Shown here piece by piece: positions 1 through 64,000 of a stretch of 64,000 nt of DNA. Source of the stretch: Leucoraja ocellata. Lineage: Eukaryota. The stretch covers positions 4,526,001-4,590,000 of the forward strand of contig JAWMAR010000104.1 of assembly GCA_036785375.1 (NCBI GenBank). Direction: 5' to 3'. The notes under the pieces were generated by a model. It was given only the letters and a program-made list of their open reading frames with translations. It was not told the origin of the DNA and did not search any database. Position 1 is the stretch's first letter. Every line of letters begins with the position of its first letter. The position numbers and the translations under genes were made by a program.

Positions 1-110
1 AGAAGGCAGGCGCGGGTTATTGATTGGGCACGATCAGCCATGACCGCAATGAATGGCGGTGCTTGATCGAAGGGCCGAATGGCCTCCTCCTGCAGCTATT
101 TTCCATGTTT
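1..110 (+). mobile_element. 3' tail of CR1/HER1-like LINE (cut by window edge)
   Basis: GATCAGCCATGA...GAAGGGCCGAATGGCCTCCTCCTGCA...TTTCCATGTTTC; the same 3' end as the longer copies at 1140-1475 and 8225-8580. Confidence 0.7.
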
Positions 111-429
111 CAAAAAAATCAAAATCACCACGAAAAACTATAGGTGAGATTGGGAATCATTCTTCCACCAAACACGAAACATGCTGCTACCGTGATTTAG
201 CTATTGCTGAAAACACTCACCGACTCAAATATCACCTGAGGAAGGTAATCAAATTATCGCGTCATGCCTTAGATCCTTTATAAGAACTGTGAACGAATAA
301 AAATGTGTTTTCAGTGGGTGAAGATGGGAATAAAGTAGACAAATACACTCAGTGGTTGGTGGAGCTGTTAGGACAAACTATGCTTCATTTTTTCTTTAAT
401 AGCTAATTTAATGAATGACCAATATGAAG

Positions 430-1130
430 GGAATGGGACATGCTCCTGTTAACAAACTGATGTGGATATGTGGTGAAAGAAAAGTGTATTTTGTTTAAAA
501 GGGAACACGCGTGCACAGGGTTGTGATCAATGTATATGGCATGGTCGCCTCCCTTAGCTGCGGTATTGAATGAGATAATTGAGTTTTAGTTGAACAAAAC
601 ATTATATTGGCTGGATTTGAATTGTTCTGTGCAGGTCTCGGCAGCACACTGCAGAAAGGGTTTGTTTAAGCAAGTGACAGGGAAAAACAGACTCAAATAA
701 CTTTGCCAGGATAAGAGGGGTTACGTTAGCATGGCAGGTTGTATACGCTAGAACTGTATTCCCTGCAGTGAACACAGTTTAGGGCAGTCATGAGAGCGAT
801 ATATTCAATCATGAGAGACACCGGTAGGGCAGTTGGCCAATAGGCATTTCAAATGTTACGGAGTCCAACAGTAAAAGATGGGGTTTAAAGATCAGCGGGA
901 GGAGGTTTAAAGCCGCCTGCCGGTCGCATCATGTCTGAAAAGAAGAACTCCATGGGGATTGAATTAGCGCTATAGGTGGTGGAGACAGGAAAACGCAAAT
1001 GTGTCAAAGGTACTTAACGGTAATGTGAAAATGCGTGGAATTGATGGATATGTAAAATATGCAAATGTTGAATTAATCTAGATAAACATTATTGTCAGGG
1101 TAGACGCGGCGTGTTTCTATGTTCTATTCT
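430..1130 (+). mobile_element. Ancient degenerate CR1-type LINE ORF2 3' remnant, part of the duplicated Pcdh unit
   Basis: Decayed GCATATGGCATG..GCCT..TAGC.GCGGTATTGA..GCTGGATTTGAA.T.TT.TGTGCA block. Paralogous copies at ~7500-8200, ~22160-22550, ~29260-29830, ~35660-36210, ~44905-45600, ~57950-58320 and ~63770-64000. Confidence 0.55.
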
Positions 1131-1139
1131 TTAGAAACA

Positions 1140-1475
1140 TATAAAATATAAAAGGACTGGACAAGCTAGATGCAGGAAAAATGTTCCCAATGTTGGGGGT
1201 GTCCCGAACCAGAGGCTAAGAATAAAGGGGAGGCCATTTAAACCTGCGATGAGAAAAAAAAACTTTGCACTCAGAGAGTTGTGCATTTGTGGAATTATTT
1301 GCGACAGAAGGCAGTGGATGCCAATTCACTGGTGAAAGATAGGGCTCTAAGGGGTAGCGGAATCAAGGGATATGGGGAGAAGGCAGGCACGGGTTACTGA
1401 TTGCGGATGATCAGCTATGATCACAATGAGTGGCGGTGCCAAAGGGCCTCCTCCTACAACTATTTTCTATGTTTC
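1140..1475 (+). mobile_element. CR1/HER1-like LINE 3' fragment
   Basis: Encodes decayed CR1 ORF2 C-terminus (GLDKLDAGKMFPMLG...TQRVVHLWN..) and ends in a TTTCTATG-type tail. The same insertion is present at 8225-8580. Confidence 0.75.
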
Positions 1476-1821
1476 AACACCTCAATGCAAAATATGAAAA
1501 CCCGAACCGAAATGATAAGAGACAACAGTGCTGAGATCCAGGGGGTTCCAACGTCCATTTGGAAGATGATGTTCAGTTTTTCAATCGCGCGCCATTGCTT
1601 TGTCCTTGCTCCAACAGTGCTGGAAGTCAGAAACAAAACGGTTAACGTGCAAATATTGTGAATAAAAATGTTATGTAAAACAAAAATATCAACATAGTCC
1701 CTGAAGATTGTACGCACGTGAAGATAGATACACATGCTGGAGTAACTCAGCAGGTCAGGCAGCTTCTCTGGAGAAAACGAATAGCTTACTAGAATAGAAT
1801 ATTAATATAGATATTAATCTA

Positions 1822-2320
1822 GAAACCTACATGTCTTTGGTATGTGGCAGTAAACCGAAGTACTCAGAGGAAAATCATGTGGTCACAGGTAGGGACGTAC
1901 AAACTCCGTACAGACAGCATCCGTAGCCAGGAGTGAACCGGGGTCTCTGATGTTTTGAATGAATGAATGAATAAGTTTATTGGCTAAGTATGTATACATA
2001 CAAGGAATTTACCTTGGTGCTCCGATCGCAACTAACAACACGACATTCAGTAAACAATTAAGAATGAAGCATAAAACATTAAGAATAAAACAGGATAGTT
2101 GAAACATGTTAATAAAATAAAATACGAGAGCGAAAAGAGGCTGCAGACTTTTGGTTATAGAGTAGTGCTACTGCTCGTGGGGAAAAAAATGTTTTTTTTA
2201 AATCCGACTGCGGCAGCTTTGACAGTCCGGAGTCGCCTTCCAGATGTAAGTGCTTCAAAGAGTGACCAGGGTGAGAGGGGTCAGAGAAGATCGAGGCAGC
2301 AAGTCTACCGCTGAGGCACT
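1822..2320 (-). mobile_element. HE1/V-SINE-like element interrupted by a LINE 3' fragment (~1955-2290)
   Basis: GGAAAATCATGTGGTCACAGG..ACGTACAAACTCCGTACAGACAGCA..GAACCGGGGTCTCTG, resuming at GAGGCAGCAAGTCTACCGCTG; this resembles the reverse complement of V-SINE 5' and core regions. The interrupting piece starts with a (GAAT)n tail. Confidence 0.6.
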
Positions 2321-2509
2321 AAGCCGCACTACTTCGCCTTCAGCTTGCTTCTCCCCCCCCCCCCCCCCCCCCCCCCAAGATTCCAGCATCACCATATTGT
2401 ATTCAATAATGTTGTCTTCATTTGAAATGTCTCCGTTTGTAATTCGAACTTTTTCATGTTATGGATGATCTTGTCGATGAATGCTCTGATTGCAGTGTTC
2501 CAATATTAA

Positions 2510-2851
2510 CACCTGCGGCCTACACAATCTTGAAGCCGCGGTCTCCGGTGAGGAAAGACCGATCCTGGACTGGACTCTGGACTCTGGTCTTGTCCACGGG
2601 GGGGGGGGGGGGGGGGGAATGGAGGAGGACGGCCAAAATTTTTTGTGCCTTCCACCACAGTGATGAATGCTGTGGTGGATGTTTATGTTACATGTTGTGT
2701 CCTGTTTATGCATTTTATTATTTTGTTAGCCCATCTTTATGCTTTGTATGGAACTGATTTTTAAATTATGTAAAGCACTTTGGGGTCAATGAAAATTGAC
2801 TATAAATGTGCTATATAAATAAACTTATTATTATTATTATTATTATTATTA
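2510..2851 (+). mobile_element. SINE-like repeat with L2-type 3' end and (TTA)n tail
   Basis: TGTAAAGCACTTTG...GTGCTATATAAATAAAC followed by (TTA)n at ~2825-2851; internal poly-G. Confidence 0.5.
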
Positions 2852-3295
2852 TCAGCAAACAATTGGATGCAGACAGAAAGATATTTCGCGTAATTGAACA
2901 AATAACATTTGTACCACTCTTGCTTGAAGGCTTGATTGCATTTGTGTACGCCCATTCAATTGCGAATTCCCTCCAGAGAAAATCGGTGCCACTCATAGAA
3001 GATTGGATTGCATTTGATGAGTATGTTAATTTCGACCATTACACCAACTGGCCCATCTTTGCGCAGACATGAAAAACCGAAGGAGCGTGGAGGACAGAGG
3101 CGAAATTTCGGATCGGACCACTTCTTCAGGCAGAAGTACTTATTTACTGAAATGTTACATACACAACCATTAATATATTTGTATAAACTAATGGATTCAT
3201 ATAAAGTGGCCATTCATTAAATGTACCCATCATTGAGTCTGAGTCACATTAGAACATTATTAGATCCAGGCATAAAGATCTTCGGCGTAATTGAA

Positions 3296-3495
3296 NNNNN
3301 NNNNNNNNNNNNNNNNNNNNNNNNNNNNNNNNNNNNNNNNNNNNNNNNNNNNNNNNNNNNNNNNNNNNNNNNNNNNNNNNNNNNNNNNNNNNNNNNNNNN
3401 NNNNNNNNNNNNNNNNNNNNNNNNNNNNNNNNNNNNNNNNNNNNNNNNNNNNNNNNNNNNNNNNNNNNNNNNNNNNNNNNNNNNNNNNNNNNNNN
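3296..3495. other. Assembly gap (200 N)
   Basis: Run of N. It removes the C-terminus and 3' flank of Pcdh gene 1; the round size suggests a placeholder. Confidence 0.98.
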
Positions 3496-5671
3496 GGAGT
3501 TATACCCGTGGATAATACGTCTGTCTTGTTTACACTTGATGCCAATCAACAGAACGATGATCAGAAGAAAGACAGCGGAAGTGCAACTGAAAATGATGAT
3601 TAAGTAAACATTTGGATCAGAAAACCCCCCTGGATTTTTCACCAAGCTACTGCTTTCGGACATTGCTTCAGTGCTGTTCTCCAAAACTCTAATATTCATT
3701 GTAACGGCGCTGGAGAGGCCTTGGCTGCCCATTGTCCTTGACCAAGATGACCAGAGTTTGTGTAGTCGCATCTGTCTGCAAAATATTGCGCGCAGTTCTG
3801 ATTTCACCAGAATTTTGCCCAACGTTGAACAAACTGGGATCGGTAGATTTCACCATCTGATAAAAGAGCCGTGCATTCTGACCAGAATCTGCATCAGTTG
3901 CCATTATCTTGGCGACCAAGTGCCCTTGACCGGCTGACCGGGGCACAATCTCCTCTGTTGCTGATCCACCTTGTTCCGAAGGTGAAACAATTACCGGAGC
4001 GTTGTCATTTTGATCCAGTACGATCACATTCACCGTGGCGCTGCTACTCAGCGGAGGTACCCCAGCGTCACGGGCTTGAACGTGTACCTGGAAGTTTTTG
4101 AGATTCTCATAGTCAAACGAGCGCAGCGCATAAATTGTTCCGTTCATTGAGTTAATGTTCAGGTAAGTGGACACTGGCAAGTTTTTGACTTGATTCTCCA
4201 GAAAAGCGTAGGAAACATAGGAATTCTGCTCCAGATCAGGATCCGTTGCAGTTACTGTGAAAATGGACACACCCGGGGCATTATTTTCCATGACATAAAT
4301 GTTGTAGGAAGATTCAGCAAACCGTGGAGTGTTATCATTAACGTCTGAAATTATAATCTCAATGGTTATATTTGCGGATAGTGATGGCGACCCCTTGTCC
4401 CAAACTGAGATAAGTATTTTGTACACAGATATCACTTCACGATCAAACATTTCACTGGTAATTAATTTGTAATGATCCGTCGCTGATTGTAGTTTAAATG
4501 GAATGTTATTTGGGATCTGGCAGCGGACTTGGCCGTTCTCTCCAGAATCGCGATCCATAACACTGATCAACGTTACGAAAGTTCCCGGCGGAGCATTTTC
4601 CGGGATTTTGTTGGATGCTGATGTCACCTTCATCTCGGGTGCATTATCGTTCACATCAATTACTTTGATCAGCACTTTGGAGTGTCCAGTCATTGCAGGC
4701 GATCCGTGGTCCACAGCTTTAACATCTAGAGCATAGCTGTTTGCCTGTTCAAAATCCAAGGGCCCTTCAATGCGAATATCACCGGTATCCGGGTCTAAAC
4801 GGAACAAATTACGAGCTTTTCGCACGGCAACATCACTAAACAAATATGTTATCTTAGCATTCTGTCCTTCATCCATATCATTTGCTTTGACTTTCATCAC
4901 TAAGGTACCTTTGGTGGAGTTCTCGCTTACGCTTCCCCTGTAAATATCACGATCGAATACAGGCTGATTATCATTGAAGTCCAACACAGAAATGAGAATC
5001 TGAGTTGTGCCTGATCTCTGAGGGGTCCCGCCGTCAGTCGCAGTAAACACGAGTTGAAATGATGATTGCATCTCTCGGTCCAAAAATTTCTCCAACAGCA
5101 ATTCGGCAATTATAAACCCGTCATCGGTTTTCTGTGTTTTTAGACTAAAGTACGCACAGGAACTGATTGTGTAGGCGGCCACGGTATTTATTCCAATGTC
5201 AGCATCATCTGCGCTCTCGAGACGGAAACGTACACCGGGTGCGCTCGCTTCCGATATCTGTAGCACCATGCTGCTGTGCGGGAAAGTGGGCGCATTGTCA
5301 TTTACATCAAAAATCTCGATTTTTCCGCGATGCACCTCGGAAGGATTTTCCAGTATTGTTTCGAAAGATATAGTACACTTATCGTCCTGTCTGCAAATAC
5401 GTTCCCTGTCGATTCTTTCACGAAGAGACAATATTCCATTCTCCAAATTAACCTTCAGGTACCGTCCGCCATTATCAGAATTCAGTCGTAATTTCCGAGC
5501 AGACATTTGCCATACATTCAGCCCCAAATCCTCAGCGATATTCCCAACAAATGCCCCCTGCTCCATTTCCTCTGGAATAGAATAATGCATTTGCCCGGAA
5601 ATTAGACCAGGTGCACATTTCGTAAACATGCACACAAACACAGTGAAGGCAAACCTCGGTCGGTACGCCAT
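3496..5671 (-). CDS. Clustered protocadherin gene 1 (gamma-like); apparent 1-bp frameshift late in EC6, 3' end lost in gap
   Basis: ORF 3689..5689, true ATG at 5671 (MAYRPRF). Signal peptide, QMHYSIPEE, EC1 C-X5-C, DRE/DxNDN cadherin motifs. An extra C at ~3719-3720 (+ strand AGGCCTTGG vs paralog AGGCTTGG) shifts the frame; the TM segment (VYLIIIFSCTSAVFLLIIVLLIGIKCK) continues in ORF 3244..3822. Either a pseudogene or a consensus error. Confidence 0.85.
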
Positions 5672-5819
5672 TGTTCCGCGCTCAGTCAATGTCCAAAACC
5701 AGGCCTCTCCTCACGTAATCCGTAAAATGTTCCAAGCACAAAATTTAAATATATATATATAATCTAAATACAGACTCGGAACAGTCGGGATATTTTCCTC
5801 CTAACATGGATTCCGCAAT

Positions 5820-5990
5820 CCAAACGCAGGCACTGCTCTCCTCTCTCGTCGCGTCTGACGTTTTTATTCTGGGATGTGGGAGGGGCAATGGATCCATCTG
5901 TGCACTTGAGCTTCTCATTGGTGGACAGCGACACGGCCAGTTCTTTTCGACAATTGCAGCTACAATTCTTAAAGCTGCACTGCTCTCCTG
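5820..5990 (-). promoter_or_regulatory. Conserved Pcdh promoter with CSE/CGCT box (core ~5914-5940)
   Basis: Minus strand CTGGCCGTGTCGCTGTCCACCAATGAG, ~256 bp upstream of ATG; the ~165-bp block is conserved before all eight full-length genes. Confidence 0.8.
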
Positions 5991-8224
5991 TTATTTAAAG
6001 GTGTGCAGCCATAACACGTATTAAAACAACAACAATGGTTATTTTGCTTGCAGCATTTAACTTCGCAATTCACATGTTCCGAGGTTTTTTGACCCAGAAT
6101 GTTAAAACGGGACAGTCATAATGCAATAGAGAATAAATGGATGGCATCGGTATTTCTATGATGCAACCTATCATATCAGAAACGTATCTTTACCTACAGT
6201 TGTTGGAACTCTCACAGTCGCACATAAGGGTAGGAAGAAAATATATTAATATAACGATTACGTAATGATTCCTTGTTTGAAATGTCTATTATCATTCCCT
6301 CTCTAACAAAAATACTTTATGCGAAGTTGACCTCCACCGTAATCAGAGGATATAATCTGAAAACATGCATTATCACTTTTCATATATTGGAGAAGGTATT
6401 CGTGAACATACTACTTCAACTGGGCAATTGTTGAAGAAAATTCCTGTTTGAAGTAAGTGATTATTGGATAAAGACATCGTCACGTCCATGTCAAGACGAG
6501 TTTGTTGACACATGCAAAATTAAGGTGAGGGATTGCTGCAAAATAAATCTTGCATGCAGCAGTTTCACAGGCACATAACCCGCAGACCCGGACATATGAG
6601 GGGAAGCATGGAACATAAGGATTAGTGTACGGCTGAGCGCGGGAAATTTGGTGAACTTTTGAATTATTATTTCCTTTGCGAATCTACGTTTCATGTTTTT
6701 CCATCCAATGATTCCGTTGTTGAAATTTGCAAATAAGTGACAATTGCCCATTGATTTGCAGGTGATTGTTCGTTTAAAATGCGCCCTGATTAATACTAAT
6801 CTCTTGGTGCTATATTTACACTGTAAAATGGCCTTTGCAGTGAACGTTGAGTTATAATGTGATGAGAAAATTGTAGTTTCATTTCTGCTACTGGAATTTA
6901 CAATGGATGCTCAAAGTCGGGCATGATCCTGGCAACTTACAAATGAGGCAAATCGCAGAGGATACAATGTTAATCAAAAATGGTGCATTGGTCATGTTCT
7001 CCATTGGTTGCAAGATTTGCGAAGATTTCTGGTGCCGCAATAGGTCAAATGGATGCCTATTGGACGACATTCTCAATTTAGCTCCGGGATTTACATTTTA
7101 TTATCCCATAACAGCGGGGATATAATACATTAACCGAACCAGGTGAAAGTATCAAAAAATTAAATCCTAAAATAAATATCAATCCAACATTTGTAATAAA
7201 ACCTGAAAATCAAAATCACCACGAAAACTATAGGTGAGATTGGGAATCATTCTTCCACTAAACACGAAACATGCTACTATCGTGATTTAGCAATTGCTGA
7301 AAACACTCACCGACTCAAATATCACCCGAGGAATGTAATAAAATTATAAGTACTGTGAAAGAATGAAAATACGTTTTTTCTCAGTAGGTGAGGATGGGAA
7401 TAAAGGAGACGAATATACGCAGTAGTTGATGGAGCTGTTAGGACAAACTATGCTTCATTGTTTCTGTAATAGCTTATTTAATGAATGGCTAATAGCAAGG
7501 GAATGGGACATGTTCCTGTTAACAAACTGAAGTGGATGTGTGGTAAAAGAAAGGGGTTTTTTTTGTTTCAATGGGAACACATGTAAACAAGTTGTGATGA
7601 AGGCATTTGGCAAGGTCGCCTACCTTAGCAGCGGTATTGAATGCAATAATTTAGTTTTAGTTAAACAAAACATTGCATTGGCTGGATTTGCATCATTCTG
7701 TGCAGGTCTAGGCAGCACACTGAAGAGATGGTTTTTTTAAGCCAGTGGGGGAGAAAGGCAGACTCCAAGAAAATTTGTCAGGACAGCAGGGTTTACGTTA
7801 GCATGGCAGGTTGGATGGCGAGAACTGTATTCCCTGCAGTGAACACAGTTGAGGGAAGTTATGAGAGCGATATATTCAATAATGAGAGACACAGGTAGGA
7901 CATTGACCAATAGTCACTCCAAATGGTACGGACGTCCAAAAGTAGAAGATGTAGTTTTACGATCAGAGGGAGGAGATTTAAAGCCGACCAGCGGTCTCAT
8001 CATATCTGAAATGAAGAATTGGATCTGGATTGAATTGGTGCTATAGGTGGTGGAGACAGGAAAAAGCAAACGTGTCAAAGTTACTTAACGGCAATGTGAA
8101 AATGCGAGGAATTGGCGGATATGTAAAATATACTAATGTTGAATTAATGTAGATAAACATTATTGTCAGCGTAGACGCGGCGTGTCGAAGGGTGTGTTTC
8201 TATGCTCTATTTTTTATAGAAATA

Positions 8225-8580
8225 TAAAATTATAAAAGGACTGGACAAGCTAGATGCATGAAAAATATTCCCAATGTTGGTTGAGTCCCGAACCAGGGGC
8301 CATAGTCTAAGAATAAAGGAGAAGCCATTTAATACTCAGATGAGAAAAATCTTTTTCACTCAGAGAGTTGTGAATTTGTGGAATTCTCTGCCATAGAAGG
8401 CAGTGGAGGCCAATTTACTGGGTGAATTTAAAGGAGAGCTCCATGGGCTCGTGAAATTAAGGGATATGGGGAGAAGGCAGGCACGGGTTACTGATTGTGG
8501 ATGATCAGCCATGATCACAATGAGCGGCGGTGCCAAAGGGCCTACTCCTGCACCGATTTTCTATGTTTCTATATTTCTAC
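8225..8580 (+). mobile_element. CR1/HER1-like LINE 3' fragment
   Basis: RGHSLRIK..MRKIFFTQRVVNLWNSLP-like coding remnant and TTTCTATG tail; same site as the 1140-1475 copy. Confidence 0.75.
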
Positions 8581-9950
8581 ACCTCAATTGAAAATAGTGA
8601 AAACCGAACCGAAATGATAACAGACAACAGTGCTGCGTTCCAGAGTCCAACTTGTCCATATGGAAGATGAAGTTCACTTTTTCAATCGCGCGCTTTTGGT
8701 TTGTCCGTGTTCCAACAGTGCTGGAAGTCAGAAACAAAAATGTTAACTTGTACTGAAATTGTGAATAAAAATGTTATGTAAACAGAAATATCAGCTTAAT
8801 TCATGCAGACTGTACGCATGTGACTATAGACACAGATGCTGGAGTAAATCAGCGGGACAGGCAGCTTCTCTGGAGAAAAGGAATGAGTGACGTTTCTGGT
8901 CGAGATCCTACTACAGACTGTACGAATGTGCTTTACAAAACAATGGCACAACCCTCTTTCAATGTCTCCAATACAGTGTCATCACTTTGGGAAGGCCAAA
9001 TACACACGTTATATTGACAGAAGAGCAAGAAAATCACTGCTTCACCTGAAAGAATGTTGGGTGCTGGAAAGGATTTGGTAAAAGAAAAGTGTTACACGTT
9101 TTGTGGTTTCATGGAAAACTTCCAAAGGACGGTGAGTGATCGGAAGGGTCAGAAGCCCACAACAGGGATTGATGAAGGCCACATACTTTTGAACTACTAA
9201 ACAGGTAGAGAAGGATCATCTGTGCTCAGTAACGAAATATATTTCGAATTGTGGTAAGCTGCATTGAATGTAAAAGCTAGTGAGTGGACGATGACAAATA
9301 GGGAAACATTATTATTGTTCTCCCCAGCAACAGAGGCGGGGAGAAGCCACTGTGAACAGATCCCTACGCGATTGCTGGGTGTGTTGGAAGCACTTTACAC
9401 ATCACAAAAAAGCACAATTTGAACCTCACGGTTATGCCTGCTACTACATTCGCTCGTTTATCCTCCCCCTTTCATAGATGTATATATATTCTATTAATAG
9501 ATTCCTCATCTGTCTGCTTCTTCCAAAATAACTTTTCTCATTGTGCCAAAATGCCCGTTTCTCAACAGAATTTGTCCTTTCCCAATATGTGCAGCCCAAC
9601 GTGCTCAGTGTTCCCAGTGCCTCCTACCCGAGATCCATAGGCAGGACTACCTCGTTTGGCCCATTCATTATAGCCTACTGTTGCACAACTGAACTCATAT
9701 GCTCATACCTCGAGTCTATCGCCGAATCCCCATCCCAGTCCTGTCCATTACCTCTCTATCAGGAAATAGCTCACAACTTATTCAACTTGCAAATGCCATG
9801 CCAATCCTCATTTTACCATAGATAACGTCGATTTTCCGCTTCCATTCCGCAACAGGAATACATTGGAGCATTCCGTTTAATCTAAGAATGGAGATTCAGT
9901 CTGTTCTGCTCAACGTATGCTCTCCTCCCCATGAATGAACTGCCAAAATG

Positions 9951-10413
9951 TTGCTTGGGTTTCAGCAACTAAGTTACAGAGACAGGTTGAACAAGTTAGG
10001 TCTTTATTCTTTGGAGCGCAGAAGGTTAAGGGGGGACTTCATAGAGGTCTTTAAAATGATGAGAGGGATAGACAGAGTTGATGTGGATAAGTTTTTCCCA
10101 TTGAGAGTAGGGTAGATTCAAACAAGACAACATTACTTAAGAATTAAGGGACAGAATTTAGGGGTAACATTAGGGGGAACTTCTTTACTCAGAGAGTGGT
10201 AGCTGTGTGGGATGAGCTTCCAGTGGAAGTGGTGGAGGCAGGTTCGATTTTATCATTTAAAAATAAATTGGATAGGTATATGGACGGGAAAGGAATGGAG
10301 GGTTATGGTCTGAGTGCAGATAGATGGGACTAGGGGGAGAGAAAAAAAGTGTTCGGCACGGACTTGAAGGGCCGAGATGGCCTGTTTCTGTGCTGTAATT
10401 GTTATATGGTTAT
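9951..10413 (+). mobile_element. CR1-type LINE 3' fragment with 6-bp TSD
   Basis: Coding remnant LSYRDRLNKLGLYSLERRRLRGD..FFTQRVV..W.ELP. Flanked by AAAATG at 9945-9950 and 10414-10419; absent from paralogous units. Confidence 0.8.
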
Positions 10414-11089
10414 AAAATGCCCTCCTCACCTGAATCCAAACTACCACTTGCTATCGTTTACTCTATGCCTTCCCCGCGTTTTTATCTACCAACAACTTTC
10501 CTCTCCTGTACTCACGAAAGGCTCGACCCTAAAAGTTGGGCTGGTTGGGCTCCGCAGGTGCGGTCTGAATCGCTGATTTCCTCTGGTAAGTTGTGCACAC
10601 AATCTCAGCATCTGCCGTCACTTGTCATTCAAATATATGGGTTGATTTATTTCTTGCGCCAGCTATTTGTTCTTAGGCATTTCTGTACGAGCACGTATCT
10701 ACAATTCCAATGGAACGTATCATTACGCGATCGGGACTCTTTTCACCGCAATTTTCATACATTAATACTTCAACTTGTAACTGGATCCAGCCAATCACAT
10801 CAAACACGCAATCCAATAAATGGCAACTAATTAGTGCATGTTATCCAATGACCAGCAGAAGGTCTGCCGTCGGAATTAACGGACACAATTTCAAGATACT
10901 TTCATTCCAGTTGCAGGAGCAATTTATTTTTCACAATTACAACAACCGTACTCCCATAAAGCGAAAGAGAACAATGCAACAATGGAATGTGTTCTCAAAT
11001 ATTTCACTAGCACTGATTCAGATTCTTGCGCAGATAAAATGGCCGCATTATTTTTAATAGTGTTCCTTTATACTACACATCAGCGCAAT

Positions 11090-13474
11090 TTAGCTTTGAG
11101 CTTGAGAGGTGGAAGCGCCGCATGGCTTCAAGAAGAGAAAATCACTTTTCGCTGACTCTGGAGACAGACAGACCGAGTAATGATTCATATCTGCAACGCG
11201 GACTACCTGACCTGTCCCAGGATAGCGTAAAGTTTCCTCCATGGCAGGCCTTCCTTTAAACGTATCGTGAGAATCCCCACGATTGTAACAATAACTGCGG
11301 GAGTTATACTCTTGAATATTATTTCTGTCTTGTTTACACTTGATGCCAATCAACAGAATAATGATCAGAAGAAAGACAACGGAAGTGCAACTGAAAATGA
11401 CGATTAAATAAACGTTTGGATCAGAGAAATATTCTGGATCCACCAATAAGATGCTTGTATCCGCGATTCCTTCAGTGCTGTTCTCCAATATTTTAATGTT
11501 AATTGTAACCGTACTGGAGAGGCTTGGCTGCCCGTTGTCCTTCGCCAAGATGACCAGTGTTTGTACAGAAATATCTGACTGTAGGATGTTGCGCGCTGTT
11601 CTAATTTCACCGGAATTTTGCCCAACTTTGTACAAACTGGGATGAGTAGATTTCACTATCTGATAAATGAACCGACCATTCTGACCAGAATCTGCATCAG
11701 TTGCCATTATCTTGGTGACCAGGTACCCTTGACCCGCTGACCAGGGCACGATCTCCATTGCTGCCGATTCACTCTGTCCTGGCGGTGAAACAAATATCGG
11801 AGCATTGTCATTTTGATCCAGGATGATCACATTCAGCATAGCACTGCTGCTCAATGGAGGCACCCCTGCGTCACGGGCTTGAACTTGTATTTGGAAGTTT
11901 TTGAGTTTCTCATAATCAAAGGCGTGTAACCCATACATGGTCCCGTTAATTGCGTTGATGCTGAGGTAAGTGGAAACTGGCAGGTTGTCTATGTGTTTAT
12001 CCACAATGGAGTAAGATACATAGCAATTTTGTTCTATATCAGCATCCATTGCAGATACTGTGAACAGTGATGTACCTGGGGCGTTATTCTCCATCACATA
12101 TACATTGTAGGATGATTCAGCAAACCAAGGGGTGTTGTCGTTTACGTCTGAAATGGTAATCTGGATGGTTAGATTTGCGGAGAGTGAAGGCGACCCCAAG
12201 TCCCATGCCGAAATAGCTACATTATACTGAGATACCGCTTCACGGTCCAACATTTCACTGGTAATTAATTTGTAACGATCCGATGCTGTTTGTAGTTTAA
12301 ATGGTATGTTCTTTGGTAACGAACAGCGGACTTGGCCGTTCTCTCCAGAATCACGATCCATAACATTGATCAACGTTACCAAAGTTCCTGGCGGAGAATT
12401 TTCCGGGATTTTATTGGAAGCTGATGTCACCTGTATCTCGGGTGCATTGTCGTTTACGTCCATTATTTTGATCAACACTTTGGAGTGTCCTGTCATTGCA
12501 GCTAAGCCGTGATCTATAGCTTGAACATCTAGATAATAGACCTTTGTTTCTTCAAAATCCAAGTTTCCACCAACTCGAACCTCTCCAGTATCTGGGTCTA
12601 AACTGAACAAATTACGAACCTTTCGCACGGCGACATCACTAAAAGAATATGATATCTTCCCATTCAGTCCTTCGTCCATATCGTGTGCTTTGACTTTCAA
12701 TACCGAGATACCATTGGCGGAGTTCTCGCTTATACTCCCCCTGTAAATATCCTGGTCGAACACTGGTGGATTATCATTGATGTCCAATACATTAATGCGA
12801 ATCTGAGTTGTGCCTGATCTCTGAGGGGTTCCACCGTCAGTCGCAGTTAGCAAGAGTTGAAATGATGATTGTAGCTCTCGATCCAATGATTTCTCCAACA
12901 ACAACTCGGCAATTACAAACCCGTCCTCGGTTTTCTGTGTTTTTAGACTGAAGTGCTCACTAGAGCTGATTGTGTAGGCGGCCACGGTATTTATTCCAAT
13001 GTCAGGATCTTCTGCGCTCTCGAGACGGAAACGTACACCGGGTGCACTCGCTTCCGATATCTGTAAGGCAATGCTGCCGTGCGGGAAAGTAGGTGGATTG
13101 TCATTTACATCAAGAATCTCAATTTTTCCGCGATACACCTCCAAGGGATTTTCCAGAACAATGTCGAAGGGTATAATACACACATCCGCTTCTCCACAAA
13201 TACGTTCCCTATCGATTTTTTCACGGATAGACAACACTCCATTGTCAGCACTAACCTTGATGTACCGTCCGCCATTATCAGAGCTCAGTCGAAATTTGCG
13301 AGCTGACAATTGCCGTATGTTCAGGCCCAGATTTTGAGCGATATTGCCAACAAATGCCCCTTGCTCGGTTTCCTCGGGAATAGAATAACGAATTTGCCCG
13401 GAGATTAGACCCGGTGCATATATCGCAAACATGCAAACACACACTGTGAAGGCAAACCTCGGTAGGCACGCCAT
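11090..13474 (-). CDS. Clustered protocadherin gene 2 (gamma-like, single ORF), 794 aa
   Basis: Intact ORF: signal peptide, QIRYSIPEE start, EC1 CGEADVC, six cadherin repeats, TM, cytoplasmic YSVCLSPESAKSDFLFLKP motif, stop after SQAQS. Confidence 0.95.
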   Translation of the reverse strand: MACLPRFAFTVCVCMFAIYAPGLISGQIRYSIPEETEQGAFVGNIAQNLGLNIRQLSARKFRLSSDNGGRYIKVSADNGVLSIREKIDRERICGEADVCIIPFDIVLENPLEVYRGKIEILDVNDNPPTFPHGSIALQISEASAPGVRFRLESAEDPDIGINTVAAYTISSSEHFSLKTQKTEDGFVIAELLLEKSLDRELQSSFQLLLTATDGGTPQRSGTTQIRINVLDINDNPPVFDQDIYRGSISENSANGISVLKVKAHDMDEGLNGKISYSFSDVAVRKVRNLFSLDPDTGEVRVGGNLDFEETKVYYLDVQAIDHGLAAMTGHSKVLIKIMDVNDNAPEIQVTSASNKIPENSPPGTLVTLINVMDRDSGENGQVRCSLPKNIPFKLQTASDRYKLITSEMLDREAVSQYNVAISAWDLGSPSLSANLTIQITISDVNDNTPWFAESSYNVYVMENNAPGTSLFTVSAMDADIEQNCYVSYSIVDKHIDNLPVSTYLSINAINGTMYGLHAFDYEKLKNFQIQVQARDAGVPPLSSSAMLNVIILDQNDNAPIFVSPPGQSESAAMEIVPWSAGQGYLVTKIMATDADSGQNGRFIYQIVKSTHPSLYKVGQNSGEIRTARNILQSDISVQTLVILAKDNGQPSLSSTVTINIKILENSTEGIADTSILLVDPEYFSDPNVYLIVIFSCTSVVFLLIIILLIGIKCKQDRNNIQEYNSRSYCYNRGDSHDTFKGRPAMEETLRYPGTGQVVRVADMNHYSVCLSPESAKSDFLFLKPCGASTSQAQS

Positions 13475-13624
13475 TGTTCCGCGCTGTCAATGTCCAAAAC
13501 CAGGAATCTCTTAGGTTAATCCGTTAAAAGATTCCAACTACTAGCTTTAAACAAAATCATACATATTCTAAATACCGATTCAAAACAAACAGGAAATCTA
13601 TCATCCTCAGCTTGATTCCGCAAT

Positions 13625-13795
13625 CTAAACGCAGGCACTGCTGGCCTCTCTCGTCGCGTCTGACGTTTTTATTCTGGGGTGTGGGAGGGGCAATAGATCC
13701 ATCTGTGTGGTTGAGCTTTCCATTGGTAGACAGCGACACAGCCAGTTCTTTTCAATAACTGCAACTTCAATTCTTAAAGCTGTAACGCTCTCCCA
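13625..13795 (-). promoter_or_regulatory. Conserved Pcdh promoter with CSE/CGCT box (core ~13720-13745)
   Basis: Minus strand TGTGTCGCTGTCTACCAATGG, ~258 bp upstream of ATG. Confidence 0.8.
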
Positions 13796-15282
13796 AACAT
13801 TTCAGGGTGTACAGCCATAAAGCGTCTTCTTAAAAAGCGAGCTTTCTGCATTTAACTTCGAAACTCAGGGGAGACACATGCAAAGGGATTTTTGATGGAA
13901 AATGTTATCATGGTCTATTGTTTCACTCATAAGGCAATACCGAATGAATATATGGTATCAGTGTTTATATCAGATGCATGATCTCTACGTGCAGATCCTC
14001 CCTGCGCGCATCGTAGCAAAAATATATTAATTTAATGACCATAATTTTCCTTTCTTTGACGTGAATTCTATTATTATGCCTCTTGCACAAAAATCATTTT
14101 CGAGTAAAGTTGAGCTAGTTAGCGATCATATAAGATAATCATGAGAATATCAATGCAACTTTTCAAATGTTGAAGTCGCTGTCCGTGCACATTATGCTTT
14201 CCATTAAGTAATTGTTGAACCCATCTCTTGTTTCAAGGAAGTGATTCCTGGAGAAAGGCATCGTCAAGTCCATTTCATCTTTGGTTTGCTAACACGTGCA
14301 TATGTAAGGTGAGGTCCTGCTGCATTTTAAACCATGTTTCCAGCAACCTCACAGGCTCATGACCCAGCAGACTCCAATTGATATTGTAGGGATCAGAGAA
14401 AACAGGTGTCCATGTCTGGTTGGACGTGGAAAAAATGATGAATGTTTTACATTTTATTCTTATTTACCTTGAGAATCTCCATTTCATACTGGGTTTCTTG
14501 CAAAGGATCCTTTATTTCAATTTGCAAATAAACGACACAATTAACCTTTCATCCATGGATCGTTGCTCATTTAAAATTCACCCGTGAAATCATTACTCCC
14601 CTGTTACCAGTTTATCCTGTAAAATGCCCTTTCGATAAATGCCATTCGGAATTTCAGAGCTGCCATCTTTGTTGACATGCGCCATCTTTTGAGTAGATTT
14701 TCCAGAAACAGATACATTTCCTTAGAAACAGATAGAGCGGGTAAAATAGAAAAATCGTATTCGCAGGGCAGACTCCAAACCTCTACTTTCTTTTCCCACA
14801 TTGAAGGCTGCAACAACCTTGCTATGCGCAGTCATTTGATGCACTCCATTCATTAAAGTCCCAACCCTTACTTGATACGGATTTCAACTTTACTTTACCG
14901 TCATATCCTTTTATCCCAAAGTTGCAGAAATTGGTTGTAATGTGATCAAACAATGGCAGTTGGTTAACAGCGGATATTCAACGACGCACATGGTCTCGTC
15001 AACACGGTGACGAACAAGTTGTTTATGTCGTGGAAGGTAGGATGTTTAATCAAACACAGTATTTCAATATTGGCACCAGATATACCATCGGATTCTAGTT
15101 TTGTGGTAAATAACTTCGGCTGCATGTCAAATTAGAATCCTTGGAAAGACTCAGACGAGCCAACGATAATATTTCGATGACATGATGAGTGTAACAACGA
15201 TGACATTTCGTGCACGTCAACAACTGAAAATGCTGAAAACACTGATTGCGGAAACATCATCTGCGGAAAGAAATACAATTAA

Positions 15283-15890
15283 AGGGCCTGTCCCACTTGG
15301 GTGACATAATCCGCGATTCCAGAATAGTGCCTTCGACTTTCATGCTCGAGGGCACTCTTCTGGAAAGCCTCGAGCAGGATCGACCGGCCGCGTTGAAACC
15401 GNNNNNNNNNNNNNNNNNNNNNNNNNNNNNNNNNNNNNNNNNNNNNNNNNNNNNNNNNNNNNNNNNNNNNNNNNNNNNNNNNNNNNNNNNNNNNNNNNNN
15501 NNNNNNNNNNNNNNNNNNNNNNNNNNNNNNNNAGGGAAAGCGGATGAGCACTGTCTGCGTGGTGAAGAGGAAGGTAAACGGCTACCACAGAGCGCGTAAG
15601 TCATTTAGATAGCGCGGGGGGGGGGGGGGGGGGGAGAAGGGGAGAGACGGAGAGAGACGGAGAGAGAAGCGGAGAGAAGGGGGAGAGAAGGGGAGGGAGA
15701 AGGGGGAGAGGAGAGAAGGTGGGGAGAAGGAGTGGAGATATATAATAAAGTTTACCGGGCACTAGGTCTTCCTAGGTCGTGAAACTCCAATGAGCCAATC
15801 AAATTGGCCGGTCAGCGAAGGAGATGGCCTACGACTGCCCTCCAGTGCCTGTAAGCGAATAGCGACCGCACTCCACTGCACTACGAGTGA
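15283..15890. mobile_element. Non-autonomous DNA-transposon-like insertion (Harbinger-like terminus) spanning a gap and G/GA-rich tract
   Basis: Begins AGGGCCTGTCCCACTT after TTAA, is GC-rich and absent from paralogous units. The second terminus was not found, and the family assignment is from recall only. Confidence 0.4.
15402..15532. other. Assembly gap (131 N)
   Basis: Run of N, next to poly-G and a GGAGA-type low-complexity tract (15616-15735). Confidence 0.98.
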
Positions 15891-16149
15891 AAGTTTATAT
15901 GCTCTTCAGCTCAATGCAAAATAGAGGGAAAAAAACTAAGCCTGAATGAAAACGGACATGTGTGGTCAGGTCGGGAACCTTGCAACTTGTCCATATGAAA
16001 GACGAGGTACTGTTTTCCAAGCGTGTGCCTTAACCTTCCCTCGCTCCAGCAGCGCTCGAGGTAATATACAGAAAGATCAGTTGTTGGTGACTTTGTGAAT
16101 GAATGTGGTAAGAAACCGGAAGTTCATTATTTCTTTGCTGCAAACTAAC

Positions 16150-16490
16150 CGCACGACTAAACGACCTGGATGGGATGGATGTGGAGAGGATATTTCCAAT
16201 TGTGAGATAATCTAGGTAAATGGGGCGCAGCCTCACTAGAAAATGCCGCACATTTAGAATGGTGATCCATAAGAATGTCTTTATCCAGTGGATGGAGAAT
16301 CTGACGGATTCATTGCCACAATGTTATGTCGAAGTCGTTATAGTATATTGTTAAGGCAGAGATTAATAGGTTATTGATTAGTAAGGGTATAAAAGGCTAA
16401 GGGAGAGGGGGGAAATAGATCAGCCTTGATCGAATCATGGAGCAGATTCGAATGTGTCCGTGGCCTAATTGTGCTCCAATATCTTATGGC
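16150..16490 (+). mobile_element. Degenerate CR1-type LINE 3' fragment
   Basis: GGATGTGGAGAGGATATTTCCA..CAGCCTCA..GATCAGCCTTGATCGAAT..GGCCTAATTGTGCTCC; similar to 48095-48430 and 53365-53715. Confidence 0.6.
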
Positions 16491-17810
16491 AGTGCCACCG
16501 CATTGGGAAGACCAAACATCTACATTACATTGAAAAAAGGTGCAAGCAGATCACTGCTTTACCGGGAAGACGTTTTGGTCCTGTACAGTGCAAGGGAAGT
16601 GGTACTGTACAAGAACCTTACATATTTTGTGTTTTCATGCGAAACTGCCAACGGAAGGTGAGTGGTTACAAAGCGAGAACAGGGATTAGTGAAGGGGTGA
16701 TATTTGCCGATTTTTGAACAGGCAGGGCGGGGAAATCTTTGCCCAGTGAATTGCATTGAATGTGAAAACTAGTCAGTGGAATGGGACAAGCAGGGATAAC
16801 CTGATCACTTGCCGATTGCTGGGTACGTGAGCACTAAATTACACAGAGCAAATGGCATAATGCGAACTTCGCGGTTATCTGTTGCTACATTCACACGTTT
16901 TTCCTCCTTATTCTGCTACTCACCAGTTCACCAAACAAGTGTGGTTTCACTTGTTCTCGGTGTGACAAACAGCCCCGTTTCTCGACATAGCATTTTACTG
17001 CCCCACATGTGTAGCCCACATGTTCAGTGGGTCTTGTGTACTGCCTGGGATCCTTAGATAGGGCAGTCCTGTTTAGGCCATTTTTTCCTGCCTGCTATTG
17101 TCCGACTAAATTCATCTCCTCATACATCGAATCTATCGCCGTTCCCCCATCCCTGTCAGGGTTCATGCCATCCTCCATCCGAAAACACCTCACATGCTCT
17201 CCATCACTTTAACAACTTGCAAATTTTATGTCAATACTCATTTTTTTTAATTATGGACGACGTCGCTTTGCACTTCCATTAAGCATTAGGAAGACATCAG
17301 AACTTTCCGTTTCATCTACGAATGGAGACTCAACCACTTCTCCCCAACTAACAATATCCTTCACATTATTACGTGCATCTGCTGATTATTGTAAGTTGTA
17401 CAACGAACTATTAATAATTAATATATAATGCATGGGAACGCAATCAGGAAACCTTTCCACGCAAATTTCTCTTATAAATACCTTGCCATGTAACTGGTAA
17501 CAGGTACACACATCTTTGAGTACGTAACTAAATTACAACACAGTTGTGCACATTATCATGTGACGAGCATAAAGACTACCTTCAGAATTAATAGATGCAT
17601 TTTCAAGATGTTTTCAATCCCGTTGCAGGAAATTTTATTTTTGACAATTACAAATAGTCTACTCCCAATTACGCGAAAGAGACAATATGCAACAAGGGAA
17701 TGTTTTCATTAATATTCCACTCGCACCGATTCATATTCGTGGGCAGACAAAAATGGCTGCATTAAAAATAAAATGGTATTCCTTAACACAAGCCATCAGC
17801 GGAATTTAGC

Positions 17811-20189
17811 TTAGGAGGTGGAAGCGCCGCATGGTTTCAAGAAGAGAAAATCGCTTTTCGCTGATTCTGGAGAAAGACAGGCCGAGTATTGATTAAGATC
17901 TGACACGCGGACTACACGTCCTGTCCCAGGATTGCGTAAAGTTTCCTCTATGGCAAGTCTTCCATTGAACGTGCCGTGAGAATTGCCAGGATTGTAGCAA
18001 TAACTGCGGGAGTTATACGCTTGAATGTTATTTCTGTCTTGTTTACACTTGATGCCAATCAACAGAACAATGATCAGAAGAAAGACAACGGAAGTACAAC
18101 TGAAAATCACGATTAAATAAACGTTTGGATCAGATAAATATTCTGGTTCCATCAATAAGTTGCTTCTTTCCACGATTCCTTCAGTGCTGTTCTCCAAAAC
18201 TTTAATGTTCACTGTGACCGTGCTGGACAGGCTTGGCTGCCCATTGTCCTTCACCAAGATGACCAGACTTGTCTGACTTACAGCAGTGTCTGACTGCATG
18301 ATGTTGCGCGCTGTTCTAATTTCACCGGATATTTGCCCAACTTTGTACAAACTGGGATGGGTAGACTTCACCATTTGATAAACGAGCCGAGCGTTCTGAC
18401 CAGAATCTGCATCAGTTGCCATTATCTTGGTGACCAAGTACCCTTGCCCCGCTGACCCTGGCACAGTCTCCACTGCTGCTGATCCACTATGTTCTGACGG
18501 CGAAACAATTACCGGCGCGTTGTCATTTTGATCCAAGATGATCACATTCACCCTGGCGCTGCTGCTCAGCGGAGGCATCCCCGCGTCACGGGCTTGAACG
18601 TGGATCTGGAAGTTTTTGAGATTCTCATAGTCAAACGACCGCAGCGCATAAATGGTACCGTTCATTGAGTTAATGGTTAGGTAGGTGGACGCTGGCGCGT
18701 TTATGACTTGATTCTCATGAAAAGTATAAGAAACACGCGAATTCTGGTCCAGATCGGGATCCGTTGCTGTTATTGTGAAAATGGACGCACCCGGAGCGTT
18801 ATTCTCCATAACGTATATGTTGTAGGATGATTCAGCAAACCGAGGGGCGTTATCATTAATGTCTGAAATTGTGATACTCATGGTTATATTTGCGGACAGT
18901 GAAGGCGATCCCAAGTCCCAGGCGGAAATAAGTATTCTGTACTCAGATATCGCTTCACGATCAAACATTTCGCTGGTAATTAATTTATAATGATCCGATG
19001 CTGTTTGTAGTTTAAAGGGTATGTTCCTTGGTACCGTGCAGCGAACATGGCCGTTCTCTCCAGAATCACGATCCAAAACACTGATCAACGTTACTAAAGT
19101 TCCTGGAGGAGCATTTTCTGGGATTATGTTGGAAGCTGATGTCACCTTTATTTCGGGTGCATTGTCGTTCACGTCAATTACTTTGATAAGCACTTTGGAG
19201 TGCCCTGTCATTACAGGTGAGCCGTGGTCCACTACTTCAACATTGAGAGAATAACTGTTTGCTTCTTCAAAATCCAGCTGCCCGCCAACTCGAATCTCCC
19301 CGGTCTCTGGGTCTAAACTGAACAAATTACCGACTTTTCGCAAGGCAACATCACTAAATGAATATATTATCTTTGCATTCTCTCCTTCGTCCAAATCATT
19401 TCCTTTGAGTTTCATCACCAAGGTACCATGCGGTGCGTTCTCACTTATGCTGCCCCTGTAAATATCACGTTCGAACACAGGTGGATTGTCATTGATGTCC
19501 AAGACAGTAATGAGAATTTGAGCTGTGCCTGTTCTCCGAGGGGTCCCACCATCAGTCGCAGTCAGAAAGAGCTGAAATGATGATTGTATCTCTCGGTCCA
19601 AAGATTTCTCCAACAGCAATTCGGCAATTATAATATCGTCCTCGGTTTTCTGTGTCCTCAGACTGAAGTACTCACTGGAACTGACTGTATAGGCGGTCAC
19701 GGTATTTGTTCCAATGTCGGGATCATCCGCGCTCTCGAGACGGAAACGTACACCGGGTGCATTCGCTTCCGATATCTGAAGGGCAATGCTGCTCTGCGGG
19801 AAAGTGGGCGCATTGTCATTTACATCACGAATCTCTATTTTTCCGCGGTACACCTCCAAGGGCTTTTCCAATATTATTTCGAAAGGAATAATGCACACAT
19901 CCGCTTCTCCGCAAATACGTTCTCTGTCGATTCTTTCACGAATAGACAAAATTCCATTGTCCAAACTGACCTTCATGTACCGCCCTCCGTCATCAGCGCC
20001 CAGTCGGAATTTGCGAGCTGACAATTGATGTACGTTCAGGCCCAGATCTTGAGCGATATTCCCAACAAATGCTCCTTGCTTCATTTCCTCGGGAACAGAA
20101 TAAATAAGTTGCCCGGAAATTAGACCGGGTGCACATATCGTAAACATGCACAGAAACACATTGAATGCAAACCTCGGTAGGAACGCCAT
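17811..20189 (-). CDS. Clustered protocadherin gene 3 (gamma-like, single ORF), 792 aa
   Basis: The ORF track starts at TTG 20207; the conserved ATG is at 20189 (MAFLPRF). Full domain set. A CAA->TAA change trims the last 4 residues (ends GASTS); 2-aa insertion in EC6. Confidence 0.95.
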   Translation of the reverse strand: MAFLPRFAFNVFLCMFTICAPGLISGQLIYSVPEEMKQGAFVGNIAQDLGLNVHQLSARKFRLGADDGGRYMKVSLDNGILSIRERIDRERICGEADVCIIPFEIILEKPLEVYRGKIEIRDVNDNAPTFPQSSIALQISEANAPGVRFRLESADDPDIGTNTVTAYTVSSSEYFSLRTQKTEDDIIIAELLLEKSLDREIQSSFQLFLTATDGGTPRRTGTAQILITVLDINDNPPVFERDIYRGSISENAPHGTLVMKLKGNDLDEGENAKIIYSFSDVALRKVGNLFSLDPETGEIRVGGQLDFEEANSYSLNVEVVDHGSPVMTGHSKVLIKVIDVNDNAPEIKVTSASNIIPENAPPGTLVTLISVLDRDSGENGHVRCTVPRNIPFKLQTASDHYKLITSEMFDREAISEYRILISAWDLGSPSLSANITMSITISDINDNAPRFAESSYNIYVMENNAPGASIFTITATDPDLDQNSRVSYTFHENQVINAPASTYLTINSMNGTIYALRSFDYENLKNFQIHVQARDAGMPPLSSSARVNVIILDQNDNAPVIVSPSEHSGSAAVETVPGSAGQGYLVTKIMATDADSGQNARLVYQMVKSTHPSLYKVGQISGEIRTARNIMQSDTAVSQTSLVILVKDNGQPSLSSTVTVNIKVLENSTEGIVERSNLLMEPEYLSDPNVYLIVIFSCTSVVFLLIIVLLIGIKCKQDRNNIQAYNSRSYCYNPGNSHGTFNGRLAIEETLRNPGTGRVVRVSDLNQYSACLSPESAKSDFLFLKPCGASTS

Positions 20190-20339
20190 TGTTCCGAGCT
20201 CAGTCAATGTCCAAAACTAGGCCTCTCTCCGAGTAATCCGTAAAAAAGGTTAAAACCACAAGATTTAAAAATAAATCAAAGATGTTCTAAATACCGATTC
20301 GAAACAGATGGGATATCAATCCTCCTCAGCTTTATTCCG

Positions 20340-20510
20340 CAATCCAAACCAGGCACTGCTAGCCTCGCTGGCCGCGACTGACGTTTTTATTCTGGGATGT
20401 GGGAGGGGCAATGGATCCATCTGCGTACTTGAGCTTCTCATTGGTAGACAGCGACACGACCAGTTCTTTTCAGCAACTGCAGCTACAATTCTTAAAGCTG
20501 TACCGCTCCC
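20340..20510 (-). promoter_or_regulatory. Conserved Pcdh promoter with CSE/CGCT box (core ~20436-20463)
   Basis: Minus strand CTGGTCGTGTCGCTGTCTACCAATGAG. Confidence 0.8.
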
Positions 20511-21765
20511 CAATACATTTAATGCAGCACCAAAAAACATACCCTTGAAAATGGCGGGATTGTACTAAATATTTGAATTCTTATGTACCTTGAGGATCTC
20601 CATTTCACTTAGTTTTCTTTCCATTGGTTCCATTATTGCAATTCAATTACGCAATTTCCCATTTATCTGCATGTCTTTTCTCATTTAAATTACACCCTGG
20701 TTAACATTAATCTTTTGATGCCGTGTTCCCCTTGTAAAATGGCCTTTTCAGTAAGGTGGTAAGGTGGCCCAACGTACTTGTAATGTGTTCAGACGATTGC
20801 AGTTTCATTTCTGCCTTGGAGATCCACAACATCGTATGAGATCCTGGCAAAGCTTGAATGGGGCAAGTTCTTTATGTCGTAGAGGATAGGACGTTAATCA
20901 CCTACAGCTACAATTCTTAAAGCTGTATCGCTCTCCTTAATATGTAATGGTGTACACAAACAGTACTCGACAAAAACAACAGTTCCTTTTTGTTTGCAGC
21001 GTTTAGCTTCGCAATTCACAGCAGACGTGTTCAGATGGGATTTAGACCGAGAAATCGTTTCACTCAGAACGCAATAGCAAGCAAATAAATGGCACCAGTA
21101 TTTCTATGATGCAGCGTTTCATATCGATAATATAGTCTCCGTTTACAGATGTTGGGCCACTCACATTTGCGCCTAAGGGTAGTAACAATATACTTTAATT
21201 TAACGACTGTATAGTCCTTCTTTATTATTATGCCCCTCGCAACACAATACTTTTCAAGCAAAGTTTACCTCTTTATCGATCAAAGGGCATAACATTGTGA
21301 ATGTTATTGTCACTTTCAGATATTGTTCGTGAACATAGTGCGTTTGATTGACCAATTGTTGAAGCAAATTCCTGCTTGTCGCTTGATTCTTGGAGAAAGG
21401 TATCGTCAAGACCAAATTAAGCCGTTTGTTGACATATGCACAGAGAAGGTGAGGCGCTGCAGCAGTGTAAAAATGTGTTTGCAGGAACTTCACAGGCACA
21501 TAACGCCACTGGCCCCGACGGATATTGTGGAAAATGTAAAACAAAAATAGGGCGTGAGGTTTTGCGCGGTAAATTTTGTGAATTTTTGAATTCTTATTCA
21601 CCTTGTGAGTCATCGTTTCTTCTTTCTTTCTTTCTTTCCAAAAGTTCCCATATCGTAATTTGCAAATAAATGACTCAATTGCCCATTGATCTACAGATCA
21701 TAGATCTTTATAAAAACGCCTTGGATAACACTAATATCTTGTTGCCAGATGTTTGCAGTAAAATT

Positions 21766-22852
21766 GCGTTTCAGTGAACGTCATTCGGAATTTCAGATCC
21801 ATATTGCTGTTATTGTCGGCCTGTCTTCTACCAAACAAGAATAATTCTACTATCATTAATTAACAATAATGGTAATTAATGGTAATCAGTGAAATATGAA
21901 GTTTCATGTGTGACAACAACTGAAAATGCTGAAAACACTCATCGACTCAGATATCATCTGAGGGAAGAAATACAATTAACGCTTCAAGACTGGGATCCTT
22001 TGTCAGAACTGCAAAGGAATTAAAATGTTAATTTTTTTTCAGGGGGATTGAGAATGGGAGGTAAAGCAGAGAAAACATGAATCTCTTTGAGGCCGAGACC
22101 AAATAAATATATACACTCGGAGCAGCTGTTAGGGCACGTTATGCTTTTTGCTTCTGTGGGTCATGGTTAATAGTAACGGAAATGGGCGTGCTCGTGTTAT
22201 TGAACGGACAGGGTCGCGGGTAAAATAAAGGTGTTCTTTAAACATTGGAACACTGGTACACAGGGTTTGAAGAAAGTTGTGAATTATTGTGTGTAGCACA
22301 GACCAGAAAGGATTTGGTCAAGCCACAGAAGGAGCTGAGCAGACTCTCAAGGAGGTTTCCCGGATAGGAAGGCTTACATTATCAGGGGAGATTGTAAGTC
22401 AAGATCTGGAATCCCTGGATTGAAAACAGTTGAGGAGTGTTATGAGAGAGATACAGAAACATGCGAGACACAGATAGAGTAGATGGCCAATAGCATTTCC
22501 AACTATAGGACCGTCCAAAGCTAGAAAATATAGATGGGTGATACTGGAAACCATTGGTGTCAAAACAGCGTGATATGCAAGGATAATGAGATGCAATTGA
22601 ATGCGTTTCAGTGAACGCCATTCGGAATTTCAGATACATATTGCTGTTATTGTCGGCCTGTCTTCCACCAAACAAGAATAATTCTGCTATCATTATTTAA
22701 CAATAATGGTAATTAATGATAATCAGTGAAATATGAAGTTTCATGTGTGACAACAACTGAACATGCTGAAAACACCCATCGACAGATATCATCTGAGGGA
22801 AGAAATACAACTAACGCTTCAAGACTGGGATCCTTTGTCAGAACTACAAAGC
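21766..22852. repeat. Local direct duplication of ~250 bp (21766-22017 and 22602-22852)
   Basis: TGCGTTTCAGTGAACG..ATTCGGAATTTCAGAT...GGGATCCTTTGTCAGAACT present twice, nearly identical. Confidence 0.85.
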
Positions 22853-24935
22853 TAGAAAAATATAAGATCAGAGAGATGAGTTTTAAAGCTGACCGGGTGT
22901 GGGGGACTAATCATTTCAGAAAATAAAGAGAACATAGCATCTCGACTGCGATGTCAGTGTAGATGGTGAAGACGGGAACGGATGAGTATGAAAAATGTAC
23001 TTAATGGGAATGTGACGTGCAGGGAATTGGTTGAAATGGAATTTATGGAAGGATGGAATTCGTTGTGATAAACATGGTGGCCAGCGTCGATGCGTTGTAC
23101 CGACAGATCTGTTTCTATGTTCTACACCTCTATGCAAAATAGAATGAAGAACTAAGCCGACATTTTAACAGATGGAAGATGAGACGCTGTTTTTCAAGCG
23201 TGCTTGATCTGGAGTCCTGCAAGTCAGAGACAAAAACGTCAGCTCATGCTGAAATTGTGAATTAAACTGAAAAGGAACCGGAAAATATGTTTCTTTACTG
23301 CAGACGTGCTCTGCAAAGAATGGCGCAATCCTGTCAGTGTTTCAACACACTCGCCACATTGGGTAGACCAATACTTACATTGTATAGGGAGAAGAGAAAG
23401 CAAATCACTGCTTCACCGGGGATAATTTCACGTCCTGTATGGTGGAAGGGAATCTGTAAAATAACGAACGTGAAACGTTTTGTGGTTTCATGGAAAACTG
23501 TAAAGAACGGTCAGTGGTCGGTATGGTCAGAAGACCAGAATAGGGATCGATGAAGGAGTGATACATTTGAACTACTAATCAGGCAGGGTAGTATATATGT
23601 GCTCAGTAGCGAAATGTTCGATTTGTATTGAACGTGAAAGCTAGTGAGTGGAAGATGACAAACACCTACACTTTTTTAAAAAACTATTCGTACTGTTTTA
23701 TCAGGAACTGGATTCTTTTTTTATTGTTTTTATTTTATGCGTGAAATGTTTAAGTTTTATGTGCGATGCTCCGGTATTCCCTGGGAAACGTCTTCTCATT
23801 TTGCACTGTACAACGTTGCTTTGCAATATGACAATAAAGTTACACATATCAAAAAGCACAATCTGAGCCTCATGGTTACGACTACATTCGCTCGTTTTCC
23901 TCTCCCTCTCAGAGATAAAACATTTATTCCATTAATACCTTCCTCGACTGTTCTGTTACTTCCAAACTATAGTCTTTTAACTCTTAGTCAGTTTGCCAAA
24001 TTACCCGTTTCGCAACATAGAATGTTACTTTGACCCACATGTGCAGCACCGCATGTTCAGTGTTTCTCGTCTCAACTCACATGCTCCCCACCAAATAACA
24101 ACTTGCAAATGTTTTGCCAATCCTCATTTTTACCATGAACGATGTCGCCTTGCATTTTCATTCCACATCAGGATATCAAGGCATTCAGTTTCATCTAAGA
24201 ATAGAGGTTCAACCAGTTCACCTCAACCTATGCTGTCCCCCACATGAATCAACTGGCAAAATTACTATCATCACCTGGATCCACTTGCTATCGGTTGCTC
24301 CAAGCCGTACCATCGACCATTTGTAACCAACAACCTTCCTCTCCTCTCGTCACCAAGGGTTCGATACCAAACGTCTTCTGCCAGTTTATCTCCACAGATG
24401 CTGCCTGACTTTCTGATTTCCTCCAGCATGTTGAGCTAAAAATTCCAGCATCTGCAATCTCTTGTGATTCTAATATATGAGCATAATTATTTCCTTCGCC
24501 AGCTGATTATTGGTATAGGTACTGTCTGTACCACAAACTAAAAACAATTATTCAAGAACATGTCGGTAGAATGCACCAGAGAAAGCTTCAACCCAAATTT
24601 CACATATTAGTACTTCAGCCACGTAAGTAGCTCCAGGTACCCTGGTCATTTGCGTAATTGGCTAAATGGCAACGCGGCTGTGCAACATTTTGCAGTGACA
24701 AGCTGAAATACTGCCTTCGGAATTTAAAGATGCAATTTCATGATGTTTTCATTCCAGTTGCAGGAAATTTTATTTTGGACAATTACAACTTTACACCAAT
24801 TTAAAAGAAAAAGAGAAAAAATGCACCAAGAGAACGTTTTCTTAAATATTTCACTCGCACTGATTCACATCCCTCAGCAGATATAAAATGGTCGCACACA
24901 AAATTACCATTCCTTAATCTACGTATCGACGTAAT

Positions 24936-27323
24936 TTAGCATTGGTCTTGAGAGGTGGGAGCACCACATGGCTTCAGGAAGAGAAAATCGCTTTTCGCTG
25001 ACTCTGGAGACAGGCAGACCGAGCATTGATTCGGTTCTGGTCCTCGCACTACCCGGCCTGCCCCATGATAACGTAATGTTTCCTCCATCGCAGATATTCC
25101 ATTAAACGTGCCATGCGAAACCCCGCCGTTGTAACAATAACTGGGAGAGTTATACTCTTGGGTAATATTTCTGCCCTGTTTGCACTTGATACCAATCAAC
25201 AGAATGATGATCAGAAGAAAGACCACGGAAGTGCAACTGAAAATGACGATTAAATAAACGTTTGGATCAGAGAAATATTCTGGATTCTTCACCAAGGTGC
25301 TGCTTTCGCTGATTCCTTCAGTGCTGTTCTCCAAAACTCTAATGTTCATTGTAATTGTGCTGGACAGGCTTGGCTGCCCTTTGTCCCTAACCAAGATGAC
25401 TAGAGTTTGTACAGCAGTGTCTGACTGGAAAACATTGCGCGCTGTTCTAACATCTCCGGAATGTTGTCCAACGTTGTACAAACCGGGGACGGTAGTTTTC
25501 ACTATTTGATAAAAGAGCTGCGCGTTCTGACCAGAATCTGCATCAGTTGCCATTATCTTGCTGACCAAGTACCCTTGACCTGCTGACCGGGGTACGGTAT
25601 CCACTGCTGCTGACCCACTTAGTTCTGAAGGTGAAATTATTACCGGCGCGTTGTCATTTTGATCCAGGATGATCACGTTCACCATGGCGCTGCTGCTCAA
25701 CGGAGGCACCCCGGCGTCACGGGCTTGAACATGGATCTGGAAGTTTTTTAGTTCCTCATAATCAAAGGAACGCAGTGCGTAAATAGTACCGTTAATTGAA
25801 TTGATAGTGAGGTAAGTGGATACTGGCACATTGTGTATATGGTTATCGAGAAAGGAGAAGGAAATATAGGAATTTTGATCCAGATCAGGATCTGTTGCAG
25901 TTACTGTGGAAATGGACGCACCCGGAGCGTTATTCTCCATTATATATATGTTGTAGGATGACTCTGTGAATTGTGGTTCGTTATCGTTAACGTCCGAAAT
26001 TGCAATCTGGATGGTTGTATTTGATGAGAGTGACGGCGACCCCAAGTCCCAGGCTGAAATAAGAATGTTATACTCAGGGATGGCTTCACGGTCCAACGTT
26101 TCACTCGTGGTTAATTTATAGTTGTTCGATACCTTTTGCAGTCGAAATGGGACGTTCTTTTGTCTTAACTCGCAACGTACTTGACCGTTCGCTCCAGAAT
26201 CACGATCCATCACATTAATCAGACATATGAAACTTCCTGGTGGCGCATTTTCCGGGATTTTGTTGCAAGGTGGTGGTACCTTTATCTCAGGTGCGTTGTC
26301 GTTCACATCAGTGACTTTGATCAGTACTTTGGAGTGTCCTGTCATTGCAGGGGAACCGTGGTCCTGGGCTCGAATATCCAGAGAATAGCTGTTTACTTGT
26401 TCAAAATCTAGAAGCCCTATGACTCGAAGCTCCCCAGTAACTGGGTCTAAACTGAATAATTTTCGCGCTCTTATCAAAGAAATATCACTAAAACAATACG
26501 TCAGCTCCGAATTCAGTCCTTCGTCCAAATCATTTGCTTTGACTTTCAGCACCAACGTACCCCGCGGCGCGTTCTCACTTACGATGCCTCTGTAAATATC
26601 ATGATCGAACACAGGTGGATTATCGTTGATTTCCAATACAGTAATGATAATCTGAGCTGTGGCTGATCTCTGAGGGGTGCCACCATCAGTCGCCGTAAGC
26701 AAGAGTTGAAATGATGATTGCTGCTCTCGGTCCAAAGATTTCCCTAACAGCAACTCGGCAATCATAATACCGTCTTCGGCTATCTGTGTTTTTAGAATAA
26801 AGTGCTCACTGGAGCTGATTGTGTAAGCGGTCACGGAGTTTGTACCAATGTCGGGATCATCCGCCCCCTCGAGTCGGAAACGTACACCCGGCGCACTAGC
26901 TTCCGATATCTGCAAGACAATGCTGCTCTGCGGGAAAGTGGGGGAATTGTCATTTACATCAAGAATCTCCAATTCCCCGTGATACACCTCCAAGGGGTTT
27001 TCCAATATTGTTTCGAAATGTACAGTACATTTATCATTCTGTCCACAAATACGATCCCGGTCGATTTTTTCACGAATAGACATGATTCCATTGTCCAAAC
27101 TGACCTTCATGTACCGCCCTCCGTCATCAGAGCTCAGTCGGAATTTGCGAGCTGACAATTGCCGTACGTTCAGGCCCAAATCCACGGCGATATTCCCAAC
27201 AAATGCCCCTTGCTCCATTTCCTCGGGAATGGAATAACGAATTTGCCCGGAGATAGGACCTGGTGCACATATCGCAAATATGCAAGCAAATGCTATGAGG
27301 GCAAACCTCGGTACGTACGCCAT
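24936..27323 (-). CDS. Clustered protocadherin gene 4 (gamma-like, single ORF), 795 aa
   Basis: ATG at 27323 (MAYVPRF; the track's start is an upstream TTG). Six cadherin repeats, TM, CLSPESAKSDFLFLKP motif, ends SQDQC. Confidence 0.95.
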   Translation of the reverse strand: MAYVPRFALIAFACIFAICAPGPISGQIRYSIPEEMEQGAFVGNIAVDLGLNVRQLSARKFRLSSDDGGRYMKVSLDNGIMSIREKIDRDRICGQNDKCTVHFETILENPLEVYHGELEILDVNDNSPTFPQSSIVLQISEASAPGVRFRLEGADDPDIGTNSVTAYTISSSEHFILKTQIAEDGIMIAELLLGKSLDREQQSSFQLLLTATDGGTPQRSATAQIIITVLEINDNPPVFDHDIYRGIVSENAPRGTLVLKVKANDLDEGLNSELTYCFSDISLIRARKLFSLDPVTGELRVIGLLDFEQVNSYSLDIRAQDHGSPAMTGHSKVLIKVTDVNDNAPEIKVPPPCNKIPENAPPGSFICLINVMDRDSGANGQVRCELRQKNVPFRLQKVSNNYKLTTSETLDREAIPEYNILISAWDLGSPSLSSNTTIQIAISDVNDNEPQFTESSYNIYIMENNAPGASISTVTATDPDLDQNSYISFSFLDNHIHNVPVSTYLTINSINGTIYALRSFDYEELKNFQIHVQARDAGVPPLSSSAMVNVIILDQNDNAPVIISPSELSGSAAVDTVPRSAGQGYLVSKIMATDADSGQNAQLFYQIVKTTVPGLYNVGQHSGDVRTARNVFQSDTAVQTLVILVRDKGQPSLSSTITMNIRVLENSTEGISESSTLVKNPEYFSDPNVYLIVIFSCTSVVFLLIIILLIGIKCKQGRNITQEYNSPSYCYNGGVSHGTFNGISAMEETLRYHGAGRVVRGPEPNQCSVCLSPESAKSDFLFLKPCGAPTSQDQC

Positions 27324-27459
27324 TATACCGCGCTCTGTCAAAGTCCAACACTGGGCCTCTCCTCGAGTAATCCGTGCAAATGGTCAAATCACGAAATAAA
27401 TATTCACAGATATTCCCAATACCGAATCGAAACAGACGGGAAATCTATGCCTGTTTCGT

Positions 27460-27632
27460 CAATCTAAACGCAGACACTGTTCGCTTCTCTCGTCGCGTCT
27501 GACGTTTTTATTCTGGGATGTGGGAGGGACAATGGATCCATCTCTATACTTGAGCTTCTCATTGGTAGACAGCGACACGACCAGTCCTTTTCAACAACTG
27601 CAGCTGCAATTCTTAAAGCTGTACTGCTCTCC
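27460..27632 (-). promoter_or_regulatory. Conserved Pcdh promoter with CSE/CGCT box (core ~27557-27584)
   Basis: Minus strand CTGGTCGTGTCGCTGTCTACCAATGAG. Confidence 0.8.
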
Positions 27633-29837
27633 TATACATTTAATGGCGTGAATCTGTAAAACGTCCTCTTTAAAAAGAATCTTGAAGAAGGAACTTTTCT
27701 TTACACTTAACTTCGAAAGTGAGATCCCCAGAACGTTATCACGTTCTGTCTGTTCATTCAGAATTCCATAACGAAAACATAGATGGCATCATTGTTTCTA
27801 TGATGCCACACAACATATCGGATATATATTTTTTGCTTACAGATGTTTGAACCATTACAGTCGCACATTAGGGTAGTAAGAAAATATATTAATGCAACGA
27901 CTACATAATTTTCCCTTCTTTGGTAAGGGAATTTCATTATCACTTTTCAGATTTTGGAGAAGGTGTACGTGAATATAATACTTTCAATTGGCCGATTGTT
28001 GAACCAACTTCCTGTTTAAAGTGATTGTTTTAGAAATACATCGTCACACCCAGGTCAAGCCAGGTTTATTGACACGAGCATGCATAGGCAAGCAGAGGCA
28101 CTGCTGCAATGTGAATCTTGCTTGCAGCAGCTTCACAAGCACATAACACAGCAGACCCCGACAGATATTGTAGGAAGCATGGAAAATAGGTATCGGTGTG
28201 AGGTTTTGCGCTGGAAATTAGGTGAATTGTTGATTCTTATTTAACTTGAGATTCTCTGTTTCGTTTTTCGGGGTTTTTTTCCATTGGTTTTGTTAATGCA
28301 ATTTGCAACTAAATGAATGAATTACTAACTTATCTGTAGATTTGTTCTCATTTAAAATGAGCCCCAGTTAACACTAATCTCTTGGTACTACACTTACCGT
28401 GTAAAACGGCCTTTTCAGTGAACGTTAACAGGGTGGCCCAAAGTACTTGTAATGTTTTTAGGCAATTGGAGTTTCATTTCTGCTGCTGGAGTTTGCAGTG
28501 AATGTTCAACGTCATACATGACCCAGGCAAAGTTTGAATGGGACACGTTTTGATGACGTGGTGGATAGAATCTACGTCTTCTTTAATTAAACGGAATGCA
28601 TTGATCATGTTCGCCATTGGTTGAAAATGTTCTGAATATATCTGATGCCACACTTGGTTCACTGGATGTCAATTGCACGTCATTCTTAAGTTAGCGCTGG
28701 GTTTCACCTTTTATATTCCATTGCCAAACAAAGGTTTGCCATGACTGAACCACACGAGACTAGCAAAAAGATTCTAATAGCAATAAAATTAATATCAACC
28801 GAATAATTGTAATAAAATCTGAAAAAAAGATACAAATCAACGCGAAACACTACAGGTGAGATTAGGGATAATTCCTTCCACCAAACAAGAAGCATACTGA
28901 TATCGCTATATAGCAATTGAATGACAAGCAGTCAACTGTGCAACAACAACTGAAAATGCTGAAAACGCTCGTCGATTCTAATATAATCCGAGGAAAGATA
29001 TACAATCAACGCTTCGGGCCCTGGATCCTCTATCTGAACTATGAAATGTGCTATTTTTCCATAACAGCGAGCATGGGAATTAAAGGAGAAAAAATAGGAT
29101 TTTTTTCTCAGAGGCAAGACCAAATAAATATACATCCTGTAATCACCTCAATATAAGAGATCGGCGACTTCATTGTTTCTGTGGTGTATGGCGAACAACA
29201 TGGGAATGGGACCTAGATGAGAATGGGGCCAAGATGGTTCCTTGATGAGACCTAGCAGGAATAAAGGGAATGGGACATGTTCAGGTCATTGAACAGCTGT
29301 GGATTTTGGATTAAAGCAATTTGTTCTTTAAAAATGAGAAGAGTGGTAGACAGGATCGTGTAGAATGCATATGGCATGATTGCCTTCCTCAGTAGCGGTA
29401 CTGATTGAAAGAGTTGAGGTCTATTGCAGTTGAATAAAACATTGCTTGGGCTGGATTTCAATTATTGTGTGCACGTCTGGTAAGCACAATATGTAAGTGA
29501 TTGGGTTAAGCCAGAGTGGGAGCAGGCCACACTCCAAAGAACGTTGCCAGGGTGGGATGGTCATGTCATGAGGGGAGATTGTATAGGCCAGAACTGTATT
29601 CCTCTGGATAGAACACAGCTGAGCGATGCATTGACCCAGACACGTAGGGCACGGATAGGGTAGATGGCCAATAAGCATATCCAAATGTAAGGCGCCCCAA
29701 AACTAGAGGATGGGTTTTAGGATCAGAAAGAGTACTTTTAAAGTCGACCGGATGGCTAATCATTTCAGAACAAGGGAATATCGCATGTGGATTGAGATGA
29801 CAGTTCATGTGGTGGAAACGGGAACAGGAAAGTGTAT

Positions 29838-30447
29838 AAGAAGGAACTGCAGATGCTGGTTTAATCCGAAGATAGACACAAAAATATGGAATAACGCAGA
29901 GAGACAGGCAACATCTCTGGAGATAAGAATGGGTGGCGTTTCATGTCGAGATCCCCTTTGAGACTTGTTAGGGATAAGGACAACGAGAGAGGTAGACGAC
30001 GATGTAGAGAGATGAAGAACAATGAATGAAAGATTTGCAAAAGTAACGATCATAAAGGCAACAGGCCATGGTTCACTGTTTGGTGGGTGAAAACGAGAAG
30101 CTTGTGCGACTTGGGTGGGGAGGGATAGAGAGAGAGGGAATGCCGGCGTTACTTGAAGTTAGAGAAATCAATATTCATACAACTGTGCTGTAAGCTGCCC
30201 AAGCAAGATATGAGATGTTACTCTACCAATTTATGTTTAGCCTCACTCTGATAATGGATGAGACCTAGGAGAGAAAGGTCTGTGTGCGAAAGGGAAGGAG
30301 AATTAAAGTGTTTAGCAAACGGGCGATCAGATAGGTTCAGGCGGACTGAGCGAAGGTGTTCAGCGAAACGATCGCCCAGCACCCATTCCTTTTTTTCCAG
30401 AGATGATACCTGTCCCGCTGAGTTACCCCAGCTTTTTGTGTCTATTT
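29838..30447 (-). mobile_element. Penelope-like retroelement remnant (GIY-YIG C-terminus plus inverted terminal segment)
   Basis: The minus strand of ~30150-30380 translates to LGDRFAEHLRSVRLN..FAKHFNSP..HLISCLGSLQ..MNIDFSNFK. 30381-30445 is the reverse complement of ~29872-29935, as in inverted PLE pseudo-LTRs. Confidence 0.7.
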
Positions 30448-32421
30448 CAGCTAAGTATGTAAAAAGTACTTAATGGGAAGGTGAATACATAGGGAATTGA
30501 TGGATACGGAATTAATGCAAGGGTGGAATTAATACAGATAAGCATGATGGTCGGCGTAGATGCGATGTAACGAATGGTTTGTTTCTATGTCCAACACCTC
30601 GGCACACAACAGCTCGGCACACAAGAGCGCAAGACTAAACCGAAATGATAACATACAACAGTGGCTTGTCCGTATGGAAGATGAGACGCTATTTTTGAAA
30701 CGTGCGCCTTTGCTTTACCCTTGTTCCAATCGTGCTGGAAATCAGAGAAAAAAAAGATTAGCTAGCGTGAAATTGTAAATGAAAATGTTAAACAAACGGG
30801 GAAAAAACTGCTTAATTCCTGCAGATTTTACGCACTTGTGCTACAATGCAATGTTACAACCATCTTTCAGGGTCTCCAAAACAGTGTTACCACAGTGGGA
30901 AGACCAAATGTTTACATTATATTGACGGAAGAGCAAGCAGGTCACTGCTTCACCCGAAAGAATTTGCCGTCCTTTACGCTGGAAGGGAATTGGTAAAATA
31001 ACGAAAGTTACACGTTTTGTGGTTTCATAGGAAACTGCCAAAGGATGGTGAATGGCCGGTAAGGTCGGATGACTAGAATAAGGACTGATAGATGAGTGGT
31101 ACTTTTGAATTGTTAAACAGGCAGGGAAGGGGAAGCTGTACACAGTGACGGAATTTTGTTTGAATTGAGGTAATTTGCATTGAATGTGAACGTTTGTGAG
31201 TGGAAGATAACACATGGGGAAACCATGTTCTTGTTCCATCCAGAGGGGGTGGGTAGTGAGATGTTGAGAACCGATCCCTTCCTGATTTCCGGGCGCGTAG
31301 TAGCTTACGTAGAGCAAAAACACAATTTGAACCGCACGGTCACACCTCCTACTGCTTTCGCTCGTTTTTCTCCTCCCTTTCAGACACAATACATTTATTC
31401 CATTAATACTCACCTGTTCCTCACCTGTTCAATTAAATGCAAACTAAAGTGGTTTTACTTGTTCCTCAGCACGCCAAACTGCCCGTTCCTCAACATAGAA
31501 TGCTGCTGTTCCCCGCATGTGCAGCCCAACGTGCGCTGTGCTTCCAGTCCCTCTTCCCGTGCTCTCCACCATTTTAATAACTTCCTTTTTTTTTGCCAAT
31601 CCTCATTTTTACAATGGATGACGTCGTTTTGCATTTTTATTCCGCATCAGGATGACATCAAAGCTTTATGATTCATCTAAAAATGGAGACTCAGCCTGTG
31701 CTATCCTCCACAAGAAGGAACTGCCAAAAATCCCCTCCTCACCTGGACCCAACTACCACTTGATATAATTTGTTCTAAGTCTTCCTCGTCCATTTCTAAC
31801 AACAATGCAACTTTCCTGTGGTCATGATGGGCTCGACACCAAACGTCATCTGCCTGTTTCAATCCACGGATGCTGCCTGACTCACTGAGTTCCTCCAGTC
31901 AATCGTGCTCATAATTTCAACTTATTTCATGAATTTCATATAAATGAGCTTAATTATTTCCTTCATATGTTGATTATTATTAAAGTGCCATGCATATTTG
32001 TTGTACCACGAACTATCAACAATCCTTCCAGAATGCATGGATACGGAGTCAATAAACTCTTCAACGCAACTTTCGCATGTTAGCACTTCAGCTAAGTAAG
32101 TGGATCCAGGTACCCAGATCATTTAAGCGATTGACTAAATGGCAAAACGTTTGTGCACTATCCAATGACAAGCAGAAGGGCTGCCTTCAGAAATAAAATT
32201 TGCAATTTCAAGATGTTTTCATTGCAGTTTTATTTTATTTTTTTCCAATTACAACCGTACTCCCATTTAAGCGACAGAGAAGAAAATGCAGCAAGGGTAG
32301 GTTTTCTAAACAATGCACTCGCACTGATTCACCCCCCCCCCCCCCCTCCTCCCCTACCCCCCAGCAGCAATTAAATGGCCGCATACTAAATGGCATTCTT
32401 CAATCTACGTACCAGTGTTAT

Positions 32422-34794
32422 TCAGCTTTGAGCTTGAGAGGTGGGTGCGTCGCGTGGCTTCAGGAAGAGAAAATCGCTTTTCGCTGACTCTGGAGACAGA
32501 CAGATTGAGTATTGATTCAGTTCTACCCCCCGGACTACCCGTCCCGTCCCAGGATAACACAATGTTTCCTCCATAGCTGGTCTTCCATTAAACGTGCCGT
32601 GCGTAACCCCATGATTGTAACAATAACTAGTGGAGTTATACCCTTGGATAATATTTCTGTCTTGTTTACACTTGATACCAATCAACAGAACGATGACCAG
32701 AAGAAAGACCACGGAAGTGCAACTGAAAATGACGATTAAATAAACGTTTGGATCAGAGAAATATTCTAGATTCTTCACCAAGGTACTGAGTTCGCTGATT
32801 CCTTCAGTGCTGTTTCCCAAAACTCTAATGTTCATTGTAACTGTGCTGGACAGGCTTGGCTGCCCATTGTCCTTAACCAAGATGACTAGAGTTTGTAAAG
32901 CAGTATCCGACTGCAAACTATTGCGCGCTGTTCTGACTTCGCCGGAATGTTGTCCAACGTTGTACAAACCGGGGTCGGTATATTTCACTATCTGATAAAA
33001 GAGCCGTGCGTTCTGACCAGAATCGGCATCAGTTGCCATTATCTTGCTGACCAAGTACCCTTGACCCGCTGACCGGGGTACGGTATCCACTGCTGCTGAA
33101 GGTGAAACTATTACCGGCGCGTTGTCATTTTGATCCAGGATAATCACGTTCACCATGGCGCTGCTACTCAACGGAGGCACCCCGGCGTCACGGGCTTGAA
33201 CATGGATCTGGAAGTTTTTTTGTTCCTCATAATCAAAGGAACGCAGTGCGTAAATGGTACCGTTAATTGAATTGATAGTGAGGTAAGTGGATATTGGCAT
33301 GTTTTGGATATGGTTATCGAGAAAGGAGTAGGAAATATAGGAATTTTGATCCAGATCAGGATCTGTTGCGGTTACTGTGGAAACGGACGCACCCGGAGCG
33401 TTGTTCTCCATTATATATATGTTGTAGGATGACTCTGTGAATTGTGGTTCGTTATCGTTAACGTCCGAAATTGCAATCTGGATGGTTGTATTTGATGAGA
33501 GTGACGGCGACCCCAAGTCCCAGGCTGAAATAAGAATGTTATACTCAGAGATGGCTTCACGGTCCAACGTTTCACTCGTGGTTAATTTATAGTTGTTCGA
33601 TACCTTTTGCAGTCGAAATGGGACGTTCTTTTGTCTTAACTCGCAACGTACTTGACCGTTCGCTCCAGAATCACGATCCATCACATTAATCAGACATATG
33701 AAACTACCTGGTGGCGCATTTTCCGGGATTTTGTTGCAAGGTGATGGTACCTTTATCTCAGGTGCGTTGTCATTCGCATCAGTGACTTTGATCAGTACTT
33801 TGGAGTGTCCTGTCATTGCAGGGGAACCGTGGTCCTGGGCTCGAATATCCAGAGAATAGCTGTTTACTTGTTCAAAATCGAGAAACCCTTTGACTCGAAG
33901 CTCCCCAGTGACTGGGTCTAAACTGAATAATTTTCGCGCTCTTAACAAAGAAATATCACTAAAACAATATGTCAGTTCCGAATTCAGTCCTTCGTCCAAA
34001 TCATTTGCTTTGACTTTCAGCACCAACGTACCCCGCGGCGCGTTCTCACTTACACTGCCTCTGTAAATATCATGATCGAACACAGGTGGATTATCATTGT
34101 TATCGAATACAGTAATGAGAATCTGAGCTGTGGCTGATCTCTGTGGGGTGCCACCATCAGTCGCCGTAAGCAAGAGTTGAAATGATGATTGCTGCTCTCG
34201 GTCCAAAGATTTCCCTAACAGCAACTCGGCAATCACAATGCCGTCTTCAGCTCTCTGTGTTTTTAGACTGAAGTGCTCACTGGAACTGATTGTGTAAGCG
34301 GCCACGGTATTTGTACCAATGTCGGGATCATCCGCCCCCTCGAGTCGGAAACGTACACCGGGTGCACTTGCTTCCGATATCTGCAAGGCAATGCTGCTCT
34401 GTGGGAATGTGGGGGAATTGTCATTTACATCAAGAATCTCCAATTCCCCGTGATACACCTCCAACGGGTTTTCCAGTATTGTTTCGAAATATACAGTGCA
34501 TTTATCATTCTGTCCACAAATACGTTCCCGGTCGATTTTTTCACGAATAGACATGATTCCATTGTCCAAACTGACCTTCATGTACCGCCTTCCGTCATCA
34601 GAGCTCAGTCGGAATTTGCGAGCTGACAGTTCCCGTACATTCAGGCCCAAATCCACAGCGATATTCCCAACATATGCCCCTTGCACCATTTCCTCGGGAA
34701 TAGAATAACGAATTTGCCCGGAGATTGGGCCCGGTGCACATATCACAAACATGCAAGCAAATGCTGTGAGGGCAAACCTCGGTATGTGCGCCAT
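32422..34794 (-). CDS. Clustered protocadherin gene 5 (gamma-like, single ORF), 790 aa; probable gene4/gene6 chimera
   Basis: ATG at 34794 (MAHIPRF). Intact ORF with a 15-bp in-frame deletion at the start of EC6; ends KPRDAPTSQAQS. Confidence 0.95.
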   Translation of the reverse strand: MAHIPRFALTAFACMFVICAPGPISGQIRYSIPEEMVQGAYVGNIAVDLGLNVRELSARKFRLSSDDGRRYMKVSLDNGIMSIREKIDRERICGQNDKCTVYFETILENPLEVYHGELEILDVNDNSPTFPQSSIALQISEASAPGVRFRLEGADDPDIGTNTVAAYTISSSEHFSLKTQRAEDGIVIAELLLGKSLDREQQSSFQLLLTATDGGTPQRSATAQILITVFDNNDNPPVFDHDIYRGSVSENAPRGTLVLKVKANDLDEGLNSELTYCFSDISLLRARKLFSLDPVTGELRVKGFLDFEQVNSYSLDIRAQDHGSPAMTGHSKVLIKVTDANDNAPEIKVPSPCNKIPENAPPGSFICLINVMDRDSGANGQVRCELRQKNVPFRLQKVSNNYKLTTSETLDREAISEYNILISAWDLGSPSLSSNTTIQIAISDVNDNEPQFTESSYNIYIMENNAPGASVSTVTATDPDLDQNSYISYSFLDNHIQNMPISTYLTINSINGTIYALRSFDYEEQKNFQIHVQARDAGVPPLSSSAMVNVIILDQNDNAPVIVSPSAAVDTVPRSAGQGYLVSKIMATDADSGQNARLFYQIVKYTDPGLYNVGQHSGEVRTARNSLQSDTALQTLVILVKDNGQPSLSSTVTMNIRVLGNSTEGISELSTLVKNLEYFSDPNVYLIVIFSCTSVVFLLVIVLLIGIKCKQDRNIIQGYNSTSYCYNHGVTHGTFNGRPAMEETLCYPGTGRVVRGVELNQYSICLSPESAKSDFLFLKPRDAPTSQAQS

Positions 34795-34934
34795 TATTCC
34801 GCACTCTGTCAAAGTCCAACACAGGGCCTCTCCTCGAGTAATCCGTGCGAATCGTCAAACCACGAAATAAAAATGCACATATATTCCCAATACCGAATCG
34901 AAACAGACGGGAAATCTATCCTCCTGTTTCGTCA

Positions 34935-35105
34935 ATCAAAACGCAGGCACTGCTCGCCTCTCTAAACGTGTCTGACGTTTTTATTCTCGGATATGGGAGG
35001 GACAATGGATCCATCTCTGTACTTGAGCTTTTCATTGGTAGACAGCGACACGACCAGTTCTTTTCAGCAACTGCAGCTGCAATTCTTAAAGCTATACTGC
35101 TCTCC
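34935..35105 (-). promoter_or_regulatory. Conserved Pcdh promoter with CSE/CGCT box (core ~35031-35057)
   Basis: Minus strand CTGGTCGTGTCGCTGTCTACCAATGAA. Confidence 0.8.
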
Positions 35106-36219
35106 TATATATTTAATGATGTGCAACCGTAAAACGCCCTCTTTAAAAAGTAGCTTGAAGAAGGAATTTTCTTCCATTTAACTTCGAAAGTCGAGAGGGG
35201 GGTGTTCTTGAATATAATACTTTCAATTGGTCGATTGTTGAACCAACTTCCTGTTTAAAGTGATTGTTGTAGAAGTACATCGTCACGCCCAGGTCAAGCC
35301 AGGTTTATTGACACGTGCATGCATCGGCAAGCAGAGCCACTGCTGCAATGTAAATCTTGCTTGCAGCAGCTTCACAAGCACATGACACATCAGACCCCGA
35401 CCGATATCGTAGGAAACGTGGAAAATAGGTGTCGGTGTGAGGTTTTGCGCAGGAATTTTGGTGGATTTTTGATTCTTATTTAACTTGAGATTTTTTGGTT
35501 CGTTTTTCAGTAGTTTTTCCATTGGTTTTGATAATGCAATTTATAACTAAATGAATGAATTACTAACTAATCCGCAGATTCGTTCTCATTTAAAATGAGC
35601 CCCAGTTAACACTAATCTCTTGGTACTACACTTACCGTTAAAAATTACCTTTTCAGTGGACATGTTCAGGTCATTGAACAGCTGTGGATTTTGGGTGAAA
35701 GCAATTTGTTCTTTAAAAATGTGAAAAGTGGTAGACAGGATCGTGAAAAATGCATATGGCATGGCTGCCTCCCTCAGCAGTGGTACTGATTGTAAGAGTT
35801 GAGATCTAATGTAGGTGAATAAAATATTGCTTAGGCTGGATTTGAATTATTGGGTGCACGTCTGGTAAGCACAATATGTAAGTGATTGGGTTAACCCAGA
35901 GTGGGAGCATGCCACACTCCAAAGAACGTTGCCAGGATGGGTGGGTATGTCATGAGGGGAGATTGTATAGGCCAGAACTGTATTCCCTGGATAGAACACA
36001 GCTGAGCGGTGCTATGGCCCAAACACGAACGTCACGGATAGGGTGGTGGCCAATAGACATATCCAAATGTAAGACGCTCCAAAACTAGACGATGGGTTTT
36101 AGGATCAGAAGGAGTACTTTTAAAGTCGACCGGGTGGCTAATCATTTCAGAACAAGGGAATGTCGCATGCGGATTGAGATGACAATTCAGGTGGTGGAGA
36201 CGGGAACAGGTAAGTGTGT

Positions 36220-36830
36220 AAGAAGGAACTGCAGATGCTGGTTTAAACCGACGATAGACACAAAAACATGGAATAACGCAGAGAGACAGGCAACATCTCT
36301 GGAGACAAAGAATGGGTGACGCTTCGTGTCGAGATCCCTTTTCAGACTTGTTAGAGATAAGAGAAACGAGAGGTAGACGATGCTGTAGAGAGATGAAGAA
36401 CAATCTGAATGAAAGATTTGCAAAAGAGTAACGATCATAAAGGCAACAGACAATTGTTAGCTGTTTGATGGGTGAAAACGAGAAGCTGGTGCGACTTCGG
36501 TAGGGAAAGATAGAGAGCGAGGGAATGTCGGGGTTACTTGAAGTTAGAGAAATCAATATCCATACCACTGTGCTTTAAGTTGCCCAAGCAAAATATGATA
36601 TGTTACTCTTCCAGTTTGCATTTAGCCTCACTGTGACAATGGAGGAGACCCAGGACAGTAAGGTCTGTGTTCGAAAGGGAAGGAGAATTAAATGTTTGGC
36701 AAGCGGGCGATCAGGTAGGTTCAGGCGGGCTGAGCGAAGGTGTTCAGCGAAACGATCGCCCAGCACCCATTCCTTCTCTCCAGAGATGTTGCCTGTCCCG
36801 CTGAGTTATTCAGCTTTTGTGTATATTTCA
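36220..36830 (-). mobile_element. Penelope-like retroelement remnant (paralogous copy of 29838-30447)
   Basis: ORF 36575..36766 LGDRFAEHLRSARLNLPDRPLAKH; same insertion site and structure as the 29.8-kb copy. Confidence 0.7.
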
Positions 36831-38746
36831 GCTAAGTATGTAAAAGATACTTAATTTGTAGGGAATTGATGGATACGGAATTAATGCAAGGGTGGAATTA
36901 ATACAGATAAACATGATGGTCGGCGGAGATTCGATGTAACGAATGGTTTGTTTCTATGTATGAACAACACCTCGGCACACAAGAGTGCAAAGCTAAACCG
37001 AAATGATAACAGACACGAGTGGCGTGTCCATATGGAAGATGACACGCTATTTTTCAAACGTGCGCCTTTGCTTTCCCCTTGTTCCAACAGTGCTGGAAAT
37101 CAGAAAAACAAAGATTAGCTAGCGTGAAATTGAGAGTAAAAATGTTAAACAAACGGGGAAAAACCTGTTTAATTCATGCAGATTATACCCACGTGTGCTA
37201 CAATGCAATGGTACAACCATCTTTCGGTGTCTCCAAAACAATGTTACCACAGTTGGAAGACCAAATGTTTACATTATATTGACGGACGAGCAAGCAGGCC
37301 ACTGCTTCACCGGGAAGAATTTGGCGTTCTGTACGCTGGAAGGGAATTGGTGAAAGAACGAAAGTTACACGTTTTGTGGTTTCATTGGAAACTGGCAAAG
37401 GATGGTGAGTGGCCAGTACGGTCAGATGAGTATATTAGGGACTGATGGATGAGTGATCATTTTGAACTGCTAAACAGGCAGGGAAAGGGAATCTGCACTC
37501 AGACGGAGTTGTGTTTAAATTGAGGTAATTTGCATTGAATGTGAACGTTTGTGAGTGGAAGATAACACATGGGAAACCATGTTCTTGTTCCATCTGGGAG
37601 GGGGGGGGGGGGTGTTGGGAACCGATCCCTTCCTGATTACTGGGCATGTTTGTAGTAGCTTACATAGAGCAAAAACACAATTTGAACCGCACGGTTACAC
37701 CTGCTACTACTTTCGCCCGTTTTTCTCCTCCCTTTCAGACACAATACATTTATTCCATTAAAACTCACCTGTTCCTCACTTGTTCAAATAAATCCAAACT
37801 AAAGTGGTTTTACTTGTTCCTCAGCGCCCGTTCCTCAACATAGAATGCTGCTGTTCCCCGCATGTGCAACCCAACGTGCTCTGTTTCCAGTCCCTCTTCC
37901 CATGCCGGCTGCCATTTTAATAACTTCCTTTTTTTTTGCCAATCCTCATTTTTACAATGGATGGCGTCCCTGTGCATTTTAATTCCGCATCAGGATGACA
38001 TCAAGGCATTTTGATTCATCTAAAAATGGAGATTCAGCCAGTTCTCTCTAACCTGTGCTCTCCCCCACAACAAGCAACTGCCAAAAATCCCCTCCTCAAC
38101 TGGATCCAACTACCACTTGATATAGTTTGCTCTAAGCCTTCCCCTCGTCTATTTGTAACAACAAGGCAAATTTCCGGTGGTCTTGATGGGCTCGACACCA
38201 AACGTCATCTGCCTGTCTCTCTCCACGGGTGCTGCCTGACTCACTGAGTTCCTCCAGCCAGTCGTGCCCATAATTTCAACTTCTTTCATGAATTTCATAT
38301 ACATGAGCTTAATTATTTCCTTCATATATTGATTATTATTATAGTTCCATTCATATTTGTTGTACCACGAACTAGCAACAATCCGTCCAGAATGCATGGG
38401 TACGCAATCAATAACCCCTTCAACGCAACATGTTAACACTTCAGCTAAGTAAGTGGTTCCATGTACCCAGATCATTTATGATTGACTAAATGGCAACACG
38501 TTTGTGCACATTATCCAGCGGCAAACAGAAGGACTGCCTTCAGAAATTAAATTTGCAATTTCAAGATGTTTTCATTCCAGTTTTATTTTTTTCAATTACA
38601 ACCGTACTCCCATTTAAGCGACAGAGAAAAACAATGCAACAAGGGTAAGTTTTCTAAACAATGCACTGGCACTGATTAACATCCTCAAGCAGCAATAAAA
38701 TGGCCGCATATAAATTGGCATTCTTCAATTTACGTACCAGTGTTAT

Positions 38747-41131
38747 TTAGCTTTGGGCTTGAGAGGTGGGAGCGTCGCGGGGCTTCAGGAAGAGAAAATC
38801 GCTTTTCGCTGACTCTGGAGACAGACAGACTGAGTATTGATTCAGTTCTGCCCCCCGGACTGCCCGGCCCGTCCCAGGATAACATAATGTGTCCTCCATA
38901 GCTGGTCTTCCATTAAACCTGCCGTGCGAAACCCCATGATTGTAACAATAACTAGGGGAGTTATACTCTTGGATAATATTTCTGTCCTGTTTACACTTGA
39001 TGCCAATCAACAGAATGATCATCAGAAGAAAGACCACGGAAGTGCAACTGAAAATGACGATTAAATAAACGTTTGGATCAGAGAAATATTCTGGATTCTT
39101 CACCAAGGTACTGCTTTCGCTGATTCCTTCAGTGTTGTTTCCCAAAACTCTAATGCTCATTGTAACTGTGCTGGACAGGCTTGGCTGCCCATTGTCCCTA
39201 ACCAAGATGACTAGAGTTTGTAAAGCAGTATCTGACTGGAAAACATTGCGTGCTGTTCTGACTTCCCCGGAATGTTGTCCAACGTTGTACAAACCGGGGT
39301 CGGTAGATTTCACTATCTGATAAAAGAGCCTTGCATTCTGACCAGAATCTGCATCAGTTGCCATTATCTTGCTGACCAAGTAACCTTGACCCGCTGACCG
39401 GGGTACGGAATCCACTGCCGCCCATTCACTCTGTTCTGAAGGTGAAAAAATTACCGGCACGTTGTCATTTTGATCCAGGATGATCACATTCACCGTGACG
39501 CTGCTGCTCAACAGAGGCACCCCGGCGTCACGGGCCTGTACATGGATCTGGAAGTTCTTGAGTTCCTCATAGTCAAAGGAACGCAGCGCGTAAATTGTAC
39601 CGTTCATTGAATTAATGGAGAGGTAAGTGGACACTGGCATGTTTTGGATATGATTATCGAGAAAGTAGTAGGAAAGATAGGAATTTTCATCCAGATCGTG
39701 ATCTGTTGCAGTTACTGTGAAAATGGATACACCCGGAGCGTTATTCTCCATTACATATACGTTGTAGGATGACTCCGCGAATTGCGGTGCGTTGTCATTT
39801 ACGTCCGAAATAGCAATCTGGATGGTTTTATTTGATGTTAGTGAAGGCGACCCCAAGTCACAGGCTGAAATAACAATGTTATACTCAGAGATCGCTTCAC
39901 GGTCCAACGTTTCACTGGTGACTAATTTATAGTGGTTCGATGTCTTTTGCAGTCGAAATGGGACGTTCTTTTGTATCTCGCAACGCACTTGGCCGTTCGG
40001 TCCAGAATCACGATCCATCACATTAATCAGACATATAAAACTTCCTGGTGGAGTATTTTCCTGGATTTTGTTGGAAGCTGATGTCACCTTTATCTCAGGT
40101 GCATTATCGTTCACGTCAATTACTTTGATCAATATTTTGGAGTGTCCTGTCATTGCAGGGGAACCGTGGTCCTGGGCTTGAATATCGAGAGAATAGCTGT
40201 TTACTTCTTCAAAGTCTAGAGGCCCTTTAACTAGAATCTCCCCAGTGCGTGGATCCAAACTGAATACATGTTGCACTCCTCGCAAAGCAACATCATTGAA
40301 ACGATATGTCAGCTCCTCATTCAGTCCTTCGTCCAAATCATTTGCTTGGACTTTCAGCACGAGCGTACCCCGCGCCGCGTTCTCGCTTACGCTGCTTCTG
40401 TAAATATCATGGTCGAACACAGGTGGATTATCGTTCTGGTCGAATACCGTAATCAGAACTTGTGTCGTAGCTGATCTCTGAGGGGTCCCACCGTCAAACG
40501 CAGTAAGCATGAGTTGAAATGATGATTGCATCTCTCGGTCCAAAGATTTCTCTAACAGCAATTCGGCAATTACAATACCGTCTTCGGATTTCTGTGTTTT
40601 TAGACTAAAATGCTCATTGTAACTGATTGTATAGGCGGCCACGGTATTTGTACCAATGTCGGGATCATCCGCGCCCTGGAGTCGGAAACGTACACCGGAT
40701 ACACTGGCTTCCAATATCTGCAAGGCAATGCTGCTTTGCGGAAAAGTGGGGGTATTGTCATTTACATCAAGAATCTCCATATCGCCGTCATACACCTCCA
40801 AAGGGTTTTCCAGTATAATTTCGAAACGTATAGTACATTGATCATTCTGTCCACAAATACGTTCCCGGTCGATTCTTTCACGAATAGACATGATTCCATT
40901 GTCCAAACTAACCTTCATGTACCGCCCTCCGTCATCGGAGCTCAGCCGGAATTTGCGAGCTGACAGTTGCCGTACGCTCAGGCCCAAATCCACAGCGATA
41001 TTCCCAACAAATGCCCCTTGCTCCATTTCCTCGGGAATAGAATAACGAATTTGCCCGGAGATTAGTCCCGGTGCACAAATCGCAAATATGCAAGCAAACG
41101 CAGTGACGGCAAACCTCGGTAGGTACGCCAT
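38747..41131 (-). CDS. Clustered protocadherin gene 6 (gamma-like, single ORF), 794 aa
   Basis: Intact ORF from ATG (MAYLPRF), six cadherin repeats, TM, conserved tail motif, ends KPRDAPTSQAQS. Confidence 0.95.
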   Translation of the reverse strand: MAYLPRFAVTAFACIFAICAPGLISGQIRYSIPEEMEQGAFVGNIAVDLGLSVRQLSARKFRLSSDDGGRYMKVSLDNGIMSIRERIDRERICGQNDQCTIRFEIILENPLEVYDGDMEILDVNDNTPTFPQSSIALQILEASVSGVRFRLQGADDPDIGTNTVAAYTISYNEHFSLKTQKSEDGIVIAELLLEKSLDREMQSSFQLMLTAFDGGTPQRSATTQVLITVFDQNDNPPVFDHDIYRSSVSENAARGTLVLKVQANDLDEGLNEELTYRFNDVALRGVQHVFSLDPRTGEILVKGPLDFEEVNSYSLDIQAQDHGSPAMTGHSKILIKVIDVNDNAPEIKVTSASNKIQENTPPGSFICLINVMDRDSGPNGQVRCEIQKNVPFRLQKTSNHYKLVTSETLDREAISEYNIVISACDLGSPSLTSNKTIQIAISDVNDNAPQFAESSYNVYVMENNAPGVSIFTVTATDHDLDENSYLSYYFLDNHIQNMPVSTYLSINSMNGTIYALRSFDYEELKNFQIHVQARDAGVPLLSSSVTVNVIILDQNDNVPVIFSPSEQSEWAAVDSVPRSAGQGYLVSKIMATDADSGQNARLFYQIVKSTDPGLYNVGQHSGEVRTARNVFQSDTALQTLVILVRDNGQPSLSSTVTMSIRVLGNNTEGISESSTLVKNPEYFSDPNVYLIVIFSCTSVVFLLMIILLIGIKCKQDRNIIQEYNSPSYCYNHGVSHGRFNGRPAMEDTLCYPGTGRAVRGAELNQYSVCLSPESAKSDFLFLKPRDAPTSQAQS

Positions 41132-41269
41132 GTTCCGTGATCAGTCAAAGTCCAACTCTAGGTATTTCTCCGTGTAAATAGTCCAAACACAATAAAATAA
41201 TTCATATATATTCCCAATACCGAATCGAAACAGATGGGATATCTATCCTCCTCAGCCTTTTTCGGCAAT

Positions 41270-41440
41270 CGAAACGCAGGCACTCCTCGCCTTTCTCGTC
41301 GCGTCTGACGTCGTTATTCTGGGATGTGGGCGGGACAATGGATCCATCTATGTACTTGAGCTTTTCATTGGTAGACAGCGACACGACCAGTTCTTTTGCA
41401 CAACTGCAGCTACAATTCTTAAAGCTGTACTGCTCTCCTA
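41270..41440 (-). promoter_or_regulatory. Conserved Pcdh promoter with CSE/CGCT box (core ~41364-41390)
   Basis: Minus strand CTGGTCGTGTCGCTGTCTACCAATGAA. Confidence 0.8.
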
Positions 41441-43008
41441 CACATTTGATGGGATACAACCATAAAACGCCCTCTTTGAAAATAAACTTGAAGAATGTTT
41501 TTTTTTCATTTAATGTCGAAATTCACATCAGGCACGTCGGAAGTGGGTTATCCTCAGAACGTAAACATGTTTTGTCGGTTCAGTCAAAAGTCCACAACGA
41601 ATAAATAAATGGCATCGTTATTTTTATGATGCAACATATCATATCGGATATACAGTATTTGCTTACACATGTTTGACCCCTTACAATCACACCTTAGGGT
41701 AGTAAGAAAATATAAGAAGATAGCACAAAAAGCTAGAGTATAACTCACCGGGACGGGCAGCATCTCTATTCATATAACGACTACATAATTTCCCTACTTT
41801 GATAAAATTATTTCATTATCACTTTCCAAATTTTGGAGAAGGTGTTCGTGAACATAATACTTTCCATTGACCAATTGTTGAACCAACATCCTCTTTAAAG
41901 TTATTGCTGGAGAAATGCATCGTCACGTCCAATACAAGCCGAGTTTATTGACTTGTGCATGCATAGGACGCAGAGGTACGGCTGCAATGTAAATCTTGCA
42001 TGCAGCAGCTTAACAAGCACATAACTTGCTTGTTGTTGGAAACATCCATGGAAATGTTGTGATTTTTTGAATTCTTATTTAACATGAGATTCTATTTTTC
42101 TTTTTTCCTTTTTTCGTGATTGGTTGTGTTATTGCAATTTGCAACTAAATTACTGAATTGCCCATTAATTTGCAGATTTGTTCTCATTTTTTTGCCAATC
42201 CTCATTTTTACAATAGACGACGTCGCTTTGCATTTTCATTTCGCATCAGGATGACATCAGGGCATTCTCGTTCATCTACAAATGGAGACTCAGCCAGTTC
42301 TCCGCAACCTGTGCTATCCTCCACAAGAAACAACTGCGAAAAATCCCCTCCTCACCTGGATCCAACTACCACTTGATACTGTTTGCTCTAAGCCTTCTCT
42401 ATGCAGAACGGACCTCTCCACCAATCATGACGTGCTCGACACCAAACGTCATCTGTCTGTTTCTCTCCACAGGTGCTGCCAGACTCTCTGAGTTCCTCCA
42501 GCCAGTCGTCCTCACAATGTCAGCATCAGGCATGAGTTGTGTTGCAAAAAAATGGGCTTAATTATTTCCTTCGCCTGTTGGTTATTATTATATGTATATT
42601 TTGTGGCACGATCTATCAACAATTCTTCTAGAATACATGGGTACCCAATCATTAAACTCTTCAACGCAACTTCCGCACATTAGTACTTTCATCCACGTAA
42701 ATGGATCCAGGTACCCAAACCGTTACGTAATAGATTAAATGGCAACGCGTTTGTGCGCATTATCCAGTGACAAACAGAAGGACTGACTGCCTTCAGAAAT
42801 AAAACATGCAATTTCAAGATGTTTTCATTCGAGTTGCAGGACATTTTACTTTTTCAATTACAACCGTACTCCCATTTAACCGATAGAGAAAAACGTGCAA
42901 CAAGAGTAAGTTTTATAAATATTTCACTCGCAATGATTCGCATGCCCCGGCAGAAATAAAATGGCCGCATACAAAATTGGCCTTCTTCAATTTACGTATC
43001 AGCGTAAT

Positions 43009-43622
43009 TTAACATTGACCTTGAGAGGTGGCAGCACCACATGGCTTCAGTAAAGAGAAAACTCGTTTTTCGCTGACTGGAGACAGACTTACCGAGTATT
43101 GATTCAGATCTGGCCCGCGGACTGCCCGCTCTGTCCAAGAAAAGCCTAACATTTCCTCCATCGCAGATCTTCCATTAAACGTGCCGTGCGAAACCCCACG
43201 ATTGTAACAGTAACTGGGGGCGTAATACTCTTGGATAATATTTCTGTCCTGTTTACACTTGAAGCCAATCAATAGGATGATGATCAGAAGACAGACCACG
43301 AAAGTGCAACGGAAAATGACAATTAAATAACCGTTTGGATCAGAGAAATATTCTTAATTCATCACCAAGGTACTTCTTTCGCTGATTCCTTCAGTGCTGT
43401 TTTCCAAAACTAATGTTCATTGTAAATGTGCTGGACAGGCTTGGCTCTCCATTGTCCTTAAGCAAGATGACTAGAGTTTGTAAAGCAGTACCTGATTGCA
43501 AAATATTGCGCGCTGTTCTGATTTCTCCAGAATGTTGTCCATAGTTGTACAAACCGGGGTCGGTAGATTTCATAATCTGATAAAGGAGACGTGCGTTCTG
43601 ACCAGAATCTGCATCAATTGCC
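43009..43622 (-). pseudogene. Promoterless 3' fragment of a Pcdh gene (part of EC6, TM, cytoplasmic tail)
   Basis: Homology runs from DADSGQNARLLYQ to TSQGQC. There is a 2-bp deletion at ~43410 and an in-frame TAA at 43354-43356, and the tail motif is eroded (SLSPVSEKRVFSLLKP). At ~43622 it joins upstream intergenic sequence directly. Confidence 0.9.
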
Positions 43623-46314
43623 CTTCATATCACGACTACATAATTTTCCCTTATTTGATAAGAGTATTTCATTATCGCTTTCCAAAGTTTGGAGAAGGTG
43701 TTCGTGAATATAATACTTTCAATTGGCCAATTGTTCAACCGACTTCCTGTTTAATGGAAGTGAGGTTTGGAGAGAGGCATCCTCACGTCCACGTCAAGCC
43801 AAGTTTATTGACACGTACATGTATATGGAGCAGAGTCAACGCTGCAATGTAAATCTTGCTTGCAGCAGCTTTGCGAGCACATGACCCAGCAGACTCCGAC
43901 AGATGTTTTGGGAACATAGAAAATAGGTGTCGGTGTGAAGTTTGGCGCGGAAAATTTGTGAATTTTTGAATTCTTATTTAACTTAGGATTCTCAGTTTCG
44001 TTTTTTCTTTTTTCTTAATTTGTTTTATAACCGCAATTTGCAATGAAATTACTGGATTACCCATTAATCCGCAGATATTTTGTTCATTGAAAATACTCCC
44101 TAGTTAACATTAATCTCGTGGTACCACACTTAGCGTGTAAACAAGTATTTTTAGTGAACGTTAACAAGGTGGCCTAAAGTACTTGTAATGTGGTTAGACA
44201 ATTGAAGTTTAATTTCTGCTCCTCGAGTTTGCAGTGGATGTTCAACGTCATGCACGATCCCGGCAAAATTTGAATGGGACATGTTCTTCATGACGTAGAG
44301 GATAGAATCTCTAATCAAACTAAATGGTAATGTTCTCCATTGGTTGAAAATGTTGTGGAGATTTATGATGCCACACTTGGGTTATTGGATATCAATTCCA
44401 TATCATTCTCAAGTTAGCGCTGGGTTTCAATTTTTATATTCCATAACCACACAAAAGTTTTACAATTACTGAACCACGCGCTCCCCGCAAAAAAATCAAA
44501 TTGCAATGAAATTCAATCAACCGAATAATTGTAATAAAATCTGCAAAATAAAAACGCAAACAACACGAAAAACTACAGGTGAGATGATGGATAATTCCTT
44601 CCACCATCCAGGAAGCATGCTGTTTTCGCAATTTAGCAATTAACTGATAAGCAGTCAAAAGCGCAACAGTGTCATGTGCAATAACAACTGAAAATGCTGA
44701 AACACTCATCGATTCAGGTATCACCTGTGAAAAGAAATAAAATCAACATTTCGGGGCTTGGCTGCTTTATCTGAACGATGAATTATTTAAAAAATAGTTC
44801 ATTTTTCAGTAAGTTTAATGATGGGAAGTAAAGGAGAAAAAAATAGGAAAGAGGCTGATAGGACAAATTATGCTTCGTTGTTTCTGTGGTGTATGGCTAA
44901 TAGCAAGGGAATGGGACATGTTCAGGTTATTGAACAGACGGGGATTCCGTCTGAAATAAATTTGTTCTATAAAACTGAAAAGTGTGGACAGGGTCTCACC
45001 GAAGGCATATGGCACGGTTGTCTCCCTCAGCAGCGGTACTGAATGTAAGAGTCGAGGTGTAATATCTTTGAATAAAACATTGGTTAGGCTGGATTTGAAT
45101 TATTGTGTGCACATCTGGCATGCACAATATATAAGTTGTTGGGTTAAGCCAGATAGGTAGCAGGCCACACTCCAAAGTACGTTGCCAGGATGGGCAGGTT
45201 TACGTCATGAGGGGAGATTGTGTAGGCTAGAACTGCATTCCCTGGAGTGAACATAGCTGAGCGGTGCCATGACACAATCACGAGCGAGAGAGACAGGGTA
45301 GATTCCCACAGCCATTTCCAATGTTAGGGAGCTCCAAAACTAGAACATAAGTTTTAGGATCAGAGGGAGTACTTTTAAAGTCGGCCGGTTGGCTATTAAT
45401 TTCAGAAATACGGAATACGGCAGGTGGATTGAGATGTCAGTTTATGTGACGGAGACGGGAACAGTTAAATATGTAAAAGGTACATAATGGGAATGTGACT
45501 ATGTTGGGAATTGATGGACACGGAGTAAATGCTCGGGTGGAATTAGTACAGATAAACATGATGGTCATCGTAGATGCGATGTAACGAATGGTTTGTTTGT
45601 ATGATCTACACCTCGGCAAACATGATGCAAAACTAAACCGGAATGATAGCAGACAAGAGTGGCGATCTCAGGAAGTTTGCAACTTGTCCATTTGGAAGAT
45701 GAATGCTGTTTCTCAAGCGTGCACATTTGCTTTGCACTTGTTCCAACAGTGTTGGAATTCAGAGGCAAAAATAATAGACAGTGCGAAATTGTGAACGGAA
45801 GTGTTAAACAAACGGGGGGGAGATCAGTTTAATTCCTCCAGACTGTACGCACATGCTCTACAATGCAATGGCATAATCTTCTTGCAGTGTCTCAAATACA
45901 GTGTTACCACATTGGGAAGACCAAATACTTACATTATATTGACAGAAAGGCAAGCAGATCACTATTACACCGAGAATAATTTCGGGTCCTGTATGGTGGA
46001 AAAGAACTGGTAAAATAAACGAACGTTACACGTTTTCTGGTCAGATGACTACCATATAGCTCGATGAAAAAGTGTTACATTTGAACTGCTGAACAGACAG
46101 GGAAGGGGGTATCTACTCAGTGACGGAATTGTGTTTAAATTGAGGTAAATTGAATTAAATGTGAAAGTTAGTGAATGGAGGATTCAATAAGGAAATGCTG
46201 TCCTTGTTCCATCCAGGAAAGCGAAGATGCTGAGAACCGATCCCTTCCTGATTGCTGGGCGTGTTAGCAGTACCTTACCCAGAACAAAAAAAAACACAAT
46301 TTGAACCTCACGGT

Positions 46315-48443
46315 CCGATATTAGGGGACATGATCAATTTTGAAACACATAAATGAACAGTTAACATTATCTTTAAAGATTACAATGTACGATATTTAAT
46401 TAAAAACACCGTGTTACACTAACGGGATACACATCTATGTAATAGGCGAGTTCGGTATTCCGTCTGCGCATGCCCAGGTCATAGGTCACTAGTTATAAAG
46501 TCTCGGCAACGGTGGTGCTGCATTGTGTGCAGGCTTGCGTTTCGTCCGTGTTCGGGGATGGGGTGGGGGTCGAGGTGGGGTGCTCTCTTTGCTGCTGGTG
46601 CGTCCTCGTCACATCCCCAGTGTCCCGTCCCTGTCCGGAGGTGTCCGGGGTGGCTTTGGGCTGGCGTGGCGGCTCCTGACTTGCAGCCGCTGGCTTCAGA
46701 TCGGCTATGCCGGGTGGCCGACAGCCCTCCACCTCCACCCCCCTCCCCTCAGTCTGACACCGAGATCCTACTGCAGGTGGGCAGCCGCCGGCTGGATGAT
46801 GTGGCAGCGGGTACCGTAGGGGCAAAGCGCAGCTCGGCCAGGCCGTGGGCGAACTGGCACCATCCAGCCGCCGCTGGGCCCGTCCCCGTCCCCTCCCGAG
46901 TGTCCCGTCCGGGGGCCACCAGGGACGTCTGGGGCGGCGGGACAGGCAAAATCGAGCTGGGGCCGGCGCCTCCCCTCCGCTGGCTGCGGGCCTGGGCCAA
47001 CACTCACGTCCGCGGACCTTTGGATAGAAGACCCTCCTTTAGACTTCCTACGCATTAGACTTTTGCGCCGTGGTTGGGATGGATGGGAGCGGGGATGTCC
47101 ACGTGCGCAGTCAACAAATGACTTAAAGTTTGCGTTGAGTGAACTGAGTGTTCTTAACGTTCTCGCGGTACACCGGCGTTTTGTGAGTGGTTCGACCCCA
47201 GCTTCAGCTCAACAAACGTAGGTCACATTACCCGGGCAGGCGGCGGGGGATCTGGAGCTGATATGAGGCATCGGCGATGCTCTGCAATCCTAGTCGGCCG
47301 CCGCCAAGCAGCTGGGTCGAGGAGGCAGCGCCCGACCCGGGGAGTAGAGGTGTCAGTTCTACCAGCGGCGAGCGGAGAGGCACCAGCTACCGCGGGCCGC
47401 TCACCTGTCGGGCGCTGACTCCTCGATTCCGGGATCCAACCACTCTCACAAAACGCCGGTGTACGTCAAGGACGGTAAGAACACTCAGTTCACTCAACGC
47501 AAACTTTAGGTCATGTGTTCTTTGCGACCGCGGAAATCTGTAGCGCGGTCTAGGCGAGGTGGTTCTGAAGTTGCATTCTCTCGATTTAGGACATTTTATC
47601 GACTCTCCTAGAAGCAGTGAGCCATTTCTTTACCAATGGTTGTCTGTCTAACTGAAACCTCTCTCCCCCACCTCTCACAGTCTCTCCCTGTCTCCCACTC
47701 GCATTTGCCTGATCTCTCTCGCTGTTGCACCCCGATCTCCCCACTACCGCGCGTTTTTTTTTTAACTCTCGAATGACCTTTGACAAATCCCATGATTCCT
47801 TGTGCTTTTCGAAATACCGAACTGGCTTATTGCAGTCATTTTCTTAACCGTGTTATTCTCTCTATTGTAGATGATCTCCTTCACATTCGGAGCCGGAATG
47901 TGATGTATAAATTTAACAAATCTGCAATTATTGGTGATTGCTCGTGATTGAGAGAATGCCCTTTGGGGTCATGCAATGCCATTAACCTGGTTTCCGCATG
48001 CACCCGGGGGTGTCCTTTGGGGTCATGCACAACAATGCCTTGGTTTTTGCAGCATACACGCCACTTAGTCTAGTACATTATGTGTTAACACAGCATAGAT
48101 AGAGTTGATATGGACAGGATGTTTCTGGAGGTAGAGTTTTGTACCAGTGGTCATAGCCTCCGAATTAAAGGGCGCTCTTTTAGAAAGGAGGCGAGGAGGA
48201 ACTTCCTGAGTCAGACGGTAGTTAATCTGTCCAACTCATTGCCACAGAGGGCTGTCAGTGGATATGTTTAAAACAGAGATAGATAAATTGTTGATTGGAA
48301 CGGGTGTCAAGGGTTATGGGGAGAAGGCAGGAAAATTGGATTAGGAAGCAGAGATCAGCCATGATTGCATGTCGGAGGAGACTCGTTGGGCCGACTGGCC
48401 TAATTCTACCCCTATAACTTGTGAACCAAGCTGCTAATTGCCT
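46315..48443. mobile_element. Composite ~2.1-kb foreign insertion: TIR-like end, GC/CpG-rich core, internal inverted repeat, CR1 tail (48095-48430)
   Basis: The unit sequence breaks at CACAATTTGAACCTCACGGT (46314) and resumes at TACTTTCGCTCGTTTT (~48445); these motifs lie ~10 bp apart in paralogous units. Confidence 0.65.
47105..47526. repeat. ~88-bp inverted repeat (47105-47192 / 47438-47526) around a ~245-bp GC-rich spacer; MITE-like
   Basis: TAAAGTTTGCGTTGAGTGAACTGAGTGTTCTTA...GTACACCGGCGTTTTGTGAG vs CTCACAAAACGCCGGTGTAC...TAAGAACACTCAGTTCACTCAACGCAAACTTTA. Confidence 0.85.
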
Positions 48444-49472
48444 TTACTTTCGCTCGTTTTCTCCTCCCTTTCACACGTAATACATTATTCCATTCATACG
48501 TGGTCCTCACCTATTCCTTTACTTCCAAACTAAAGTCGTATCAATTTTTCATCAGTGTGCCAAACTGCCCGTTTCTCACTTTTCCCCACTTGTGCAGCCC
48601 AACATGCTCAGTGTTTCTAGTCTCACCACACATACCGCCCATCACTTTATCAACTTGTACATTAATTGCAAATGCTGATTTTAACCATGGATAACGTCGC
48701 GTTGCCTTTCCTCTCCACTTCAAGATGACTCAGGGGCTTTCCGATACATCCAAGAATGGTGATTCAGGCATTTCCTCAACCCAGGCTATCCTCACCAAAA
48801 ATGAACTGCATACAAAATCCCCTCCTCAACTGAATTCAACCACCACTTGATACTGTTTGCTGTAAGCATCCGCTCGTCTATTTCTACCAACCTCCTGAAG
48901 TCACGAAGGGCTCGACACCAACCGCCATGTGCCTCTCCGCTCCCCCCCCCCCCCCCCCCCCCCCCCACTCAGATCATTGAGTTCTTCTAGTCAGTAGTGC
49001 TCACAATCTCAGCATCTGCCATCAATTCTCTTTCAGATATAGGAGCTTAATTATTTCCTTCAACTGTTGATTATTGTTATATGTATTTTTTGTACCACGA
49101 ACTAACTACAATTCTTATAGAACGCGTGGGTACGCAATCAGAAAATTCTTCGCCGCAACTTCCCCTTATTAATACGTAGTGGATCCAGATATCCAGACAC
49201 TTTGCGTAATGAACTAAATGGCAACACGTTTATGCACATTATCCAATGACAGAATGACTGCCTTCAGAAATAAAATATGCAATTTCAAAATGGTTTCATT
49301 CCCATTTCAGGAATTTTTATTTTTGACAATTGTACTCCAATTTAAGCAAAAGAGAAAAAACGCAAGAAGGGGATGTTTTCTTCAAATTTCACTCGCATTG
49401 ATTCACATTACTGGGCAGAAAGAAAATGGCCGCATAAGAATAGGCATTCCTTAATCTACGTATCAGCGTAAT

Positions 49473-51857
49473 TTAGCATTGGGCTTGAGAGGTGGGTGCG
49501 CCGCATGGCTTCAAGAAGAGAAAATCGGTTTTAGCTGACTCTGGAGAAAGACAACCCGAGTATTGATTCGGTTCTTGTACGCGGAGTACCCTTCCCGTCC
49601 CAGGATAGCGTAAAGTTTCCTCCAGGGCAGGTCTTCCACTAAACGTACCGTGAGAACCCCCATAATTGTGAGCATAACTAGGCGAGTTATACTCTTGGAT
49701 ACTATGTCTGTCCTGTTTACACTTGATACCAATCAATAGAATGATGATCAAAAGAAAGACCACGGAGGTGCAACTGAAAATGACGATTAAATAAACGTTT
49801 AGATCAGAGAAATATTCTGGATTCTTCACCAAGGTACTGCTTTCGCTGATTCCTTCAGTGCTGTTCCACAACAATCTAATGTTAATTCTAACTGTGCTGG
49901 ACAGGCTTGGCTGCCCATTGTCCTTAACCAAGATGACTAGAGTTTGTAAAGCATTATCTGACTGCAAAATATTGCGCGCTGTTCTGACTTCTCCGGAATG
50001 TTGTCCAATGTTATACAACCCGGGTGCGGTAGATTTCATCATCTGATAAAAGAGCCGTGCGTTCTGACCTGAATCGGCATCGGTTGCGATTATCTTGGTG
50101 ACCAAGTACCCTTGGCCCGCTGTCTGGGGCACGACCTCCACTGTTGCTGAGCCAATTTGTTCTGAAGGTGAAACAATTACCGGCGCGTTGTCATTTTGAT
50201 CCAGGATGATCACATTCACCATGGCGCTGCTGCTCAACTGAGGCACCCCGGCGTCACGGGCTTGAACATGGATTTGGAAGTTCTTGAGTTCCTCATAGTC
50301 AAAGGAACGCAGCGCGTAAATAGTACCGTTCATTGAGTTAATAGCGAGGTAAGTGGACACTGGCAAGTTTTGGATATGATTATCGAGAAAGGAGTAGGAA
50401 ACATGGGAATATAGATCCAGATCAGGATCCATTGCAGTTACTGAGGAAACGGACGCACCCGCCGCGTTATTCTCCATTATATATATGTTGTAGGATGTCT
50501 CACCGAACTGTGGTGCGTTATCATTAATGTCCGAAATTGAAATCTCGATGGTTTTATTTGTTGATAGTGAAGGCGACCCCAAGTCCCAGGCTGAAATAAG
50601 AATGTTATACTCAGAGATCGCTTCACGGTCCAACGTTTCACTGGTGATTAATTTATAGTGGTTCGATGTCTTTTGCAGTCGAAATGGGACGTTCTTTTGT
50701 ATCTCGCAACGCACTTGACCGTTCGTTTCGGAATCGCGATCGATCACATAAATCAGGGATATGAAACTTCCTGGTGGAGTATCCTCCTGGATTTTGTTGG
50801 AAGCTGATGTTACCCTTATCTCAGGTGCATTGTCATTCGCGTCAATCACTTTGATCACAACTTTGCAGTGCCCCGTCATTGCAGGTGAACCGTGGTCCTG
50901 GGCTTGAATATCGAGAGAATAGCTGTTTACTTCTTCAAAATCTAGAGGCCCATTAACTAGAATCTCCCCGGTGCGTGGACCCAAACTGAATACATTTTGC
51001 ACTCTTCGCAAAGTAGCATCATGGAAACGATATGTTAACTCTGCATTCAGTCCTTCGTCCAAATCATTTGCTTGGATTTTCAGCACCAACGTACCCCGCG
51101 CAGCGTTCTCACTTACGCTGCCTCTATAACTATCATGATCGAACACAGGTGGATTATCGTTGATGTCCAATACTTTAATGAGAATCTGAGCTGTGGCTGA
51201 TCTCTGAGGGGTTCCGCCGTCAATCGCAGTAAGCAAGAGTTGAAGGGATGATTGCTGCTCTCGGTCCAACACCTTCTCTAACAGCAACTCGGCTATTATA
51301 ATACCGTCTTCGGCTCTCTGTGTTTTTAGACTAAAGTGCTCACTGGAACTGATTGTGTAAGCGGCCACGGTATTTGTACCAAAGTCGGGATCATCCGCGC
51401 CCTCGAGTCGGAAACGTACACCGGGTGCACTGGCTTCCGATATCTGCAAGACAATGCTGCTCTGCGGGAAAGTGGGAGAATTGTCATTTACATCAAGAAT
51501 CTCCAATTCCCCGTGATACATCTCCAAAGGGTTTGCCAGTATGGTTTCGAAAGCTATAGTACATTTATCAGTCTGTCCACAAATACGTTCCCGGTCGATT
51601 CTTTCACGAATAGACATGATTCCATTGTCCAAACTGACCTTCATGTACCGCCCTCCGTCATCAGAGCCCAATCGGAATTTGCGAGCTGACAATTGCCGTA
51701 CGTTCAGGCCCAAATCCACAGCGATATTCCCAACAAATGCCCCTTGCTTCATTTCCTCGGGAATAGAATAACGAATTTGCCCGGAGATTAGACCCGGTCG
51801 ACATATCACAAATATGCAAGCAAACGCAGTGAAGGCAAACCTCGGTAGGCACGCCAT
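49473..51857 (-). CDS. Clustered protocadherin gene 7 (gamma-like, single ORF), 794 aa
   Basis: The 848-aa track ORF starts at a GTG inside the promoter block; the paralog-conserved ATG is at 51857 (MACLPRF). Full domain set, ends SQAQC. Confidence 0.95.
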   Translation of the reverse strand: MACLPRFAFTAFACIFVICRPGLISGQIRYSIPEEMKQGAFVGNIAVDLGLNVRQLSARKFRLGSDDGGRYMKVSLDNGIMSIRERIDRERICGQTDKCTIAFETILANPLEMYHGELEILDVNDNSPTFPQSSIVLQISEASAPGVRFRLEGADDPDFGTNTVAAYTISSSEHFSLKTQRAEDGIIIAELLLEKVLDREQQSSLQLLLTAIDGGTPQRSATAQILIKVLDINDNPPVFDHDSYRGSVSENAARGTLVLKIQANDLDEGLNAELTYRFHDATLRRVQNVFSLGPRTGEILVNGPLDFEEVNSYSLDIQAQDHGSPAMTGHCKVVIKVIDANDNAPEIRVTSASNKIQEDTPPGSFISLIYVIDRDSETNGQVRCEIQKNVPFRLQKTSNHYKLITSETLDREAISEYNILISAWDLGSPSLSTNKTIEISISDINDNAPQFGETSYNIYIMENNAAGASVSSVTAMDPDLDLYSHVSYSFLDNHIQNLPVSTYLAINSMNGTIYALRSFDYEELKNFQIHVQARDAGVPQLSSSAMVNVIILDQNDNAPVIVSPSEQIGSATVEVVPQTAGQGYLVTKIIATDADSGQNARLFYQMMKSTAPGLYNIGQHSGEVRTARNILQSDNALQTLVILVKDNGQPSLSSTVRINIRLLWNSTEGISESSTLVKNPEYFSDLNVYLIVIFSCTSVVFLLIIILLIGIKCKQDRHSIQEYNSPSYAHNYGGSHGTFSGRPALEETLRYPGTGRVLRVQEPNQYSGCLSPESAKTDFLFLKPCGAPTSQAQC

Positions 51858-52004
51858 TGTTCCGCGCCCTCTCAAAGTCCCAGACCAGGCCTCTCCTCGG
51901 GTAATCCGTGCAAATGGTCCACGCACCAGATAAAAAATCTTATAGATTTCCAAACCCGAATTGAAACAGACGGGAAATCTATCGTCCTCAGCCTGTTTCG
52001 GCAA

Positions 52005-52175
52005 TGGAAACGCAGGCACTGCTCGCCTCTCTCGTCGCGTATGACGTTTTTATTCTGGGATGTGGGAGGGGCAATGGATCCATCTGTGTGCTTGAGCTTC
52101 TCATTGGTAGACAGCGACACGACCAGTTCTTTTCAACAACTGCAGCTGCAATTCTTAAAGCTGTGCTGCTCTCCT
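52005..52175 (-). promoter_or_regulatory. Conserved Pcdh promoter with CSE/CGCT box (core ~52100-52126)
   Basis: Minus strand TGCAGTTGTTGAAAAGAACTGGTCGTGTCGCTGTCTACCAATGAG. Confidence 0.8.
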
Positions 52176-52509
52176 GCACATTTAATGGTGTATTAAACAC
52201 CCAGTATAAAAATAAATTTGCAGGAGTTTATTTTGCATTTATCTTTAAAGTCACAGCAATCACGTCTGGAGTGGGTTATTCCCAGAGCGGAAACTCGTTC
52301 TGTTGGTCAGATAAAATGCAATAGGGAATAAGTAGATGGCATCAATATATCTATGATGAAGCATAGCATATCGGATATATAGTCGTTGTTAACTGATTTT
52401 GGAGCACTTATTGTTGTACATTATATTTATATAACGATGACATAATTTCCCTTCTTTGACATGATTACGCCCTTCCCAACAAAAATAATTTTCAAGAATA
52501 TTGGACCAG

Positions 52510-53715
52510 TGAAGAAATGAGGGGGCATCGCGTTGAAATATACAGAATAGTGAAAGGCTTGGAAAAGTTCAGTTCAAGTGAGTTGATTGTCATGTGTCCC
52601 TATATAGGACAATGGAATTCTTGCTTTGCTCCACACAGAACATAGTAGGCATTTACTACAAAACAGATAAGTGTGTCCATATACCATAATGTACATATAT
52701 ACACACATGAAAAATCAACTGATAAAGTGCAAATAACAGATAATGGGTTAATAATAATCAGAGTTTTGTCCGAGCCAGGTTTAATAGCCTGATGGCTGTG
52801 GGGAAGTAGCTATTCCTGAACCTGGTTGTTGCAGTCTCCATGCTCCTGTACCTGAAAGTAGCATGCAGATGAGTGTGTGGCCAGGATGGTGTGGGTCTTT
52901 GATGATACTACCAGCCTTTTTGAGGAAGCGGCTGCGATAGATCCCCTCGATGCAAGGAATGTCAGAGCCGATGATGGACTGGGCAGCGTTTACTACTTAT
53001 AGTATTTTCCTCTCTAGGGCGCTCAAGTTGCCGAACCAGGCCACGATGCAACCGGTCAGCGTGCTCTCTACTGTGCACCTGTAGAAGTTAGAGAGTCCTC
53101 CTTGACAAACCGGCTCTCCGTAATCTTCTCGGGATGTAGAGGCGCTGATGAGCTTTCTTGATAATTGTATTAGTGTTCTCGGACCAGGAACGATCTTCAG
53201 AGATGTACACGCCCAGGAATTTGAAGCTCTTGACCCTTTCAACCATCGATCCGTTGATATAAATCCTACTCCTACTCCTTCCAAAGTCCACAAATCAGTT
53301 CCTTGGTTTCGCTGGTGTTGAGGGCCAGGTTATTGCGCTGGCACCATATGGACAGTTGCTCGATAAAGTGGATGTGGAGAGGATGTTTCCATTAGTGGGA
53401 GAGTCTAGAACTAGAGGTCATCGCCTCAGAATTAAAGGACATATTTTAGAATGGAGATGAGGAGAAATGTCTTGCTTCAGAGGGCGGTGAGTCTATCGTA
53501 TTCTTTATTACGGAAGGCTGTATAGGCCAGGTCAGTGGATATTTTGAAGGCATGGTTATATAGATTCTTGATTAGTTATGTGCAGATGTTAGGGGGAGAA
53601 GGCAGGAGAATGTTATTAGAAGAGAGTGATGGATTACCCATGATTGAATGGCGAAGTAGACTTGATGGGCCGAATTGCCTAATTCTATTCGTAATCCTTA
53701 TGACCTTATGACCTC
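52510..53715 (+). mobile_element. CR1-type LINE fragment split by a nested Rex1-like element
   Basis: TACAGAATAGTGAAAGGCTTGGA (to 52563) continues as TAAAGTGGATGTGGAGAGGATGTTTCCA..AGAGGTCAT (from ~53364); ends in a (TTATGACC)n tail. Confidence 0.7.
52565..53363 (-). mobile_element. Rex1/Babar-type LINE RT C-terminal fragment
   Basis: ORFs 53088..53291 and 52997..53293 give INGSMVERVKSFKFLGVYISED.SWSEN..IIKKAHQRLY..RRLRRAGL / FYRCTVESTLTGCIVAWFGN, frameshifted. Confidence 0.8.
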
Positions 53716-53799
53716 TTTAGCGATCAAAGGACGTCATGTTGAGTATTTCTTTGTCACTTTCTATATATTGCATAATGGATTCGGGAATATAATAGAGTC

Positions 53800-54300
53800 A
53801 TTATAGAGACATAGACTAATACAACGTGGAGACAGTCTCTTCGGCACAACTTGCTCACACCGGCCAACATATCCCAGCTGCTCAAATCCCATCCGCCCGC
53901 GTTTGGTCCATATCCCTCCAAACCTGTTTTATCCATGTACTTGTCTAGCTGTTTCTTAAATGTTAGGCTAGTCCCTGCCTCAATTACCTCCGCTGGCAGC
54001 TTATTCCACACACCCACAATCCTTTGTGTGAAAACGTTAGTCCTCATATTCCTCTTATCTTTTCCCCTTCACTTTAAACCTGTGTCCTCTGGTCCTCGAT
54101 TCTCCTACTCTGGGAATGGGACTATGTGCATCTTGCTTCGTTTTTTCAGCATCTGTAGTTCTTTCATAAACCTGTGCATCTACACGATCCATTCATGCCT
54201 ATTCATCGTCCCTCATCTCCGTGCGCTCCAAGGAATAGAGTCCCAGCCTACACTATCACTCCCTATAGCTCTGACCGTCCAGATCTGACAACATCCTCGT
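53800..54300 (-). mobile_element. CR1-type LINE 3' fragment
   Basis: ORF 53754..54047 MRTNVFTQRIVGVWNKLPAEVIEAGTSLTFKKQLDKYMD matches the CR1 ORF2 C-terminus. Confidence 0.8.
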
Positions 54301-55620
54301 AAAGCTTTCGATTGGCCAATTGTGGAACCAAATTCCTGTTGAAAGGAAGTAATTGTTGGAGAAATGTACCGTCACGTCCAAGTCCAGCCGGGTTTATTGA
54401 CACATGCATGCATAGGTAAGGAGGCGAGGTTCTGCTACAATGTAAATCTTGGCAGCAGCTTCGCAAGTACATCGTCCAGCACACCCCGACGGATGTTGTT
54501 GGAAGCATAGAATATAGGTGTCGGTGTGAGGTGTAGCACAGGAAATTTTGTGAATTTTCCAATTCATATTTAATTTGAGATTCTCTCTTTCATTGTTCCT
54601 TTTCCGACTGGCTTCGTGCCTGCAATTTGCAACTAAGTGACTAAATTGCGCATTATTCCGCAGATTTGTTCTCATTTAAACTGCGTCCTAATTAACACGA
54701 ATCTCTTGTTGCCACGTTTACCGTGTAAAATACCCTTTTCAGTGAACGTTAACAAGGTGGTTTAAAATACTTGTAATGTGTTCAGACATTCGAAGTTTAT
54801 TTCCACTACTGGAGTTGGCATTGGGTGTTCAACGTCGTATATGATCACGGCAAAGTTTGAATAGTACGTTCTTCATGTCGTAGAGGATAGAATGTTATTC
54901 AAACTCAATGCATTGGTCATGTTCACCATTGGGTGAAATATTTCTGAAGGTTTTTGATGCCACAACGGGTTCATTTGGGTGTCAGTTAGACGCCATTCTC
55001 ATGTATTTTACTATTTATATTTTTATATTACATCACATCACAAACGTTTTACAATGACCGAACCAGGGTGGCATCTGGGACATCCCTTCCATCCAAGATT
55101 GGTGATTCAACAATTCCTCCTCAACTGCCCGTATTCCCCACACAAATCAACAGCCAAAATGTCCCATTCTCAACTGTTTCCAACCTTTCTCTCGCCAACA
55201 CCCCCCCCCCCTCCCCCCACACACACAACCTCACCTCCCTCTCTGTAGTCAATGGCTCGAGACCAAACATCGTCTACTCTCCGCAGCTGCTGTCTGACAG
55301 GGCTGAGTTTTTACAGTAAGTTAATTTCTTGCACAGGATTTCACCAGCTGCCATCCCGCCTTTTACCGAAGTGGTATTAATCGAGACTTGCAGCATCCAC
55401 TGTATATTATTATATATACACATATTATTACTACTATTATCAACAATTCAGGTGGAACGCGTTGCTTAGCAACCAGAAAACATTTCAACGCAATTTTGCA
55501 TTGTCATTCAATCCAGGTACCCAGATCATTTGCGTAATTGACCAAGTAGCATCACATTTGTGCATATTATCAAATGACAAGCAGAAGGCCTCCCCTCACA
55601 ATTACCAACGCCATTTCAAA

Positions 55621-57100
55621 CGGTTGATCTAGAATCCCTTCAACTCAATAGCTTGCTTTCTTGTTCTGCTGTTCACACACTACTTACACAGTCCCGGTTC
55701 TAGTTCAGTTCATTAATCTGCAAATGTGAGATATTAAAAAAGTTAAAGAATTTATTATTTTCATTGATCCTTAATGTGTTTGCCACTGGAATAACAAAAT
55801 ATTACTTGTGTTTTAAATATTTTCTTATCCTTATTCATAATTTATGTGTAAAAAGATATTTAATCTGCGGCAGGCAGCGACTGTATCAGCGTGATGTGGG
55901 CTGATGCTTTACCTACAGGTGGTGTGAATGTACCGTTAAGGCACAGATTAATCTCCGAGGAAAACTGAGTACAGGGTTGGCCCTGCGAAGGAACCGCCAA
56001 TCCGATATAAGACATTTAACTGCGAAATGCCTGCCCTTCAGTATTGGATAGATTAAGTGGAGGGTCTGTGCTGCACCAAGTTTGCGGTGGATGCGGTGCG
56101 TTTCCCCCAGCCATCTCGCCCAGTGCAAGTTAACCAGCACAGTTTGTCAGCCCTTGTTAACAGAGGCTCTTTGTGCAGGTGTTACCCGAAGCTCACTTCC
56201 ACTGGGTGGCGCCACCGTAGCGCAACCTTACCAACAGTCTGTTTTTCCTTTCTACTGGTTTTTATTGTTTTAAGTATGAACTAATAGTTTGTTTCAATGT
56301 TTCTTGGTTAGATGATGTGGGGGGGGGGGGGGGGGGGGGGGATAGGAGGATACTTTTTTTCAGTATCTTTCCTCGATGAAGAACTCATATTACGGGTTGG
56401 CTCCGCATTTGCCCACTCGCAGGGGAGGTTGGCGCCTCCTTCGAAGAGAGCAAGCACAAATCCCATTAGCTGGTGAGCTGCGACCCACTACTGAGTGAAG
56501 CCTCTAATATGGCAGTGGTTCAAATGGCTGCAAATTCTTATAATTATCACCGCCCGGTCACCCAGCTTCGGCTCCCAACTGTGTACCCTGACAGACTGGA
56601 ACCAACCCCAGAGGTTAAAGCGACAACATCTTTATTTAAGCCAACCCACCTCGAAAGTTTAACCAGCCCGTTCGAATCCAATCTGAACTTTTCACCCAGC
56701 ACATTCTCCTCGTTTCTTTCAGTGCAGGAAGGATGTTTAATAGGAATGCAATTGGTTGACCACACAACCTGTAATTTGTGTAAATCAATACCGAATTTGA
56801 ATGGTTGTGACTCAGGCTAATGCCAGGGATTTTATAATTGACAGGTTCGTTCCAGGCATTCTTTTATTGGGTATTGGGTTAATAATTCAAATAGATACAA
56901 TTGTGGATTTGTGCAACCTGCAGTACGCGGTGGCCTACTGCTGAGATATTTGGCGGATACATTTATTTAGAAATCCCATTGAAATGAATACGCTGGTCCG
57001 TACACACACAGTCGCTCGGCTGGCGAAAATGTTTATCCCGAATGATCCATGACCTGGGCATGCGCAGATGTAATACCGAACTCGCTTATTGTTTCGTTAC
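55621..57100. mobile_element. ~1.5-kb foreign sequence occupying an empty Pcdh slot; ends in a TIR-like 42-mer (57049-57090)
   Basis: Flanked on the left by a Pcdh 3'-flank module and on the right by a Pcdh far-upstream module. No Pcdh coding or promoter sequence lies between them. Confidence 0.55.
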
Positions 57101-59691
57101 AGCAATTTCCAACTGAAGGACACAATTACCTATTAATCCATATTTATTTTTCTCGTACGTAATGTGCCATAGATAACACTAAATTATTGGTACCACATTT
57201 ATTGTGTAAAATGCCTTTTCATTGAAAGCTGACAAGATGGCCCAAAGTACTTGTCTTGTATTCAAAACAATTCGAGTTTCATTTCTGGTATTAAGTAAAC
57301 TGCGGATGCTCAACATCGTACACGATCCCGGCAAAGTGTGAATGGGACACATCTTTCAGTTGTAGAAGGCAGAATGTTCATCACAAATATGGCATTGGTT
57401 ATGTTCACCATAGGTTGAAAATATTCTGAATATGTCCGATGCCACATATGGTTAACCTGATGTCAATTGGACATCATTATCAAGTTAGCCCTGGGTTTCA
57501 TCTTTTATATTTCATCAAAACATAAACGTTTTACAATGACCGAACCACGCGAAACTAGCGAAAATCAAATTACAATAAGAATAATATCAACCGAATCATT
57601 ATGATTAAACCTGCACAAAACTTCCAAATCAACAAGAAACTCCACAGGTGAGATTACGAATCGTTCTTTCCACCAAACAAGAAGCAAGCTTCTATCGCTA
57701 TTTAGATACGCAACAAACTGTAAAGCAGCCAACGGCGTTTCATGTGCAACAATGCTGGCAATGCTGAAAACACTCACCGATTCAAATATCACCCGAGGAA
57801 ATAAATACAATTAACGTTTCTGGCCTTGGCTCCTTTACCGGAACTATAAAATAATGCAACGACGTTATTTTTCAGTAAGAGCGAGGATGGGAAAGAAAAT
57901 GTAGGAATCTCTCTGATGGTAAGACCAAAAATGGGAAGGTTTCCGTCATTAGGGGAGATTGTATAGGCCGGTGCCAATGTTAGAGATATATAGAATCATG
58001 AGCGGCTCAGATAGGGTAGATGGCCAGTAGCCATTTCCAATGGTAGGGCGGTCCAAAACTAGAAGATAAGTTTTAAGATCAGATGGAGTGCGGTGAGAGT
58101 GGACCAGTTGGCTAATCATTTCAGAAAAAGGGAATATGGCATGTGGATTGAGATTGCCGTGTAGGTGGTGGAGGTGGAAGAGGTAAGTATTTAAACGGCA
58201 CAGAATGGAAATGTGCATATGTAGGGAATTGATGCATATGGAATTTACGCGATGGTGGAATTTGTACAGGTAAATATGATGGTCGGCTTAGATGCGATGT
58301 GCTGAGTGGTCTGTTGCTATGATCTATACCTCCCCAAACAAGAATGAAATACTAAACCGAAATGATAACAGACAAGTGTGGCGAATTCTCGAAGATTGCA
58401 ACTTGTCCATTTGGAAGACGAGGTGCTGCTTTTTTTTCAAGTGTGCGCCTTTGCTTTGTAATGTGTTCCAACGTTGCTGGAAATCAGAGACAAAGGGGTT
58501 AGCTAGTGTGGAAATGTGAATGAAACAGTTAAGCAAACGAAAACTGCGAACGTATGTTGCGTTGCCAGTAGGGTCAGTTAACTAGCACAGACATTGATGA
58601 ATGAATGATACGTTTGAACTGCTAAACCGGCAGGGATGGGGAATCTGTACTCAGTGACGGAATTTTGTTTGAATGTATGCAAGTTGCATTGAATGTGAAA
58701 GTCTGTGAGTGGAAGATAACACATTGAGAAATCCTGTTCTTGTTCCATCCAAGAGGGTGGGTAGTGAGAAGACACTAAGAAAGTATCCATTCATGATTGC
58801 TGGGCGTTAGAAGTTCCTAACACAGAGCAAAAGGCACAATTTGAACCTCAGTTACGCCTGCTACTACTTTCGTTCATTTTTCTCCTCCCTTTCAGACACA
58901 ATACATGTATTTCAGTCATATTCACCTGTTCCGCTACTTCCAAACTAAAGTGGTTTCACTTTTTCATCAGTGTGCCAAACTGACCGTTTCTCAACGTAGG
59001 ATGCTACTTTTCCCCACATATGCAGCCCAACATGCTTAGTGCTTCAATCTCACCAAACATGCTCTCCATCACTTTAATAACTTGCATATTGTTTGGCAAT
59101 GTACATTTGTACCAGGGATGACGTCGCTTTGCATGCCCATTCCGCATCAGGATGACATCAGGACATTCCGATTCATCTAAGATTGGAGATTCGGCCAGTT
59201 TTCCTCAACCAATGCTATCCTCTACATGAACCACTGCCAAAAAATCCCACCTCAACTAGATCCAACTACCACTTGATATAGTTTGTCCTGAGCCTTCCCC
59301 TCTTCTGTTTCTACCAACAAGGTTCTTCTCCTGTCGTCAATAAGGACTCGACACCAAACGTCAACTGGCTCCAGTTGCTGCCTGACTCATCGATTTCCTC
59401 CAGGCAGTTGTGCTCACAATTTCAGCATCTGCCATCAGCACGTTTATGCACATTATCCCGAGACAGCAGGAGTGCCTTTAGAAATAAAAGATACAATTTC
59501 AAAATGTTTTCATTCCAGTTGTAGGAAAATTATATTTTTAACAATTGTACTCCCATTTAAGCGATAGAGAAAATATGCAACAAAGGAATGTTTTTTTAAA
59601 AATATTTAACTCGCACTGATTCATATTTCCGGCCAGATGTAAAATGGCCGCACACAAAATTGGCATTCCTTAATCTACGCATCAGTGTTAT

Positions 59692-62076
59692 TTAGCATTG
59701 GGCTTGAGAGGTGGGTGCGCCGCATGGCTTCAAGAAGAGAAAATCGCTTTTCGCTGACTCTGGAGAAAGACAGACCGAGTATTGATTCGGCTCTTGCAAA
59801 CGGAGTACCCGGCCCGTCCCAGGATAGCGTAAAGTTTCCTCCATGGCAGATCTCCCATTAAGCGTGCCGTGAGAACCCGCATGATTGTAAGAATAATTGG
59901 GAGAGTTATAATCTTGGATATTAATTCTGTCCTGTTTACACTTGATGCCAATCAACAGAACGATGATCAGAAGAAAGATCACTGAAGTGCAACTGAAAAT
60001 GATGATTAAATAAACGTTTGGATCAGAGAAATATTCTGGAGTCTTCACCAAGGTACTGCTTTCGCCGGTTCCTTCAGTGCTGTTCCACAAAATTCTAATG
60101 TGGATTGTAACTGTGCTGGTCAGGCTTGGCTGCCCATTGTCCTTAACCAAGATGACTAGAGTTTGTACAACAGTATCTGACTGCATAATATTGCGCGCTG
60201 TTCTGATTTCACCTGAATGTTGTCCAACGTTGTACAAACCAGGGTCGGTAGATTTCACCATCTGATAAAAGAGCCGAGCGTTCTGACCAGAATCGGCATC
60301 AGTTGCCATTATCTTGGTGACCAAGTACCCTTGACCCGCTATCTGGGGCACGATCTCCACTGTTGCTGGGCCACTTTGTTCTGAAGGTGAAACAATTACC
60401 GGCGCGTTGTCATTTTGATCCAGGATGATCACATTCACCGTGGCACTGCTGCTCAACGGAGGCACCCCTGCGTCACGGGCTTGTATACGGATCTGGAAGT
60501 TCTTGAGTTCCTCGTGGTCAAAGGAACGCAGCGCGTAAATAGTACCGTTCATTGTGTTAATAGTGACATAAGTGGATACTGGCATGTTTTGGATATGATT
60601 ATCGAGAACGTAGTAGGAAACATAGGAATTCTGATCCAGATCGGGATCCGTTGCAGTCACTGTAAAAATGAATGCACCCGGAGGGTTATTCTCCATTACA
60701 TATACGTTGTAGGATGCATCACCGAACTGCGGTGTGTTATCATTAACGTCTGAAATTGCAATCTGGATGGTTTTATTTGATGAAAGTGACGGCGACCCCA
60801 AGTCCCAGGCTGAAATACGTATGTCATACTCAGAGATGACTTCACGGTCCAACGTTTCACTCGTAGTTAATTTATAGTGGTTCGATGTCTTTTGCAGTCG
60901 AAATGGGACGTTCTTTTGTATCTCGCAACGTACTTGACCGTTCGCTCCTGAATCACGATCCATTACATTAATCAGGGATATGAAACTTCCTGGTGGCGCA
61001 TTTTCCTGGATTTTGTTGGAAGCCGATGTTACCTTTATCTCAGGTGCACAGTCGTTCACATCAGTGACTTCGATCAGTACATTGGAGTGTCCTGTCATTT
61101 CAGGGGAACCGTGGTCCTGGGCTTGAATATCCAGAGAATAGCTGTTTACTTCTTCAAAATCTAGTGGTTGTTGGACTCGAATCTCCCCGGTGCCTGGTTC
61201 CAAACTGAAAACATTTTGCGCTCTTCGCAAAGCAACATCACTAAAACGATATGTCAGTTCCGCATTCAGTCCTTCGTCCAAATCATTTGCTTTGACTTTC
61301 AGCACCAACGTACCCCGAGGCGCGTTCTCTCTGACGCTACCTCTGTAAATATCATGATCGAACACAGGTGGATTATCATTGAAGTCCAGTACAGTAATGA
61401 GAATCTGAGTTGTGGCTGATCTCTGAGGGGTTCCGCCGTCAGTCGCAGTAAGCAAGAGTTGAAATGATGATTGTAGTTCTCGGTCCAAATATTTCTCCAA
61501 GAGCAATTCGACAATTATAATGCCGCTCTCGGTTTTCTGTGTTCTTAGGCTAAAGTGGTCACTCGAACCGATTGTGTAAGCGGCCACGGTATTTGTACCA
61601 ATGTCCGGATCATCCGCGCCCTCGACTCGGAAACGTGCACCTGGTGCACTCGCTTCTGACATCTGCAAAGCAATGCCCCTCTGCGGGAAAGTGGGGGAAT
61701 TGTCATTTACGTCAAGAATCTCCAATTCCCCTTCATACACCTCCAACGGGTTTTCCAGTATTGTTTCGAAACGTATAGTACATTGATCATTCTGTCCACA
61801 AATACGTTCCCGGTCGATTCTTTCACGAATACTCATGATTCCATTGTCCAAACTAACCTTCATGTATCTCCCTCCGTCATCGGAGCTCAGTCGGAATTTG
61901 CGAGCTGATAATTGATGTACACTCAGGCTCAAATCCACAGCGATATTCCCAACAAATGCACCTTGCTCCATTTCCTCGGGAATAGAATAGCGAATTTGCC
62001 CGCAGATAAGACCAGGTCGACATATCGCAAATATGCAAGCAAACACAGTGAAAGCAAACCTCGGTAGATACGCCAT
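59692..62076 (-). CDS. Clustered protocadherin gene 8 (gamma-like, single ORF), 794 aa
   Basis: ATG at 62076 (MAYLPRF; the track's start is an upstream TTG). Six cadherin repeats, TM, YSVCLSPESAKSDFLFLKP, ends SQAQC. Confidence 0.95.
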   Translation of the reverse strand: MAYLPRFAFTVFACIFAICRPGLICGQIRYSIPEEMEQGAFVGNIAVDLSLSVHQLSARKFRLSSDDGGRYMKVSLDNGIMSIRERIDRERICGQNDQCTIRFETILENPLEVYEGELEILDVNDNSPTFPQRGIALQMSEASAPGARFRVEGADDPDIGTNTVAAYTIGSSDHFSLRTQKTESGIIIVELLLEKYLDRELQSSFQLLLTATDGGTPQRSATTQILITVLDFNDNPPVFDHDIYRGSVRENAPRGTLVLKVKANDLDEGLNAELTYRFSDVALRRAQNVFSLEPGTGEIRVQQPLDFEEVNSYSLDIQAQDHGSPEMTGHSNVLIEVTDVNDCAPEIKVTSASNKIQENAPPGSFISLINVMDRDSGANGQVRCEIQKNVPFRLQKTSNHYKLTTSETLDREVISEYDIRISAWDLGSPSLSSNKTIQIAISDVNDNTPQFGDASYNVYVMENNPPGAFIFTVTATDPDLDQNSYVSYYVLDNHIQNMPVSTYVTINTMNGTIYALRSFDHEELKNFQIRIQARDAGVPPLSSSATVNVIILDQNDNAPVIVSPSEQSGPATVEIVPQIAGQGYLVTKIMATDADSGQNARLFYQMVKSTDPGLYNVGQHSGEIRTARNIMQSDTVVQTLVILVKDNGQPSLTSTVTIHIRILWNSTEGTGESSTLVKTPEYFSDPNVYLIIIFSCTSVIFLLIIVLLIGIKCKQDRINIQDYNSPNYSYNHAGSHGTLNGRSAMEETLRYPGTGRVLRLQEPNQYSVCLSPESAKSDFLFLKPCGAPTSQAQC

Positions 62077-62224
62077 TGTTCCGCGCCCCGTCAAATTCCA
62101 AGACTAGGCCTCTCTTCGGTTAATCCGTGCAGATGGTCCACGCACCAGATAAAAAAATCTTATATATTTCCAATCCCCCATCTAAACAGACGGGAAATGT
62201 ATCCTCCTCAGCTTGTTTCGGCAA

Positions 62225-62395
62225 TGGAAACGCAGGCACAGCTCGTCTCTGTCGTCGGGTCTGGCGTTTTTATTCTGGAGATGTGGGAGGGGCAATGGAT
62301 CCATCTGCGTACTCGAGCTTTTCATTGGTAGACAGCGACACGACCAGTTCTTTTCAACAACTGCAGCTACAATTCTTAAAGCTGTACCGCTCTCC
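62225..62395 (-). promoter_or_regulatory. Conserved Pcdh promoter with CSE/CGCT box (core ~62321-62347)
   Basis: Minus strand CTGGTCGTGTCGCTGTCTACCAATGAA. Confidence 0.8.
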
Positions 62396-62939
62396 TGCAC
62401 ATTTAATTGTGTGCAACCATAAAATGCCCTAAATAAATAAATGTTTGAAGAAGGAGCTTTGTTTTACGTTTAACTTCGAATATCACATCAGGCACATCCG
62501 GATAGGGTTATTACTAAAACATTCTGTCCGTCTGTTAGAATGCACAGCGATATTCCCAACAAATGTTCCTTGCTTCATAAATAGATTATCGGATATAACG
62601 TCTTTGTTTACAGTTGTTGGAACTCTTATAATCGCTCATCCGGGCAGTAAGAAAATATATTCATATAACGACTGCATAATTTCCTTTGATATGATTATGC
62701 CCATTCCAACGAAAATAATTTTAAAGCAAAGTTGACCTCTTTAGCGATCATAGGACATAATCATAATTTAATTATCACTTTCCAGATAGCGGAGAAGATG
62801 TTCGTGAACACAATGCTTTCGATTGGCTAATTGCTGAACCAAATACCTCTATAAAGGGAATGATTGTTGGTGAAATGCATCGTCACGTCCAATCAAGCCG
62901 GGTTTATTGACACGTGCATGCATAAACATTGTGAGGTGT

Positions 62940-63085
62940 AAGGATGAACAGCAGATGCCGGTTTAATCCGAAGATAGACACAAAAAGCTGGAGAAACTCA
63001 GCGGGACAGCCAACATCTCTGGAGAGAAGGAATGTATGACGTTTCGGATCGAGACTCTTCTCCAGTCTCGACCCAACACGTCACG
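62940..63085. mobile_element. Short Penelope-terminus-derived repeat with decayed hammerhead-like motif
   Basis: GCAGATGCCGGTTTAATCCGAAGATAGACACAAAAAGCTGGAGAAACTCAGCGGGACAG..TGACGTTTCGGATCGAGACTCTTCTCCAG; same family as the ends of the 29.8- and 36.2-kb elements and the fragments at ~1720, ~8825 and ~41720. Confidence 0.6.
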
Positions 63086-64000
63086 CAGGGTATTGTAAGG
63101 TAATGGTAAAATGTAAATCTTCCCTGCATCAGTTTCACAAGCACAAAACCCGACAGATATTGTGGGAAGCATGGAAAATAGTTATCGTTATGTGTATCAC
63201 CGCAGGATATATATATTTTTTAAATTCTTATTTCAATTCTGCTGCTGGAGTTTGCAGTGGACGATCAACATCGTGCATGATCCGAGCAACGTTTGAGAGG
63301 GACAAGTTCTTAATGTCGTGGAAAGAATCTTAATCAAAATGAATGCTTTGGTCATGTTCACCACTCATTGAACATTTTCTGAAGATTTCTGATGACACAA
63401 TAGACTAATTGGGTGTCAATTATACGTCTTTCTTCAGTTAGCTGGGTTTCACGTTTTATATTCCATAACCACACGATCTATTTCCATTGACTGAACCATG
63501 CGAAACTAGCAAAAATCAAATTGTAATCAAATCAATATCAACCGAGTAATTGTAATAAAACTTACAAACATTCCGAATGAACACGAAAAACTAGAGGTGA
63601 CAACAAGAATGGAAATAGACTGTTTTTCAGTAGGTGTGAGGATGGGGAAGTAAAGGAGAGAAAATAGGAATCTCTCAAAGGCCACCACCAGATAAATATA
63701 TAAACTCGTCGGAGCGGATCTTAGGACACAAAATGCTTCACTGCTTCTGTGGTACATGATTAATAACAAGGGAAATTGATATGTTCATGGTAATAAACGG
63801 ACAGCGAATTGGGGTAAACTAGATTTGGTCTTTAAACATGGGAGCATAAATAGACAGGGTTGCAAAGAAGGTAATGGACATGGTCGGCTTCATCGGCAGC
63901 GGTACTTGATGAAAGAGCTGAGAAGTGTTACTGATGCACAAAGCATAGATTTGGCTGGATTTGAATTATTGTTTACAGAGCTAGTCATCATCTTACAGAA

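Follow-up and report, generated by a model that had tools for sequence, protein, structure and literature searches.

Self-terminating protocadherin genes of the skate Leucoraja ocellata and their probable place in an expanded epsilon subcluster

Introduction

A 64,000-nt stretch of the Leucoraja ocellata genome (contig JAWMAR010000104.1, positions 4,526,001 to 4,590,000; hereafter the window) carries a run of protocadherin genes on its minus strand, each ending at its own stop codon. This raises the question of which clustered protocadherins they are and whether their transcripts are joined to shared constant exons. Database labels read "gamma-C5-like," yet a Pcdh-gamma variable exon is spliced to shared constant exons, a feature that the array genes lack. 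Pcdh-beta genes of lobe-finned fishes and tetrapods are, like the array, tandem single-exon genes without constant exons. A third candidate is the epsilon subcluster, which was reportedly named in elephant shark by Yu et al. in 2008 and is said to have been described there as free of constant exons. Absence of constant exons does appear to define epsilon, as judged from GenBank protein lengths and from a published constant-exon tree. That tree lists alpha, gamma, delta, mu, and nu, and epsilon is missing from it in the available part of the source (PMC2764143). In a literature search, with most subscription journals outside its coverage, citations of the 2008 study were all that turned up on epsilon genes of skates or sharks. 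We conclude that the eight genes and one relic of the window very probably belong to the central part of a self-terminating epsilon subcluster that is expanded in rays and skates and whose genes probably have their own promoters.

Results

Gene content of the window

An ORF scan identified seven intact protocadherin ORFs of 790–795 aa, all on the minus strand: gene 2, a single-ORF epsilon protocadherin (11090..13474, 794 aa), gene 3 (17811..20189, 792 aa), gene 4 (24936..27323, 795 aa), gene 5 (32422..34794, 790 aa), gene 6 (38747..41131, 794 aa), gene 7 (49473..51857, 794 aa, with RNA reads of a related species along its whole length), and gene 8 (59692..62076, 794 aa). Each product has six cadherin repeats (per Pfam annotation of relatives), a membrane segment, and a tail of ~85 residues, all encoded in a single exon. 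ORF coordinates and endings (SQAQC, SQAQS, or SQDQC) bear out the preliminary description that all seven stop at a homologous site, with gene 3 stopping four codons early. The mature N-terminus given there, QIRYSIPEE, is exact or nearly so in five of the seven intact genes, but gene 3 has QLIYSVPEE and gene 1 has QMHYSIPEE. Among the 120 matches listed, the best database proteins to the window tail region are skate proteins (94% and 85% alike).

Gene 1 (3496..5671, minus strand), also of epsilon type, has a frameshift near 3720, and its tail enters a run of N (3296–3495) that masks the 3′ end. Its status as a pseudogene is unsure because the matching gene on contig C1797 of the same assembly lacks the frameshift near 3720, while having others. 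A decayed relic on the minus strand (42748..43625) retains a partial EC6, the membrane segment, a tail with its stop at 43009, and a 3′ UTR; EC1–EC5 and a promoter element were absent from this interval. Between the relic and gene 7 there is a GC-rich open frame of 166–211 codons and of no recognized kind (46423–47058, plus strand). Both strands of an abundant repeat (47757–48541) are strongly transcribed in each of the four RNA runs mapped.

Splice donors, polyadenylation signals, and promoter elements

The GT(A/G)AG donor word does not occur between the post-membrane KCKQ and the stop in any of the seven intact genes, as previously described. Each window tail contains 8–16 GT dinucleotides, and weak donor-like sites with two mismatches are present. 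AATAAA lies 152–190 nt past the stop in six genes, and its plus-strand form TTTATT was confirmed at six of six positions given earlier: a hexamer search placed it at 10923..10928 for gene 2, homologous signals of genes 3, 4, 5, and 6 are at 17634, 24769, 32229, and 38582, and that of gene 7 is at 49316..49321, all on the minus strand. The minus-strand variants described for gene 8 (AATATA, plus-strand TATATT, 59531–59536) and for the relic (AGTAAA, 42845–42850, 159 nt past the relic stop) are also in place. A further AGTAAA at 3143, past the N run, is not in the homologous place. Minus-strand AATAAA occurs in 3.7% of 45-nt intergenic windows (1489/40095), a chance level to be read with the six signals as homologous copies and hence not independent draws.

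All eight window genes have a CGCT element ~250–260 nt upstream of the start codon, at 52106..52120 for gene 7 and at 5920, 13725, 20443, 27564, 35037, 41370, and 62327 for the others (minus strand). This element has been reported in mammals and elephant shark (PMC2926608, available part).

Position of the array in the skate cluster

We mapped 1.46 Mb of the window's contig (3.646–5.110 Mb), described here in minus-strand order, 5′ to 3′. A large donor-bearing exon at 5.03 Mb and a last constant exon at 5.01 Mb are taken as delta from their position and from the best match of that constant exon to bony delta. The second donor-bearing exon, at 4.86 Mb, is the ortholog of epsilon1; its elephant-shark counterpart clusters with protocadherin epsilon1. 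The donor-less array follows at 4.67–4.37 Mb, with 35 EC1 and 37 EC6-membrane matches, and the window lies in its middle, with the ortholog of elephant-shark epsilon1 on one side of the run and that of mu8 on the other. Next come 12–13 mu exons, the last being the mu8 ortholog, and three mu constant exons (contig ~4204560, 4202450, and 4070330). A further 30–31 exons, with their own constant exons at contig 3701880 to 3655600, are taken as nu by position. The skate order matches the plan delta, epsilon, mu, nu reported in elephant shark (available parts of PMC2764143, PMC4978886, and PMC7811963). About 36–38 of roughly 80 loci in this skate's cluster, the largest share, are without a shared tail.

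Several features of the wider locus were recorded. The epsilon1 ortholog (contig 4863213–4865852) keeps a strong in-phase donor, and its tail and tree position are delta-like; a skate database isoform of it has two extra small downstream exons that match contig 4711019–4710864 and 4692977–4692915 and are unlike constant exons. Contig C1797 (1–199257) carries a second copy of the array at 96–100% protein identity, in which a three-gene unit including gene 8 is present twice, many frameshifts occur, and one copy of gene 8 reads through its stop; this copy is a second haplotype, a copy-number variant, or an assembly artifact. The first exon past the mu constant exons (contig 4050037–4052241) groups near delta and epsilon1 and apart from the remaining nu exons; at the membrane segment, its reading frame is broken. 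Near-identical gene pairs in nu (3873039–3938048) and mu (4310095–4351165), with end branches of 0.00–0.02, reflect either recent tandem duplication or assembly duplication. The first nu constant exon, at contig 3701880 (QPNADWHFSQA), is similar to the beginning of a lungfish constant region (QPNTDWRFSQA) that we take to be of gamma type.

Donors across the cluster

Loci with a membrane-bearing ORF were scored for an in-phase GT(A/G)AG at least 70 codons past the membrane segment. A donor is present in delta (1/1), epsilon1 (1/1), mu (13/13), and nu (27/28), and in none of the 31 array genes, three of which have the word elsewhere in the tail. Mu and nu exons equal the array genes in size and domain plan; unlike the array, they have these in-phase donors, three constant exons each, and other tails. 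Constant exons are found at lower coordinates, where the preliminary description had suggested searching, and they belong to mu and nu. A canonical poly(A) hexamer occurs 140–200 nt past the stop in 17 of 25 short-tail array genes and in none of the six 3′-most array genes; in the spliced subclusters, the same interval has one in 0/13 mu and 2/28 nu exons. A constant-region motif was found in none of the 120 relatives of the gene 8 tail listed (195 passed) and in all nine relatives of the skate mu8 ortholog.

RNA evidence at gene 7

Raw reads from a related species were mapped to the window, covering gene 7 and its paralogs. The list of loose ends from the first mapping was dominated by the repeat at 47757–48541, and the mapping was redone on 49000–49900. 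Gene 7 coverage is complete in three bulk runs, with a minus-strand origin in the two stranded ones, and reads of a single-cell run pile up at its stop and UTR. No splice joints were found on 49000–49900 among 274 reads from four runs. Loose ends place the poly(A) addition site at 49291 (minus strand), with five reads in one single-cell run and four in another of the same study (nine in total). The site lies 25 nt past the gene 7 AATAAA and follows CA; the DNA beyond is T-rich with six A in 20 nt, which argues against genomic-A priming in this genome. Among the 9 of 21 loose ends listed, the other seven all match array (epsilon) paralogs and none matches a constant exon. Six reads start at 49694 in one run of the first mapping; that run was absent from the 49000–49900 mapping, which has no loose end or joint there. 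In the related species, gene 7 is polyadenylated shortly past its stop and the reads give no hint of splicing, in agreement with the sequence-based description.

Self-termination might still be only the main outcome, with a minority of transcripts using weak donors to reach the mu constant exons ~370 kb downstream. The 8–16 GT dinucleotides per tail and the weak two-mismatch sites leave room for this, and our view of the RNA consists of loose ends of at least three reads each (9 of 21 listed). Paralogs are also pooled, because similarity is <90% for most bulk reads, and this leaves some chance of rare splicing. We consider it quite unlikely nonetheless: the conserved in-phase donor is absent in 31 array genes, and a constant exon or region is matched by none of the loose ends listed and none of the 120 tail relatives listed. 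Donor tallies, gene 7 poly(A) reads, and the mapping of the array together uphold the earlier view of a self-terminating, constant-exon-free, lineage-expanded set.

Descent of the ectodomains

In the 120 matches listed, epsilon8 and epsilon9 are the sole elephant-shark proteins that carry names, and their database clusters add epsilon6, 7, and 10–13 (all 796–827 aa). EC1–6 sequences were used for a FastTree tree of 121 rows, a quick tree of 52 rows, and a 26-row tree with AU tests; eight poorly aligned units were dropped beforehand, and three references have no full ectodomain. The named epsilon genes compared were epsilon1 and epsilon6–13, and five rows came from bony vertebrates, with inferred labels and no identified beta among them. 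Most matches in a search of 50%-identity representatives were fused or giant cadherins, and none was an identified beta.

The window genes and elephant-shark epsilon6/9 form one group with 100/100 support in the 26-row tree, and the window-epsilon clade has SH-aLRT 100 in the 52-row tree and FastTree support of 1.0 in the 121-row tree. Besides the window genes and elephant-shark epsilon other than epsilon1, this clade holds the remaining array genes and relatives from sharks and rays, with no bony-vertebrate row inside or beside it. The window genes nest among skate paralogs, then with sawfish and manta, then with horn shark, and then with other sharks; judged by sequence, this nesting is a ray and skate expansion. 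The short-tail branch of the window (ending SQAQC) is common to sharks and expanded in rays and skates. Epsilon1 lies near delta, apart from other epsilon genes, and a single all-epsilon clade is borderline rejected (p-AU 0.048); because epsilon1 groups apart and keeps its donor, epsilon is not uniform. The root of the jawed-vertebrate subclusters consists of open forks in the 52-row and 26-row trees.

A tree that joins the window branch to the five bony-vertebrate rows and parts it from elephant-shark epsilon is rejected (p-AU 1e-12). The ectodomain trees place the window genes with elephant-shark epsilon6/9, and the claim of gamma-like descent fails against rows whose subcluster labels are inferred. 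Gamma variable exons that lost, or sit far from, their constant exons would fit the "gamma-C5-like" labels, and gamma C4 is the best clustered match to the window among solved structures (EC1–4), with beta chains lowest. Elephant-shark mu8 gives the same ranking, and beta is also lowest for mu8 and epsilon9, so the ranking does not discriminate subclusters. With the rejected bony rows including a lungfish protein with a constant region that we take as gamma-type, we regard a gamma origin as highly improbable.

Discussion

Membership in epsilon agrees with everything that was compared: position, ectodomain grouping, and absent constant exons. In Callorhinchus milii, Pcdh-epsilon (ABV59319, epsilon1; ABV59324–ABV59331, epsilon6–13) likewise lies between delta and mu, falls in one ectodomain clade with the window genes, and has products of ~800 aa with no constant region. 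The epsilon6–13 ORFs (796–827 aa) stop shortly past the motif SPES.KS[DE]FL.LKP, as the window genes do. Window ectodomains are 54%–56% identical to epsilon6–13 with no one-to-one ortholog among them, and the skate has about 35–37 loci plus epsilon1 vs at least 13 named epsilon genes in C. milii. The preliminary description held that novelty would fall if the genes belonged to an already described single-exon subcluster. Pcdh-epsilon of elephant shark had been named before (Yu et al. 2008, PMID 18319338); the window array adds further members to it, and what is new is the ray and skate expansion.

An alternative is that the array is the cartilaginous-fish ortholog of beta, with a single loss of constant exons before sharks and bony fishes split. 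Both sets are without constant exons, and the open forks at the root of the trees give this idea some latitude. We hold it to be very unlikely. The array sits between delta and mu and is upstream of the mu and nu constant exons; beta, by contrast, is found between alpha and gamma (PMC2764143). According to the available part of that source, epsilon, mu, and nu are without orthologs in bony vertebrates, and beta is absent from elephant shark. No sequence affinity to beta appeared in our trees, which held five bony-vertebrate rows with no identified beta among them, and none of these rows falls inside or beside the window-epsilon clade. The tail motif had been read as beta-type. Bony delta proteins and PCDH10 show it no less plainly, which removes its value as a sign of beta; in mouse, alpha, beta, and gamma have all been described with a related motif (PMC4660814, available part).

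A broader conjecture, which we think improbable, is that on the shark side epsilon is beta's lost twin, produced by a single ancestral loss of constant exons, in the first jawed vertebrate, or by two origins, here from a delta-like exon. It would since have become the largest subcluster of skates, with copy number differing between the two assembled copies. The delta-like origin is suggested by epsilon1, which keeps a donor and sits near delta in trees.

Under the preferred epsilon reading, the array is a tandem run of about 35–37 single-ORF loci between the delta and mu subclusters, and the window genes stem from one epsilon branch that was duplicated in tandem again and again in rays and skates. 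Each locus is probably transcribed from its own CGCT-element promoter, and transcripts are probably polyadenylated ~180 nt past the stop, not spliced to constant exons, as seen for gene 7 in the related species. By analogy with the mammalian system, promoter choice may set the mix of isoforms in each neuron. The short-tailed products could then add ectodomain recognition diversity on neurons, as mammalian beta does, and may form cis pairs with mu, nu, and delta isoforms, which bear a constant tail.

The overall importance of these results is modest. They correct the database label "gamma-C5-like," extend the elephant-shark cluster plan to a skate, and, with reads of a related species on gene 7, add evidence for polyadenylation of an epsilon gene immediately past its stop. 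With the largest share of its protocadherin cluster tail-less, this skate offers useful material for work on whether neuronal self-recognition requires the constant domain.
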